The notes beneath the pieces are model-generated. The model was not told where the DNA came from and did not search any database. It saw only the letters and a list, made by a program, of their open reading frames with translations. Both the position numbers and the translations under genes were made by a program. Below are positions 1-64,000 of a DNA stretch of 64,000 nt, in pieces. The first letter of the stretch is position 1. Every line of letters starts with the position of its first letter. This DNA comes from Mobula hypostoma (lineage: Eukaryota), in assembly GCF_963921235.1 (NCBI RefSeq), contig NC_086097.1, positions 123,754,001 to 123,818,000 of the forward strand. The letters are read 5' to 3'.

Positions 1-2179
1 ATTTGAAACTGCTTGCAGTTTCCAATGCTTTACCAATGTAAAGCGGGGTGTGAGTGGTGTAAGTTCTTCTGAAGTTAATAGCCATCTACTTTGTCTTGTT
101 GACATTAAGTAAGAAGTTGTTCGACTGGCACCCAGTTCGAGCTCTTCCATCTCCTCTCTGTGGGCCGCCTCATTGTTTGTGATGAGCCCCACCTCTGTCA
201 TGTCATCACCTTATTCAGCACAGGAAATTTCTATACATGGCATCTTGTAGTTATGATGTTAACATACTAGCATTCAAACAAATTTTTAAAAACATCTCAG
301 GGAATACACGATCAGAAAGCAAAGAGTTCAAATTTTAATTAACATTTTAAATATTATACCAATCGCTAAGAAGTTAAAGCTAAAAGTACTGCATTTGATT
401 GTACAAAGTTTCAATAATAAAATAATTAAAAATACATATACATAAATAACAATAAATTTATTAAGTCATAATTTAAAGAAATTATTATTTATATACGTAA
501 AATTGGGGCAAGGTATTGCTTGCTGAGGACTAATTATAGCTTAATGCATTAACATTTTGATTTCAAGGAACAAAGTGCAAACTTTTCTAGGTTCTTAAAA
601 GTTGTACTGCATTGTATGTATCTGAAGTTTCTGTCAAGTGATATGCCAGTAAGTCAAGAATAGTGGGGAGTTCTTGCTGTCTTTAAACTCGTATAAACTA
701 TATGTGGTGAGTCTTTAAAGTAGTATAAACTATCAGTTGAGAGTAAAGCTCTGCTGTCACAAGGATCGTTACAGAAAATCTTTCCTACCAAATGCAATAA
801 GCATTTCCAACAGTTCATCTCCGTGTGACAGGAGAACACACATCATAGTACAATAGTTTCCACTTTTTTTTTGTACATTAATATTGCACATTGTGTATAT
901 TATTATTCTGTAAGTTATCATTAGCTAAGTTTGCACACTGCTAAGAGTGTTTTTAAATGTTGCTGCTGTAACAAATGTATTTCCCACGGGATCAATAAAT
1001 TATCGTTAAAGAGAGCAATTTTGATTTTAAAATAATCAGTCTGTGTCAGGAAAGGACAGGTTAATAAGGACAGTATAGTATTATCAATCAAGATTTCTGA
1101 ATGCACAGAACTCCTATCACAAAGTAAATTAATTCACAGTGCAAATAGTTAATCGTTTTATGACAACAGTACAGTGCAGAACATAAAAGTTACTGTAAGT
1201 TCCAAAAATAAATAAATAGTCCAAAAGAGGAATAACAAGTTAGTGTTCAGGGTTCACGGACTGTTCAGAAATCTGATGGCAGAGAGGAAGGTGCTTTCCT
1301 TAAAATTTTTGAGTGTGGGTCTTCATGCTCCTTTACTCCTCCTCATTGATAGTAATGAGAAATGGGTATGTCCAAGATGGTGAGAGTCCTTAATGAAGGA
1401 TGCCGCCTTCTTGAGGCACCGCCTCTGGAATAAGTCCTCAATAGTGGGGACGGTTGTGCCACGATGGAGCTAGCTGAATCCGCAGCTAGCTGCTGCCTCT
1501 TTTGATCTTGCATTTTGGAGCCTCTATATTCCAAGCGATGATCAACCAGTCAGAATCCTCTCCACCATCCATGTGTAGAAATTTGCAACAGTCTTTGACA
1601 TACCAAATTTCCTTAGCATCCTAATGAAACAGAGCCACTAGATGAATGAACTAACGAAAAGCCAGAAGATGAAGGCAAGATTATTTTGTTCATCTCCTAA
1701 CAGAGATCAGTGTTGTACTAAATGCAAATAAAGAAATTGGAGAAGCATGTAACAAGCATAATTTTGTATGGACTGCACAAACCAAATTAATGATGCACCT
1801 TGTAGTACAGGTTCAAAGATATTCAAGCTAAAGACCAATAATTTTAAGGAACTATCTTGGAAATGGGCTATTTTAATTTAGTATTGTGAACTAAACATTC
1901 ATTAGAAATACTAAAATAAGAGATCTTCTGGTAATCATTATAAACTTGAATATTAAGTTTTAGAGTAATATAACCTGAGAAAATTGTATCCATAAATCAG
2001 TACATCAAAATTTTAACTGAATTATTTATGTAAACAGAAACTTGTGGGATAATTTAAATTTCTTGAAATCTATTGCTTCACTGAAAATAAAAAAGAGATA
2101 ACTTCATAACAATTTTAAGTTGAATTTTCTGGTATATTTTAAACATTGATTTTAATATTGGTATCAAAATACTGTTGTA

Positions 2180-2525
2180 GGACTTAGAACATTGCAGCAC
2201 TGTACAGGCCTTTCATCCCATAATGTGCTGACTTTTTTAAATTAACCTACTCTAAGATCAATCTAACACTTCCCTTCCACATAGTCTTCCAGTTTTCTAT
2301 CATCCATGTGCCTGTATAAGAGTTTCTTAAATGTCTCTAATGTATTTGCCTCTATCACCACCCCTGGCAGGTGATAATCTCTGTGCTTAAAAAAAAGTGC
2401 ATGCCTATGACTCTTCCCTGCCCCCACTATACTTTCTTCTAATCACCTAAAAATGATGCTCTATCTTATTAGCCATACCTGGCCTGGGAAAAAGTCTCTT
2501 GCTATACATTTGATCTCTGCTTCTA
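2180..2525 (-). mobile_element. CR1 LINE 3' fragment, degenerate
   Basis: Reverse-oriented CR1-type 3' UTR (tagaacatt...gtacaggcc), similar to the other CR1 ends in the window. Boundaries approximate. Confidence 0.55.
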
Positions 2526-2776
2526 GCCTACTCTATAATCAAGCTATCCATATCTCCCTCCCATTATATTCTAAATTGGGAAACATAAGTAACAGATTAC
2601 AAAATAGTTATCTGTGGGGTTCCTCATGACAAAAGGTCATAATTGTAAAGGAGGACAGGTACGAGGAATTATCAACAGTAGAGTCCATCCATTTTACTGA
2701 AGAGATTTCCTGAAGCATTGATCTCAATGAGTTTTTTTTTAAATTTTCCTTGTTGCAGTCAGTATTTTCAGTTGAT

Positions 2777-3155
2777 CTACCATTTAGTCATTATTAATCT
2801 CTTCAAGCATTCTTTAATGTTTATTGAAGACACCAGTATAAGGCACTGCTTCTTGAAGGGGTATTTCAACTTGTATCCATGGTTTGACATATCTTCTAGC
2901 GTTTGTTTTATAATTTCATCTTTGTAGAGTTCAGCGACGTCCAATGAATTGTGTGAGATATTAAACTCAACAGAAAGATTGAGGTTGTTGCTAACCATAG
3001 TCACATCTTTTTCAATGCCGTGGGGCAGATTATACTTCTTCATCTTTAAGATGTCAATTATAGCTTGATCGTAGCAGGACACTTGTAAAGTCACTTTTTG
3101 CTTAGTGGCTTTGTATCTGATAGATACCGAACATGGACTGTTGCACGGGTTCCAG
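2777..3155 (-). CDS. Terminal coding exon of a putative uncharacterised small secreted protein, nested antisense in a TMX3 intron
   Basis: Acceptor ttcttgtttttgtag|C at 3156/3155. The frame (C)TGG AAC CCG... is open for 125 codons (WNPCNSPCSVSIRYKATKQKVTLQVSCYDQ...NLSVEFNISH...LEDMSNHGYKL...TKW*). It is not transposon-like and is in phase with the 9439-9470 exon. Confidence 0.55.
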
Positions 3156-3989
3156 CTACAAAAACAAGAATTGTTTTATAGGCATAGGTATTTAAAGGCA
3201 ATTGAAATTACTTGACTCTGTTTCAAAGTTAGTTAAATGTACTATTCTCAACCTACTTTTCAAAATTTTGAAGTAATTTTATTATCAAAGTGCATATATA
3301 TCACCATTACTAGCTTGAAATTCAGGTTCTTAAAGACATTAATAAATTGTACTTAGCAAAGATTGTGAATAACTATATATCACAAAATCTAGATTTTATC
3401 TAGATTGCAATTGAATTATTTGGAAGAAACACAAATGGAAATAGATATATGAAATTGGGGAAGGAAACAAAAATGTGAAAAATTAGATAAATGGCTGCAA
3501 TTATTGGAATTAAAATAATATGGAATATTCAAGCAGCATCTTGTAAGTTGGTGAGGAATGAGTAAGTGTATGGATATGGCCTTTCATCAGAATTGGCTAT
3601 TTCTGATGCAGATTAGAATGGTTGATCATCCAAGGTTGTTGAATTCAATGTAAGACATAGATGGAAGTGGGAAGAGACTGGAAAAGGTAAGACATTGGAG
3701 CAGAATTAGGCCATTCTTTAGCAGAAGTGTCCAAGAAATGATCCTCAACTATGTATTGAGCTTTGGATACCAATGACAGAACTGGCAGTGGTATGGAGAC
3801 TTAAAGGGACAGATGACAGGAAGCTAATAGGCCACCCTTGGAGACAAAATGGTTATTTGCATTTGGTTTCTCTAACATCAGTATTGACTTCAAATTGTCA
3901 CAAAAGCAGCACCCTTGCACTATTCCGTACCTTTTCTGATTCAATGTTTCCCACATTGTCACTGACCTTTTACATCATAGTCTTATAGT

Positions 3990-4990
3990 CTCATGACCAG
4001 GCACAACTCACTTCTACCTCATCCTCAAAATACAAAAGTAAAACTACCCTGACATTTTGTTTCCATCTTCTTTTGTTTCTGAGAACTTATTTCTTCATAC
4101 CTTGACTATCTTACCCTGTCCAGTGTCTTCCCACATCCATCTATGACACTTCTGATGCCCTGTACCATTTTTAATAGTTTCTAGTGTCCTGCAGTGAATG
4201 TGTTTGCTTTTGCCATGGTTGACCTCTGCCACTGCATCTCCACCATGATGACCTGAAGACCCTTTGCTACTTCCTCAAGCAGGAATCTAATCAACATTCC
4301 ATCACGCTCCTTTGCTTGACTGAACTCATTCTAACATTAAACAACTTCTCTTTGAACTCTACAGGCTTCCTTCAAACCAAACATGTATGTCAAAACTTTT
4401 TTTTTCCCTTAATGGAATACTGAGAAAGATCTTGCTTCAGTATTCACTTGTCTTTTTTTTTTCGGTGCATTGACTGCATTGATTCATCTTCCAGCTCACA
4501 TACCAAACATGAAAATTCCGTCATTTTTGCAGCCTGAAATCACCTTCACGTGACATCTTTACCTCTGTTTCATTTTCAATTTATAAAAATGATAATCTCA
4601 AGGCAATCTCAGGCTTGTGGATAACCACAGTTTCCTGCAGCTATCTTGACTAAACCTCACCTCTCACCTTGTTTTTTATAAGGAATCCATTCCATTTTTT
4701 GAAGTTTCTTTAATGCTGTCTGTGCAGCAGTGTTTCTTGTCTATGACTTTTTTCCTATAATTGAAAGGACTCTTAAATGAATTTATTCCAACATTTCTTC
4801 TCTCAATTCCTTTCTACCCACTCACTTCAAGGGTAGAGTCATTCTTCACATTCAGCGGATCACACACTATTTCTGCCATCACCAGAAGTATCATTCCTGT
4901 CATGACAGGCTTCCAAAAAGACAGTCATCTTTATACACAACCTCAGGAGCTGCAATACCTGCACTCTTACCTGCTTGCTACATACAGTTT
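3990..4990 (+). mobile_element. Old, highly degenerate Penelope-like element fragment
   Basis: Decayed similarity to the younger Penelope copies (cacttctacctcatcctcaaaatacaaaa ~ FYLLPKIHK; aacattaaacaacttctcttt ~ LTLNNFSF). Confidence 0.6.
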
Positions 4991-5729
4991 AAAGTGCAAT
5001 GTAAACTTGTTATCAAAGTACGTATATACCTTGAGACAAGCTGTGCAACTAAAAAGTAAAGCCACAAGAAAGGAGCATCCATCATTGAGGACACCCCCCC
5101 CCCCCACTATCTCTCTTTGTGCTACTACCATTGGGCAGGAGTACAGGAGCCTTAGGTTCCACACCACCAGGTTCAGGAACAGTTATTACCCCTCAACCAT
5201 CAGGCTCCCGAACTAGCGTGGATGACTTCATTCACATAAATTCTGAACTGATTTGACACCCTGTGGACTCACTTTCAAGTACTCTGCAATTCATGTTCTT
5301 AGTTTTTATAATTTATCTGTTTTTGCACATTGGTTGTTTTTTAGTCTTTATAGTTTTTTTTCATAAATTCTATTGTATATCTTTAATTTCCTGTAAATGC
5401 CTGCAAGAAAATGAATCTCAAGATGGTATGTGGTGACTTATACAGACTCCAATAATAAATTTAGTTTGCACTTTTAAGTTCCAGTGTTTTCTTTCTCTCT
5501 CCTTTTGTTGATCGCTTTCAGTTTACCTTGCTTCCTGACATGTCAGCTGTAGTTAACAAGCCTTCACCATCCTGACTTAGCTAGCACCAACACCTTCTGT
5601 GTCACTCGGTCTTTTTTTGTCTCCACCCTATCCTTGGTCTCCCATCATCAATACCCTGGCCTCAACAGAACTAGGAAAAATTATCAGACTCTTGGGATGC
5701 AATCTGACCTATAGAGTATCTCCTGCATC

Positions 5730-7940
5730 ACACATCAAAGTTGCTGGTGAACGCAGCAGGCCAAGCAGCATCTATAGGAAGAGGCGCAGTCGACGTTTCA
5801 GGCCGAGACCCTTCGTCAGGACTAACTGAAGGAAGAGTGAGTAAGGGATTTGAAAGCTGGAGGGGGAGGGGGAGATGCAAAATGATAGGAGAAGACAGGA
5901 GGGGGAGGGATAGAGTCGGGAGCTGGACAGGTGATAGGCAAAAGGGGATATGAGAGGATCATGGGACAGGAGATCCGGGAAGAAAGACGGGGGGGGGTGA
6001 CCCAGAGGATGGGCAAGAGGTATATTCAGAGGGACAGAGGGAGAAAAAGGAGAGTGAGAGAAAGAATGTATGCATAAAAATGAGTAACAGATGGGGTACG
6101 AGGGGGAGGTGGGGCCTAGCGGAAGTTAGAGAAGTCAATGTTCACGCCATCAGGTTGGAGGCTACCCAGACGGAATATAAGGTGTTGTTCCTCCAACCTG
6201 AGTGTGGCTTCATCTTTACAGTAGAGGAGGCCGTGGATAGACATGTCAGAATGGGAATGGGATGTGGAATTAAAATGTGTGGCCACTGGGAGATCCTGCT
6301 TTCTCTGGCGGACAGAGCGTAAATGTTCAGCAAAGCGGTCTCCCAGTCTGCGTCGGGTCTCACCAATATATAAAGGGCCACATCGGGAGCACCGGACGCA
6401 GTATATCACCCCAGTCGACTCACAGGTGAAGTGATGCCTCACCTGGAAGGACTGTTTGGGGCCCTGAATGGTGGTAAGGGAGGAAGTGTAAGGGCATGTG
6501 TAGCACTTGTTCCGCTTACACGGATAAGTGCCAGGAGGGAGATCAGTGGGGAGGGATGGGGGGGACGAATGGACAAGGGAGTTGTGTAGGGAGCGATCCC
6601 TGCGGAATGCAGAGAGGGGGGGGAGGGAAAGATGTGCTTAGTGGGATCCCGTTGGAGGTGGCGGAAGTTACGGAGAATAATATGTTGGACCCGGAGGCTG
6701 GTGGGGTGGTAGGTGAGGACCAGGGGAACCCTATTCCTAGTGGGGTGGTGGGAGGATGGAGTGAGAGCAGATGTACGTGAAATGGGGGAGATGCATTTAA
6801 GAGCAGAGTTGATAGTGGAGGAAGGGAAGCCCCTTTCTTTAAAAAATGAAGACATCTCCCTCGTCCTAGAATGAAAAGCCTCATCCTGAGAGCAGATGCG
6901 GCGGAGACGGAGGAATTGCGAGAAGGGGATGGCGTTTTTGCAAGAGACAGGGTGAGAAGAGGAATAGTCCAGATAGTTGTGAGAGTCAGTAGGCTTATAG
7001 TAGACATCAGTGGATAAGCTGTCTCCAGAGACAGAGACAGAAAGATCTAGAAAGGGGAGGGAGGTGTCGGAAATGGACCAGGTAAACTTGAGGGCAGGGT
7101 GAAAGTTGGAGGCAAAGTTAATAAAGTCAACGAGTTCTGCATGCGTGCAGGAAGCAGCGCCAATGCAGTCGTCGATGTAGCGAAGGAAAAGTGGGGGACA
7201 GATACCAGAATAGGCACGGAACATAGATTGTTCCACAAACCCAACAAAAAGGCAGGCATAGCTAGGACCCATACGGGTGCCCATAGCTACACCTTTAGTT
7301 TGGAGGAAATGGGAGGAGCAAAAGGAGAAATTATTAAGAGTAAGGACTAATTCCGCTAGACGGAGCAGAGTGGTGGTAGAGGGGAACTGATTAGGTCTGG
7401 AATCCAAAAAGAAGCGTAGAGCTTTGAGACCTTCCTGATGGGGGATGGAAGTATATAAGGACTGGACATCCATGGTGAAAATAAAGCGGTGGGGGCCAGG
7501 GAACTTAAAATCATCGAAAAGTTTAAGAGCGTGAGAAGTGTCACGAACATAGGTCGGAAGGGATTGAACAAGGGATGATAAAACAGTGTCGAGGTATGCA
7601 GAAACGAGTTCGGTGGGGCAGGAGCAAGCTGAGACAATAGGTCGGCCAGGACAGGCAGGTTTGTGGATCTTGGGTAGGAGGTAGAAACGGGAAGTGCGGG
7701 GTGTGGGAACTATAAGGTTGGTAGCAGTGGATGGGAGATCCCCTGAGCGGATAAAGTCGTTGATAGTGTGGGAGACAATGGCCTGGTGCTCCTTAGTGGG
7801 GTCACGATCGAGGGGTAAATAAGAGGAGGTATCCGTGAGTTGTCGCTGTGCCTCGGCAAGGTAGAGGTCAGTACGCCAGACTACAACAGCACCCCCTTTA
7901 TCAGCGGGTTTAATAATAATGTTAGGATTAGTGCGGAGGG
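5730..7940 (-). mobile_element. Penelope-like retroelement (RT + GIY-YIG endonuclease), 5'-truncated, with 3' pseudo-LTR
   Basis: ORF 6439-7473 has the RT motifs MDVQSLYTSI, GVAMGT and RYIDD; the frame stays open upstream to ~7940 (IIIKPADKGGAVVV). ORF 6116-6442 has the GIY-YIG signature (VIYCVRC..C..LYIGET.RRL..RF.EH). There is a frameshift near 6610. Confidence 0.95.
5788..5823 (-). ncRNA. Minimal type I hammerhead ribozyme motif in Penelope pLTR
   Basis: Minus strand reads AGUC CUGACGA A GGGU CUCG GCCU GAAA CGUC GACU: intact core boxes, stem I AGUC/GACU, stem II, palindromic ACGU in place of stem III, and a GUC cleavage triplet. Confidence 0.8.
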
Positions 7941-8067
7941 AGTATATTCTGTTTCAGATACAGACAGGTCCTGAATCAAGGGAAGGTTACATTCCTCAAA
8001 TAATCCATATCAGAGTTTTCTGTAATACACAAAAAGCATGGATGTAGTTTCACATATGAGAAATTAC

Positions 8068-8617
8068 ACACAGTGGCCACTTTATTAGATACACCTGTAA
8101 ACCTCGTTAATGCAAATTACTAATCAGCCAATCATGTGGCAGTAACTCCATGTATAAAAGCATGCAGACATGGTCAAGACGCTCAGTTGTTGTTCAGACC
8201 AAATATCAGAATGGGGAAGAAATGTGATCTAAGTGACTGATCGTGGAATGACTATTGGTGCCAGATGGGGTGGTTTGAGTATCTCAAAAACTGCTGATCT
8301 CCTGGGATTTTTATGCACAACTGTGTCTAGAGTTTACAGAGAATGGTGCAAAAAGCAAAAAAAAAAAAAAAAATCCAGTGAGTGTGGCAGTTCTGTGGGC
8401 AAAAATGCCTTATTAATGAGAGAGGTCAGAGGAGAATGCCCATGCATTACAACAGTGGTGTGCAGAAGAGCATGTCTGAACACACAACACATCAAGCCTT
8501 AAAGTGAATGGGGAAATCATCACTACTACGACTACTAGATATCAGAAGAACATAAATGTACATTAAGTGGCCACTTTACCAGGTACAGAAAGTACCTAAT
8601 AAAGTGTCCATTGAGTA
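8068..8617. mobile_element. Non-autonomous Tc1/mariner-type element
   Basis: TA-flanked ends cacacagtggccactttattag...ctaataaagtgtccattgagta. Related copies at ~23780-26630 and 39290-39797. Confidence 0.75.
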
Positions 8618-8669
8618 TACATTAGGTAAAAAAGAAAAGACTCAGAACTAACAAGAAACCACTTTTCTA

Positions 8670-9127
8670 AAACATAGAACATAAAACATAGAAATCTACA
8701 GCACATTACAGGCCCATAATGTTGTGCCAAACATGTAACCTACTCTAGAAACTGCCTTGAATTACCCTACCACATAGCCCTCTATTTTCCTAAGCTCCAT
8801 GTACCTAAGAGTCTCTTAAAAGACCCTTTTGTATCCGCCTGCACCACTGTTGCCAGCAGTGCATTCCATGTACCCACCACTCTCTGTTTGAAAAACTTAC
8901 CCCTGATGTTCCCTCTGTACCTACTTCCAAGCACCTTATAACTATGCGCCCTCGTGTTAGCCATTTTAGCCCCGGGAAAAATCCTCTCGTTCTCAACTCG
9001 ATTAATGACTCTCATCATCTTTAACACCACTACCAGGTCACCTTTCATCCTCCGTCGCTCCAAGGAGAAAAGATCAAGTTCACTCAACCCATTCTCATAA
9101 GGCACGTTCTCAAATCCAGGCAACATC
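8670..9127 (-). mobile_element. CR1 LINE 3' fragment
   Basis: ORF 8782-9126 resembles the CR1 ORF2 C-terminus (LFSLERRRMKGDL; FKQRVVGTWNAL), and there is a catagaa-type tail. Confidence 0.85.
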
Positions 9128-9438
9128 TAAAAATAATCACTTACCTAAAAGGGCTATAGAGGCTCAATTACTGATTATATTCATGATAGAACAACAGATT
9201 TTAAAATATTAAGGCAATAGAGCAATGTAGGGTTAGGGCAAGAAGGTAGTGCTGAGTAAGATGATCATAGATTTTCTGAATGACAAAGCAGGTGTAGGGC
9301 GAATGAGTTGCTCAGATTTTTATGCTCAAAACAAAGTAACCACAAATAAGATAACACTTAAAAGTTAACTATTTTACTTGCAACAATCTGTGATAACCAA
9401 ATTATAAGAGAATAGTGTACTTGAAAGGGAAAACTTAC

Positions 9439-9470
9439 TAGGAAAGAAGCAGAAGGGTGATGAGCAACAT
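9439..9470 (-). CDS. Putative first coding exon (signal peptide) of the nested small secreted protein
   Basis: ATG at 9470 gives MLLITLLLLS+TA, followed by the donor |gtaagtttt at 9438. There are in-frame stops upstream of the ATG and a candidate acceptor ttcccctag| at 9536/9535. A phase-2 junction to 3155 gives TA|C = Tyr. Confidence 0.5.
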
Positions 9471-9709
9471 ATCTTCACTGCAGCTGAACTATCACTGTTT
9501 CAGATGTACTGCAGCTTTTATATTTCTCTGAGAGCCTAGGGGAAATCCTGTTGCATCAGCTTGGTTTCATTTTATTACAAATCGAAAGTGAAAGTCATGA
9601 ATTATTCACAAAAATCTTTTCCCTCAAAATTGTCCAGGTAATTTACACTTAATTTCAAATTGGATTCTGAAATATTTTAAGTTTGTGTTTATATAACTTT
9701 GATAGGTAG

Positions 9710-10885
9710 AGATAGATAACATACTTTTTTGATCCCAAAGGAAGTTACAGTGTCACAGTAGCATTACAAGTGCACAAATATAAATATTAGAAGAGAAGTA
9801 GAAAGAATAAAATATAGCGTTACCAAAAACCGTATAACAGGAGGGGGTCATCACTTTTTGAGCTATATGTTGACTCATTAAAGAACCTAATGGCCAAGGG
9901 TAAAGAATCACCTCATATAGCGCTCTTGGAGCAGCACAGTTGTCCTAGTCTATTACTAAAAGTGCTCCTCTGTTCAGTCAAGATGGTATGCAAAGGGTGA
10001 GAAATATTGTCCAAAATTGCCAGGATTTTCTGTAGGGTCCTTTGTTCTACCACAGCCTCCAGTGTGTCCAGTTTCACTCTAATAACAGAACCAGCCTTTC
10101 TTATCAGTTTATTAAGCCTGTTGGCATCACCTGTGCTAATGCCATTGCCCTAGCACACCAACACATTGAAGATTGTACTGGGAAGAACAGGCTAGTAGAA
10201 CATGTGAGGGAGAGACCTGCATGTTCCAAAGGACCTCAGTCTCCTCACGAAGCAGAGAAGACTCTGGCCCTTTTTGTACACAGCCTCGGTGTTGGTGCTC
10301 CACTCAGGTCTGTCATCCAGGTGTACCCCCAGATACTTGTAGGTCCTCACCACATCCCCATCCTCACCATCTCAGAGCAGTCTTAGTCTTCTAAAATTCT
10401 ATCACCATCTCCTTTGTTTTACTAATTCAGCTTGCACCATTTGACATAGTCCTCCACAAGGGCCCTGTATTCATCCTCCTGTCCTCCCTTTATATACCCA
10501 ACTATCGCCAAGTCATCAGAGAATTTTGGTAGATGACATGACTCAGTGTTGTATTTATAGTCAAGGTATACAGGGTAAACAGGAAGGGAGCCAATACAGT
10601 CCCCCGTGCGACTCCAGTGCTGCTTATAGCCATGTCTGACACACAGCTCTGAAGCCACACAAACTGCGGTCTGCCAGTCAGGTAGACCATTATCCAAGAT
10701 ACAATGGAAGTGCCAGTCTGCATTGGATGAAACTTCCCCCTCCCCCCCCCCCGGCAATGAAGGCTGTATGGTATTGAAGGCACTTGAGAGATCAAAAAAC
10801 ATGACCCTTACAGTGCTGCCTTGCTTATCCAAATGGGAGTAGGCTCTGTTCAGCAGGTAGATGCCAGCATTATCAACTCCAATGC
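9710..10885 (-). mobile_element. Rex1/Babar-type LINE RT fragment, degenerate
   Basis: ORFs 10422-10832 and 10502-10795 contain VRVMFFDLSSAFNTIQP, GTVLAPFLFTLYT and KFSDD. A gata-repeat tail lies at ~9710. Confidence 0.85.
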
Positions 10886-11661
10886 ATAATGTTTTTTTTA
10901 GGAGGCTTATTTTTTAAGCACTTGTACACCAAACTTGACTTCAGCAACTCTGCAGCTCATGTTTTCAGTGTATTTGTTTACTTTTTAAAATTATTTTCAT
11001 GATTTGTCCTCTTCGCACATTGGATGTTTGTTGATCTTTGTTATGCATGGTTTCTCGTGGATTCTAATGTATTTCTTTATTTTCCTGTGAGTGCCTGCAA
11101 GAAAATGAATCTCAAGGCTGCATATCTTACACATACTTTGATAATAAACTTACTTTGAACTTTCTGTGTATGTGTGAAAAATCTGCTCTGTTTTGCTGCC
11201 TCCTCTTTCCTTTTAAATTTGTGGTCTGAACTTAAAATTGACAGTAATCAAGAGCTAGGAGTTTCCTTCTCCAAATTATTGTTTGTGTTACAGTATCTTC
11301 AAGTAAAGGAAAGTTGAAAATGTATATCATACCCATGTACTTAACCTCGGTTTTGCACTTGCTCGTTATTTGTTGTTATGGATAAAGTTTCTTTTTCCTG
11401 TCATTCACACTCTTTCATTGTATTTGAGCTGGAGGGAGGTTCCAATCCAAATACGTGCAGAACAATAATGTATAGAGAAATACTTGTTTATTCTTGTTTA
11501 CTCTGCTTTTGGCTTTTATTCAAAGGTTGTCATTTCGTTAAGCTTGAAATCCTCACATGATTTTCTGGAAGCAGCTCATTTGAGTCACCAAACATTCCTT
11601 GTAACCTATCACACCAATACTTTCTAAAACAAAATTCAGTCCAAGTAATCCTATGTTATTA

Positions 11662-12770
11662 CAGTGGATTCCAGTTAATTGGGACACATCAGAACCAGTA
11701 GAATTTAGCCCAATTAAGTGGCTGCCCCAGTTAGCTGAAATTTCATGGAAATAGTTAAAAAGGTATTTTTAAAAAGTCAATCTAATATTTAACTGAGTAA
11801 CAAATTATGTATTTCAATGAAATACAGAACAAATTAAAACACTACCAATAATACTCCAGTACAATAAAACTGTATTATTTCCTAATAGTAATCGACAGAG
11901 AAATTCATTCAGTGTATGCTGCTGTGTTCTCTTGATTGACAATAAGTGAACAAAATCAGTGCAGGTACCTAGTGCAGATAATGGATAAAGTTTCTTCTTA
12001 CCCATTCCTGATATTTTGGAACACTGCTATGCGATCCATTGCTTTCTTAGAAACGGATAGTGTTGCCTGTTTGTAGCAAAGGGAACCATTCAGTATGACA
12101 TGACAGCACGAGTTTTACAGATTTGGTTTTCTGTGCCATCTTTTTCTGTGTTTTCTTGAATTTATTGTCATGCCTACACTTCTATTGAGAAAATCAATTG
12201 TCAGTTGCTTTAAAATCTTCATGACCCAACTTTTTAGCTACCTCCTTGACTTGTTTTTTTAACTTTAGTTCACTGAGATGCACACCTCATCTAGTTACAA
12301 TGGAAAATCATTGTTTGGGGGCCTTTTCAACATCTGGATCCTTAATTTCCCAATTTTGTTTTTGGGATGTTCTGTGTTTTCCCTCTCACTATGCCCATTC
12401 TTTTCGCAGTTTATCTTGCTGATGTATCAAGTGTGCAATTGTAGATTCCAGCACTCCAGTTACCTCTGTCAGCTGAAAATGAGTACGTTAGGCATTGGCT
12501 TTTAATTTGGTCCATTTAGGTAATTGTTTTGGCTAGTGTCAAATCTTTACGTGGCATCTTGACAGGGGTCTGAAATTTCTTAATGTCAAAATAAAAAACA
12601 AAATTATCAAAAATCACTGCTTTTTGAATCTGCATCCATTGGATAACATAACACAGCCACACAGAACTGATGCTATGTAAAAACTGTTCACTCTAAGCAT
12701 GGTATAGTATCTTAACGGCCACACATGTGCATGCGACAGACGATAGAAACTGTTCGGCAACAGTTTCATG
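11662..12770 (-). mobile_element. Tigger/pogo-like DNA transposon fragment
   Basis: TA followed by the cagtggattccagttaattgggac terminal motif, with decayed CENP-B-type HTH coding remnants on the - strand around 12200-12500. Confidence 0.55.
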
Positions 12771-12774
12771 CCCA

Positions 12775-13590
12775 AGTTCAAAGTAAATTTAATATCAAGC
12801 TATGTATATGTCAACATATACAGCCCTGAGATTCATTTTCTTGTAGGAATACTCAATAAATCCAGAATAGAATCAATGAAAGACCACATCATCTTGATAT
12901 TCAACTGGTGTGTGCAAAAGACACAAACTGTATAAATACAAAAAGAAATAAATAATTAATAAATAAGCAAGAAATATCAAGAACATGGGATGAAGAGTCC
13001 TTGAACACAAGTTCCATGAGTTGTGGGAACATTTCAATGATGAAGTGAAGTTGAGTAAAGTTATCCCCTTTGGTTCAAGAGCATGATGGCTGAGGGGTAA
13101 TAACTGTTCCTAAACCTGCTGGTGTGAGTCCTGAGGCTGCTGTACCTTCTTCCTGATGGAAGCAGTGAGAAGAGAGTAGACGTCTTAGATGGTGGGGGTC
13201 CCTGATGATGGATGCTGCTTTCCTTCAGCAATGTTTCATGTAGGAGTGCTCAATGCTGGGGAGGGTTTTATCCGTAAAGGACTAGACCATATCCACTGCT
13301 TTCTGTAGGATTTTCCATTCAAGGGCTTCCATACCCAGCTATGATGCAACCAATTAATATACTTTCCACGACACATCTATGGAAGTTTGTCAGAGTTTTA
13401 GATTTCCCACCAAATCTTCTGAAGCTGCCATGCTTCCATCGTAATTGCACTTGCATGCTGTGCCCAGGACAGGTCCTCCAAACTAATAACACCAATGAAT
13501 TTAAAGTTGCTGACCCTTGCCAATTCTGATCCTCCAATGAGGACTAGTTCATTCGTCTCTGGTTTCCTCCTCCTGAAGTCAATAATTATT
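12775..13590 (-). mobile_element. Rex1/Babar-type LINE 3' fragment
   Basis: ORF 13319-13537 contains KTLTNFHRCVVESILIGCI, and the 3' UTR is shared with other copies (ttcattttcttgtagg). Confidence 0.75.
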
Positions 13591-14951
13591 TCTCAGCACA
13601 CTTGTGTAATCTTTGTGCATCAGTGGTGTGACCACACTAAGTGATGCTTGCTTTAAAGAATTCACAGTTGTCACGTTGTATTCTGAGCCCATAGTCTTCT
13701 AATCTTTTCAATACTGTCTTGAGATTTTGGAGCACCCCACTAAGGAGCACCAGGCCCTTGTCTCCAACACCATCACCAACCTTATCCGCTCAGGGGATCT
13801 CCCATCCACTGCCACCAACCTTATGTTTCCTACACTCCGCACTTCCCGTTTCTACCTCCTACCCAAGATTCACAAACCTGCCTGTCCAGGTAGACCTATT
13901 GTCTCAGCTTGCTCCTGCCCCACCAAACTCATTTCTGCATACCTCGACACTGTTTTATTCCCTATTGTTCAATCCCTTCCCACCTATGTTTGTGACACTT
14001 CTCACGCTCTGAATTTTTTCAATGATTTTAAGTTCTCTGGCCCCCACCGCCTTATTTTCACCATGGATGTCCAGTCCCTATATACCTCCATCCCCCACCA
14101 GAAAGGTCTCAAAGCTCACCGCTTCTTTTTGGATTCCAGACCTAACCAGTTCTCCTCTACCACCACTCTCCTCCGTCTAGTGGAATTAGTCCTTACTCTT
14201 AATAATTTCTCCTTTGGCTCCTCCCACTTCCTCCAAACTAAAGGTGTAGCCATGGGCACCCGTGTGGGTCCTAGCTATGCCTGCCTTTTTGTTGGCTTTG
14301 TGGAACAGTCCATGTTCCAAGCCTGTACTGGTACCCATGCCCCACTTTTCCTTCGCTACATCGACGACTACATTGGCGCTGCTTTCTGCACGCATGCTGA
14401 GCTCGTTGACTTCATTAACTTTGCCTCCAACTTTCACCCTGCCCTCAAATTTACCTGGTCCATTTCCAACACCTTCCTCCCTTTTCTTGATCTTTCTGTC
14501 TCTATCTCTGGAGACAGCTTATATACTGATGTCTACTACAAGCCTACGGACTCTCACAGCTACCTGGACTATTCCTCTTCCCACCCTGTCTCTTGCAAAA
14601 GTGCCATCCCCTTTTTGCAATTCTCCGTCTCCGCCACATCTGCTCCCAGGATGAGGCATTTCATTCCAGGACAAAGAGATGTCCTCCTTTTTTAAAGAAA
14701 GGGGCTTCCCTTCCTCCACCATCAACTCTGCTCTCAAACGCATCTCACCCAATTCATGCACATCGGCTCTCATCCCATCCTCCCGCCATCCCACTAGGAA
14801 TAGGATTCCCCTTGTCCTCACCTACCACCCCACCAGCCTCCGGGTCCAACATATAATTCTCCGTAACTTTCACCACCTCCAATAGGATCCCACCACCAAG
14901 CACCTCTTTCCCTCCCCTCCCCTTTTGCTTTCTGCAGGGATCACTCCCTAC

Positions 14952-15201
14952 GACATGTGTTGTGTCCTTGAGCAAGGCATTTAATCACACATTGCTCTGC
15001 GACGACACTGGTGCCAAGCTGTATGGGTCCTAATGCCCTTCCCTTGGACAACATTGGTGTCATGGAGAGGGGAGACTTGCAGCATAGGCAACTGCTGGCC
15101 TTCCATACAACCTTGCCCAGGCCTGCGCCTTGGAGAGTGAAGACTTTCCAGGCGCAGATCCATGGTCTCGCAAGACTAATGGAAGCCTTTATTATTTATT
15201 T
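14952..15201 (+). mobile_element. 5'-truncated tRNA-SINE (CORE-like box) inserted into Penelope
   Basis: tgtgtccttgagcaaggc box and (ttat)n tail, with the TSD actccctac at 14943-14951 and 15202-15210. Same family as 40261-40553. Confidence 0.85.
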
Positions 15202-15965
15202 ACTCCCTACACGACTCCCTTGTCCATTCGTCCCCCACATCCCTTCCCACCAATCTCCCTCCCGGCAATTATCCTTGTAAGCGGAGCGAGTGCTACATCT
15301 GCCCTTACGCTTCCTCCCTTACCACCATTCAGGGCCCCAGACAGTCCTTCCAGGTGAGGCGACACTTCACCTGTGAGTCGGTTAGTGTGATATACTGCGT
15401 CCTGTGCTCTCGGTGCGGCCTTCTGTATAGTGGTGAGACCTGACGCAGACTGGGAAACCGTTTCGCTGAACACCTACACTCTGTCTGCCAGAGAAAGCAG
15501 GATCTCCCAGTGGCCACACATTTTAATTCCACGTCCCATTCCCATTCTGTCATGTCTACCCACGGCCTCCTCTACTGTCAAGATGAAGCCACACTCACGT
15601 TGGAGGAACAACACCTTATATTCCGTCTGGGTAGCCTCCAACCTGATGGCATGAACATTGATTTCTCTAACTTCCATTAATGCCCCTCCTCCCCTTCTTA
15701 CCCCATCCCTTATTTATTTATTTATTTATTTATTTATTATTTTCTTCCCTTTTTTCTCTCTCTGTCCCTCTCACAATAACTCCTTGCCTGCTCTCCATCT
15801 TCCTCTGGTGCTCCCCTATCTCCCTTCTCCAGCTCTGTATCCCTTTTGCCAATCAACTTTCCAGTTCTTAGCTTTTTCCCTCCCCTTCCTGTCTTCTCCT
15901 ATCATTTCGGATCTCCCCCTCCCCCTTTCTTTCTTCCAAATCTCTTACTATCTCTTCTTTCAGTT

Positions 15966-16001
15966 AGTCCTGACGACGGGTCTCGGCCCGAAACATCGAC
16001 T
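15966..16001 (+). ncRNA. Minimal hammerhead ribozyme motif (variant)
   Basis: AGUC CUGACGA C GGGU CUCG GCCC GAAA CAUC GACU. The ACGU palindrome has changed to ACAU. Confidence 0.6.
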
Positions 16002-16059
16002 GTACCTCTTCCTAGAGATGCTGCCTGGCCTGCTGCGTTCACCAGCATTTTGTGTGTGT

Positions 16060-16880
16060 TCCTTGGTATTTTGGAGATGTTACTCATCATCCTCACTGGT
16101 AACAATGATGTCATCCAGGTTACACTGAGTAGACTTGCAGAACCTGGTCCATAGCTTTCTGCCAGAGTGCATGTATAGATGCTACTCCAAAAAATAAGCC
16201 TATTATAGCAATAAAGCCTTTGTGAGTGTTTATGGTGAGAAACATTTAGATTTCTTCCCACTCCATCTGTAGATAGGCCTCAGCTAAGTCCACTTTGCTG
16301 AATTATTTTCCTCCAGAAAGATATCCTCTATCCTGGGTAGAGTGATTTCAAACTACTTCCATTAATGATGGGGACCTTAAAATCATCACAGATGCTAACA
16401 GACACATTCTTCTTGGCTACTGGGACCACTGGCATTTCCCTTTGTCTCCACTCAACCTTGGAAAGAATTCCTTCAACCTCTATGCAATCTAGCTCACTGA
16501 CTACTTTGTCACGGATGGAATAACTAACCTGATGGGCTTTATGAAACTTGGGTGTGGAATTTTCATTTAACACTATTTTACCCTTGTTATGGTTGAGTTT
16601 TCCAATGCCATCCTTGAACACTACCGTAGCATCATCTTAATTTGGTTTCAGTTAGCTCTGTTACAGAAGATGTTGCATGCAAATAGTAGCTGGATCTCCA
16701 TTCAAGTTATAGTTGTCTCAACCACTTATGGCTCCACAATGTTGGAGCCATTTTTGAATGCTTTCCAGTAAGATTCCACAAACTAAACAATCTCTCAGTG
16801 CATCATTACTAAACTGACTATTCACAGACAATCTCTTCAAATCAGCTAAGTAAGCTGAAATGGACTTTCATTTTGGTTCT
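16060..16880 (-). mobile_element. Gypsy LTR-retrotransposon internal fragment (gag/RT N-terminus), degenerate
   Basis: ORF 16328-16621 (PKFHKAHQVSYSIRDKVVSELD..EGILSKVE..PVVPVAKK..SICDDFK) matches the Gypsy RT start. Gag-like SAYLADLKRL..ALRDCLVCG lies near 16770-16860. Confidence 0.8.
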
Positions 16881-17149
16881 AATCAAGCAGTATATTTACA
16901 ATATTATTCAAACATTACTGAAGTATTAAATGTAGAAATATGAAAATTGTATTGGGCTTCTGAAAATCAAATAATTATCTTTGAAAGCACATGTTCACTT
17001 CCTGAGTGGTGACTCTGTTGAGATATTGTACGGTAACTTTAGAATAAGAGGCAAAAGCTACAGTAATGCCAAACCCAATTTCCAGTTTGGTACCATATCC
17101 TGGTTTTCCTTCCCCTTCTAACTCAGCTGGCCATCTGCTTGCTATTCAT

Positions 17150-17400
17150 GAACAGAGATGGGGAGGAATTTCTTTAGCCCGATGTGAATCTGTTGAATTC
17201 ATTGCCAGAGACATTGTGGAGACCAAGTCATTGGATATACTTAAAGTGGTGATCGATAGGTTCTTGATTAGTAAGGGTGTCAAAGGTTATGGGTGAAGGT
17301 AGGAGAATGGAGTTGAGGGATAATAAATCAACATGATGGCATGTGTAACAAATTTAATTGCCCAAATGGCTTAATTTTGTTCTTATGTTTTTATGGTGTT
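17150..17400 (+). mobile_element. CR1 LINE 3' end
   Basis: ggaggaatttctttagcc...gatcgataggttcttgattagtaagggtgtcaaaggttatggg, a CR1-type 3' end. Confidence 0.75.
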
Positions 17401-18054
17401 GTGTAGGGCCGGGTGCACAGATCAATTTCCCTGCTGTCTTTTCTGGTTTGTTGTTTATTTTGTGATACCAGCATAGCGATAGAAGTGATGCTGAGGTCAG
17501 TAAATACTAGAATTGGCTTGGATGTCGCCTCTCTTCTCCAAATTCCGTCTTGATCTTGCTGTAGCTTCACATATTTCTGTAGCTATGTAGTGCCGTACTC
17601 CTGTTTGGTGCAAGGAATCCTGTGGAAAATATTTGTTATTTAATTACTCGGATCCTTTTGGAAAAAGCAAGTTAGAGTAGAAGTGAGTGAAAATCCACCA
17701 CAAATATTCTAACTAAATACTGCCCATTGTGTGAATACAGTTTAATTTACCTCAAAACTGGATTTGAGTTAATTACTTAAAGAAGAGTTTTTATTTTGTT
17801 TAACATCAGAATGATATATTTTAATGTGTTTTATTTTTGTTCTCCATTTACAGTGTTTGGTCTTGATTTAAATTAGCCTTTTTCTTTATTATGGAATTCT
17901 ACAATAGAAAACGACCCTTACTGCTCATAAACATGAGATTCTGCAGATGCTGGAAATCTAAAGTAACACACACACACACACAGGTGCTATATATTTGACC
18001 CTTTTTTGCCACCCTCTCCGATAGTTAGTAGGAACTTAAGCATTTGTGTTGAGA

Positions 18055-21000
18055 ATCTGCAGAGAGCCGATGGGGTAACATCTTTTTGAACTTGCTCCTA
18101 CTTTATCTATCTTCTTGTCTCCTACCAGTTTTTTGAAACCTTATTATAAATCTCAATATTGCTCTATTATGTCTATGAGAAAGACTAAAGCCTCTGCAAA
18201 AGAAAAAGAAGATGATTCTCCAACCACTTTGGAATCAATTGGAGATTTCCTTAAAAAGCAAAGAACAGAGCTTTCTGAGAAATTTCAACACCTTAACGTC
18301 AAGTTGGACCCTATTCAGCAAACTAATCGAACATGATAAGCGAATTAAGGACAATAAAGAAACTTTGTCGATACTGGAAGTGGACTTAGAAGACATGAGT
18401 AAGCTCTGTAAAAAATTATCATTATCTAATGAAAAATTAACAAAGAACATTACCAAGCTGGAAAGCAGAAGCAGAAGAACAATCTACGTATTCTGGGTCT
18501 TGAAGAATCAATTCAAGGTGCCCACCCCAAGGAGTTCTTTGCAAGCTTTCTGAAGCAGCTATTCCCTGATTTATTGCCGTCTGTGCCCAAGTTGGACCAC
18601 GCCCACCGGTCACTGGCCCCAAAACCAAAGTCGAGGGAGTGACCTAGGTCGGTTATTTTATGTTTTCATGAATTTCATACTAAGGAGCTTTTAATCCATC
18701 ATACCCATCGAGTAGGAATGATTGATTACAACAGGAAGATGATCAGATTCCTGGAAGATTATACGCCAGAGGTTATGGCTGAACATGCCAAGTATAAAGA
18801 GGTTATGTCGCTGTGTTATAACAAAGGGGTCTTAGAATCGTTCAGAAAAATGGTGTGCAGAAATGGCTGGGATCGGTTGAACACGCACAGAAGTTTTTGA
18901 AAGCAGAAGACTAATTACGTTCTATCTCTTACAAGAGCAATTATCTTTTTAATGTTGGATAGAATAAGGTTTTAATAAACTTAAGTTTTGACCGTTTATA
19001 TATCTTGCTTTTTGATATTTTCTTTGATTTTCTTTTATTACTTCACTTTTTTTTGAGGTTTTTCTATATTTTTTTGAATTTGTTAAAATGAATCCTCTTA
19101 TGTTTTGGATTTCTGATCTAAGTTTATTTTGTCTGTTTTCTCTTGGTAGGAACATAATAACCTTGAATGATTGGAGTTTTGTCAGCAGGATTTCTTTGGG
19201 AGGGTTGTCTTTAGGGATTAGCATGCCGACTGTCCTTTGGCTGGCTTTTTGACTTTGGGAGGGAGAGGGGGTGGGGTTTCTTTTTTCTTTTTTCTTTTTT
19301 CTCTGGAAGCTGGGTTGGGCTACCATCCAAATTTTCTGTTTGAGTACCGTATTTTATGGTTCGTTCTCTGGTTCTAATAATTTATGGTCAGATCTTTTAA
19401 CTCTTCTGTTAATTAGTATATAAAATGGATCGAAATATTAATTTACTTATTTTTAATGTGAAAGGGTAAAATCATCCTGTGAAATGGAATAAGATTTTTG
19501 CTTATATTAAAAAGTTAAGGGGCCCCATTATTTTTCTACAAGAAACGTATGTACGTAGTTGTGACAACGCACGCCTTTTTAATCGGTGGAGGGGTTTACA
19601 ATTTCATTCTTCATTCAGAGCAAAATCTCGAGGGCTCTTGATTTTTATAGACAATACAATTTCTTTTGTTCAACATAAAGTTGTCTCTGACCCTAATGGG
19701 CAATTTGTCATACTGTCAGGGAAACTAGATAATAAATTAATTGTATTTGCTAATATGTGCAATGTGGATGACCCGGGAATTTTTGAGCATTTCTTTTCAT
19801 TCTTGCCAGATTTGAGTCTTTATTCTTTAGTGATGGGAGGAGATTTTAATTGTTGTCTAGACCCAGTACTAGATTATTCTTCTCCTAAATCAGCCACACC
19901 TAATAAATCAGCTTTATTTATTCAATCATTTCTAATAAAATGTGATATTGTTGATGTCTGGCATTTTTTTCACCCGGCAGAAAGGGAGTATTCATTCTTC
20001 TCTCATGTCCATCATTCCAGTACCAGGATTGGATTTTTTTTTATTGATAGTGATTCCATTAGTTCGATCCATTGAATATAAAGAAATAGCTGTATCCGGC
20101 CACACTCCTGTATTTCTATCTTTAAATCTTCCTGATTTCACTCATATGAACAGACCCTGGCATTTTAATTTAACTTTGTTATCTGATAAGGACTTTCTAA
20201 AATTCCTGGAGAATCAAATTACTCTTTTTTTTGAAGAAAATGCGTTGGAAGAGACTTCTAGTCTTATCATTTGGGACGCTTTTAAGGCATATATTAGAGG
20301 ATGAATTATCTCCTATACTGCATATATTAAGAAAAAAGCTAATAAAGAGAGAACTGACTTAGTTAATCAATTAAAACAATTAGACCAGAAATATGCTTTG
20401 GCACCAGGCCCTGAACTATACAAAAGATTTACTGAAATTAAAACTAAATATGATCTTCTTATAATGTATCCAATTGAAAGCCAACTTTTAAAAGATGGAA
20501 GCTAATTCTATATACATGGAGAAAAAAACTGGTAAACTATTGGCTAATCAATTGAAGACCTTTATAGCTAAATGGCAAATTAAAGAAATTCGCAAAACCA
20601 ATGGTGATTTGACAACTGACCATTTCGAAATAAATGACACTTTGAGAAAATTTTATTCTAAACTGTATAGTTCAGATTTTGTTAATGATAATACTGCAGT
20701 GAACAAGTTTTTAGACCAATTAAATATTCCTGGACTTTCAGTTGCTAATCAAAAGCAGCTGGATCAACCTATTTCTCAGGAGGAAATCACTAAGGTTATA
20801 TGTTCATTGCATTCTGGAAAATCTCCAGGACCTGACGGATTTTCTGGAGAATTTTATAAGGCTTTTTCTTCATTGCTTATACCTTATTTATGCTCTACCC
20901 TTACTGATTCCTTCAAGGTGGGTAGGTTGCCACAGTCTTTTTATGAAGCTTCTATTTCGCTTATTCTTAAAAAGAATAAGAATCCCACTGAATGCTGTTC

Positions 21001-23735
21001 ATAGAGACCAACCTCTTTACTCAGTGTTGATGCTAAGATCCTATCTAAAGTTTTGGCCCGTAGACTCGAGAATATTAGACCTTCTATAGTATCTGATGAT
21101 CAGACAGGATTTATTAAAAATCGATATTCCTATTTTAATATACGGCAATTGTTAAATGTTATGCATTCTCCATCCAAGGAAGTATCGGAATGTGTGATTT
21201 CTCTGGATGCGGAGAAGGTTTTTGACCGAGTTGAATGGAACTACCTATTTAAAACCTTAGAAAAAAATTTAATATTGGGCCCAATTTTAACTTTGGATTA
21301 AATTACTTTACTTATCTCCCTCCACTCGGGTCCTTACTAACTTTCAGAATTCTAAACCAATTGAACTCCAACGTGGAACCAGACAAGGATGGCCGTTGAG
21401 CCCTTTGCTTTTTGATTTGGTATTAGAACCCTTAGCAATTGCCTTTGAAGAGTCTAAAGATATCACCGGTATCTTAAGGAAAGGTACTATTCATAAAGTT
21501 TCGCTTTATGCTGATGACCTATTGCTTTTTATATCTAATATTACAACTTCGTTGCCCTCTATGTTTCTTTTAATGACTAATTTTAGTCAGTTTTCAGGAT
21601 ATAAGTTGAATTTACATAAGAGTGAATTGTTTCCTTTAAATAATTTGATACCAACCAATGTTAACCTTCCTTTTAAAATTGTAAGAAAACAATTTACATA
21701 TTTGCGTGTAACAATCATTAAGAGTTATAAAGATCTATTCAAAGAAAATTTTCTAACCTTAGTGAATTATGTGAAAAAGAGGCTTTTTAATTGGTTTCCT
21801 CTCTCTTTATCATTAATTGGTCGGATTAATTCTATTAAAATAAATATTTTACCTAAATTTATATACCTTTTTCAAGCTGTACCTGTTTTTATTCCTAAGT
21901 CTTTTTTTGATTCTTTCAATTTGATTCTTTCTACCTATATATGGAAGAACAGAAAACCCCGATTAAATAAAGCCCATCTTCAAAAAATTAAAAAGAATGG
22001 AGGCCTTGCTCTACCCAATTTTAGGTTATATTATTGGGCAATTAACATACGAAATCTTACGTTCTGGTTATATTATATTAATTGTGAGGATTGTCCAATA
22101 TGGGTCTTTCTGGAAGCCAACTCTGTTACGAAATTTTCTATTAGATTAGATTAGATTATGAGGACATGCAGTCCTCTTTTATTGTCATTTAGTAATGCAT
22201 GCGTTAAGAAATGATACAGTGTTCCTCCAGAATGATATCACAGAAACACAAGACAAACCAAGACTAAAAAAACTGACAAAAAACACATAATTATAACATA
22301 CAGTTACAACAGTGCAAAGCAATACCATAATTTGATAAAGAACAGACCATGGGCACGGTAAAAAAAGGTCTCAAAGTCTCTTGAAAGTCCCATCATCTCA
22401 CACAGACGATAGAAGGAAGAGAAACTCTCCTCCTGCCATGAACCTCCAGCGCCGCAAACTTGCCGATGCAGCACCCTGGAAGCATCCCACCACAGCTGAC
22501 TCTTGAGTCCGTCCGAAAACATCGAGCCTCTGACCAGCCCTCCGACACCAAGCACCGAGCACCATCTCTACTGAGCGCTTCGACCCCGGCCCCGGCAACA
22601 GGCAATAGGCAAAGCCGAGGATTTGGGGCCTTCCCCTCTGGAGATTCTCAATCACAGTAGCAACGGCAGCGAAGCGGACATTTCAGAAGTTTCTCCAGAT
22701 GTTCGTCTGTGCTTCTCACGTCTGTCTCCATCAAATCAGGATTGTGCACGGTACCTACTTAACAAATATGATATCATTTTGCGTCACGCCGCCATCTTCT
22801 CCTCCCTACCTCTTCTCAGATCCTCTCTTCCTTTATCTTTAAATAAATTAACTGACAGTTTGGTGGTTAAACAACTTTGAGGATCTGGCTCCAGTTTAGA
22901 AAACATTTTGGTTTACTGAGATTTTCTCTTTCTAGTCCTATTTTTTCTAATTTTTTAAACCATCTATGACCGATTTGTCTTTTAGAGAATGGGATAGATT
23001 AGGCATTAAACAATTTCAGGATCTGTCTGATGGAGGGATTCTTTCTTTTGAGCAGTCCTCAGTGAAATACCTATCAAATACCCACATTTTTTGATATCTA
23101 CAGATTAGAGATTTTTTAAGATCCAAACTACATATATTTCCTACCAGCCTGGATAAGGACATAATAGATGTAATTTTTAATTTGAAACCTTTTGATAATG
23201 GCTCAATATCTTCTATTTATGGTCTGTTGTTTGGACTGAAAATGGCTCCTTTAGACAAAATTTAAAAAGATTGTGAAAAGGATTTACAGACTTCATTATC
23301 TGATGAGACCTGGAGGGCTATTTTCAAAATGGTTAATTCTTCATCATTATGTACTCGTCAGTCCCTCCTACAATTTAAAGTGGTACATAGGGCTCATATG
23401 TCTAAAGACAAGCTCTCTCGTTTATATCTCCTTATTGTGACTGATGTAATAATGAAGAGGCTTCATTAATTCATATGTTTTGGCCATGTTCGAGCCTTGA
23501 AAAATATTGGAAAGATGTATTCCAAACTTCTTCTGTACTTTTTAAAGTTAATTTTAAGCCCAATCCTTTGACTGCCTTATTTAGTGTTGTTGAGGAAAGA
23601 GCTGTAATTTTGGAGCCTTCTCATTTGCGGGTATTGGCTTTTATTTCTCTTATGGCGGGGGGGGGGAGTCTTGCTTAAATGGAAGGAGGTTGCCCCCCCC
23701 CCACACGTGTTCAATGGTTATGCAATGTTTATTGA
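18055..23735 (+). mobile_element. Near full-length L1 LINE (ORF1 + ORF2), inactivated by stops and frameshifts
   Basis: ORF1 remnants from ~18169 (coiled coil, LESRSRR, IRFLEDYT). ORF2 from ~19425 has the APE endonuclease (IIFLQET, GGDFN) and RT (GKSPGPDGF, SLDAEKVFDRVEW, SPLLF, SLYADD), with a Cys/His-rich C-terminus near 23430-23490. Confidence 0.93.
22141..22807 (-). mobile_element. Short non-autonomous retroelement with (TCTAA)n tail inserted in L1 ORF2
   Basis: Interrupts L1 ORF2. It has (ttaga)n at 22141-22157 and a GC-rich 5' end (ggaggagaagatggcggcg on the - strand). Confidence 0.7.
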
Positions 23736-23899
23736 ATGGGAAGAACAAGTACTCTTATTTCTTGTGGTAGGTTTACTATACATTCAGTGGACATTTTATT
23801 AGGTACAGCAGGTATCTAATAAAGTGGCCACTCAGTGTGTATGTTCATAGTCTTCTGTTGCTGTAGCCCAATGTGTTCAATGTGTTGTCCATTCCGACA

Positions 23900-25235
23900 T
23901 GACCAGTGAGTCTTACTTCAGTGGTTGGTAAGTTGATGGAGAAGATCCTGAGAGGCAGGATTTATGAACATTTGGCGAGGCATAATATGATTAGGAATAG
24001 TCAGCATGGCTTTGTGAAAGGCAGGTTGTGCCTTACGAGACTGATTGAATTTTTTGAGGATGTAACTAAACACATTGATGAAGGTAGAGCAGTAGATGTA
24101 GGGTATATGGATTTCAGCAAGGCATTTGACAAGGTACCCCATGCAAGGCTGATTGAGAAAGTAAGGAGGCATGGGATCCAAGGGGATATTGTTTTGTGGA
24201 TCCAGAACTGGCTTGCCTACAGAAGGCAAAGAGTAGTTATAGATGGGCCACATCCTGCATGGAGGTCGGTCACCAGTGGTGTGCCTCAGGGATCTGTTCT
24301 AGGGACCCCTACTCTTTGTGACCTGGATGAAGAAGTGAAGGGACGGGTTAGTAAATTTCGTGATGACACAAAGGTTGGAGGTATTGGGGATAGTATGGAG
24401 GCTGTCAGAGGTTACAGCGGGACATTGATAGGTTGCAAAACTGGGCTGAGAAGTGGCAGATGGAGTTCAACCGAGATAAGTGTGAGGTGGTTCATTTTGG
24501 TAAGTCAAATATGATGTCAGAATATAGTATTAATGGTAAGATTCTTGGCAGTGTGGAGGATCAGAGGAATCTTGAGGTTCGAGTCCACAGGACACTCAAA
24601 GCAGTTCCGCAGGTTGACTCTGTGGTTAAGAAAGCATACGGTCTATTGGCCTTCATCAATCGTGGGATTGAGTTTAAGAGCTGAGAGGTAATGTTGCAGC
24701 TATATAGGACCCTGGTCAGACCCCACTTGGTCAGTTCTGGTCGCCTCACTACAGGAAGGATGTGGAAACCATAGAAAGGGTGCAGAGGAGATTTACAAGG
24801 TTGCTGCCTGGATTGGGGAGCATGCCTTATGATAATAGGTTGAGTGAACTCGGCCTTTTTTCCTTGGAACGATGGAGGATGAGAGGTGATCTGATAGAGG
24901 TTTAAGATGATGAGAGGCATTGACCGTGTGGATAGTCACCGGCTTTTTCCCGGGGCTGAAATGGCTAGCACGAGAGGACACAGTTTTAAGGTGCTTGGAA
25001 TTGGGTACAGAGGAGATGTCAGGCGTAAGTTTTTTACCCAGAGAGTGGTGAGTGCGTAGAATGGGCTGCCAGCAGCTGTGATGGTGGGGGAATACGATAG
25101 GTTCTCTTAAGAGGTTCCTGGACAGGTGCTAGGAGCTCAGAAAAATACAGGGCTATGGGTAACGCTAGGACATGTTTGGCACAGCTTTGTGGGCCGAAGG
25201 GCCTGTATTGTGCTGCGGGTTTTCTATGTTTCTAT
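23900..25235 (+). mobile_element. CR1 LINE, 5'-truncated (RT and 3' end)
   Basis: ORF 23906-24514 contains SLTSVVGKLME, SQHGF, YMDFSKAFDKV and SGVPQGSVLG. The tail is tctatgtttctatg. Confidence 0.92.
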
Positions 25236-25550
25236 GATTTTCTGCACACCACTGTTGCAAATATCTGGTTATTTGTGTTACTGCCACCTTCCTGTCAGCT
25301 TGAACAAGTCTGGCCATTCTACTCTGTACTTTCTCATTCACAAGGGATTTTTGCCCACAGAACTGTTGTGTGTGAAAATCCAGGAGATCAGCATTTTCTG
25401 ACATATTCAAACCACTCCATCTGGCACCAACAAACATTCTATGGTCAAAGTCACTTAGATAATTTTAATTCCCATTCTGAAGTTTGTTCTGAACAACAAT
25501 GGGACCCCTTAACTATGTCTGCATGCTTTTATGCATTGAGTTGTTGCCAC

Positions 25551-26553
25551 TGTGATGGTATTGGATTTGCTGACTGCAAAGTTCTAAACTCAGGCAAAGA
25601 CTTTAAGTCCTATATGATATAAATAGCTACAAGTACTCTTACTAAAGGAAGATTATACTGTAACTACCCAATCATCAAAGACTAGTTCACTCACCCGGTT
25701 ATTCTCCATGGCCAAGCTTAGCTGCCAATACCTACTATTCAAGCAATGGGTCCTCTCTTCCTACCAAGGAGAAGATACTTGCAGCTAACAGAGTAGTTTA
25801 AAACGCAGTTTATTTATTTTCAGTGCACACATTTAAATCCAAACAACATTCTTAAAACACACAGAGAATTTTTATTTTAAGCATTTCCAAATTACAAACC
25901 ATTTCTAAAACACAAAGCATTTCAAAAGCATAAAGGATTGCCAAAACACAAGTATAATTTCTATAAACTGAAAGGACATACCAACAATGCAAATGAACAA
26001 ATCCTCTGTCACACAAACCGAAGCCAGGGGATCATCTTCTGGCACTTCAAGCCGTGTATGATATTTCTGCAGAAATCCTTTTTACAGAAACGGTCTACAT
26101 GTTTGTTGGAGACATAACTTTACAACCTTTGCTAGGAACTACCCTCTGAGTACATATAACTCTCAACTATAAACACATAGTCATTTGATATGCTAAATGA
26201 TATTATCCATATGTAAGAATCCTTGAACTAAGGAAGTTTGTCAGCTTGTCTGTTTTGATACAAGCCAAATTAAATAACTCAGTGTCTTATACTGCACCTC
26301 TTTGAGCAGCAAGACAGGATGCAAGGAACCAGCAAGTCTGTGCTATAAACAGACATTGTTTGCAAAGCTGTGTTTTTAACTTCAAGTTGATTAATGATTG
26401 CCATTTACATAGTTAGAACTAAAGACTGGCTCCCATTTACGACCAGAAACTAAACAGTTGTTTGATCTTGACAAGTGGCAGCTGCTGTGTTTAGAGAGCG
26501 AGCTTTGCAAAAAGCCAAGAGGTCCACTGGTTCACAAAGTGAATAGTCATCAC
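25551..26553 (-). mobile_element. Probable solo LTR (~1 kb)
   Basis: TG...CA termini with an imperfect terminal inverted repeat (tgtgatggtatt / aatagtcatcaca), inserted into the Tc1-type element. AATAAA on the - strand at 25809-25818. No clean TSD seen. Confidence 0.55.
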
Positions 26554-27018
26554 AGCATTCAATTGGCTGATTAGATATTTGCATTAATGAGCAGGAGTTA
26601 AGGTGTACAGAAAAAGTGACCACTGCAGGTTAAATATATCAGTAGTGAAAGCAGAGATGCTTAATGTACTCATATTCTGTAGCCTCTCAGGTAACTTTCA
26701 GTAAGTACCAATTATAATCAGTAATCAGAGGAGAAATTATTACACCTCCCTCTTGTTTAGTGTTGGGTGCATCCAAGGGTGAAACAGAGTAAGGCTACAA
26801 TTGTGAGAAGATGTTGATGAGGGCGGGAGGGTGGGACGAGACATGTCCTCCTTCTCCACCAACTCCTCCACCCCATTCCCAAAATGTTCTGTTGATCCTT
26901 GACTTAAATTATTTTCCATGTAGTACCTTTGTAATCAGGCCTGGTAAATATCCACAAGAAATATCTTTGGAATACAACAGAGATGAGCAGTTGATTTCCT
27001 TGCATAATACATGAAATG

Positions 27019-27519
27019 CTACTTGGTCAATAGAATGGCCTTGTCTTTCAGGAGCTGCTTAACATCCCCATTCCACGTTGTTCTGGAAGGCAGCTGGTAG
27101 CCTCTTGACGTTGCATCCAACATGAGTCCAATTACAAAGGGCGTCCAGTAGTCACAGTTTTGCAACGAAGATGATCGACACAAAACTTTCAGTACAAATT
27201 GGATACTGTCATTTGTGGTTGAGAGCGTAGTTTGGATTTGTTTGATTTGAGTATTATCAAAATACGATTTTTCTGACCAATATTGTAGCAGCATGTGATT
27301 GCAACAAGTTACCCGGACAACAAACATGGAACTTTCCACATCGTCTTCATGCACTGTGATGGAAAGATGGTCAGTGTTGTGTGATTGAGCCATGAGGTGA
27401 ACCGGTGGAAATACCTGTGCCTGTAAAACATCAGTGTTTAGAATTGTCTGGCCAACGAAAAGTAGGATCAAATGGAATAATTTCCGGATTACAATCAGAG
27501 ATGACCAATACGTTAGCAT
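27019..27519 (-). CDS. Putative uncharacterised protein ORF/exon, apparent paralogue of the 2777-3155 exon
   Basis: Stop-free, non-repeat frame of 166 aa from ATG 27519, with hydrophobic RKLFHLILLFVGQTIL near the N-terminus. There is an internal acceptor gatgttttacag| at 27421/27420. It shares V[ST]C, NxS[VI][EQ]F and GYxL with similar spacing. Confidence 0.5.
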   Translation of the reverse strand: MLTYWSSLIVIRKLFHLILLFVGQTILNTDVLQAQVFPPVHLMAQSHNTDHLSITVHEDDVESSMFVVRVTCCNHMLLQYWSEKSYFDNTQIKQIQTTLSTTNDSIQFVLKVLCRSSSLQNCDYWTPFVIGLMLDATSRGYQLPSRTTWNGDVKQLLKDKAILLTK

Positions 27520-27589
27520 CCTTCGAATCTTATGTTGCACAAATGTGCTTGTTTCAGATTCTTAATAGAAATAGCATATATTCATAGGT

Positions 27590-28090
27590 TAGACCATAAG
27601 ACATAAGAGCAGAATTAAACCATTCAGCCCATTGAGCCTGCTCCATCATTCCATCATTGCTAATTTATTAACCCTCTCAACACATTTCTTCTGCCTTCTC
27701 CATATAACCTTTGACACCATTACTAATCAAAAACCTATCAACCTCCACTTTAAATATACCCAATGACCTGGCTTCCACAGCTGCCTGTGCAATAAATTCC
27801 ACAGATTCACTATCCTTGGGCTAAAGAAATTTCTCCTCATCTCTGTTCTAAAGGGGAGCCCCTCTATTCTGAGGCTGAACCCCCTGGTCTTAGACTCCCT
27901 ACTATAGAAAACATCCTCTCCACATCCACTTCAGTATTTGATAGGTTTCAAAGAGATCCACCCACATTTTTCTAAACTCTTGGGAGTCCGTGCCTTGAGC
28001 TATTAACACTCCTCATACACGAAACCTTTCATCCTCGTGATCCTCCAATGGGCCATCTCCAATGCCAGCACATTTTTTCTCAGATAAAGG
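27590..28090 (-). mobile_element. CR1 LINE 3' fragment
   Basis: ccataagacataagagcagaatt tail motif plus degenerate ORF2 C-terminal sequence. Confidence 0.8.
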
Positions 28091-28179
28091 GCGCAAAATT
28101 TGGCTGCAGCAAGGCAACTAATATAGATTCGTTTACTAAACTTGGGCCACAAAGTCGAGGAAATTGTAAGATGATCATT

Positions 28180-28692
28180 GTGCAGGTGGATAGGGTAGTT
28201 AAGAAAGCTTATGGGGTGTTAGCTTTCATAAGTCGAGGGATAGAGTTTAAGAGTCGCGATGTAATGATGCAGCTCTATAAAACTCTGGTTAGGCCACACT
28301 TGGAATATTATGTCCAGTTCTGGTCACCTCACTATAGGAAGGATGTGGAAGTATTGGAAAGGGTACAGAGGAGATTTACCAGGATGCTGCCTGGTTTAGA
28401 AAGTATGCATTATGATCAGAGATTAAGGGAGCTAGGGCTTTACTCTTTGGAGAGAAGGAGGATGACAGGAGACATGATAGAGCTGTACAAGATAATAAGA
28501 GGAATAGATAGAGTGGAATACACTGCCTGAGTCAGTGGTGGAGGCAGATACACTGGTGAAGTTTAAGAGACTACTAGACAAGTATATGGAGGAATTTAAG
28601 GTGGGGACTTATATGGGAGGCAGGGTTTGAGGGTCGACATAACATTGTGGGCCAAAGGGCCTGTACTGTTCTGTACTATTCTATGTTCTATG
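28180..28692 (+). mobile_element. CR1 LINE 3' fragment
   Basis: ORF 28048-28530 contains LYKTLVRPHLEY..QFWSP..LERVQRRFTRM. The tail is ctatgttctatg. Confidence 0.9.
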
Positions 28693-29698
28693 TGCTAAAA
28701 GTAAGAGGTAAATGTCATTACCACTTATCATGTTACCTAAAGGATACTTGTGCTTGTAATGCTTGAAGCATCATTAACCTCAATTTTATTTTGATACCAA
28801 AACTTGACTCAGAAATGGAAGTGCCACGTTGAACTAAATAAAATCACGGCCTTTCAGAAATGAATGATATATAACTCACCCTAAATTTAAAGAATAGACG
28901 AAAATCTAAAAATATTAAAATATCTTATTTGTAAATGAGGTAGTAAATTGGTTTGTTTAGAAATGACAGAATTTAATTTGTAGATTGTAATTTGATGGCT
29001 CACGCTAAATTGTTCAAGTTCAGCAAGAAAAGTTTCAAAATGCATTTGAGATTAATTTAATACATTTATTTGAAAGTGACAGCAATTTAAGTATTAAATC
29101 ATTTTGAAGATTTAAATGAAAGCTTTTGTTTATTAAAGCTGTTTATTGTATAGAGGAGAATAGCACAAAACAGGCCATTTGGCCCACAGTGTTGTGCTGA
29201 ACCAGCTACAAAGCAAATTTTACTATTTGACCTTGATTCTTTTCAATGATTGCTTTTGTTGACAGAGGAGTTAGAGCTGAGTAAAACATGTAGTTAGCAA
29301 AAATTACCTTTATTAGTATCAATTTGTGGGAATGATAAACACTGCACATTATTTGATTCCCGTGGTGACTTTAGCTTCCCCCATTCAGACATGTTCCAAT
29401 TTTTGGTCAATTCTACATTGACATAGATATCCAATCCTCCTCCACCCTCTCCACCTTAAAACAAACTTGTTATTTTCTTCTCTTTTCCAGTTTACTTTGG
29501 AACATTAATCAATTTCTCTTTCCACAAATGTTGCCTGACCTGAGAGTTGCTTCCAGTTTTCTATTTAAGATTTTCAGCATCTGCTGTTTTTTTTTTAATT
29601 TTTTAGTTTATAGCATGGCTTCTGACTCTTACAAGAAATAACACCCAGAATTTCACCACCATTTAGATTTTTGTACCTGTTTGGACATTTTATTAATA

Positions 29699-31308
29699 CA
29701 GTGGTATGCAAAAGTTTGGGCACCCCTGGTCAACATTTTTGTTACTGTGAATAGTTAAGTGAGTAGAAGATGAATTGATCTAAAAAAGTCATAAAGTTAA
29801 AGATGAAACATTCTTTTCAACATTTTAAGCAAGATTAGTGTACTATTTTTGTTTTGTACAATTTTGGAGTGAAAAAACGAAAGGAGCACCATGCAAAAGT
29901 TTGGGCACCCCAAGAGATTTGAGCTCTCAGATAACTTTTACCAAGGTCTCAGAGATTAATTAGCTTGTTAGGGCTATGGCTTGTTCATAGTCATTGTTTG
30001 GAAAGGCCAGGTGATGCAAATTTCAAAGCTTTATAAATACCCTGATTCCTCAAACCTTGTCCCAACAATCAGCAGCCTTAGGGTGCTAAGCAGCTGCCTA
30101 GCACCCTGAAAATTAAAATAAATGATGCCCACAAAGCAGGAGAATGCTATAAGAAGATGACAAAGCGTTTTCAAGTCGCCATTTCCTCAGTTCGTAATGT
30201 AATTAAGGAATAGCAGTTAACAGGAACGGTGGAGGTCAAGTTGAGGTCTGGAAGACCAAGAAAACTTTCCAAGAGAACTGCCAAGAGGATTGCTAGAAAG
30301 GCAAATCAAAACCCCCGTTTGACTGCAAAAGACCTTCAGGAAGATTTAGCAGACTCTGGAGTGGTGGTGCACTGTTCTACTGTGCAGCGACACCTGCACA
30401 AATATGACCTTCATGGAAGAGTCATCAGAAGAAAACCTTTCCTGCGTCCTCACCACAAAATTCAGCGTCAGAAGATTGCAAAGGAACATCTAAACAAGCC
30501 TGATGCATTTTGGAAATAAGTCCTGTGGACTGACGAAGTTAAAGTAGAACTTTTTGGCCTCAGTGAGCAAAGGTATGTTTGGAGAAAAAAGGGTGCAGAG
30601 TTTCATGAAAAGAACACCTCTCCAACTGTTAAGCATGAGGATGGATCAATCATGCTTTTGGGCTTGTGTTGCAGCCAGTGGCACAGGGAACATTTCACTG
30701 GTAGAGGGAAGAATGAATTCAATTAAATACCAGTAAATTCTGGAAGCAATCATCACACCGGCTGTAAAAAAGCTGAAGATGAAAAGAGGATGGCTTCTAC
30801 AACAGGATAATGATCCTAAACACACCTCAAAATCCACAATGGACTACCTCAAGAGGCGCACGCTGAAGGTTTTGCCATGGCCCTCACAGTCCCCTGACCT
30901 AAACATCATCAGGAATCTGTGGATAGACCTCAAAAGAGCAGTGCATGCAAGAATCTCACAGAACTAGAAGCCTTTTGCAAGGAAGGATGGGCGAAAATCC
31001 CCCAAACAAGAATTGAAAGGCTCATAGCTGGCTACAGAAAGCATTTACAAGCTGTGATACTTGCCAAAGGGGGTGTTACTAAGTGCTGACCATGCAGGGT
31101 GCCCAAACTTCTGCTTCAGGCCCTTTTCCTTTTTTGTTATTTTGAAACTGTAAAAGATGGAAATAAAAAAGTGATCTTGCTTAAAATATTAAAGAAATGT
31201 GTCATCTTTAACTTTATGCCTTTTGGAAATCAGTTAATCTTTTACTCGCTTAGCTATTCACAGTAACAGAAATTTTGACTGGGGTGCCCAAACTTTTGCA
31301 TGCCACTG
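29699..31308 (+). mobile_element. Full-length IR/DR-type Tc1 DNA transposon (1610 bp)
   Basis: Ends cagtggtatgcaaaagtttgggcacccc and ggggtgcccaaacttttgcatgccactg. TIRs of ~210 bp carry inner direct repeats (~29890 and ~31097). TA on the left, CA (mutated TA) on the right. Confidence 0.95.
30077..31088 (+). pseudogene. Tc1 transposase pseudogene
   Basis: RSGRPRK, WTDE, QQDNDPKH and WPSQSPDLNIIRNLW motifs (catalytic E replaced by R). The start codon is lost, there are stops at 30211 and 30517, and there are frameshifts. Confidence 0.92.
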
Positions 31309-33339
31309 CATATAAACATACCTCAAGTTGTTTTGGTCCCCCACAGTTTGCAGCTTTTTGTCATTTGGAAAATGTTCTTTTTAGGTCCAGATGTAGATTT
31401 CACAATTCAAAGTCATTTTTGACATTATAATTTTGGTCAATTCTACAATGGGATAAATTTCTTTCAGCATAAGATGTGATCAACAGAAAAGATTACATAC
31501 ATAATAAACCTACAATTTGATAATTATGCACACCCAGTAGATGATTCACTTAAAGATTTAGACACAAGCTGTAGTTTACTCTCTAGAAACCAATCTTGGG
31601 TTGAATCAAACTGTTTGCAACATTTGTCATTCTCAAATTCTGTTGATGGTTTACCTTTCTATCTTCTGTCACCATCTTAATGGGTAGTTTCCTGCCTTAG
31701 TACATCTGCTCAGAAATGCTTGTTCACGAACTTGTCATTGTTAGACATATATTCCAGTCCTGCCCTAGACACCCTGCTGCTGCTTCACTCTGCAAATCTT
31801 GGCATATTCAGATATTTGCAGCTGGTTCTTTCCTCCGTTGAGTTCTAATTGGCTGTCCCTACTTAACTGTGATGGTTTCCAATTGTGCAGGATTTCAGAT
31901 TTAACATTCACGTACCTGCAGCCAATCCTCCTTCCCCTGCCCACCACCCCCCACCTACACACCCTTTGAATTCTCTGAAAAAGACTACTAACCCTCTGTC
32001 CCCTACTTTATAAAATCTCTGATCAAATGAAGGAGTCCAAAGATCATTAATCCAACAGTATTTCCCCTCTTACCCAATGGAGAAGAACCAGGCTGCTTTT
32101 ACAACTTAACTTCAGTTTTAAAATGTTTACATTTTATTTTGTCTAGTTTGAACCAACTCTCCAGAATCTCCTGTCTTTAAGGAACATTCATTTCTTATAT
32201 TATGCCAGCAACACCTACCGAACATCACGTCACAACCTTTCCCCCCTTCCTTTCCAGTCCTGATGAAGTATCTCAGTCCAAAACATTGACTGTTGATTCC
32301 TCTCCACAGATGCTGCCTGACCTGCTGTGTTCCTGCAGCATTTTGTGTGTACTACAACTGATCGTGTCTTTATTCCATATTCAGATATCTGTAATAGCAA
32401 ATTTGCTTTGCGTTTTTCCCTAGAATTTTTCTTTCCACCCATCCCCACAACCAAAGCCAGTTCAGTCAGTAGTACCTTTACTACCTGCCTGGTTAATGTA
32501 TTTGGCACGGATCAGCCATCAAACATTTGACTACAAAAACCTTAAATCGCACCCACTGCCTTTTGGGACTTTAGTCTTCCCATAAAATATTTGAAGTAAT
32601 TATCTTTCAAAAGTTAGTTGTGGAACTACCTACCTGATTAATTCTGACCGTTGAGACTACTTTTTTATCCCACTTCACCAATCAGGAGTTGACTCAACCC
32701 GACAGTACGTTGGCTGGTTTTACTCTGTTGGCATGAAGTGAGCAAAAACACTACTTCCTTTCCAGTTCTGTATGTGCACTGGCCAATGAGGTTCATCCAT
32801 GAGGAGGGCAGACTTCTGTAAAACTGAAAGAGAAATTTTTGTTGGTCTCTGTATACTTGAACATGTAAAGTATGAGCTGTGCAAATTCAAATTTACAAAA
32901 CCCAAGTATTAAGAGATGCCTTTTGAATAGCTTAGAAGGCCTATTTTGTATATGTCATGACCTAGATAAACTGATAAAGTTTAGGTTTATCTTTGGAACA
33001 ATAGAAACAGGAGAGTGTCATTCAGTTCGTTGTCATTCAGTGATCATGGTTGGTCTTGACCCTAACTTTACTCGCTAACTTGTATTTGGTAATTCCCTCA
33101 ATATCTTTGGATAGCAATAACCTGTTGATTTAATATAAATATTGATTGACCTTATCCACTGCTTTGTTTGTACAAAAGTACCCTTCTTCTGTGACCCTTG
33201 GTGTGTGTAAGTATTTAATTTTTGTTGATTGCCTAGTTCTAAAAGTTTTATTCATTTTTCCGGACTCCCCTACAAAGACAAAAACTTCTCTTTATCTTGT
33301 CCGTTCCTGTGACCCTTAAGCTTTTTTTTCAAGTGCCTT

Positions 33340-33775
33340 TAGTGCATCTGAATATCTGTCCTGGGCCCAACATATTGATGCAGTCATGAAGAAGGCATGC
33401 CAGTGGCTGTATTTCATTAGGAGTTTGAGGAGATTTGGTATGTCATCAAAGACTCTAGCAAATGTCTACAGGTGTACAATGGAGAGCATTCTGACTGGTT
33501 ACATCACTGTCTGGTATGGAAGGGCCACTGCAGAGGACTGAACAAAACTGCAGCAGGTTGTAAGTTCAGCCAACTTCATCATGGGCACGTGCCTCCCCAC
33601 CATTGAGGACAACTGCAAAAGGCAATGCCTCAGAAAGGTGGTGTTCATCATTAAGGACCCACACCACCCAGGACATGCTCTCTTCTCATTATTTCTGTCA
33701 GAGGGAAGGTACTGAAGCCTGAAGACACACATTCAACATTTCAAGAACTTCCCTTTCACTATCAGATTTATGAGT
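33340..33775 (+). mobile_element. Rex1/Babar-type LINE 3' fragment
   Basis: KKACQWLYFIRSLRRFG..YRCTMESILTG type sequence. Confidence 0.75.
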
Positions 33776-34198
33776 GGGCAAAGATTTGAGGAGCTGAACT
33801 AGAAAATGTTGAAAAGGATTGGTTATTGACTAGATCAAAGCATAAAAATCCAGACAATGAGGTTCTGAAACTCTGGAAGCTTTTAACTTCTGAGAAATCT
33901 TGCAATGGTGATATTGACAGTATTTTCATTAACATAATCATGAAATGCATTGTTTTCGATGGTGAACTTAATCATCAAATTATAGGAGGAGACTTCCTGA
34001 TGAAACTAATGCTACACTTATAGTTCTCAGAACAACCAAATACAAGCTGGATATAAAATATTTATCATCAGTATGCAGTAGCAAATATCTGACTGAGAGT
34101 GAGTGTGTTTATTTTCCTTTCCTTGATCTTTTATCAAAGCTTATAATGCCATATTCACATTTATTATGTTATAAATCAGGTATAACAATACTATTTAG

Positions 34199-35042
34199 TG
34201 TTACGTAACCGGCAACAATGAATATTAATCGAGACAGGTTATATAAAAACAAGCAAACTTTTATTAAACACGTATAAACGATAAGGGAAAAAAAAACAAA
34301 GGAAAACTTTAACCGGAGGTTAACAGGTACGCAGCCGTTCACCAACTCGCCACTCGGCTCTGGTTCTTAAAGCTTTAAATGCAAAAACAGTTCTTAAAGC
34401 GATACAGTCAGATATAGTTCTTAAAGCGATAACTTCGAAAGTCCAACAGTTTTACACATTCAATTGGGAGAGACTTCTCTGGAGAAAGATTTCTTCACCG
34501 ACGCACCTTTACTGCCGGTTCTGTCCACAGGATTCCCGATGCCGGAAATAAGCAGTTTAAACCAACTGACAAATTCCTTTAGAGAGAGAGAGAGCCTTTT
34601 TGCATGAACTCATTGCCCTATTGCAAGAGTTATCTCAATGCAGGTTCTCTCCAACGAAGGCTCAATAAGGTTGATTCTTTATTAAACTGCCAAACGATGC
34701 AGACTTCTCTCGATCCCTCACTTCGATGAACTCTTCACTCTCCCTTCAGAACTGTCAGAATTGAGTAAATTGGCACTTCCAGCCACAAATTCCCAGTCCA
34801 AATACAATACCCTGTAAGAGAACGCACCTTCCGTTTTAAAACTGAAACTGCGTCACAGAAACAAACACGCAACAGAAACGGAGGCACAACACGTTCTACC
34901 TGGAAATCTACAAACTCAAAAACCTACTGTGTCACCTGGGTCGACCCTTATATAGTCACGGGGGCACATGTCATCACGTGACCTCACATCGGCGGGAAAA
35001 TCACATCAGGTGACCTTCAAAAGACATTACATCATTCTGACA
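34199..35042 (-). mobile_element. Probable solo LTR
   Basis: Starts tgttacg, a Gypsy-LTR-like terminus. On the - strand there is a poly(A) signal (tttatt ~34259) and a TATA-like box (cttatata ~34947). The right end is uncertain. Confidence 0.45.
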
Positions 35043-35214
35043 TAAAAACAGATCTCTTTGAGCATGCAACATTAGAAATGATGTTTTTCAATTGTTTTTT
35101 TTAATTTAACATTAATCATTTTTGAGCAGGTTTTCTAAAATGCTTCATTTATTTCAATCCGTCTCTGTTTTACTTTTATTCATAATAAACAATGAATGCC
35201 CAGAAATAAGCAAC

Positions 35215-38075
35215 AGGACTGATAATAAGTGATTTTAATTTTCCACGTATTGACTGGGACTCCCATATTGTAAGAGAGCTTGTGAGATGTATTGAGAAAA
35301 GTTTACTTAATCGGTACATAGAAGTCCCGACTAGAGAGTGTGATACAGATATCCTGTTAGGGAATGAGAAAAGGTAGAAGATAGAAGTTTATGCAAGGGA
35401 AGACTTTGCATCTAGAGATCATAATGCCATTAGTTTCAAAGTAGTTATGAAAAATGATAGATCAACAGCAGATGCCATCTCTCTGGCCCTATATTCCTCC
35501 TTAGAACACCAGGAGAATAAAGAGGCATATGTAAGGTTCCTTTTCATTGACTACAGCTCTGCCTTTAATACCATCATTCCAAATAAACTGATTTCAAAGC
35601 TCTGGAACCTGGGCCTTAGCACTCAGATCTGCAGCTGGATCTTCAACTTCCTCACAGACAGGTCCCAGGCTGTAAAAATAGGGGACAAGCTCTCCTCTAC
35701 AATCGCTGTGAGCACCGGTGCCCCACAAGACTGTGTACTCAGCCCCCTGCTGTACTCACTGTACACCCATGATTGTGTTGCCAAGTTTCCATCAAACTCA
35801 AATATAAGTTTGCTGGTGACACCACAATTGTAGGCCATATCTCGAGTAATGATGAGTTTGAGTACAGAGAGGAAATTAAGAACCTGGTGGCATGGTGCGA
35901 AGACAATAACCTATCCCTCAACGTCAGCAAGACAAAGGAATTGGTTGTTGACTTCAGAAGGAGTAGCGGACCGCACGACCCCATTTACATCAGTGGTGCG
36001 CAAGTGGAACAGGTCAAAAGCTTTAAGTTCCTCGGGGTCAATATCACAAATGACCTGACTTGGTCCAACCAAGCAGAGTCCACTGCCAAGAAGGCCCACC
36101 AGCGCCTTTACTTCCCGAGAAAGCTAAAGAAATTTGGCCTGTCCCCTGAAACCCTCACTAATTTTTACAGATGCACCGTAGAAAGCATTCTTCTAGGGTG
36201 CATCACAACCTGGTACGGAAGTTGTCCTGTCCAAGACCGGAAGAAGCTGCAGAAGATCGTGAACACAGCCCAGCACATCACACAAACCAATCTTCCGTCC
36301 TTGGACTCACTTTACACGGCACGCTGTCGGAGCAGTGCTGCCAGGATAATCAAGGACACGACCCACCCAGCCAACACGCTTTTCGTCCCTCTTCCCTCCG
36401 GGAGAAGGCTCAGGAGCTTGAAGACTCAAACGGCCATATTTGGGAACAGCTTCTTTCCAACTGTGATAAGACTGCTGAAAGGATCCTGATCCGGATCTGG
36501 GCCGTACCCTCCAAATATCCAGACCTGCCTCTCGGTTTTTTTGCACTGCCTTACTTTCCCTTTTCTATTTTCTATTTATGATTTATAATTTAAATTTTTA
36601 ATATTTACTATTGATTTGTACTCCAGGGAGCACGAAGCGCAGAATCAAATATCACTGTGATGATTGTACGTTCTAGTATTAATTGTTTGGCGACAATAAA
36701 GTATAAAGTATCTGGTCCTTGAGTTGAGATTCTGAATTGGAGAATGGCCAATTTTGATGGTATGAGAAAGGATCTGCCATGTTTGGATTGGGACAAGTTG
36801 TTTTCTGGCAAATGTGTATCTGGTTCGTGGGAGACCTTCGAGAGTGAAATTTTGAGAGTACTGAGTTTGTATGTTCCTGTCAGGATAAAAGGCAAGAATA
36901 ACAGGTTTATGGAGCCACGGTTTTCGAAAAACGAGGTGCATAGCAGGTATAGGCAGGCAGGAACAAATGAGGGACTCAAGGAGTATAAGAAATGCAAGAG
37001 GACACTTAAGAAGTTCAGTCACTTTGTATTCAAGATAAGATAGTAAATTGGATTAGACATTTGCTTCACGAAAGAAACCAGAGGGTGGTTGTCGATGGTT
37101 GTGTCTCTGACTGTAGGCCTGGAACTTGTGATGTGCTGCAGGGATCGGTGCTGGATCCGTTGTTGTCATCTTTATCAATTACCTGAATGATTATGTGTGT
37201 TAGACTGGGGTGTAGTGGACAATGAGGAAGTCTAAGAAAGCTTGCAGTGGGACCTGATCCAGCTGGAAAAATGAGCTGAAAATGGCAAATGGGATTTAAT
37301 GCAGACAAGTGTAAGGTGTTGCACTTTGGGAGGATCATCCGGGTGGGTCTGACACAGTGAGCAGTAGGGCACTGAGGAGTGTGGTAGAACAGAGGGATCT
37401 GGGGATACAGGTACATAATTCCTTGAAAGTGGCATCACAGGTAGATGGGGTCGTAAAGAAAGTTTCTGGCACATTGGCCTTCAGGAATCAATGTACTGTT
37501 TCAGGAGTTGGGATGTTACGTTGCTGAGGCCAAATTTGGAGTATTGTGTCCAGTTTTAGTCACCTACCTATAGGAAAGATGTAAATATAATTGAAAGAGT
37601 GCACAGAAATTTTACAAGGATGTTGTAATCTTGAGGACCTGAGTTATAAAGAAATGGGCTTAAGGTACTGAGTTATAGGGAAAGATTGAATGGGTTCAGA
37701 CTTTATTCCCGTGAAGAAAGAAGACTGAGGGGAGATTTGATAGAGCTATACAAAATTATGAGCAGTAGAGCTAACGTAAATACAAGAAGGCTTTTTCCAC
37801 TGAGGTTAGGTGAGACTGCAACTAGAGGTCGTGGTTTAAGGTTGAAAGTTTAAAGGGAACATGAGGGATAACTCAGAGGGTAGTGAGAGTGTGGAACGAG
37901 CTGCCAACGCAAGTGGTAGATGCAGGGACGATCTCAACACTTGAGAAATTTGGATAGATTCATGGATGGGGTGAGGTATGGAGGGCTAAGGTCCAGGTGC
38001 AGGTCGATGGAACTAGGTAGATTAATGGTTCGGCTCAGACTGGGTATCTTAGTGTGCTGTGGTATTCTATGACTG
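35215..38075 (+). mobile_element. Degenerate CR1 LINE ORF2 interrupted by a Rex1/Babar insertion
   Basis: Endonuclease remnants at 35220-35460 (DFNFP.IDW). It resumes at 36711 (ANFDGMRKDL), with RT remnants through to the 3' UTR at ~38070. Confidence 0.8.
35460..36710 (+). mobile_element. Rex1/Babar-type LINE, 5'-truncated, relatively young
   Basis: ORFs 35447-35833 ([23 protein letters not shown]) and 35773-36489 (LNVSKTKELVVDF, FYRCTVESIL). The tail is aataaagtataaagta. Confidence 0.9.
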
Positions 38076-38902
38076 TAATACCTCAGTTTTCCCTTTTAAA
38101 AGTACATATTTATTGTTACTAATTCATTCATCAATGATATTCTTTGCTCAAAATTACCATGGCAAGCGGGAAAATGTTTTAGAAAATTATCACCAGTTTG
38201 GACACACACTCTCCAGGAAGTTCACCACCTCTGGTCTTCTTAGGTGTATTTGACAATGGAGTATTGCAACCTAACCAAATGCCCTGAATATCCCAGCTTC
38301 TATTTCCGAACATATGGATGTTTGGAACATTGATATTATTTTTCCTTCTCTCATGTCTGAGCAGCTGAGGGTGAAGGGCTATTCCAGCCGAGATCAACAT
38401 AGAGTTCAAACAGAACCGTAGTTTTCTTTTTCTTAAACTTAGTAACAAGCGTATTTGACAACCCTGCAGCTGAGCACAATTTTTTTTCAAAGAATTAAAA
38501 TATGTTACTATTTTTACTATTAATCTTTGAGTTTGGTTATGGGCAAGGGCAAAGACACAGACTTGATAAATATTGAGAAAGAATTTACTAAGATATTAAA
38601 ATTGATAAATTAATGTCTGTGATAAAGAGTATTGTGTGCCATATGTGAAAGGCTAATCGGCCTTTTCCATTCCAATTTTCGTACATCCTCCTTGCTCACC
38701 TAAATCTTTATATTCTACCCTCATCTCGTCACCAAACAGGGCACCAAGCATTGAGAATAAGGTAGTATTTCATGCAGACCCAACATCTTTGATTAAGGAA
38801 GTAATGTTTAACTTATTCTCAACTTTTGTTTTAAGTTGTAATTGTGATGACTTGAGTTCATTGTCAAAACTGACCATACCAATCCAATTTTTCTACCCTC
38901 AG

Positions 38903-39001
38903 AATATGAAGATGGAGACTTGTCTTCATGGGTGAATAAGGAAAGATTCTTGGGATATCTTTACATTGATGCTTTCACTTTGTATGAACTTGCAGATACA
39001 G
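38903..39001 (+). CDS. TMX3: TMX3 internal exon (equivalent to human exon 10), 99 nt
   Basis: ag|...|gt. Encodes EYEDGDLSSWVNKERFLGYLYIDAFTLYELADTG, versus human EYEDGDLSSWINRERFQNYLAMDGFLLYELGDTG. Confidence 0.95.
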
Positions 39002-39289
39002 GTACACTTCCATTTCATTTCTTTGTATCGGACTTTTAATAGTAAAATATTTTAAACATTTTTGTAATTTGAAATTCTTCTGAATAAAATTGCAATATTT
39101 ATATTTGATTTGCTTGCTAGGTTTATATTTGTGAAGCTCATACTATAACTTTCTGATACCTGGAATATGAGGTGCAAGTTGCGTAGAAACTGACAGCTAG
39201 ACTAAGTTAACAAATGAGAAAAGTATTAGAGCATTAATTTAGGTGGTTCACCTTGGTTAAAAATGACAAGTGCATTGAGGGAACTAAAT

Positions 39290-39797
39290 ACACTCAGTGG
39301 CTACTGAGTGTACATTTGTGGTCTTTTGCTGCAGGAGCCCACCCACTTACAGGTTTGACATGCTGTGCATTCAGAAAAGCTTTTCTGCTCACCACTGTTG
39401 TGACATCTGGTTATTTGTGTTACTGTCACCTTCCTGTCAGTTTTTGATCCATTCTTCCAATTATTCTTTGACCCCTTGAACAAGGTATTTTCACCCACAA
39501 AACTGCTGCTCACTGGATGTTTTTTTTGTTTCTCACACCATTCCCTGTAAACTCTAGAGACTGTTTGTGAAAATCCCAAGAGATCAACAGTTTCTGGATA
39601 ATCAAGCCAGTCCGTCTGGCATCAATAATCATTCCACGGTCAGAGCCACTTATTTCTTCCCATTCTGATGTGTGATCTGAACAAGAGCTGAACCTTTTGG
39701 CCATGGCTGCATGCTGTTGTGCATTGAGTTGCTGATTAAATATTTGCATTAACAAGCAGGTGTACAGATGTACCTAAAAAGGTGGCCAACTGAGTGT
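39290..39797. mobile_element. Non-autonomous Tc1-type element
   Basis: TA-flanked termini cactcagtgg...ctgagtg. Internal sequence is related to 8068-8617 in the opposite orientation. Confidence 0.7.
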
Positions 39798-40260
39798 ATG
39801 CGATGGGAAGTAAGTTCTTTAACAACCCTGAATTCTTAGGTCCTTTTCTGCAGGGAAACATCACACAGCTATGATGAATTGTCTTGAGGTGGCGAAATCT
39901 CACTACCTCTCTTGTTCATCTCTTAATCTCTTAAATAAATTGTGTCAAGTTGCCTTAGCAATAGAAGGGAAGTAAGCTAAAAGCTCAAAACACAGGAATT
40001 GGTGAAATATTATTTTCTTTGAACAGGTTGTGTGATATTTTGAAAATATCCATTTTGGGACAGTTTAACTCTTGAATGGAACGAAATCAAGACTTTGTAT
40101 TATGAGCATTGTAACACATCCAATGAATACCTTGTTCATGTGTGTTCATACCTGGTTAAAGTTACTGTCACATCCAAATGTATAGGACACCTTGGAATTC
40201 AAATCAATTTTAATATCACTGGGATATGTCGGAAATTTTGTTGTTTGTTTTTATTATATA

Positions 40261-40553
40261 ATAGGCATCCGTTAGTCTCATGAGACCATGGATTTGTGCC
40301 TTGGCAGGCCTGGGCAAGGCTGTATGGAAGACCAGCAGTTGCCCATGCTGCAAGTCTCCCCTCTCCATGCCACTGATGTTGTCCAAAGGAAGGGCATTAG
40401 GACCCATGCAGCTTGGCACCGGTGTCATCGTAGAGCAATGTGTGGTTAAGTGCCTTGCTCAAGGACACAACACGCTGCCTCAGTCAAAGCTCGAACTAGT
40501 GACCTTCAGATCGCTAGACGAATGCCTTAACCACTTGGCCACGTGCCAACACA
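40261..40553 (-). mobile_element. Full-length tRNA-derived SINE (CORE-like box)
   Basis: A-box tggccaagtgg and B-box gttcgagc on the - strand. 12-bp TSD ttttattatata at 40249-40260 and 40554-40565. Confidence 0.9.
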
Positions 40554-41223
40554 TTTTATTATATATTTAAAGTAGGGCAAAAATAGAGCTAAAAAACAGT
40601 GAGGTAGTGTTCATCAGTTGGTTCATAGTCCATTCAGAAATCTGATTGGGGAGGGGAAGAAATAATCTGCAAAATGTTTTTTTTTTCTCTATCCCATGAC
40701 TGCTTTCTGCAGAGTTAAGCAATATTTAAAAACAGAAATGGATTGACCAACATTGGTTGAGGTAGTTTATTACTACAACTGTTTTAAATTGACTTCTAGT
40801 GACCTAAATTGCAGTTGAGTGGGTTTTATAAATCGTTCGACCTTTCTGATGGACTCAAGTAGTAGAAAACAGGGAGAAATATTTATGGTTAAACAGTAAT
40901 TATAAAAGAATCAAGAAAAATTGTGATGACTTTAGAAAATGAAATGAGAAAGAAGGCAGTCATTCGAAAGAAATTTGGGGCATTACAAAGAATCAAACAA
41001 GATCAGTAGACAGCAACAAAAAACTGGATTCAATGACGAAGCCATGTTGGCCTAAAGTAATCCACACATTGACTGAGACCCCACAGGTCTAAAAAAAGTT
41101 TTTCTCGTGCTATGGGTGTAATGCATTGAATTGAATTGAGGTGATTTGATAGTTAAATCATTTGATGCAAATAGTTTTGGTTCAAGAGAACCCTGTGATA
41201 TAATGACTGCATGATTTCTTCAG

Positions 41224-41281
41224 GAAAGCTTGTGGTGGTTGCTGTTATCGATGGCAAGAATTCATCTGACGAACATGCTAG
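41224..41281 (+). CDS. TMX3: TMX3 internal exon (exon 11 equivalent), 58 nt
   Basis: cag|...|gtatga. Encodes GKLVVVAVIDGKNSSDEHAR, versus human GKLVALAVIDEKNTSVEHTR. Confidence 0.95.
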
Positions 41282-41396
41282 GTATGATTTGTTGACCTTC
41301 CACAATGGTTATAAAGTTTATAAGAATTGGGAATTAACATTCTAACTGCTACTAGAAATACTGTACTTTGTTTAAAAGTAATTAGAGCATTAAAAT

Positions 41397-41648
41397 TTGT
41401 TGCCAATCACCTGTCCAGCTCTTGGCTCCATCCCTCCCCCTCCTGTCTTCTCCTATCATTTTGGATCTCTCCCTCCCCCTCCCACTTTCAAATCTCTTAC
41501 TAACTCTTCCTTCAGTTAGTCCTGACGAAGGGTCTCGGCCCGAAACATCGACTGTACCTCCTCCTAGAGATGATGCCTGGCCTGCTGAGTTCACCAGCAA
41601 CTTTGATGTGTGTTGCTTGAATTTTCAGCGTCTACAGAATTCCTCGTA
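41397..41648 (+). mobile_element. Solo Penelope pLTR fragment with hammerhead motif at 41518-41553
   Basis: Closely matches 15845-16058 and contains agtcctgacgaagggtctcggcccgaaacatcgact. Confidence 0.85.
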
Positions 41649-41649
41649 T

Positions 41650-42512
41650 ATACAACCCTGAGGTTCTTTCTGTGAACATGTAACAATAACTGTAAACAGT
41701 AAACATCAGGAACTGTAAATTGTAAACAAATGCGCAAATGCAGATATAAATAAATAGCCATAAATAATGAACATAAAATAACAATATAACAGAGTCCTTA
41801 AATGCGTCCTTAAAGGAGTGTAGCTATCCCCTTTTGTTCAAGGGTCTGATAGCTGAGGGGTAGTAACTGTTTTTGAACCTGGTGGTGCATGTCCTGAGGC
41901 TCTTGTACCTTCTACCTGATGGCAGCAGTGAGAAAAGGCAATGGCCTGGGTGGTGAGGATCTTTGATGATGGGTGCTGCTTTTCTGTTACAACATTTCAT
42001 ATAGATGAACTCAATGGTTGGAAGGGTTTTACCCATGATGTACTGTGCAGAATCCACTACTTTTCTTAAGATTTTCTGCTCAAAGGCATTGGTGTTCCCA
42101 TATCAGGCTGTAATCAGCCAGTCAGCACACTCTCCACTACATCTATAGAGGTTTGCCTAGGTTTTCAATGACAAGATGAACCTCCGTAGACTCCTGAGGA
42201 ACTAGAGGCACTGTGGTGCTTTCTTCGCAATAATATTGATACGATGGGTCCAGGACAGGTCCTCTGAGATAGTGACACTCAGGATTTAAAGTTATTGACC
42301 CTCTCCACCTCTGATCCTCTGATGATTACTGGCTCATGGACCTCTGGTTTCCCTCTCCTGAAGTCCACAATCAGTTCCTTGGTCTTACTGACATTGAGTG
42401 AGAAGTTGTTATTACATCACCCAACCAAGTTTTCAATCTCCCTCTGATGTGCTGATTCATCACCATCTTCGATACAGCCCACAACAGTGGTGTCATCAGC
42501 AAATTTGTATGT
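41650..42512 (-). mobile_element. Rex1/Babar-type LINE 3' part
   Basis: YKFADDTTVVG (ORF 42417-42635) and PSGRRY..TTRFKNSYYPSAIR (ORF 41824-42057). Confidence 0.85.
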
Positions 42513-43053
42513 GTAGATAATTACCACGCGTGTGCAGACACTTGGGAAAGTGATGGCTCTTTTGGAGAACTTGGGACCACTCCCTCTATTCTTGCATCTC
42601 TCCAGCATAAGCAGAGCCTTGTTCAGATTCTGCAAAAGTCACTCTGTGGAAAAGAGTATGTTGGACATTGCTTTGGCATCTGGAACTGGCTCAAAAACCT
42701 GACACCTTCATCAACCTTGTTACATAATGTAACAAGGGGAAGCATTTATTAATTTAATAATATACTTTTCACAACAAGCTTTTTATGTCATGTAATGATG
42801 GAAGGTCCAACAATATGGAGAAAGTGGAAGGAAGTGAAAAGTTAGAGCTTGTTTGTATACCTGACAACATCACCCATGACCAATAGAACCATGTATGTGA
42901 TGAAAAGTACAGGACGAGGGATTGATCCTTATGGGACAAAGCAGGTCATGCCACGTGATAGGAGTGTATGACAGACGTATTGAAACTGTTAGCGATTGTA
43001 ACTATTTGTTAAGAGCAGAAGTAGGAGCAGCCTTCTAATTACATTAATCAAGG
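42506..43053 (-). repeat. Left arm of a ~550-bp inverted duplication (partner 48944-49520)
   Basis: The reverse complement aligns with 48944-49520 along its length, with one ~30-bp gap near the outer end. Confidence 0.92.
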
Positions 43054-43249
43054 TTCTTTTTATGTAATGTAACAAGCGGAAGAATTTAATATTTGCTCTT
43101 AATAATCTATCTCTCACAACAGGCTTTCTTTGTCATTGAATGAGGGAAGGCCTGTACTGCAAATGATTGAAGAGTCAACTTTATTCGCCATATACTGTAT
43201 ATTTACATATGTTGGGAATTTGCTGTCTTGTGTTAAACCAAAATAGGTA

Positions 43250-45650
43250 AGAGCAGAATTAGGCCATTCGGCCCATTGAGTCTGCCCTGCCATTCTATCA
43301 TGGCTAATTTCTGTTCATCTCAACTCTGTTCTAAATGGTATCCCTCTGTTCTGAGGTTATGCCCACTGATCCTAGAATCCCGCACTATAGAAAATGTCCG
43401 CTCCACATCCACCCTATCTAGGCCTTTCAATAGTTGATAGGTTTGAATGAGATTCCCCCCTCCCCCTCATTCATCTAAACTCCAATGACTACAGGCTTAG
43501 AGCTGTCAAATGCTGTGGTCTGATCAATGCTTAATAAAGCCTCAGCATTACATCCTTGCTTTTATATTCTAGTCCTTTCAAAATGAATGCTAACATTGTA
43601 TTTCCCTTGCTTACCTCCGACTCAACCTTCAAGTTAACCTTTAGGGAATCCTGCATGAGGACTCCCAAATTGTTTTGCACCTCTGACTTTTGAATTTTCT
43701 TACTGTTTTGAAATTAGTCTATACTTTTATTCCTTCTACCAAAGTGAATTACCTTACACTTTCCTAAACTATAGTCCATCTGCCACTTCTTTGCCCATTC
43801 TCATAATCTTTCTAAGGGGGTCAGGGGGTATGGAGGGAAGGCTGGGGCGGGGTTCTGAGTTGGATGATCAGCCATGATCATAATAAATGGCGGTGCAGGC
43901 TCGAAGGGCCGAATGGCCTACTCCTGCACCTATTTTCTATGTTTCTAATCCTTTCTGCAGATTCACTACCTGCTGCTCTATCTACCTTCATATCATCCAC
44001 AAACCTGGCCATTAAGCCATCAATTCCATCACCCAGATCATTAATGTATAATGTAAAAAGAAGCAGCCCCAACTCCAATCCTATGGAACACCACTAGTCT
44101 CTGGCTGCCAACTAGAAAAGGCCCCCATTGTTTCCCCAATTGCCCTTCTTGTCAACCAGCTAGTCTTCTAAATATGTTAATATCTTTCCTGTAATACCAT
44201 GGACTGTTATCTTGTTAAGCAGTCTCATGTGCTGGACTTTGTCAAAGGCCTTCTGACATCTTCTCCTCAGTAATAGTGACTGCACTCAGTTCTACCCCCG
44301 ATACTCTCAAACTTCTGGCATACTGCTGGTGTCTTCCACAGTGAAGGCTGATGCAAAATACTTAAGCCCGCCCACCATTTCTTTGTCCCCTTTACTACAT
44401 TTCCAGCATCATTTGCCAGCAGTCCAATGTCCACTCTTGCCTCTCTTACTATATCTGAAAAAAACTTTCTGTATGCTCTTTTATATGATTGCCTTGCTTA
44501 CCTTCATATTTCAATAGTGCGCATGCACCGGTTCTGCATGCAGCCTGGTACAGCCGTTCCGATCTATTCTTACTTTCTTCTTTTTACTTTTTAATTTATG
44601 TTATTTTTTGTATTTTTTTTTCTCACGGTAACACGTCAAAGCTGCACCCTCTCTAACATGCTGGTAGAGAAAGTTTTATTTGGGTTTTCTTTAGCGCTGT
44701 TAATGGTTACATTCCGACACGCGGGTCAGAAGCAAGGTCGCATTGTGTATTCCACGGACCAGCAAATGCCGGCCGGTTTAGTGAGCAGAGCGGCGGACAC
44801 CCCTGCTGAAATCCGGAGGAAAACACACAGAGGATGCAGAGGGGGATCACAAAGCCGAGGAAAGAGGATCGGGTCAAGACAACAGAGACTTTTGGAGGAG
44901 AGGAGTTCGGTGGGTAATACCGTTCCGGCTGACCGGAAGTGCACTGAGAGCGGTAAGCGTAAAGGAATTGGATGCTTACTGTTCTGGCTAACAATGGATG
45001 GTGCAATCCGGGCCTATTACGATCGAGGAACATGTTGCAGACTGGATATTGAACTTTTTACTGTTGGACTTCGGCCACATTCCACCGTGATACAACACTT
45101 GGCAGCCCAGGAGGTTGTTCCTGCCTGTGGCCATCGAACATGTAGCTCCTCCCGTGGAGGGTCAGACACCCCGAGCCAATAGACTGGTCCTGGACTTATT
45201 TTCCATCTGGCATAGTTTGCATTTTGTTGTTTATTTGTTGGGGGTTTTTTGTAATGCTATATTTACGCTCTATTCTTGGTTGGTGCGGCTGTAACAAAAC
45301 CAAATTTCCCTTGGGATTAATAAAGTATATCTATCTATCTATCTAGCTCTCCTTATGGCTTTTTAGTTGCCTTTCTATTGATTTTTGAAACCTTCTCAAT
45401 CCTCTTCCCACTAATTTCTGTTGTACTATATGTCCTTTCTTTTGCTTTTATGTTGTCTTTTAATTCCTTTTTCGACCATGGTTACATGTACAGTATCTGT
45501 GCCTTTCAAATTGCTCCCAGAAACTCCAGTCATTGTTGTTTTGCCATCATCCCTGCTAGTGTCCTCTTCCAATCAACTTTGGTCAGATCCTCTCTCATGC
45601 TTCTGTAATTCCTTTTATTCCACTGTAATACTGATACATCTGACTTTAAC
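43250..45650 (-). mobile_element. Degenerate CR1 LINE with nested insertions
   Basis: LFTLYINDL..F.DD (ORF 43878-44078). A + strand CR1 3' end is nested at ~43816-43946 and a short retroelement at ~44517-45344. Confidence 0.8.
44517..45344 (+). mobile_element. Short non-autonomous LINE-derived element with (TATC)n tail
   Basis: GC-rich 5' part with a RRKTHRGCRGG remnant. It ends aaatttcccttgggattaataaagta(tatc)n. Confidence 0.7.
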
Positions 45651-45723
45651 ATCTCTGTGTTGGTCAGGGCGCTACATGTAACCAAAGCAACAACGTTCAA
45701 CAATTAAAAAGAAAAGAGAATTA

Positions 45724-47305
45724 CAGGTTTCCCCCGCCATCCGAAGGTAGAGTGTTCCTATGAAAGGGTTCGTAAGCCGGAATGTCGTAAAGCGAAGAAG
45801 CAATTACCATTTATTTATATGGGAAAATTTTGTGAGCGTTCGCAGACCCAAAAATAACCTACCAAATCATGCCAAATAACACATAAAACCTAAAATAACA
45901 GTAACATATAGTAAAAACAGGAATGATATGATAAATACACAGCTCATATAAAGTAAAAATACTTCTCTGCAACGATTGCCTGCACAGATCTCCATAGCGA
46001 AAATCTCACGCAAGCACCGTTGGCAGAAAATCTCACGCAAGCGCTGTTGGCAAAAACACTCTCTCCAGTAACCTTTAAGCTATGAAGCTGCCAAATCATA
46101 CCAAATAACACGTAAAAATGCACAGCTTATATAAAGTAGAAATAATGTATGTACAGTGTAGTATCACTTACGGGAGTCGGGAAGACAGCGAGCACATTCA
46201 TGATGGTGTGTTAGACTGAGTCGTCGCAGGGTGGGGTGGTGCAGAGGCCCCCACCCTCCGGGCAGCGACCCGATACTGGTCCGCGAAGAATGCAGCATGC
46301 AGCAGTAGCCGGGAGGCACACAGCACATCTTTAAGAAAAAAGCCGAAATAAACACGCTAATTAATTAGGTGCTGCCCGGCACGTAAATGTCAGCCTGGAT
46401 CAGAGGCGATTGCCGATTGCATCGCCTCTGATCTGGGCCGACAATTACGTGCTGGGCAGCATCTAATTAATTAGTATGTTTATTTCGGCTTTTTTCTTAA
46501 AGATGTGCTGTGTGCCTCCCGGCTACCGCTGCATTCTCCGCGAATCGGTATCTGTCTGTGGCCTGAGGGTTGGGATGGTGGGACACTGGGGTGTCATCTG
46601 TTTTCATTAGGGCAGGCAGCTCATCTTCTCCTATGACTGCCCGCCTCGATGTCGAAGATCGAGGTTCGTCATCTGCTGTGGCTGATGTGGAAGGCTTGCT
46701 TGACTGCTGAGCCTCGCGCATTTTTCTATCATACAGTTCTTTGTATGCACTCAAACCATCCCGCAAATATCCCCTAAACCTACGTACCCTTTCAAAATTA
46801 AAGTCGTACTTTATCATTGCAGCGAAAATCTCACGCAGTTGCTTCACTTTCGCTACTGCATTCAGTTTTGATTGTTATCCTTTCCTCTTCCAATTGCATC
46901 AGCTCTTCATCTATCAGTTCTTGGTCATAGGATGCCAAAACCTCTTCAACATCATCTTCGTCAGCTTCCACAAGCCAAACTCACTTTATCCTTACTTTGT
47001 TCACCGTGATCGAAACGCTTAATTATGTCTAGTTTTACGCTGAGTGTAACACCCTTACGAGCTCTTTCAGGCTTTTCCAACACCTTAGAACTCATCTTGC
47101 TAACGGCTGCTCACAGGCACATGTTTAAGCAATGCCGGTGAGAATGCCGTTCGGAATCTGGGGGAGAGCGGCTGCTCGGGGCACGCGCTGATTTTTTTTC
47201 GTAACAGTGAAAACACCTTCTGTTAGTGAAAACAGGGAACTAATGTAGGTCTTTCGTAACAGTGAGGTTTCGTAAAGCGAACGTTCGAAAAGCGGGGGAC
47301 ACCTG
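45724..47305 (-). mobile_element. Tigger/pogo-like DNA transposon, internally deleted (1582 bp)
   Basis: TA-flanked TIRs caggtttcccccg / cgggggacacctg. ORF 46497-46847 resembles a Tigger transposase C-terminus (..YKELYDRKMREAQQSS). Confidence 0.85.
46284..46542. repeat. Long near-perfect palindrome (~120-bp arms)
   Basis: gtagccgggaggcacacagcacatctttaagaaaaaagccgaaataaac...gaggcgat / atcgcctc...gtttatttcggcttttttcttaaagatgtgctgtgtgcctcccggctac. Confidence 0.9.
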
Positions 47306-48094
47306 TATATAAAAAATAAACTGAGGTTGAAGTATAGATACGGAATAAAATGTGCATAAATATTGTCATGTATTTATAATGTATTATAAAAAGTGGTTTA
47401 TGGTGTTTACAGTGCAGTGACTGAGGTAATAGATGGAGGTGGGGGGTGGGGTACCTAGAATGGATAGTGAGATTTGCTGCCTGAGGGAAGATGCTTTTAA
47501 GATGGTGTGAAGTTTTTGTGTAATATCCCTATACTGTAGTGCTGTCCAGAAGGGAGCATTTGAAAAAGGGTGGATAATGTCCACAATGATAAATGCTGTC
47601 TGCATCTTTGTCTGGGATAGATACAACTCCTGCAGTGATGATAGTCTGTAGCTTTTCTGCTGACCTGATAGTCTGCTGTTGTTTTGACATATTCTGAGAT
47701 GCTACTGCACCAAACAATACTGTGGTGACTGATTCCACAGCCCTTGTAAATTTTACCTTAACTGGTCCTGCAAGAGCCAGATATCCTGGTTTGAGGCACT
47801 CCTTTATCTCTTGCATTTTTGTTTTCTACCACCTTTACTTCAACAACACTATCCCCCCCCACCCACCTGGCCATGATAATACTCTTTGTTATCCTTGTGG
47901 TAGCTCTGTTATTAGTGCCAAATCAAAAAGAGGCTAAAATGAGTCACCTGCAATTATCTCACAGCAGCGGCTACCAGGTGCACTTTGAATCTGACCATTC
48001 AGCTTGCATCATTACTCCACAGCTCATAAGAGAAACTGTTCAGATTCGTCAGAGTCCAACCTCCATCTCATTGATTTTGGTTTTTCAGTGAACC

Positions 48095-48390
48095 GATAAT
48101 ACACATTAGAATTGAACTGATCCTTGAGAATGTCTCTTCCTCATGGGACACATAAATACTGAGTGATCTTCACTTTTATTCCGTGTTTCACTATATCAGA
48201 AATTTTAGCACCATATCATAGACAAACTTGTGTTTCAGTTCACCAGTAATGCACGTTAGAATTGGGTTGATCCTTGAGAATGTCAGCAACGGTTCTCTTC
48301 CTTATGGGATGCATGAATAATGAGTGATCTTCCTTTTTATCCCTGTTTCACTATCTCAGAATTTGTAGCACCATATTATGTACAAATTTT
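48095..48390 (+). repeat. Tandem duplication, two ~150-bp units
   Basis: ttagaattg..tgatccttgagaatgtc..ctcttcct.atggga..tgagtgatcttc..tgtttcactat.tcagaa..tagcaccatat occurs twice. Confidence 0.85.
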
Positions 48391-48943
48391 GTCCAAATCT
48401 ATATTTGGATTAATGTATAGATGGGGTCTCACCAAGTCTCTTAACAAATTAATAGAAGTTTTATGAAGTTATATGAGAGAGCAGTTTATTGCTAACAGGG
48501 CCACCAGAAACTTGGGCCTGTTTCAACCCTTCCCATGTCGATAATTCATTAGACAATATACAGAATATATATTTTCCTTCTGGAAAGCACTATAGAGCTA
48601 TTAAAACAAACGTGATACTATCTTAAAAGTTTCTTCCCCTAGCTGTTAATCTAATCAACCATCCTAGTTTACCCCAACCACCCTCCTTTATCTATTACCC
48701 CCTCACTGCAATGCACTGTAAACACTTTAAACCACTTTTCATAATTTCACATTGTAAATGCATGCTGGTATTTATGTAGATTTTATTCCACATCTGTATT
48801 TTGACCTCTAACTTTATTTTTTTGGTAATTCTTTATTCTTTATAATTGTTGAATGTTGTTGTTTTTGTTGGATGCTGTGCCCTGACCAACCCACCACAGC
48901 AAATTCCTATTACGTGTAAATGTATACAGTGAATAAAGTTGAT

Positions 48944-49520
48944 CCTTGATTAATGTAATTAGAAGGCTGCTCCTACTTCTGCTCTTAACAAATAGTTACA
49001 ATCGCTAACAGTTGCAATACGGCTGTCATACACTCCTATCACGTGGCATTACCTGCCTTGTCCCATAAGGATCAATCCCTCGTCCTGTACTTTTCATCAC
49101 ATACATGGTTCTATTGGTCATGGGTGATGTTGTCAGGTATACAAACAAGCTCTAACTTTTCACTTCCTTCCACTTTCTCCATATTGTTGGACCTTCCATC
49201 ATTACATGACATAAAAAGCTTGTTATGAAAAGTATATTATTAAATTAATAAATGCTTCCCCTTGTTACATTATATAACAAAGTTGATGAAAATGTCAGGT
49301 TTTTGAGCCCAGTTCCAGATGCCGAAGCAATGTCCAGCATCATTCTTTTCCACAGAGCGACTTCTGCAGAGTCTGAACAAGGCTCTGCTTATGCTGGAGA
49401 GATGCAAGAATGGAGGGGGTGGTCTCAAATTCTCCAAAAGAGCTGTCACTTTCCATGAGTCACACCTTTGCTGCTGTCAAAGAACAATCTGCATACTCGT
49501 GGTAATTCTCTACGCATACA
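48944..49520 (+). repeat. Right arm of the inverted duplication; includes an ancient LINE RT remnant
   Basis: Partner of 42506-43053. cccataaggatcaatccctcgtcctgtacttttcatc resembles a decayed VPQGSILGPVLF. Confidence 0.9.
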
Positions 49521-49659
49521 GGATGCTGTCCTTTGACATTTTGCGATTCTTTCCTCATTTAAATTCCTGTTCAGTGTACTCTGTACCCTTACTACTAATT
49601 CCATCAGTCTCCCTTGCCATGGTCATGGACTGACCTACACTGTTTAGAGCTTAGTAATT

Positions 49660-50365
49660 TCAAAGTCAAAGTAACTTTATTATCTAAGTACATATTTGTC
49701 ATCATATATTAGGTTGAGATTCATTTTCTTGCAGGAATTTACAGGAAGATAAAGAAATACAATATAATTTATTAAGTACTATACATAAACTAAGACTGAC
49801 AAACAACCAATGTGCAAAAGAATACAAACCATGCAAATAATAAAAAATAGTAAATAAATAATACTGTGAGCATGAGTTGTAAAATAATTGAAAGCGGCTG
49901 TGGGTTGTCTAATCAGTTCAGAGTGAGGTGGATAAAGTTACCTATGCCAGTTCAGGAGTCTGATGGTTGTGGGGCAATAACTGTTCCTGTACCTGGTGTG
50001 TGGAACTTAAGGCTCCTGTACCTGTGCCCCATGGTAGTAGTGAGACGAGAGCTTGGCCTGGATGATGGGGGTCCTTGATGACGGATACTGTTTTCTTATG
50101 GCAGCACTCCATGTAGATGTGGTCAATGATGGGGAGAGCTTTGCCTGTGGTGGGCTGAGCTGTATCTACCATTTTTTGTAGACTGGGCATTGGTGTTTTC
50201 ATGCCAGGCGGTGATGGGATATCTCCACTGTGCATCTATAGAAGTTTGTCAAAGTTTTAATTGGTATACCAAATCTATGCAAGAAAGTAGAGTTGCTGCC
50301 ATACCACCTTTGTGATGGCACTTAAGTGCTGGTCCCAGGAGAGATCCTTTGATATGATATGCTAA
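49660..50365 (-). mobile_element. Rex1/Babar-type LINE 3' fragment
   Basis: ORF 49942-50235 contains LQKMVDTAQ..IKDPHHPG, and the 3' UTR is shared with other copies. Confidence 0.75.
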
Positions 50366-50639
50366 AGATTCACTCAGACATTGCCACCACAGTCTAAAAT
50401 TCAACAATGTCAGCTTGTCACCTTTGTATCTATTGTTTTAATGCTCTTCCAGTCAATTATTCACTCTCTCTAAACTTAAGCTTATCCAAATCTTCCCTGT
50501 ATACTTTCCTTCTGTATGTAGTGACCAACATTAATATCTAGTCATCTGCAGACTCAGATTTAAAATGTTAGCCCATATCTTTCTATCTCAGTGGTATCCT
50601 CATATCCTAAATAACACACAGATGCTATTAATTGGTGGT

Positions 50640-50945
50640 GGGGGAAATGGCATGGTAGTGTAGTACACAAAAGGTTTACAGCACCAGTGATCACCTATCA
50701 GAGTTCAATTCCACCTTGGTCTCTAAGGAGTTTGTACATTTTCCCCGTGACCATGTGGGTCTTCTCTGGGTGCTCCATTTTCCTCCCACAGTCCAAAGGC
50801 ATCCAGTTTGGGTTAGAGAGTTGTGGGCCCATGATGACATTGACGGGCTTCACCCAGCACAATCCTCAGACCGTGTTGGTTGTTGATGCGCTTCACTGTC
50901 TCTTTCGATGTTTCAATGTACATGTGACAAATAAAGCCAATTCAT
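50640..50945 (+). mobile_element. tRNA-derived SINE (V-SINE/HE1-like)
   Basis: ggagtttgtacattttccccgtgaccatgtgggtcttctctgggtgctcc..ttcctcccacagtccaaag central domain, with a B-box-like gagttcaattcc. Confidence 0.7.
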
Positions 50946-51074
50946 AAATGAACTCCCCATATCTCTTACCACTCTTCCTTATATATATATGTTGCTGATA
51001 CATACTCACCTCCATTTCCTATCTGCTTCCTTCTTACCTGTTCAGATATAGTACATATCTTCTCAGAGAAACAT

Positions 51075-51430
51075 CACCTTGTCCTGGTGGAGAAGATTAT
51101 GAGTTCCTGAGAGCAATGCTATATGGAGCTTATCTCCTGGTGGGGTCACCCATAGTGGTAAGGTCAAGGCTGAGGTTCCAGACAAAGAGCAATGCGACCA
51201 AGTACTCAACCTTGGAGCTGGCGGAAGATGATGACACGTCACGAAGGCAGTGAAGGTGGAGGAAGGCTGCAGTAGTGAATGGTCTCCAGTCAGCTTGCAT
51301 TCTATGCCACTGGACGCTGACCCTGAACTGCCAAGGACTATGTAGTGGCATCAGCCACTCCACATTAAACAAAGTCACGCACAATCCATTAAGGGAACAA
51401 CCTCTTTCAAGAACATCAAACTTGACTCGA
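51075..51430 (+). mobile_element. RTE-type LINE 5' region or derived SINE
   Basis: ctcctggtggggtcacccatagtggtaaggtc..ccagacaaagagc resembles fish RTE 5' UTRs. Confidence 0.5.
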
Positions 51431-51574
51431 GTATTGTACATGTAATTAAAATAGATTCAGTTATTCCTCAAAGAAGCTCCTTCTAGTTTGATAATTTATA
51501 TAAAATTCTGCATATTCCAGTTAACTAATTAACTATTCCAGTTAACAGTTATTCTAGGTAACTAATCAGTAAAC

Positions 51575-52615
51575 TGCAAGACCTGAGCCTCAATACCTCC
51601 TTGTCCAAATAGATCTAGATTTCCTTTCTTGTACGCCCTAGTCAGTTCACATGGGCAAAGGCGTCTCCTCCACAGTCTCCCACAGCACAGGAGCATCACA
51701 GGGATGTGTGCTTAGCACCCTACTCTACTTGCTTTACACCTATGACTGTGTGGCTAACTCCAACACCGTATAAAAGTTTGCTGATGACACCACTGCTGTG
51801 GGCTGTATCAAAGTTAGTGACGAATCAGCTTACAAAAAGGAGATGGAAAATTTGGCTGAGTGGTGTAATGACAACAATCTCTCACTCGATATCAGTAGGA
51901 CCAAGGGACTGATCGTAGACTTCTGTAGAGGTAAACCAGAGGTCCATTAGCCAGTACTCATTGTGGGATCAGAGGTGGAGAGAGTCAGTAATTTTAAATT
52001 CCTGGGTGTCACGATCTCAGGGGACCTGACTTGGACCCATCATATAAATATTATTGTGAAGAAAGCACAGCAGTGCCTGTACTTTCTCAGGAGTCTGCGG
52101 AGATATGGCACGTCATCAGAAACCTTGGCAAATTTCTGTAGTTGTGTGTGGAAAGTGTGCTGACTGGCAGCACTGCAATGCCTTTGAGCAGAAAACCCTA
52201 CAAAAACTAGTAGGTTCTGTCCAGTACATCGGGGATAAAACACCCCCAACCTTCGAGCATATCTATATATAACATTGCGGTAGAAAAGCAACATCCATCA
52301 TCGAAGATCCTTACCACACAGGTCATGCTCTATTCTCGCTTCTGCCGGGTAGAAGGCACAAGTGCCTCAGGACTTGTACCACCAGGTTCAGGAACAGTTA
52401 CTACCCCTCAACCAATGGTCTCACTTTAAGAACTCTTTATCTTGTTATTTCATGCTTGTTATTTATTGCTATTTATTTATATCTGCATTTACACAGTTTG
52501 TTGTCCATTGGTCCTGTTTACAGTCACTGTTGACTGTTGCTAAGTATCCCTGCAGAAGAATCTCAGGATTGTATGTGGTGACGTGTATACACTCTGATAA
52601 TAAATTTACTTGAAC
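51575..52615 (+). mobile_element. Rex1/Babar-type LINE 3' part
   Basis: KFADDT and VERVSNFKFLGV..KKAQQCLYFLRSL (ORF 51963-52163), followed by the 3' UTR. Confidence 0.85.
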
Positions 52616-52729
52616 TAGAACTTAACTGTTCAAGTCATTTTACCTGTGGTATGCAGTGCAGAGCAAACTGTAGTACACCAGCCTTTAGTGAAATTGGCAA
52701 CTCATTTTCATTATTTTCTTGTTTTCCAG

Positions 52730-52783
52730 ACTAAAGGACATTACCCATGGTGTTGCTACTGGTTACAGGGAACAGTTTCACAG
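52730..52783 (+). CDS. TMX3: TMX3 internal exon (exon 12 equivalent), 54 nt
   Basis: ttttccag|...|gttggt. Encodes LKDITHGVATGYREQFHR, versus human LKSIIQEVARDYRDLFHR. Phases fit both neighbouring exons. Confidence 0.9.
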
Positions 52784-52949
52784 GTTGGTTGATAAATGCT
52801 TTGCATATGTAGAAAACTGAAAAGGACACCAAGCTTGAGAGTGGAAATATTGAATCAAATGCCGGCTGAAATTTAATATAGCAAATATAATCTGATGCAT
52901 TTTGGGAAGTAGAATGAGTGATGACATAAGCAATGTAAGACAATATGTC

Positions 52950-53565
52950 ATCGGAGCAGAATTAAACCATTTGGCCCATCGAATATGCTCTGCTATTCCA
53001 TCATGACTGATTCATTATCCTTTTCAATTCCATTCTCCTGCCTTCTCCCCTTAACTATTTACACTCTTACTAAACAAGATCCTACCAACCTCCACTTTAA
53101 ATAGATCTAATGACTTGACCTCCACAGCCATCTGTGACAACAGATTCACAACCCTCTGGCGGAAGAAATTCCTCATCATCTCTGTTCTGAAGTGAAGTCT
53201 TGTATATTGAGGCTATGCCCCCTGATTTTAGATTCCCCCACCATAGGAAGCACCTTCTCTTTATTCACTCTATCTTGGCCTTTCAATATTCGATAGGGTT
53301 CAGTGAGATCACCTAAACTCCAATAAGTACAGGTCCAGAGCCATCAAACCCTCCTCTTACATTAACCTTTTCATTCCCGAGATCATTCTCCTGAACCTCC
53401 TCTGGATCCTTTCCAATGCCAGTATATACTTTCTTAAGTAAGTTTGACCAATGCCTTATAAAGCCTCAGCATTACATCCTGGCTTTTGTATTCTAGTGCT
53501 CTTGAAGTAAATGCTAAAGTTGCATTTGCTGTCCTTATTACTGACTTAACCTTGCAAGTTAACCT
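52950..53565 (-). mobile_element. CR1 LINE 3' fragment
   Basis: Same family as 57590-58300 (gccttataaagcctcagcattacatcc). Confidence 0.8.
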
Positions 53566-53821
53566 GAAAGGACTTCAATTATATGCTTAGAGGGGAGAAA
53601 ATAGGGTTATTCTTTAGAATGCAAAGTACTAGATGGAGAATTCAGATTTATAAAGAATTTTGATGCAAGTTCATGAGGAGAAAATTATTGTATTCCAAAT
53701 AACTTTGTAACCAGTGAACACAAGTTTAAAATAAATAGCACAAAAAACTGAAAGCTTTTTATATGGTGACAGGTATTCTGGAATGAATGACATGAAAAAT
53801 CTATTACTGACTTTCAAAAGA

Positions 53822-53939
53822 GAATAGTATATATTCTTGGGAATGGAAGTTAAGTGAGTTCTGGAGAGAGTATTTGAGGGGATAGTATATATTCTTGGAA
53901 ATGGAAGTTAAGTGAGTTTTGGAGAGAGTATTTGAGGGG
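53822..53939 (+). repeat. Tandem duplication, two ~57-bp units
   Basis: atagtatatattcttgg.aatggaagttaagtgagtt.tggagagagtatttgagggg occurs twice. Confidence 0.9.
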
Positions 53940-54229
53940 GTAGTTCTTTCAAATAATTGGCATGAAAGGCTGAATATATTGAATAATTCTGATTCAATGA
54001 ACACTGGAACCTAATGAAATTTTAATTTCATTTATGGTGGTAGTATACATGTACTTGTTTCTATTTAAAAATCCTGGCACTGAACTCCATTTCCTCTGGA
54101 GATTAGATATAATTAATATTCATTCATTCGGACTACAGAGATATTCAGTTGTGCTGCCATCAATCTCTGTGAATCTGGTTTTAAAAAAATTGAGCAAGTA
54201 AGCAATAATACTGACTGAGGTGGGCTTGC

Positions 54230-54845
54230 CTTATGGTTTCTCCATTTAATACAATCTTTGTGGCCTGTTGGCCAAGGTCGACCATGGATGTTGCATCCAA
54301 GCTGAAGTTTGTACTCAAGCCAGTATGCAAGTCAGGCAGTACGATATGGAGAGCGAGCTGTTGCTCATGGAGCAGGCTCCCCCTCTCCATGCAGCTGATG
54401 AATCCATAGGAACACAGACACCAATAGAGTTTGGCACCAGCAACGTCGCGTGAGTTGCCTGTCAGCTTTCAACTCAACATAGGACTGCCTTGAGGACTCC
54501 AGCTCCAGATTTCCCATCTGGGTTTACTCTGAAAGCTTTTTGAGAGGGGTATAGCTGCAAGGCTGCAGAGATTTGAGATCAAAGTTTTCCTTCTAGATGC
54601 ACTGCCAACCACGGCTGACGAGCCCCATCTGTCTGGTGACTGGTCTTAAGGTGCCAGTAACCTGTCTTTACCCCTTCCCTCTCTGTAGAAATGGTTTTGT
54701 TGGGCTTTGCTAAGCCACACATAAAGGCCAGGAGCTGGACCTGGTTGGCAGAGGCTATCTGAAGATGTACACCATTGAGAGCATTTAATATGTAGTGGGA
54801 GCTTGTCCCGACTACAGTGCTGGCTATGACAACCTTGAGGAACCG
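54230..54845 (-). mobile_element. RTE-related SINE or LINE 5' fragment
   Basis: Motifs gactgccttgaggactccagctcc, gccaaccacggctgacgagcccc and ctatgacaaccttgaggaacc resemble RTE-derived elements. Confidence 0.5.
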
Positions 54846-55519
54846 TGTAGATTAGTTAGACAAAGTGCAATAAGGTTATAATACAGTGTAAATGCTAAAG
54901 CACTAGAAAACTCACAGCAACCATGTCTGCCTTCCCTACAACCATTCACATGTTTTGGTTTATGTGTGAAACCCAGCACTTGGATAGATACAAAAGCTCT
55001 TCCTTGGAAATAATTATGAAGAGATGCAGAGTGACTGCCTTGGAGTTCTGGTCAAAAATTGGCCGTAATTAATGATACGAAAAATTATCACATTGTTCGT
55101 TGCACATTGTGGAATAAAATTTCTGCTTGCTTTCCTACATTATATCAATGACAGCATGTCAAAGTACTTTTCTGGCATCTGGAGGAAACCCACACATTCA
55201 CTGGGAAAATGTATAAACTCCTTACACACAACAGCAGGAATTGAACACCAATCTTCTAATCGATGTTGCTGTGAAGTATTACGCTAACCACTATGCTACC
55301 GTACCAATTAAATGAATAGTGTATGAGCAGGCAAGGCCTTAATTACTTTAACTAGAAGACAGTTTTCCCTTTGACAGTACAACTCCCTATCAGTTTGTTT
55401 CCATTGGAGAAAACTCATCTACATCACCCTCACTGCTAAAATAAGAAACATTTCTTGAAATATAATGAGGTATCTCTAAATCTATTTCCATTAAACATTT
55501 AACTGAAATGTATTAACAG

Positions 55520-55576
55520 GGATTTCCAGTTTGGGTATGTGGATGGAGCTGATTACATCAACAGTGTCATTATGGA
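55520..55576 (+). CDS. TMX3: TMX3 internal exon (exon 13 equivalent), 57 nt
   Basis: aacag|...|gtaagt. Encodes DFQFGYVDGADYINSVIMD, versus human DFQFGHMDGNDYINTLLMD. Confidence 0.95.
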
Positions 55577-57589
55577 GTAAGTGTTATGTTCTTTAAACAT
55601 CTCAAAGTGATATTTGTGAAATTTTAAAAAGTGATGACATTTTTCACATAGTTACACGTTTTAAATTTCAGTTCGTGTTTTCAACAGAAGTTTCTGTATC
55701 TGAAATTTATTGTTGATTGTTGTCTGAGACTTTGTAGTTGTAACTTGAGTGAACCAAGAGAGTGAATCATTTTTAAAAAAGTACTCATTTTGATCAGTAC
55801 ATGAAGTAATGTACCAGTACCTCCAAGTCTTATTGTCAAACTCTCGAAAAGAAAAGGAATTTTAATTTTGTTTAATGTGAATAAAATTACAACTAGTTCA
55901 CCTTTCAATCCTTGGATTTGTTGCAGCTGGGATCAATTGTTTTTCAATCCATATGTGGAGGAAGAGAAGATTTTACAGAGAGAGGGAGAGAAAGAAAGTG
56001 GCTCTTTGACTATATAGAAGAAATGCAGAAATACCAAAGTAGTAGCAACTGAGAAAAATACAATACTAAAACTAGAGATTATGACAACAATGAGTGACAG
56101 CAAGAGAGGAAAAAAGATACCAAATGTTTCTCTTTAGATGAGTTTAAAATACCACAGCTTTTTGGGGGATGAGTGGAGGGGGTGTGGTTTATATGCAGGG
56201 ACTGGTAATGCATTGTGAATAGGGTACTGAGGAAAAAAAATAATTTTTTTTCAGTTTCCAATAATTTATATTTTGGAAGGGTTTATATTTGTGGAAAATG
56301 TTATAATCCTACTATAAAGAGGAATAGCTTTTAACGTGCATATGTTGTGATGACCTGAGGAATAGAGACTATTGTTGAATCTTAAGAGAGTCTACATGAA
56401 GTTCATGTTGCAAATTTACACTGAGAATACTGTCTGCCTCTCCCCTCTTGAAGAGTATTTAACCGCTTCATTAACAAAGTCAAATTAAATTTTAGTGTCA
56501 GAAGGTTATTTTGCAATTGTATAATCGGGCCCTGCCCTCACATGCATATACTGTATGGTTTTAGTGGTATCGCTGGGTAGCAATCGGGAAACAACAATAA
56601 TGGGTTTTTTTCCTAAATCCACCTTAGGAACTGATTCCACAACCTATAGATTCACTTCCAAGGACTCTACAACGCATGTTCTCAGTATTAATTTTTTATT
56701 TGTGCCGTTTATTTAGCTGATTGGTTGCTTGTCAGTCTTTGTGTGTAGTTTTTATTGAAGCCGTTGTATTTCACTGCTCTACTGTGATTTGCTGCAAGAT
56801 AGTGATTCTCAAGATAGTATATGGTGACATAAACATATTTTAATAATAAATTTACGTTGAACTCCATACTCCATACCCCAAAAATGCCGGCATTAAGAAT
56901 AACATCTTTCATACTGGTCAGGTTAATAACATGCCAACTTGGACCTTCCTATCTTAGCTGATTTGGTGCATTACTGAAATGTTTCTAATTACCTTTATTT
57001 AGATTAGATTAGTTTGCTTTGTTTTGTTCATAACATCAATTTCCACAACAGTTCTGTAAACTTTTTACAAAGATTGCCCTCAGTAGTGTGTGCAGGAACC
57101 TAAATTGAACCATTTTGGAATGATTAAATTAGATTAGATTAGCTTGGTCACATGTACATTAAAACATAGAGTGAAATGCTTCATTTTGTATCTGTTCGCC
57201 CTCTTCTTTCCCATGCTGATTTAAAATCTGGCTTTAGCAAGAACTAGTCTATTTTTAATATGGAATGCTATTTAAATATGTAAATTTTATTATCAAAGTA
57301 CATATATGTCCCCACATGCAACCCTGAAATTCATTTTCTTGTAGGAATGCACAGCATATCTATAAAATAGTAACTGTAACAGGATCAATGAAAGTTTTAA
57401 CCAGAGCGCAGAAGACAACAAACTATGCACATGCAAGTATAAATAAGTAGCAATAAATAATGAGATAAGGAGTCCTTGAAAGTGAGATCATTGGTTATGG
57501 AAACATTTCAATGATGGGGCAAGAAAATTTAAGTGTAGTTATCCCCTCTTATTGAAGAGCCTGATGGCTGAGGGCGAGTGAGAAAGACA

Positions 57590-60500
57590 GACCATAAGAC
57601 ATAGAAGCAGAATTAGGCCATCTGATCATGGCTGATCGTTTTTTTTAATCTCCTCCGCAACTCTAGTTCCCAGCCTTCTCCCTGTAACCTTTAATGCCAC
57701 GTCCATCAAGAACCTATCAATCTCTGCCTTAAATACACCCAAGAATCTGGCCTCCACAGCTCCATCGGGCAACAAATTCCTCAAATACACCATCCTTTGG
57801 CTAAAGAAATTTCTCAGCATTTGTTTTGAAAGGGCACTCCTCTATCCTGAGGCTGTGCCCTCTTGTCCTCGACTCTCCCACCATGGGAAACATCCTTTCC
57901 ACATCTGCTCTGTCTAGGCCTTTCAACATTCAAAAGGTTTCAATGAGATCCCCCCCTCATCCATCCTTCTGAATTCCAGCGAGTGCAGACCCAGAGCCAT
58001 CAAATGTTCCTCGTATGATAACCCATTCATTCCTGGAATCATCCTTGTGAACCTCCTCTGGACCCTTTCCAATGCCAGCACATCTTTTCTAAGATGAAGG
58101 GGTGCAAAACTGTTCACAATACTCAAGGTGAGGCCTCACCAGTGCCTTATAAAGCCTCAGCATCACATGCTTGCTCTTGTATTCTGGACCTCTTGAAATG
58201 AATGCTAACATGGCATTTGCCTTCCTCACCACCGACTCAACCTGCAAGTTAACCTTCAGGGTGTTCTGCACAAGGACTCCCAAGTCCCTCTGCATCTCAG
58301 ATTCTTGGATTTCCTCACATTTAGAAAATAGTCTGCACATTTATTTCTGCTACCAAAGTGTATGACCATGCATTGTCCAAATTGTATTTCATTTTCCACT
58401 TTTTTGCTGATTCTCCTAATCTGTCTAAGTCCTTTTGCATTCTAACTGTTTCCTCAACACTACCTGCCCCTCCACCAATCTTCGTATCATTTGCAAACAT
58501 AGCAACAAAGTCATCTATTCCATCATCTAAATCATTTATATACAACATAAAAAGAAGTGGTCCCAACACCGACCCCTGTAGAACACCAGTGCTCACTGGC
58601 AGCCAACCAGAAAAGGATCCTTTTATTCCCACTTGTTGCCTCCTACCAATCAGCCAATGCTCTAACCATGTTAGTACCTTTCCTGTAATACCATGGGCTC
58701 TTGGTAAGCAGCCTCACATGTAGCACCTTGTCAAAGGCCTTCTGAAAGTCCAAATGTACAACATCCACTGCATCTCCTTTATCTATCCTACTTGTAATCT
58801 TCTCAAAGAATTTCAACAGGTTCGTCAGGCAGGATTTTCCCTGAAGGAAACCATGCTGACTTTGTACTATCTTGTCCCGTGTCCCCAAGTACTCCATCAC
58901 CTCATCCTTAACAATTGATTCTAACATCTTCCCAACCACTGAGGTCAGGCTAACTGGTCTATAATTTCCTTTCTGCTGCTTTCCTCCTTTCTTAAAGAGT
59001 GGAGTGACATTTGCAATTTTCCAGTTCTCTGGCACCATGCCAGAGTCCAATGATTTTTGAAAGACCACAATCTCTAAACCTACCTTTCAGAACCCTAGGG
59101 TGCAGTTCCTCTGGTCCAGGTGACTTGTGTACCTTTAGGTCCTTCAGCTTTTTGAGCACCTTCTCTCTTGTAACAGTAACTGCATCCAGTTATCTTCCTT
59201 CACACACTACAACATCAGGCATACTGCTAGTGTCTTCCACAGTGAAAATTGACACAAAATAATCATTTAGTTCATCAGCCATCCCCTTGTCCCCTGTTAT
59301 TATTTCTCCTGCCTCGTTTTATAGTGGTCCTATATCCACTCTCATTTCTCTTTGATTTTTAAGATATTTGAAAAAACTTTTACTATCCACTTTGATATTA
59401 TTTGCTAGCTTGCTTTCATATTTCATCTTTTCCCTTCGAATGATTTTTTAGTTGCTGTCTGTAGATTTTTAAAAACTACTCAATCCTCTATCGTCCCACT
59501 AATTTTTGCTTTGTTACATGCCCTTTCTTTTGCTTTTACAATATCTTTGACTTCCCTTTGTCAGCCATGGTTGTACTATTTTACCATTTGAGTAGTTCTT
59601 CATTTTCAGAATATACCTTTCCTGTACCTTCCCCATTTTTCCCAGAAATGCACACTATTGCTGCTCTGCTGACATCCCTGCCAGCAGCTCCTTCTAATTT
59701 ACTTTGGCCAACTCCTCTCTCATACCACTGTAATTCCCCTTACTCCACTGAAATACTGCTACATCAGACTTTACTTTCTTCCTGTCAAATTTCAAGTTGA
59801 ACACAATTATATTGTGATCACTGGTTCCTAAGGGTTCTTTTACCTTAAGCTCCCTAACTGCCTTCAGTTCATTACATAACACCCAGTCCAGTATAGCTGA
59901 TCCCCTAGTAGGCTCAACGACAAACTGCTCTGAAAAGCCATCTCTTAGACATTCAACAAACTCACGCTCTTGAGATCCATTATCAACCTGATTTTCCCAA
60001 TCGACCTGCATGTTAAAATCTCCCATGACTACGATAACATTGCCCTTTTGACTCACCTTTTCTATTTCCTGGTGTAATCTATGGTCCACATCCCAGCTGC
60101 TGCTGGGAGGCCTGTATATAACTGCCATCAGGGTCTTTTTACCCTTGCAGTTTCTTAACTCAACCCATAAGGATTCAACATCTTCCAATCCTATGTCACA
60201 TCTTTCTACTGATTTGATGCCATTCGTTACCAGTAGAGCCAAACCACCCCATCTGCCTATCTTCCTATCCCTCCAATATAACGTGTAACCTTGGACATTC
60301 AGCTCCCAGCTACAACCATCCTTCAGCCATGATTCATTGATGGCCACAGCATCATACCTGGCAATCCATAATATTGTAAGAAGATCATCCGCCTTATTTC
60401 TTATACTGCGCGCATTTAGATACAACACCTTGAGTACCGTATTTGCTGTCCTTTCTGATTCTGCATCCCTAATGATTTGATACTCTGCCTGTTGGCTGCA

Positions 60501-61640
60501 ACTAAGTCCCATCACCTCCCTGCCCTTCCTGACAGTCTGACTGCACGCTATCTTTATTTTTTTTACCATCCGTCCTATCCTGAGTCCCTTCGCTCCAGAT
60601 CCCAACCCTTGCCAAGTTAGTTTAAACCCTCCCCAACAGCTCTTAACAAACCTGCCCTCGAGAATATTGGTCCCCCCTCAGGTTCAGGTGCAACCCGTCA
60701 CTTTTGAACAAGTCTCCCCCAGAAGAGATCCCAATTATCCAAGAACCTGAAGCCCTGCCCCCTGCACCAACTTCTCAGACACGCATTTATCTACCAAATC
60801 ATCCTGTCTCTACCCTCACTGGCGTGTGGCACAGGCAGCAATCCAGAAATTACTACCCGCAAGGTCCTGTTTCTCAGCTTTCTACCTAGCTCTCTAAATT
60901 CTCTTTTCAGGACCTTATTGGTTTTCCTTCCTATGTCACTGGTACCAACATGTACCAAGACATCTGGCTGCTCCCCCTCCTTCTCCAAAATGTAGTGGAC
61001 ACGATCCGAGACATCCCTGATCCTGGCACCTGGGAGGCAACATACCATCCGGGTGTTGTGTTCACATTCACAGAATCTCCTGTCTGATCCCCTCACTATC
61101 GAGTCCCCTATCACTACCACTCCTTTCTTCTCTCTCTTTCCCTGCTGCACCACAGACTCATGGTCGCCGTGGCATTCTCCTGGGAGGTCTTTCCCCACAA
61201 AAGTATCCAGTATACTTGTTTTGAGGGGAATGGCCACAGAGGTGCTCTGCTCTAACTGCCTGTTTCTATTTCTCCTGTTAGTCACCCAGCTACTCGCCTC
61301 CTGCGACTTCGAGGTGACTACGTCCCTGTAACTTTGATCCTCGTTCTCCCGTACAGGCCAAAGGTCGTCCATTTGCTGCTCCAGATCCCTAACACGGTCT
61401 TCAAGGAGCTGCAGCCGGATGCACTTCACACAGATGTAGTTTCCCTGGGAGACTCTGAGACTCCTGGTTTTCCAACATCCAGCACAAAGAGCACACCACA
61501 GCCATTTAAATGGTACATAAGAGAGGGGGGAAAAAAAACAAGAAGGAAATCTCAACAGACGCTTTACACAGATCTGAAGCCTCCTTTGAGCCAAAACCTG
61601 TCGATTTTACTCCTGACAATGGCCGCTCCACTTATCCCTT
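57590..61640 (-). mobile_element. Near full-length CR1 LINE (ORF1 + ORF2), inactivated
   Basis: ORF1 60791-61594 has a Cys cluster, a leucine zipper and an SGNH esterase (VIGDSIVRG, CCLPGA, VHVGTSD). The endonuclease is at 59694-60605 (YLNARSIRNK, MGDFN, GTSDH) and RT fragments at 57923-59068. The tail is ccataagacatag. Confidence 0.93.
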
Positions 61641-62109
61641 CTGTACTTTTATTTAGTTTGTAGAGCTCTGTTGACGCCACTGATACGCCACATACAATGG
61701 ACAAACACCCTTAAAGCTCCCTTTTTACATAACAGCTGCCGGCCGACCTGTACAGTAACTGTTCTTGAAGCTGGTGGTGCAAGTCCTGAGACTCTTGTCT
61801 CTTCCACCTGATGGCAGCAGTGAGAAAAGAACATGCCCTGTGTGGTGGGGATCTCTGATGATGGATGTGCTTTCCTACGACAGCGTTTCATGTAGATGTG
61901 CTCAATGCTTGGGAGGGCTCTGATCACTATATAAGTAATTACAGTTGTTACCACTAAGTGGAACTATGTATTATTCATATATGTTTATTGCTGGTTATAC
62001 TGACTATCCTTTAAGAATACCCTGAATAGAAATGCAAAGCAGATTTTTGAGATTATTGTTTTGTATTATCCCTTACTATTTGCTTGAAATTCCTTTGTTT
62101 TTCTTTCAG

Positions 62110-62239
62110 TGAGGTGGTTGTTCCCTCTATGGTTGTTCTGAACACCTCAAACCAACAGTACTTTTTACCAGAAACACCAGTTGGGAGCACTGAGGACCTC
62201 ATCAAGTTTATTAATAAGATCATGGAAGGATCAGCAGAA
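62110..62239 (+). CDS. TMX3: TMX3 internal exon (exon 14 equivalent), 130 nt
   Basis: ttctttcag|...|gtaggt. Encodes EVVVPSMVVLNTSNQQYFLPETPVGSTEDLIKFINKIMEGSAE, versus human ELTVPTVVVLNTSNQQYFLLDRQIKNVEDMVQFINNILDGTVE. Confidence 0.97.
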
Positions 62240-62529
62240 GTAGGTTTATCAGTAGTTGGCATTTTTAACAAAAGTCTAATTTTATTTTTGTTTTGATGTT
62301 TTCCCTCTCCCACCTCCTGATTCCACTGAACCACAGATTTATTAACCATCGCAGATTATTGAAGAGAATTTATTATTTGGTTCATTAGAGAAGTGTAAGT
62401 CTGCTAACAGGAGCATCTAAATGCTGAGAATGATAAGAAAAACTACCTTATGAAAGTTCAAATTTAGCCATTTTCTTTGAGGAGGACATCAGCAAATTGT
62501 CCCAGTTTCAGAAGTAAATCTTAAATTCA

Positions 62530-62915
62530 AGAGATTCCGCAGATGCTGGAGGAAGTCAGCAGGTCAGGCAGCCTTTAGGGAGAGTAATAAACAGTTGATG
62601 TTTCGGGCCAAGTCCCTTCATCAGAACTGGAGAAGAAGGGGAAGAAGTCAGAATAAGAAAGTAGGAGGTGGGGAAGGTGTACGAGCTAGCAAGTGATCGG
62701 TGAGACCAGGTGAGGGGGAGGACAGGTGGATGGGGGAGGGGTAATGAAGTGAGAAGCGGGGAGGTGATAGGTGGATAAAAGTAAAAGGCTGAAGAAGAAG
62801 GAATCGGTTAGGAGATGAGAATGGACCATGGGAGAAGGGGGAAGCGGGGCACCAGAGAGAGGCGATGGGCAGGTGAGGAGAGGAGAGCCAGAATGGGGAA
62901 TGGAAAAAGAGAGAA
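62530..62915 (-). mobile_element. Penelope-derived pLTR fragment with degenerate hammerhead
   Basis: gcagatgctgga...gatgtttcgggccaagtcccttcatcagaactgg followed by a purine-rich tract. Confidence 0.7.
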
Positions 62916-63216
62916 CTAAATCTAATTGGCTGTAATAATACAGCTAAATAATAAGTGCACAGGAGCTGCTCCTCATCTGTGAATTCAGCCATTTAGAGAA
63001 GCAAGGATGGTACAGTTGCCCCACAGAACACTTATCACTTCAGTCCTGCAAGCTCCAAATGCCATTACTCTGATTCGATTATTGAGTACATTTGGAAATT
63101 TGTTGTTAAAATTCTTGACCGTTTCCAGCTCTTAAGTGTAGTTTTGAGTTAGTTTCTTTTGCATTTTTGCTTCCTGTTCAACAGTAAATTCATTTATTCC
63201 TTCATTTGATATTCAG

Positions 63217-63285
63217 GCACAGGGAGGAGACAGTTTGTATCATCGTATTAGAAGACTGTTATATGATGGGAAGTCCACAATATTA
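63217..63285 (+). CDS. TMX3: TMX3 internal exon (exon 15 equivalent), 69 nt
   Basis: ttcag|...|gtaagt. Encodes AQGGDSLYHRIRRLLYDGKSTIL, versus human AQGGDSILQRLKRIVFDAKSTIV. The last (TM) exon lies beyond the window. Confidence 0.95.
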
Positions 63286-63709
63286 GTAAGTATTTGCACA
63301 TTTTGTTTCATTTGCAATTAAATTTGTAAATCTAGAATTATCATTATTAGCTAGAAATAAAACTAAAAGACTAATTGAGCATTGCATATATTTACAGTTC
63401 ATTGGGTTAAGATCTTACAAAGCAATTGTTTGGGTCCCATTGCAATTCAAGACAGACCATTTGAAAAATTTCTACTTTACTGTCAAGCTTCCAAACTGCT
63501 TCCAACTTTTTCCTTGCTTTGTAGGTTCCTATAGTTTCATTTTTATCCCCCTCTGATTATCATGCCCTTAAAACCTTTTCTGCACTTAAGCTTTTCCAAA
63601 CTATCCAGGTGTCACTGGTTATATCTTGTTCTCCCATGTAAAACCAACATACTCTCCCATCTTCAGCTTCCTTTTCCCTTCAAGCTGCTTAATTTTGTTG
63701 TATGTCAGA

Positions 63710-64000
63710 GAGCGTCATAGAACACTACAGCAGAGAAACAAGCATTTTGACCCATCCTAGTCTGTGCCAATCTGTTATTCTGCCTAGTCCCATCGATCTG
63801 CCTGTACCCAGACCATAGCCCTCCATACCCAACACATCCATGCACCGACCAAAATTTGTCTTAAACATTGAAATTGAAACCACACCATCACTCCTGCTGG
63901 CAGCTCATTCCACACACTCACCTTCTGAGTGAAGAAGTTCCCTTCATGTTCACCTTTCATCCTAAAGCCATGACCTCTAGTTCTAGTCTCATCCAACCTC
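63710..64000 (-). mobile_element. CR1 LINE 3' fragment (runs off window end)
   Basis: ORF 63784-63996 contains ETRTRGH..FFTQKVSVWNELP. Confidence 0.8.

Follow-up and report, generated by a model that had tools for sequence, protein, structure and literature searches.

What is encoded by the open reading frames that lie antisense within a very large intron of one ray gene, and how many of them are genes? In Mobula hypostoma, whose genome comprises 3.48 Gb, an earlier note had proposed that six minus-strand sites in a giant TMX3 intron belong to an old array of unrecognised, small, secreted proteins. The window analysed here is the whole stretch of 64,000 nucleotides at 123,754,001-123,818,000, and window coordinates are used throughout. 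The host intron is considered before the frames that it carries.

The TMX3 intron

The plus-strand exons are presumably those of TMX3, an identity that we take from motifs such as EYEDGDLSSW... in the exon at 38903..39001. The host gene can be laid out as follows.

About -59615, -40264, -30943, -18185, 38903, 41223, 55524, 62141 and 66138, plus strand: TMX3 exons, placed by motif matches
1..38902, plus strand: 3' part of the TMX3 intron, defined by exon anchors with donor and acceptor, about half repeats
38903..39001, plus strand: TMX3 exon that closes the intron (EYEDGDLSSW...), an exon anchor

From its donor at -18142, which lies 18.1 kb before the window, to 38902 the intron measures 57,045 bp, and the exons on either side join in frame. 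Self-comparison masked 47.5% of it as repeat. Because the remaining gaps between identified TMX3 exons span 2-19 kb, the giant intron with antisense frames described in the earlier note is real. The nested antisense position explains why this intron is oversized, and such nesting is in itself ordinary.

Six proposed sites and two long open frames

The six sites, at 3155, 11623, 17619, 27420, 32823 and 38463, had been described as canonical 3' splice sites. An AG does precede all six on the minus strand, but as acceptors they are ordinary by rank: a crude pyrimidine score devised for this analysis places them 57, 240, 228, 214, 228 and 710, respectively, among 1797 unmasked minus-strand AGs. 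The two peptides quoted from these sites are present in the sequence, as is their spacing of 66 versus 68 residues from the Cys to the GY. They belong to the reading frames designated here ORF A and ORF B.

2777 (TAG) to 3155 (after a phase-2 AG), minus strand: ORF A, 125 open codons, with catshark and elephant-shark orthologues
3156..3185, minus strand: pyrimidine-rich segment whose ATG, at 3185, is not in the ORF A frame
25813..25876, minus strand: two AATAAA hexamers some 1.2 kb past the ORF B stop, no more than candidate poly(A) signals
27019 (TAG) to 27393 (ATG), minus strand: ORF B, 124 aa, one domain without a signal peptide, predicted to have a GFRP/KCTD-CTD/Q4D6Q6-like fold
27394..27420, minus strand: 27 nt between the candidate acceptor at 27420 and the ORF B ATG, probably 5' UTR of the coding exon

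Open frames of this length modestly exceed chance. Among 400 simulations based on 14.8 kb of hand-picked unique blocks, a frame of at least 180 codons arose in 9 and two frames of at least 125 codons arose in 14.

Relatives of ORF A and ORF B

A HMMER profile of both ray peptides, run against 1.84 billion representatives, returned 11 matches at E<=0.001, comprising three A-like proteins, seven B-like proteins and one unrelated lectin-kinase. With a profile of ORF B, 60 relatives were recovered at 32-43% identity from 2080 candidates (proteins of 64-371 aa). Those that carry names are all from teleosts, with no named tetrapod protein among the 60 matches, and most rows are unnamed, so the taxonomic range is known in part. 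They include medaka LOC144988184, eel LOC118234378 and knifefish LOC143483225 and LOC143518250, together with 'hypothetical proteins' of catfish, notothenioids and killifish. It took the HMMER profile search to find them: single-sequence word-index searches with ORF B gave nothing among proteins of 99-315 aa or of 234-2000 aa, and the ESM Atlas held no usable match for the ray protein or for a teleost B. At the Pfam cut-off there were no matches in 67 B rows and 5 A rows.

ORF A is 49% identical to catshark LOC119972759 (XP_038666013.1) and 40% identical to elephant shark LOC103180501 (XP_007894587.1), and two unnamed assembly proteins reach 58-59%, one of them being P0001 (59%). Across the whole domain, named A and B orthologues or co-orthologues share about 30-59% identity with the ray proteins. 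Conversely, teleost B and chimaera A queries each match solely the ORF B and ORF A loci here (E 8e-21 and 1e-18, respectively). An origin of the frames from transposons or other repeats is not supported, as each has a single significant locus and both are unmasked in a 264-kb self-comparison.

Most ORF B-family proteins have 118-128 aa, and 13 positions are invariant at a length that is fixed from cartilaginous fish to teleosts. In a tree of 24 B rows the teleost sequences form two clades with one knifefish gene in each; the ray and one knifefish row sit on long branches, and their placement is unsure. The ORF B stretch also occurs in sequencing runs of five organisms, none recorded as RNA and five only guessed to be RNA, which is not evidence of expression. 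Taken with the conserved relatives, these sequence comparisons leave us nearly certain that ORF A and ORF B are both coding. Thus, the suggestion that unrecognised one-domain coding sequences lie antisense in the TMX3 intron is borne out for two of them, both with conserved relatives and without a Pfam family.

The family is known only as 'uncharacterized' database models. The LOC identifiers of six relatives are not named in the literature that we found, although subscription papers and supplements may say more, and searches on a TMX3 nested gene, BTB-less GFRP-like proteins, tmx3a/b synteny and GCHFR paralogues brought up nothing on the family. Similarly, catshark LOC119972759 is not mentioned in the searchable supplements of catshark transcriptome papers, and the accessible portions of PMC13361646, PMC8784144 and PMC10325924 contained nothing usable. 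Despite its conservation between cartilaginous fish and teleosts, ORF B is unnamed, belongs to no Pfam family and turned up in none of the literature covered by our searches.

The start of ORF A

No in-frame ATG precedes the first predicted strand of ORF A; the closest one upstream, at 3185, lies in another frame. Where the ray has 3156..3185, the models from catshark and chimaera show an in-frame Met together with a short, hydrophobic N-terminus, and upstream of ORF A the reading frame differs from that of its close relative P0001. Reading the sequence also brings out a candidate upstream exon at 11623-11557 on the minus strand, with a GT donor and an ATG in joining phase with ORF A; if this is an exon, some of the proposed sites other than those of ORF A and ORF B might represent 5' exons instead of copies in decay. 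Either ORF A starts in an upstream exon in this species, or its start was recently lost, or there is an assembly error.

The out-of-frame ATG and the shifted upstream stretch are what would be expected if ORF B were functional and ORF A were a recent pseudogene whose start was lost by frameshift, or the victim of a homopolymer assembly error. Against this stand 125 open codons without stops, the 59% identity to P0001, and the AG at 3155, which is the best ranked of the six sites, and we regard the pseudogene or assembly-error reading as somewhat unlikely. It is compatible with the explanation for ORF B that we prefer.

A deaminase identity for ORF A was also considered and rejected. AID/APOBEC-like deaminases carry a zinc motif made up of HxE plus PCxxC. 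Pfam scores for APOBEC/SNAD families (SNAD4, NAD2) fell short of the cut-off at E 0.02-0.18 and came from the opening 34 residues of the stop-to-stop frame. Orthologues of A do not retain the Cys pair, and the members of the alignment have no Pfam match.

Kinship of ORF A and ORF B

The two ray peptides had been aligned by eye and taken to be alike, but this pairwise likeness is not significant (BLASTP E 1.4; shuffle p 0.09 local and 0.18 global). The profile built from the two peptides contained both A and B, so its 11 matches cannot show that A and B are kin. Family profiles give a more favourable result. The A HMM scored ray ORF B above the 99.9th null percentile, and when the entire intron was scanned with tolerance for frameshifts, the best independent non-self peak of the A profile was ORF B. 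(The A profile also peaks at 2279, where its self match tails off.) Direct comparison of the A and B profiles gave p 0.0025-0.0075 against column shuffles, with the reversed profile scoring close below the real one. An hhalign comparison of A with B was not significant, and the B HMM did not single out the A rows. On balance, ORF A and ORF B are likely to be ancient paralogues, with support that is moderate and comes from family profiles only.

The other four sites

The remaining sites are as follows.

11250..11623, minus strand: proposed site, where plain intron or a 5' exon is possible; family match not significant
17400..17619, minus strand: proposed site without a family match
32600..32823, minus strand: proposed site with stops in all three frames and without a family match
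38179..38463, minus strand: proposed site with 94 open codons and a weak acceptor; borderline, non-significant B-profile score

These had been regarded as weaker echoes of the family. When they were compared with the two ray peptides, none of 34 frame comparisons reached p<0.05, and none of the four sites significantly matched either family HMM. Of the four, the frameshift-tolerant scan scored 38463 highest for the B profile (21.6 bits, against a null maximum of 22.7) and 11623 highest for the A profile (19.1 bits, against 20.8). Each score exceeds the 95th percentile of the null blocks but stays below their maximum. A faint strand-strand-'SC' echo of ORF A can be seen at 11623 and 32823. The four sites are unsupported as family members, a result that bears on membership and not on coding status.

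Secretion and the proposed array

A signal peptide and secretion had been proposed for the whole family. For ORF B this does not hold: only 3-9 residues precede the first strand in 60 of the 67 family rows, albeit that single-exon gene calls cannot reveal an upstream signal exon, and the family has one conserved Cys column. The N-glycosylation sequon shared by the two ray peptides is indeed in both, but it is not conserved, being found in 2 of 67 B rows and 2 of 5 A rows. Longer N-termini occur in the named B models from eel, medaka and Aldrovandia, where no hydrophobic leader is obvious by eye. From these sequence features, ORF B is very probably not secreted. ORF A is probably not secreted either, with less certainty in view of the short hydrophobic N-terminus of its catshark and chimaera models.

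The array itself shrinks from six members to two detectable ones, each single-copy in the genome. Both are old, since A has a chimaera relative and B has teleost relatives. It is highly improbable that the locus holds small secreted glycoprotein genes in a tandem array undergoing birth and death, with four decayed copies. Such an array could accommodate the hydrophobic start of the A models, the echo at 11623 and 32823, the two scores above the 95th percentile and a signal exon that single-exon calls would miss. It is opposed by the conserved Met right before the domain in 60 of 67 B rows, the rarity of the sequon in the B family, the absence of a conserved Cys pair, the lack of significance at all four sites and the absence of young copies in the genome.

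The other proposal, of one decayed gene with repeated domain exons, fares no better given that ORF A and ORF B are intact and that B-family proteins mostly share one terminal residue, with a stop there in 46 of 67 rows. An intact version, in which ORF B and ORF A are two domain exons joined by a phase-2 splice to give a two-blade protein, is distinctly unlikely. The two frames share a strand and are correctly ordered for such a splice, the last codon of ORF B overlaps a phase-2 GT, and ORF A begins after a phase-2 AG and lacks an in-frame ATG. That GT, however, is a weak donor by eye, the rows with a stop at this residue include the named medaka, eel and one of the knifefish models, and no protein with both domains was found in a length-free search. 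A conserved splice donor at the end of ORF B was also rejected as the reason for what follows the terminal residue (19 W and 18 stop among the rows parsed). The unnamed gene calls have Trp-rich, frameshifting tails, so this switching is probably explained more simply by TGA having been read as Trp. Overall, the original find is real but smaller than proposed and different in kind, consisting of two genes whose products are probably not secreted.

Predicted fold and best explanation

The topology predicted for ORF B is strand-strand-helix-strand-strand-helix-(strand)-helix-strand. A single-sequence AF2 model was unusable (pLDDT 35.5), PDB sequence searches gave nothing below E 0.1, and a viral fold library gave nothing at E<=0.001. 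Fibronectin-III and SEA-like folds were rejected, being absent from the fold matches. Most ACT-type matches end near residue 100, whereas propeller-blade proteins include the last strand. ORF B thus likely adopts the propeller-blade fold that GFRP and Q4D6Q6 share with the C-terminal domain of KCTD proteins. The early end of the ACT-type matches, along with the three profile tests that favour kinship of A and B, also speaks against the view that A and B are real but unrelated, or that B is a generic ACT/ferredoxin-like alpha/beta monomer or dimer that binds, for example, a ligand or nucleic acid; this we consider rather unlikely.

The explanation that we somewhat favour is that ORF A and ORF B encode two antisense, BTB-less, cytosolic GFRP/KCTD-CTD-like ring subunits. 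They would be old single-copy units that arose by tandem duplication before the chimaera/elasmobranch split, each encoding one domain of about 120 residues, with ORF A in this species either starting in an exon further upstream or having recently lost its start. By analogy, the cytosolic proteins might assemble into four- or five-membered rings and serve, without enzymatic activity, as modules for binding or allosteric regulation, in the way that GFRP acts on GTP cyclohydrolase I and the C-terminal domain of KCTD5 on G-beta-gamma. We hold the case for and against such a ring-shaped regulatory role to be evenly balanced.

A broader and quite tentative proposal is that jawed fishes possess a second stand-alone family of GFRP/KCTD-CTD-like rings without BTB. 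Its two ancient subtypes, both antisense in one TMX3 intron, might form homo- or hetero-rings that serve in allosteric regulation or as decoys for partners of KCTD proteins, G-beta-gamma among them. The family would have persisted from chimaera to teleosts, and in tetrapods it would have disappeared or changed too far to be detected.

Comparison with known systems

If the fold assignment is right, GFRP is, to our knowledge, the only other stand-alone vertebrate example of this domain. ORF B is about 40 residues longer than GFRP, the GFRP match (PF06399) is absent from B and A members, and the true GFRP gene occupies a separate locus, C1:96.63 Mb.

Among KCTD proteins, the C-terminal domains of KCTD1/15 are the closest known counterparts, and there may be a resemblance to those of KCTD7/14. 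Unlike the KCTD family, the 67 B rows and 5 A rows have no detected BTB/T1 domain (PF02214), and the length of most of the proteins, 118-128 aa, leaves no room for one. The frames were rejected as alternative last exons of a KCTD gene, there being no BTB nearby: the genome has 49 BTB_2 matches, the nearest of them about 6 Mb away, although a very divergent or split BTB exon could escape such a search. Furthermore, the CTD exons of KCTD1/15 (PF20871) are located elsewhere in the genome.

The Trypanosoma cruzi protein Q4D6Q6 and the trypanosome mitoribosome assembly-factor chains FQ/FR/FS/FT (6sga, 9hny) share 6-16% identity with ORF B. Proteins of the Q4D6Q6 type are specific to kinetoplastids (PMC10899635), and a fold in common with ORF B would not show a common function.

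A common origin of the GFRP and KCTD domains has been proposed (10.1101/2024.06.14.599093). If the fold assignment is true, ORF B would be a vertebrate protein related to the KCTD C-terminal domain but lacking BTB, and would offer a direct handle on that common origin, with a small, testable medaka gene for which a named model exists.

Tails and clades of the B family

Among the uncharacterized relatives of ORF B, the minus-strand frame antisense within the large TMX3 intron, the tails obtained by reading through the stop codon carry a conserved stretch about 70-80 codons beyond that stop, which is common to three separate clusters of teleost proteins (P0041, P0042 and P0058). This stretch may represent a conserved 3′ UTR; alternatively, it may be an exon encoded by the opposite strand or read in a different frame. 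A search for it in the ray region gave no match. Many unnamed family entries in the protein collection continue beyond the family stop with a Trp and then a Trp-rich tail. Such extensions probably arise from a gene caller reading TGA as Trp, and the length variation of the family in this collection is inflated as a result.

The family tree holds two teleost clades, with one knifefish gene in each, located on different contigs. This pattern would be consistent with the teleost genome duplication, as is the tmx3a/tmx3b pair.

Other features of the TMX3 introns

The large intron carries several transposable elements, including two copies of a reverse-transcriptase element that are about 90% alike and lie in opposite orientation. 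We take this pair to be Penelope-like, and the other labels are likewise assumed from motifs.

Transposable elements in the large TMX3 intron
5700-7950, minus: reverse-transcriptase element with GIY-YIG-like frame, copy 1 of 2
13700-16060, plus: the same, copy 2 of 2
16100-16640, minus: Gypsy-like fragment
18000-23300, plus: L1/Tx1-like element, decayed
29700-31300: Tc1/mariner-like element, inverted ends of 107 nt

Two further features were recorded.

38179-38595, minus: stop-to-stop frame of 138 codons
42545-49454: long inverted arms

The first is the second-longest frame in the hand-picked non-repeat blocks and lies 430 bp from a TMX3 exon; compared with Pfam, it gave no match at the cut-off. 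The second lies further along the gene, within another TMX3 intron, and has the look of a DNA transposon of young age: its inverted arms of 369 nt (97%) and 111 nt (92%) are about 6 kb apart, and a 117-nt hairpin sits between them at 46294-46537.

The TMX3 neighborhood in amniotes

According to one report (PMC11152450), turtles, crocodilians, birds and platypus carry a lineage-restricted transglutaminase gene, TGM9, that is flanked by TMX3 and DSEL. TGM9 is thus another patchily kept gene at the TMX3 locus.
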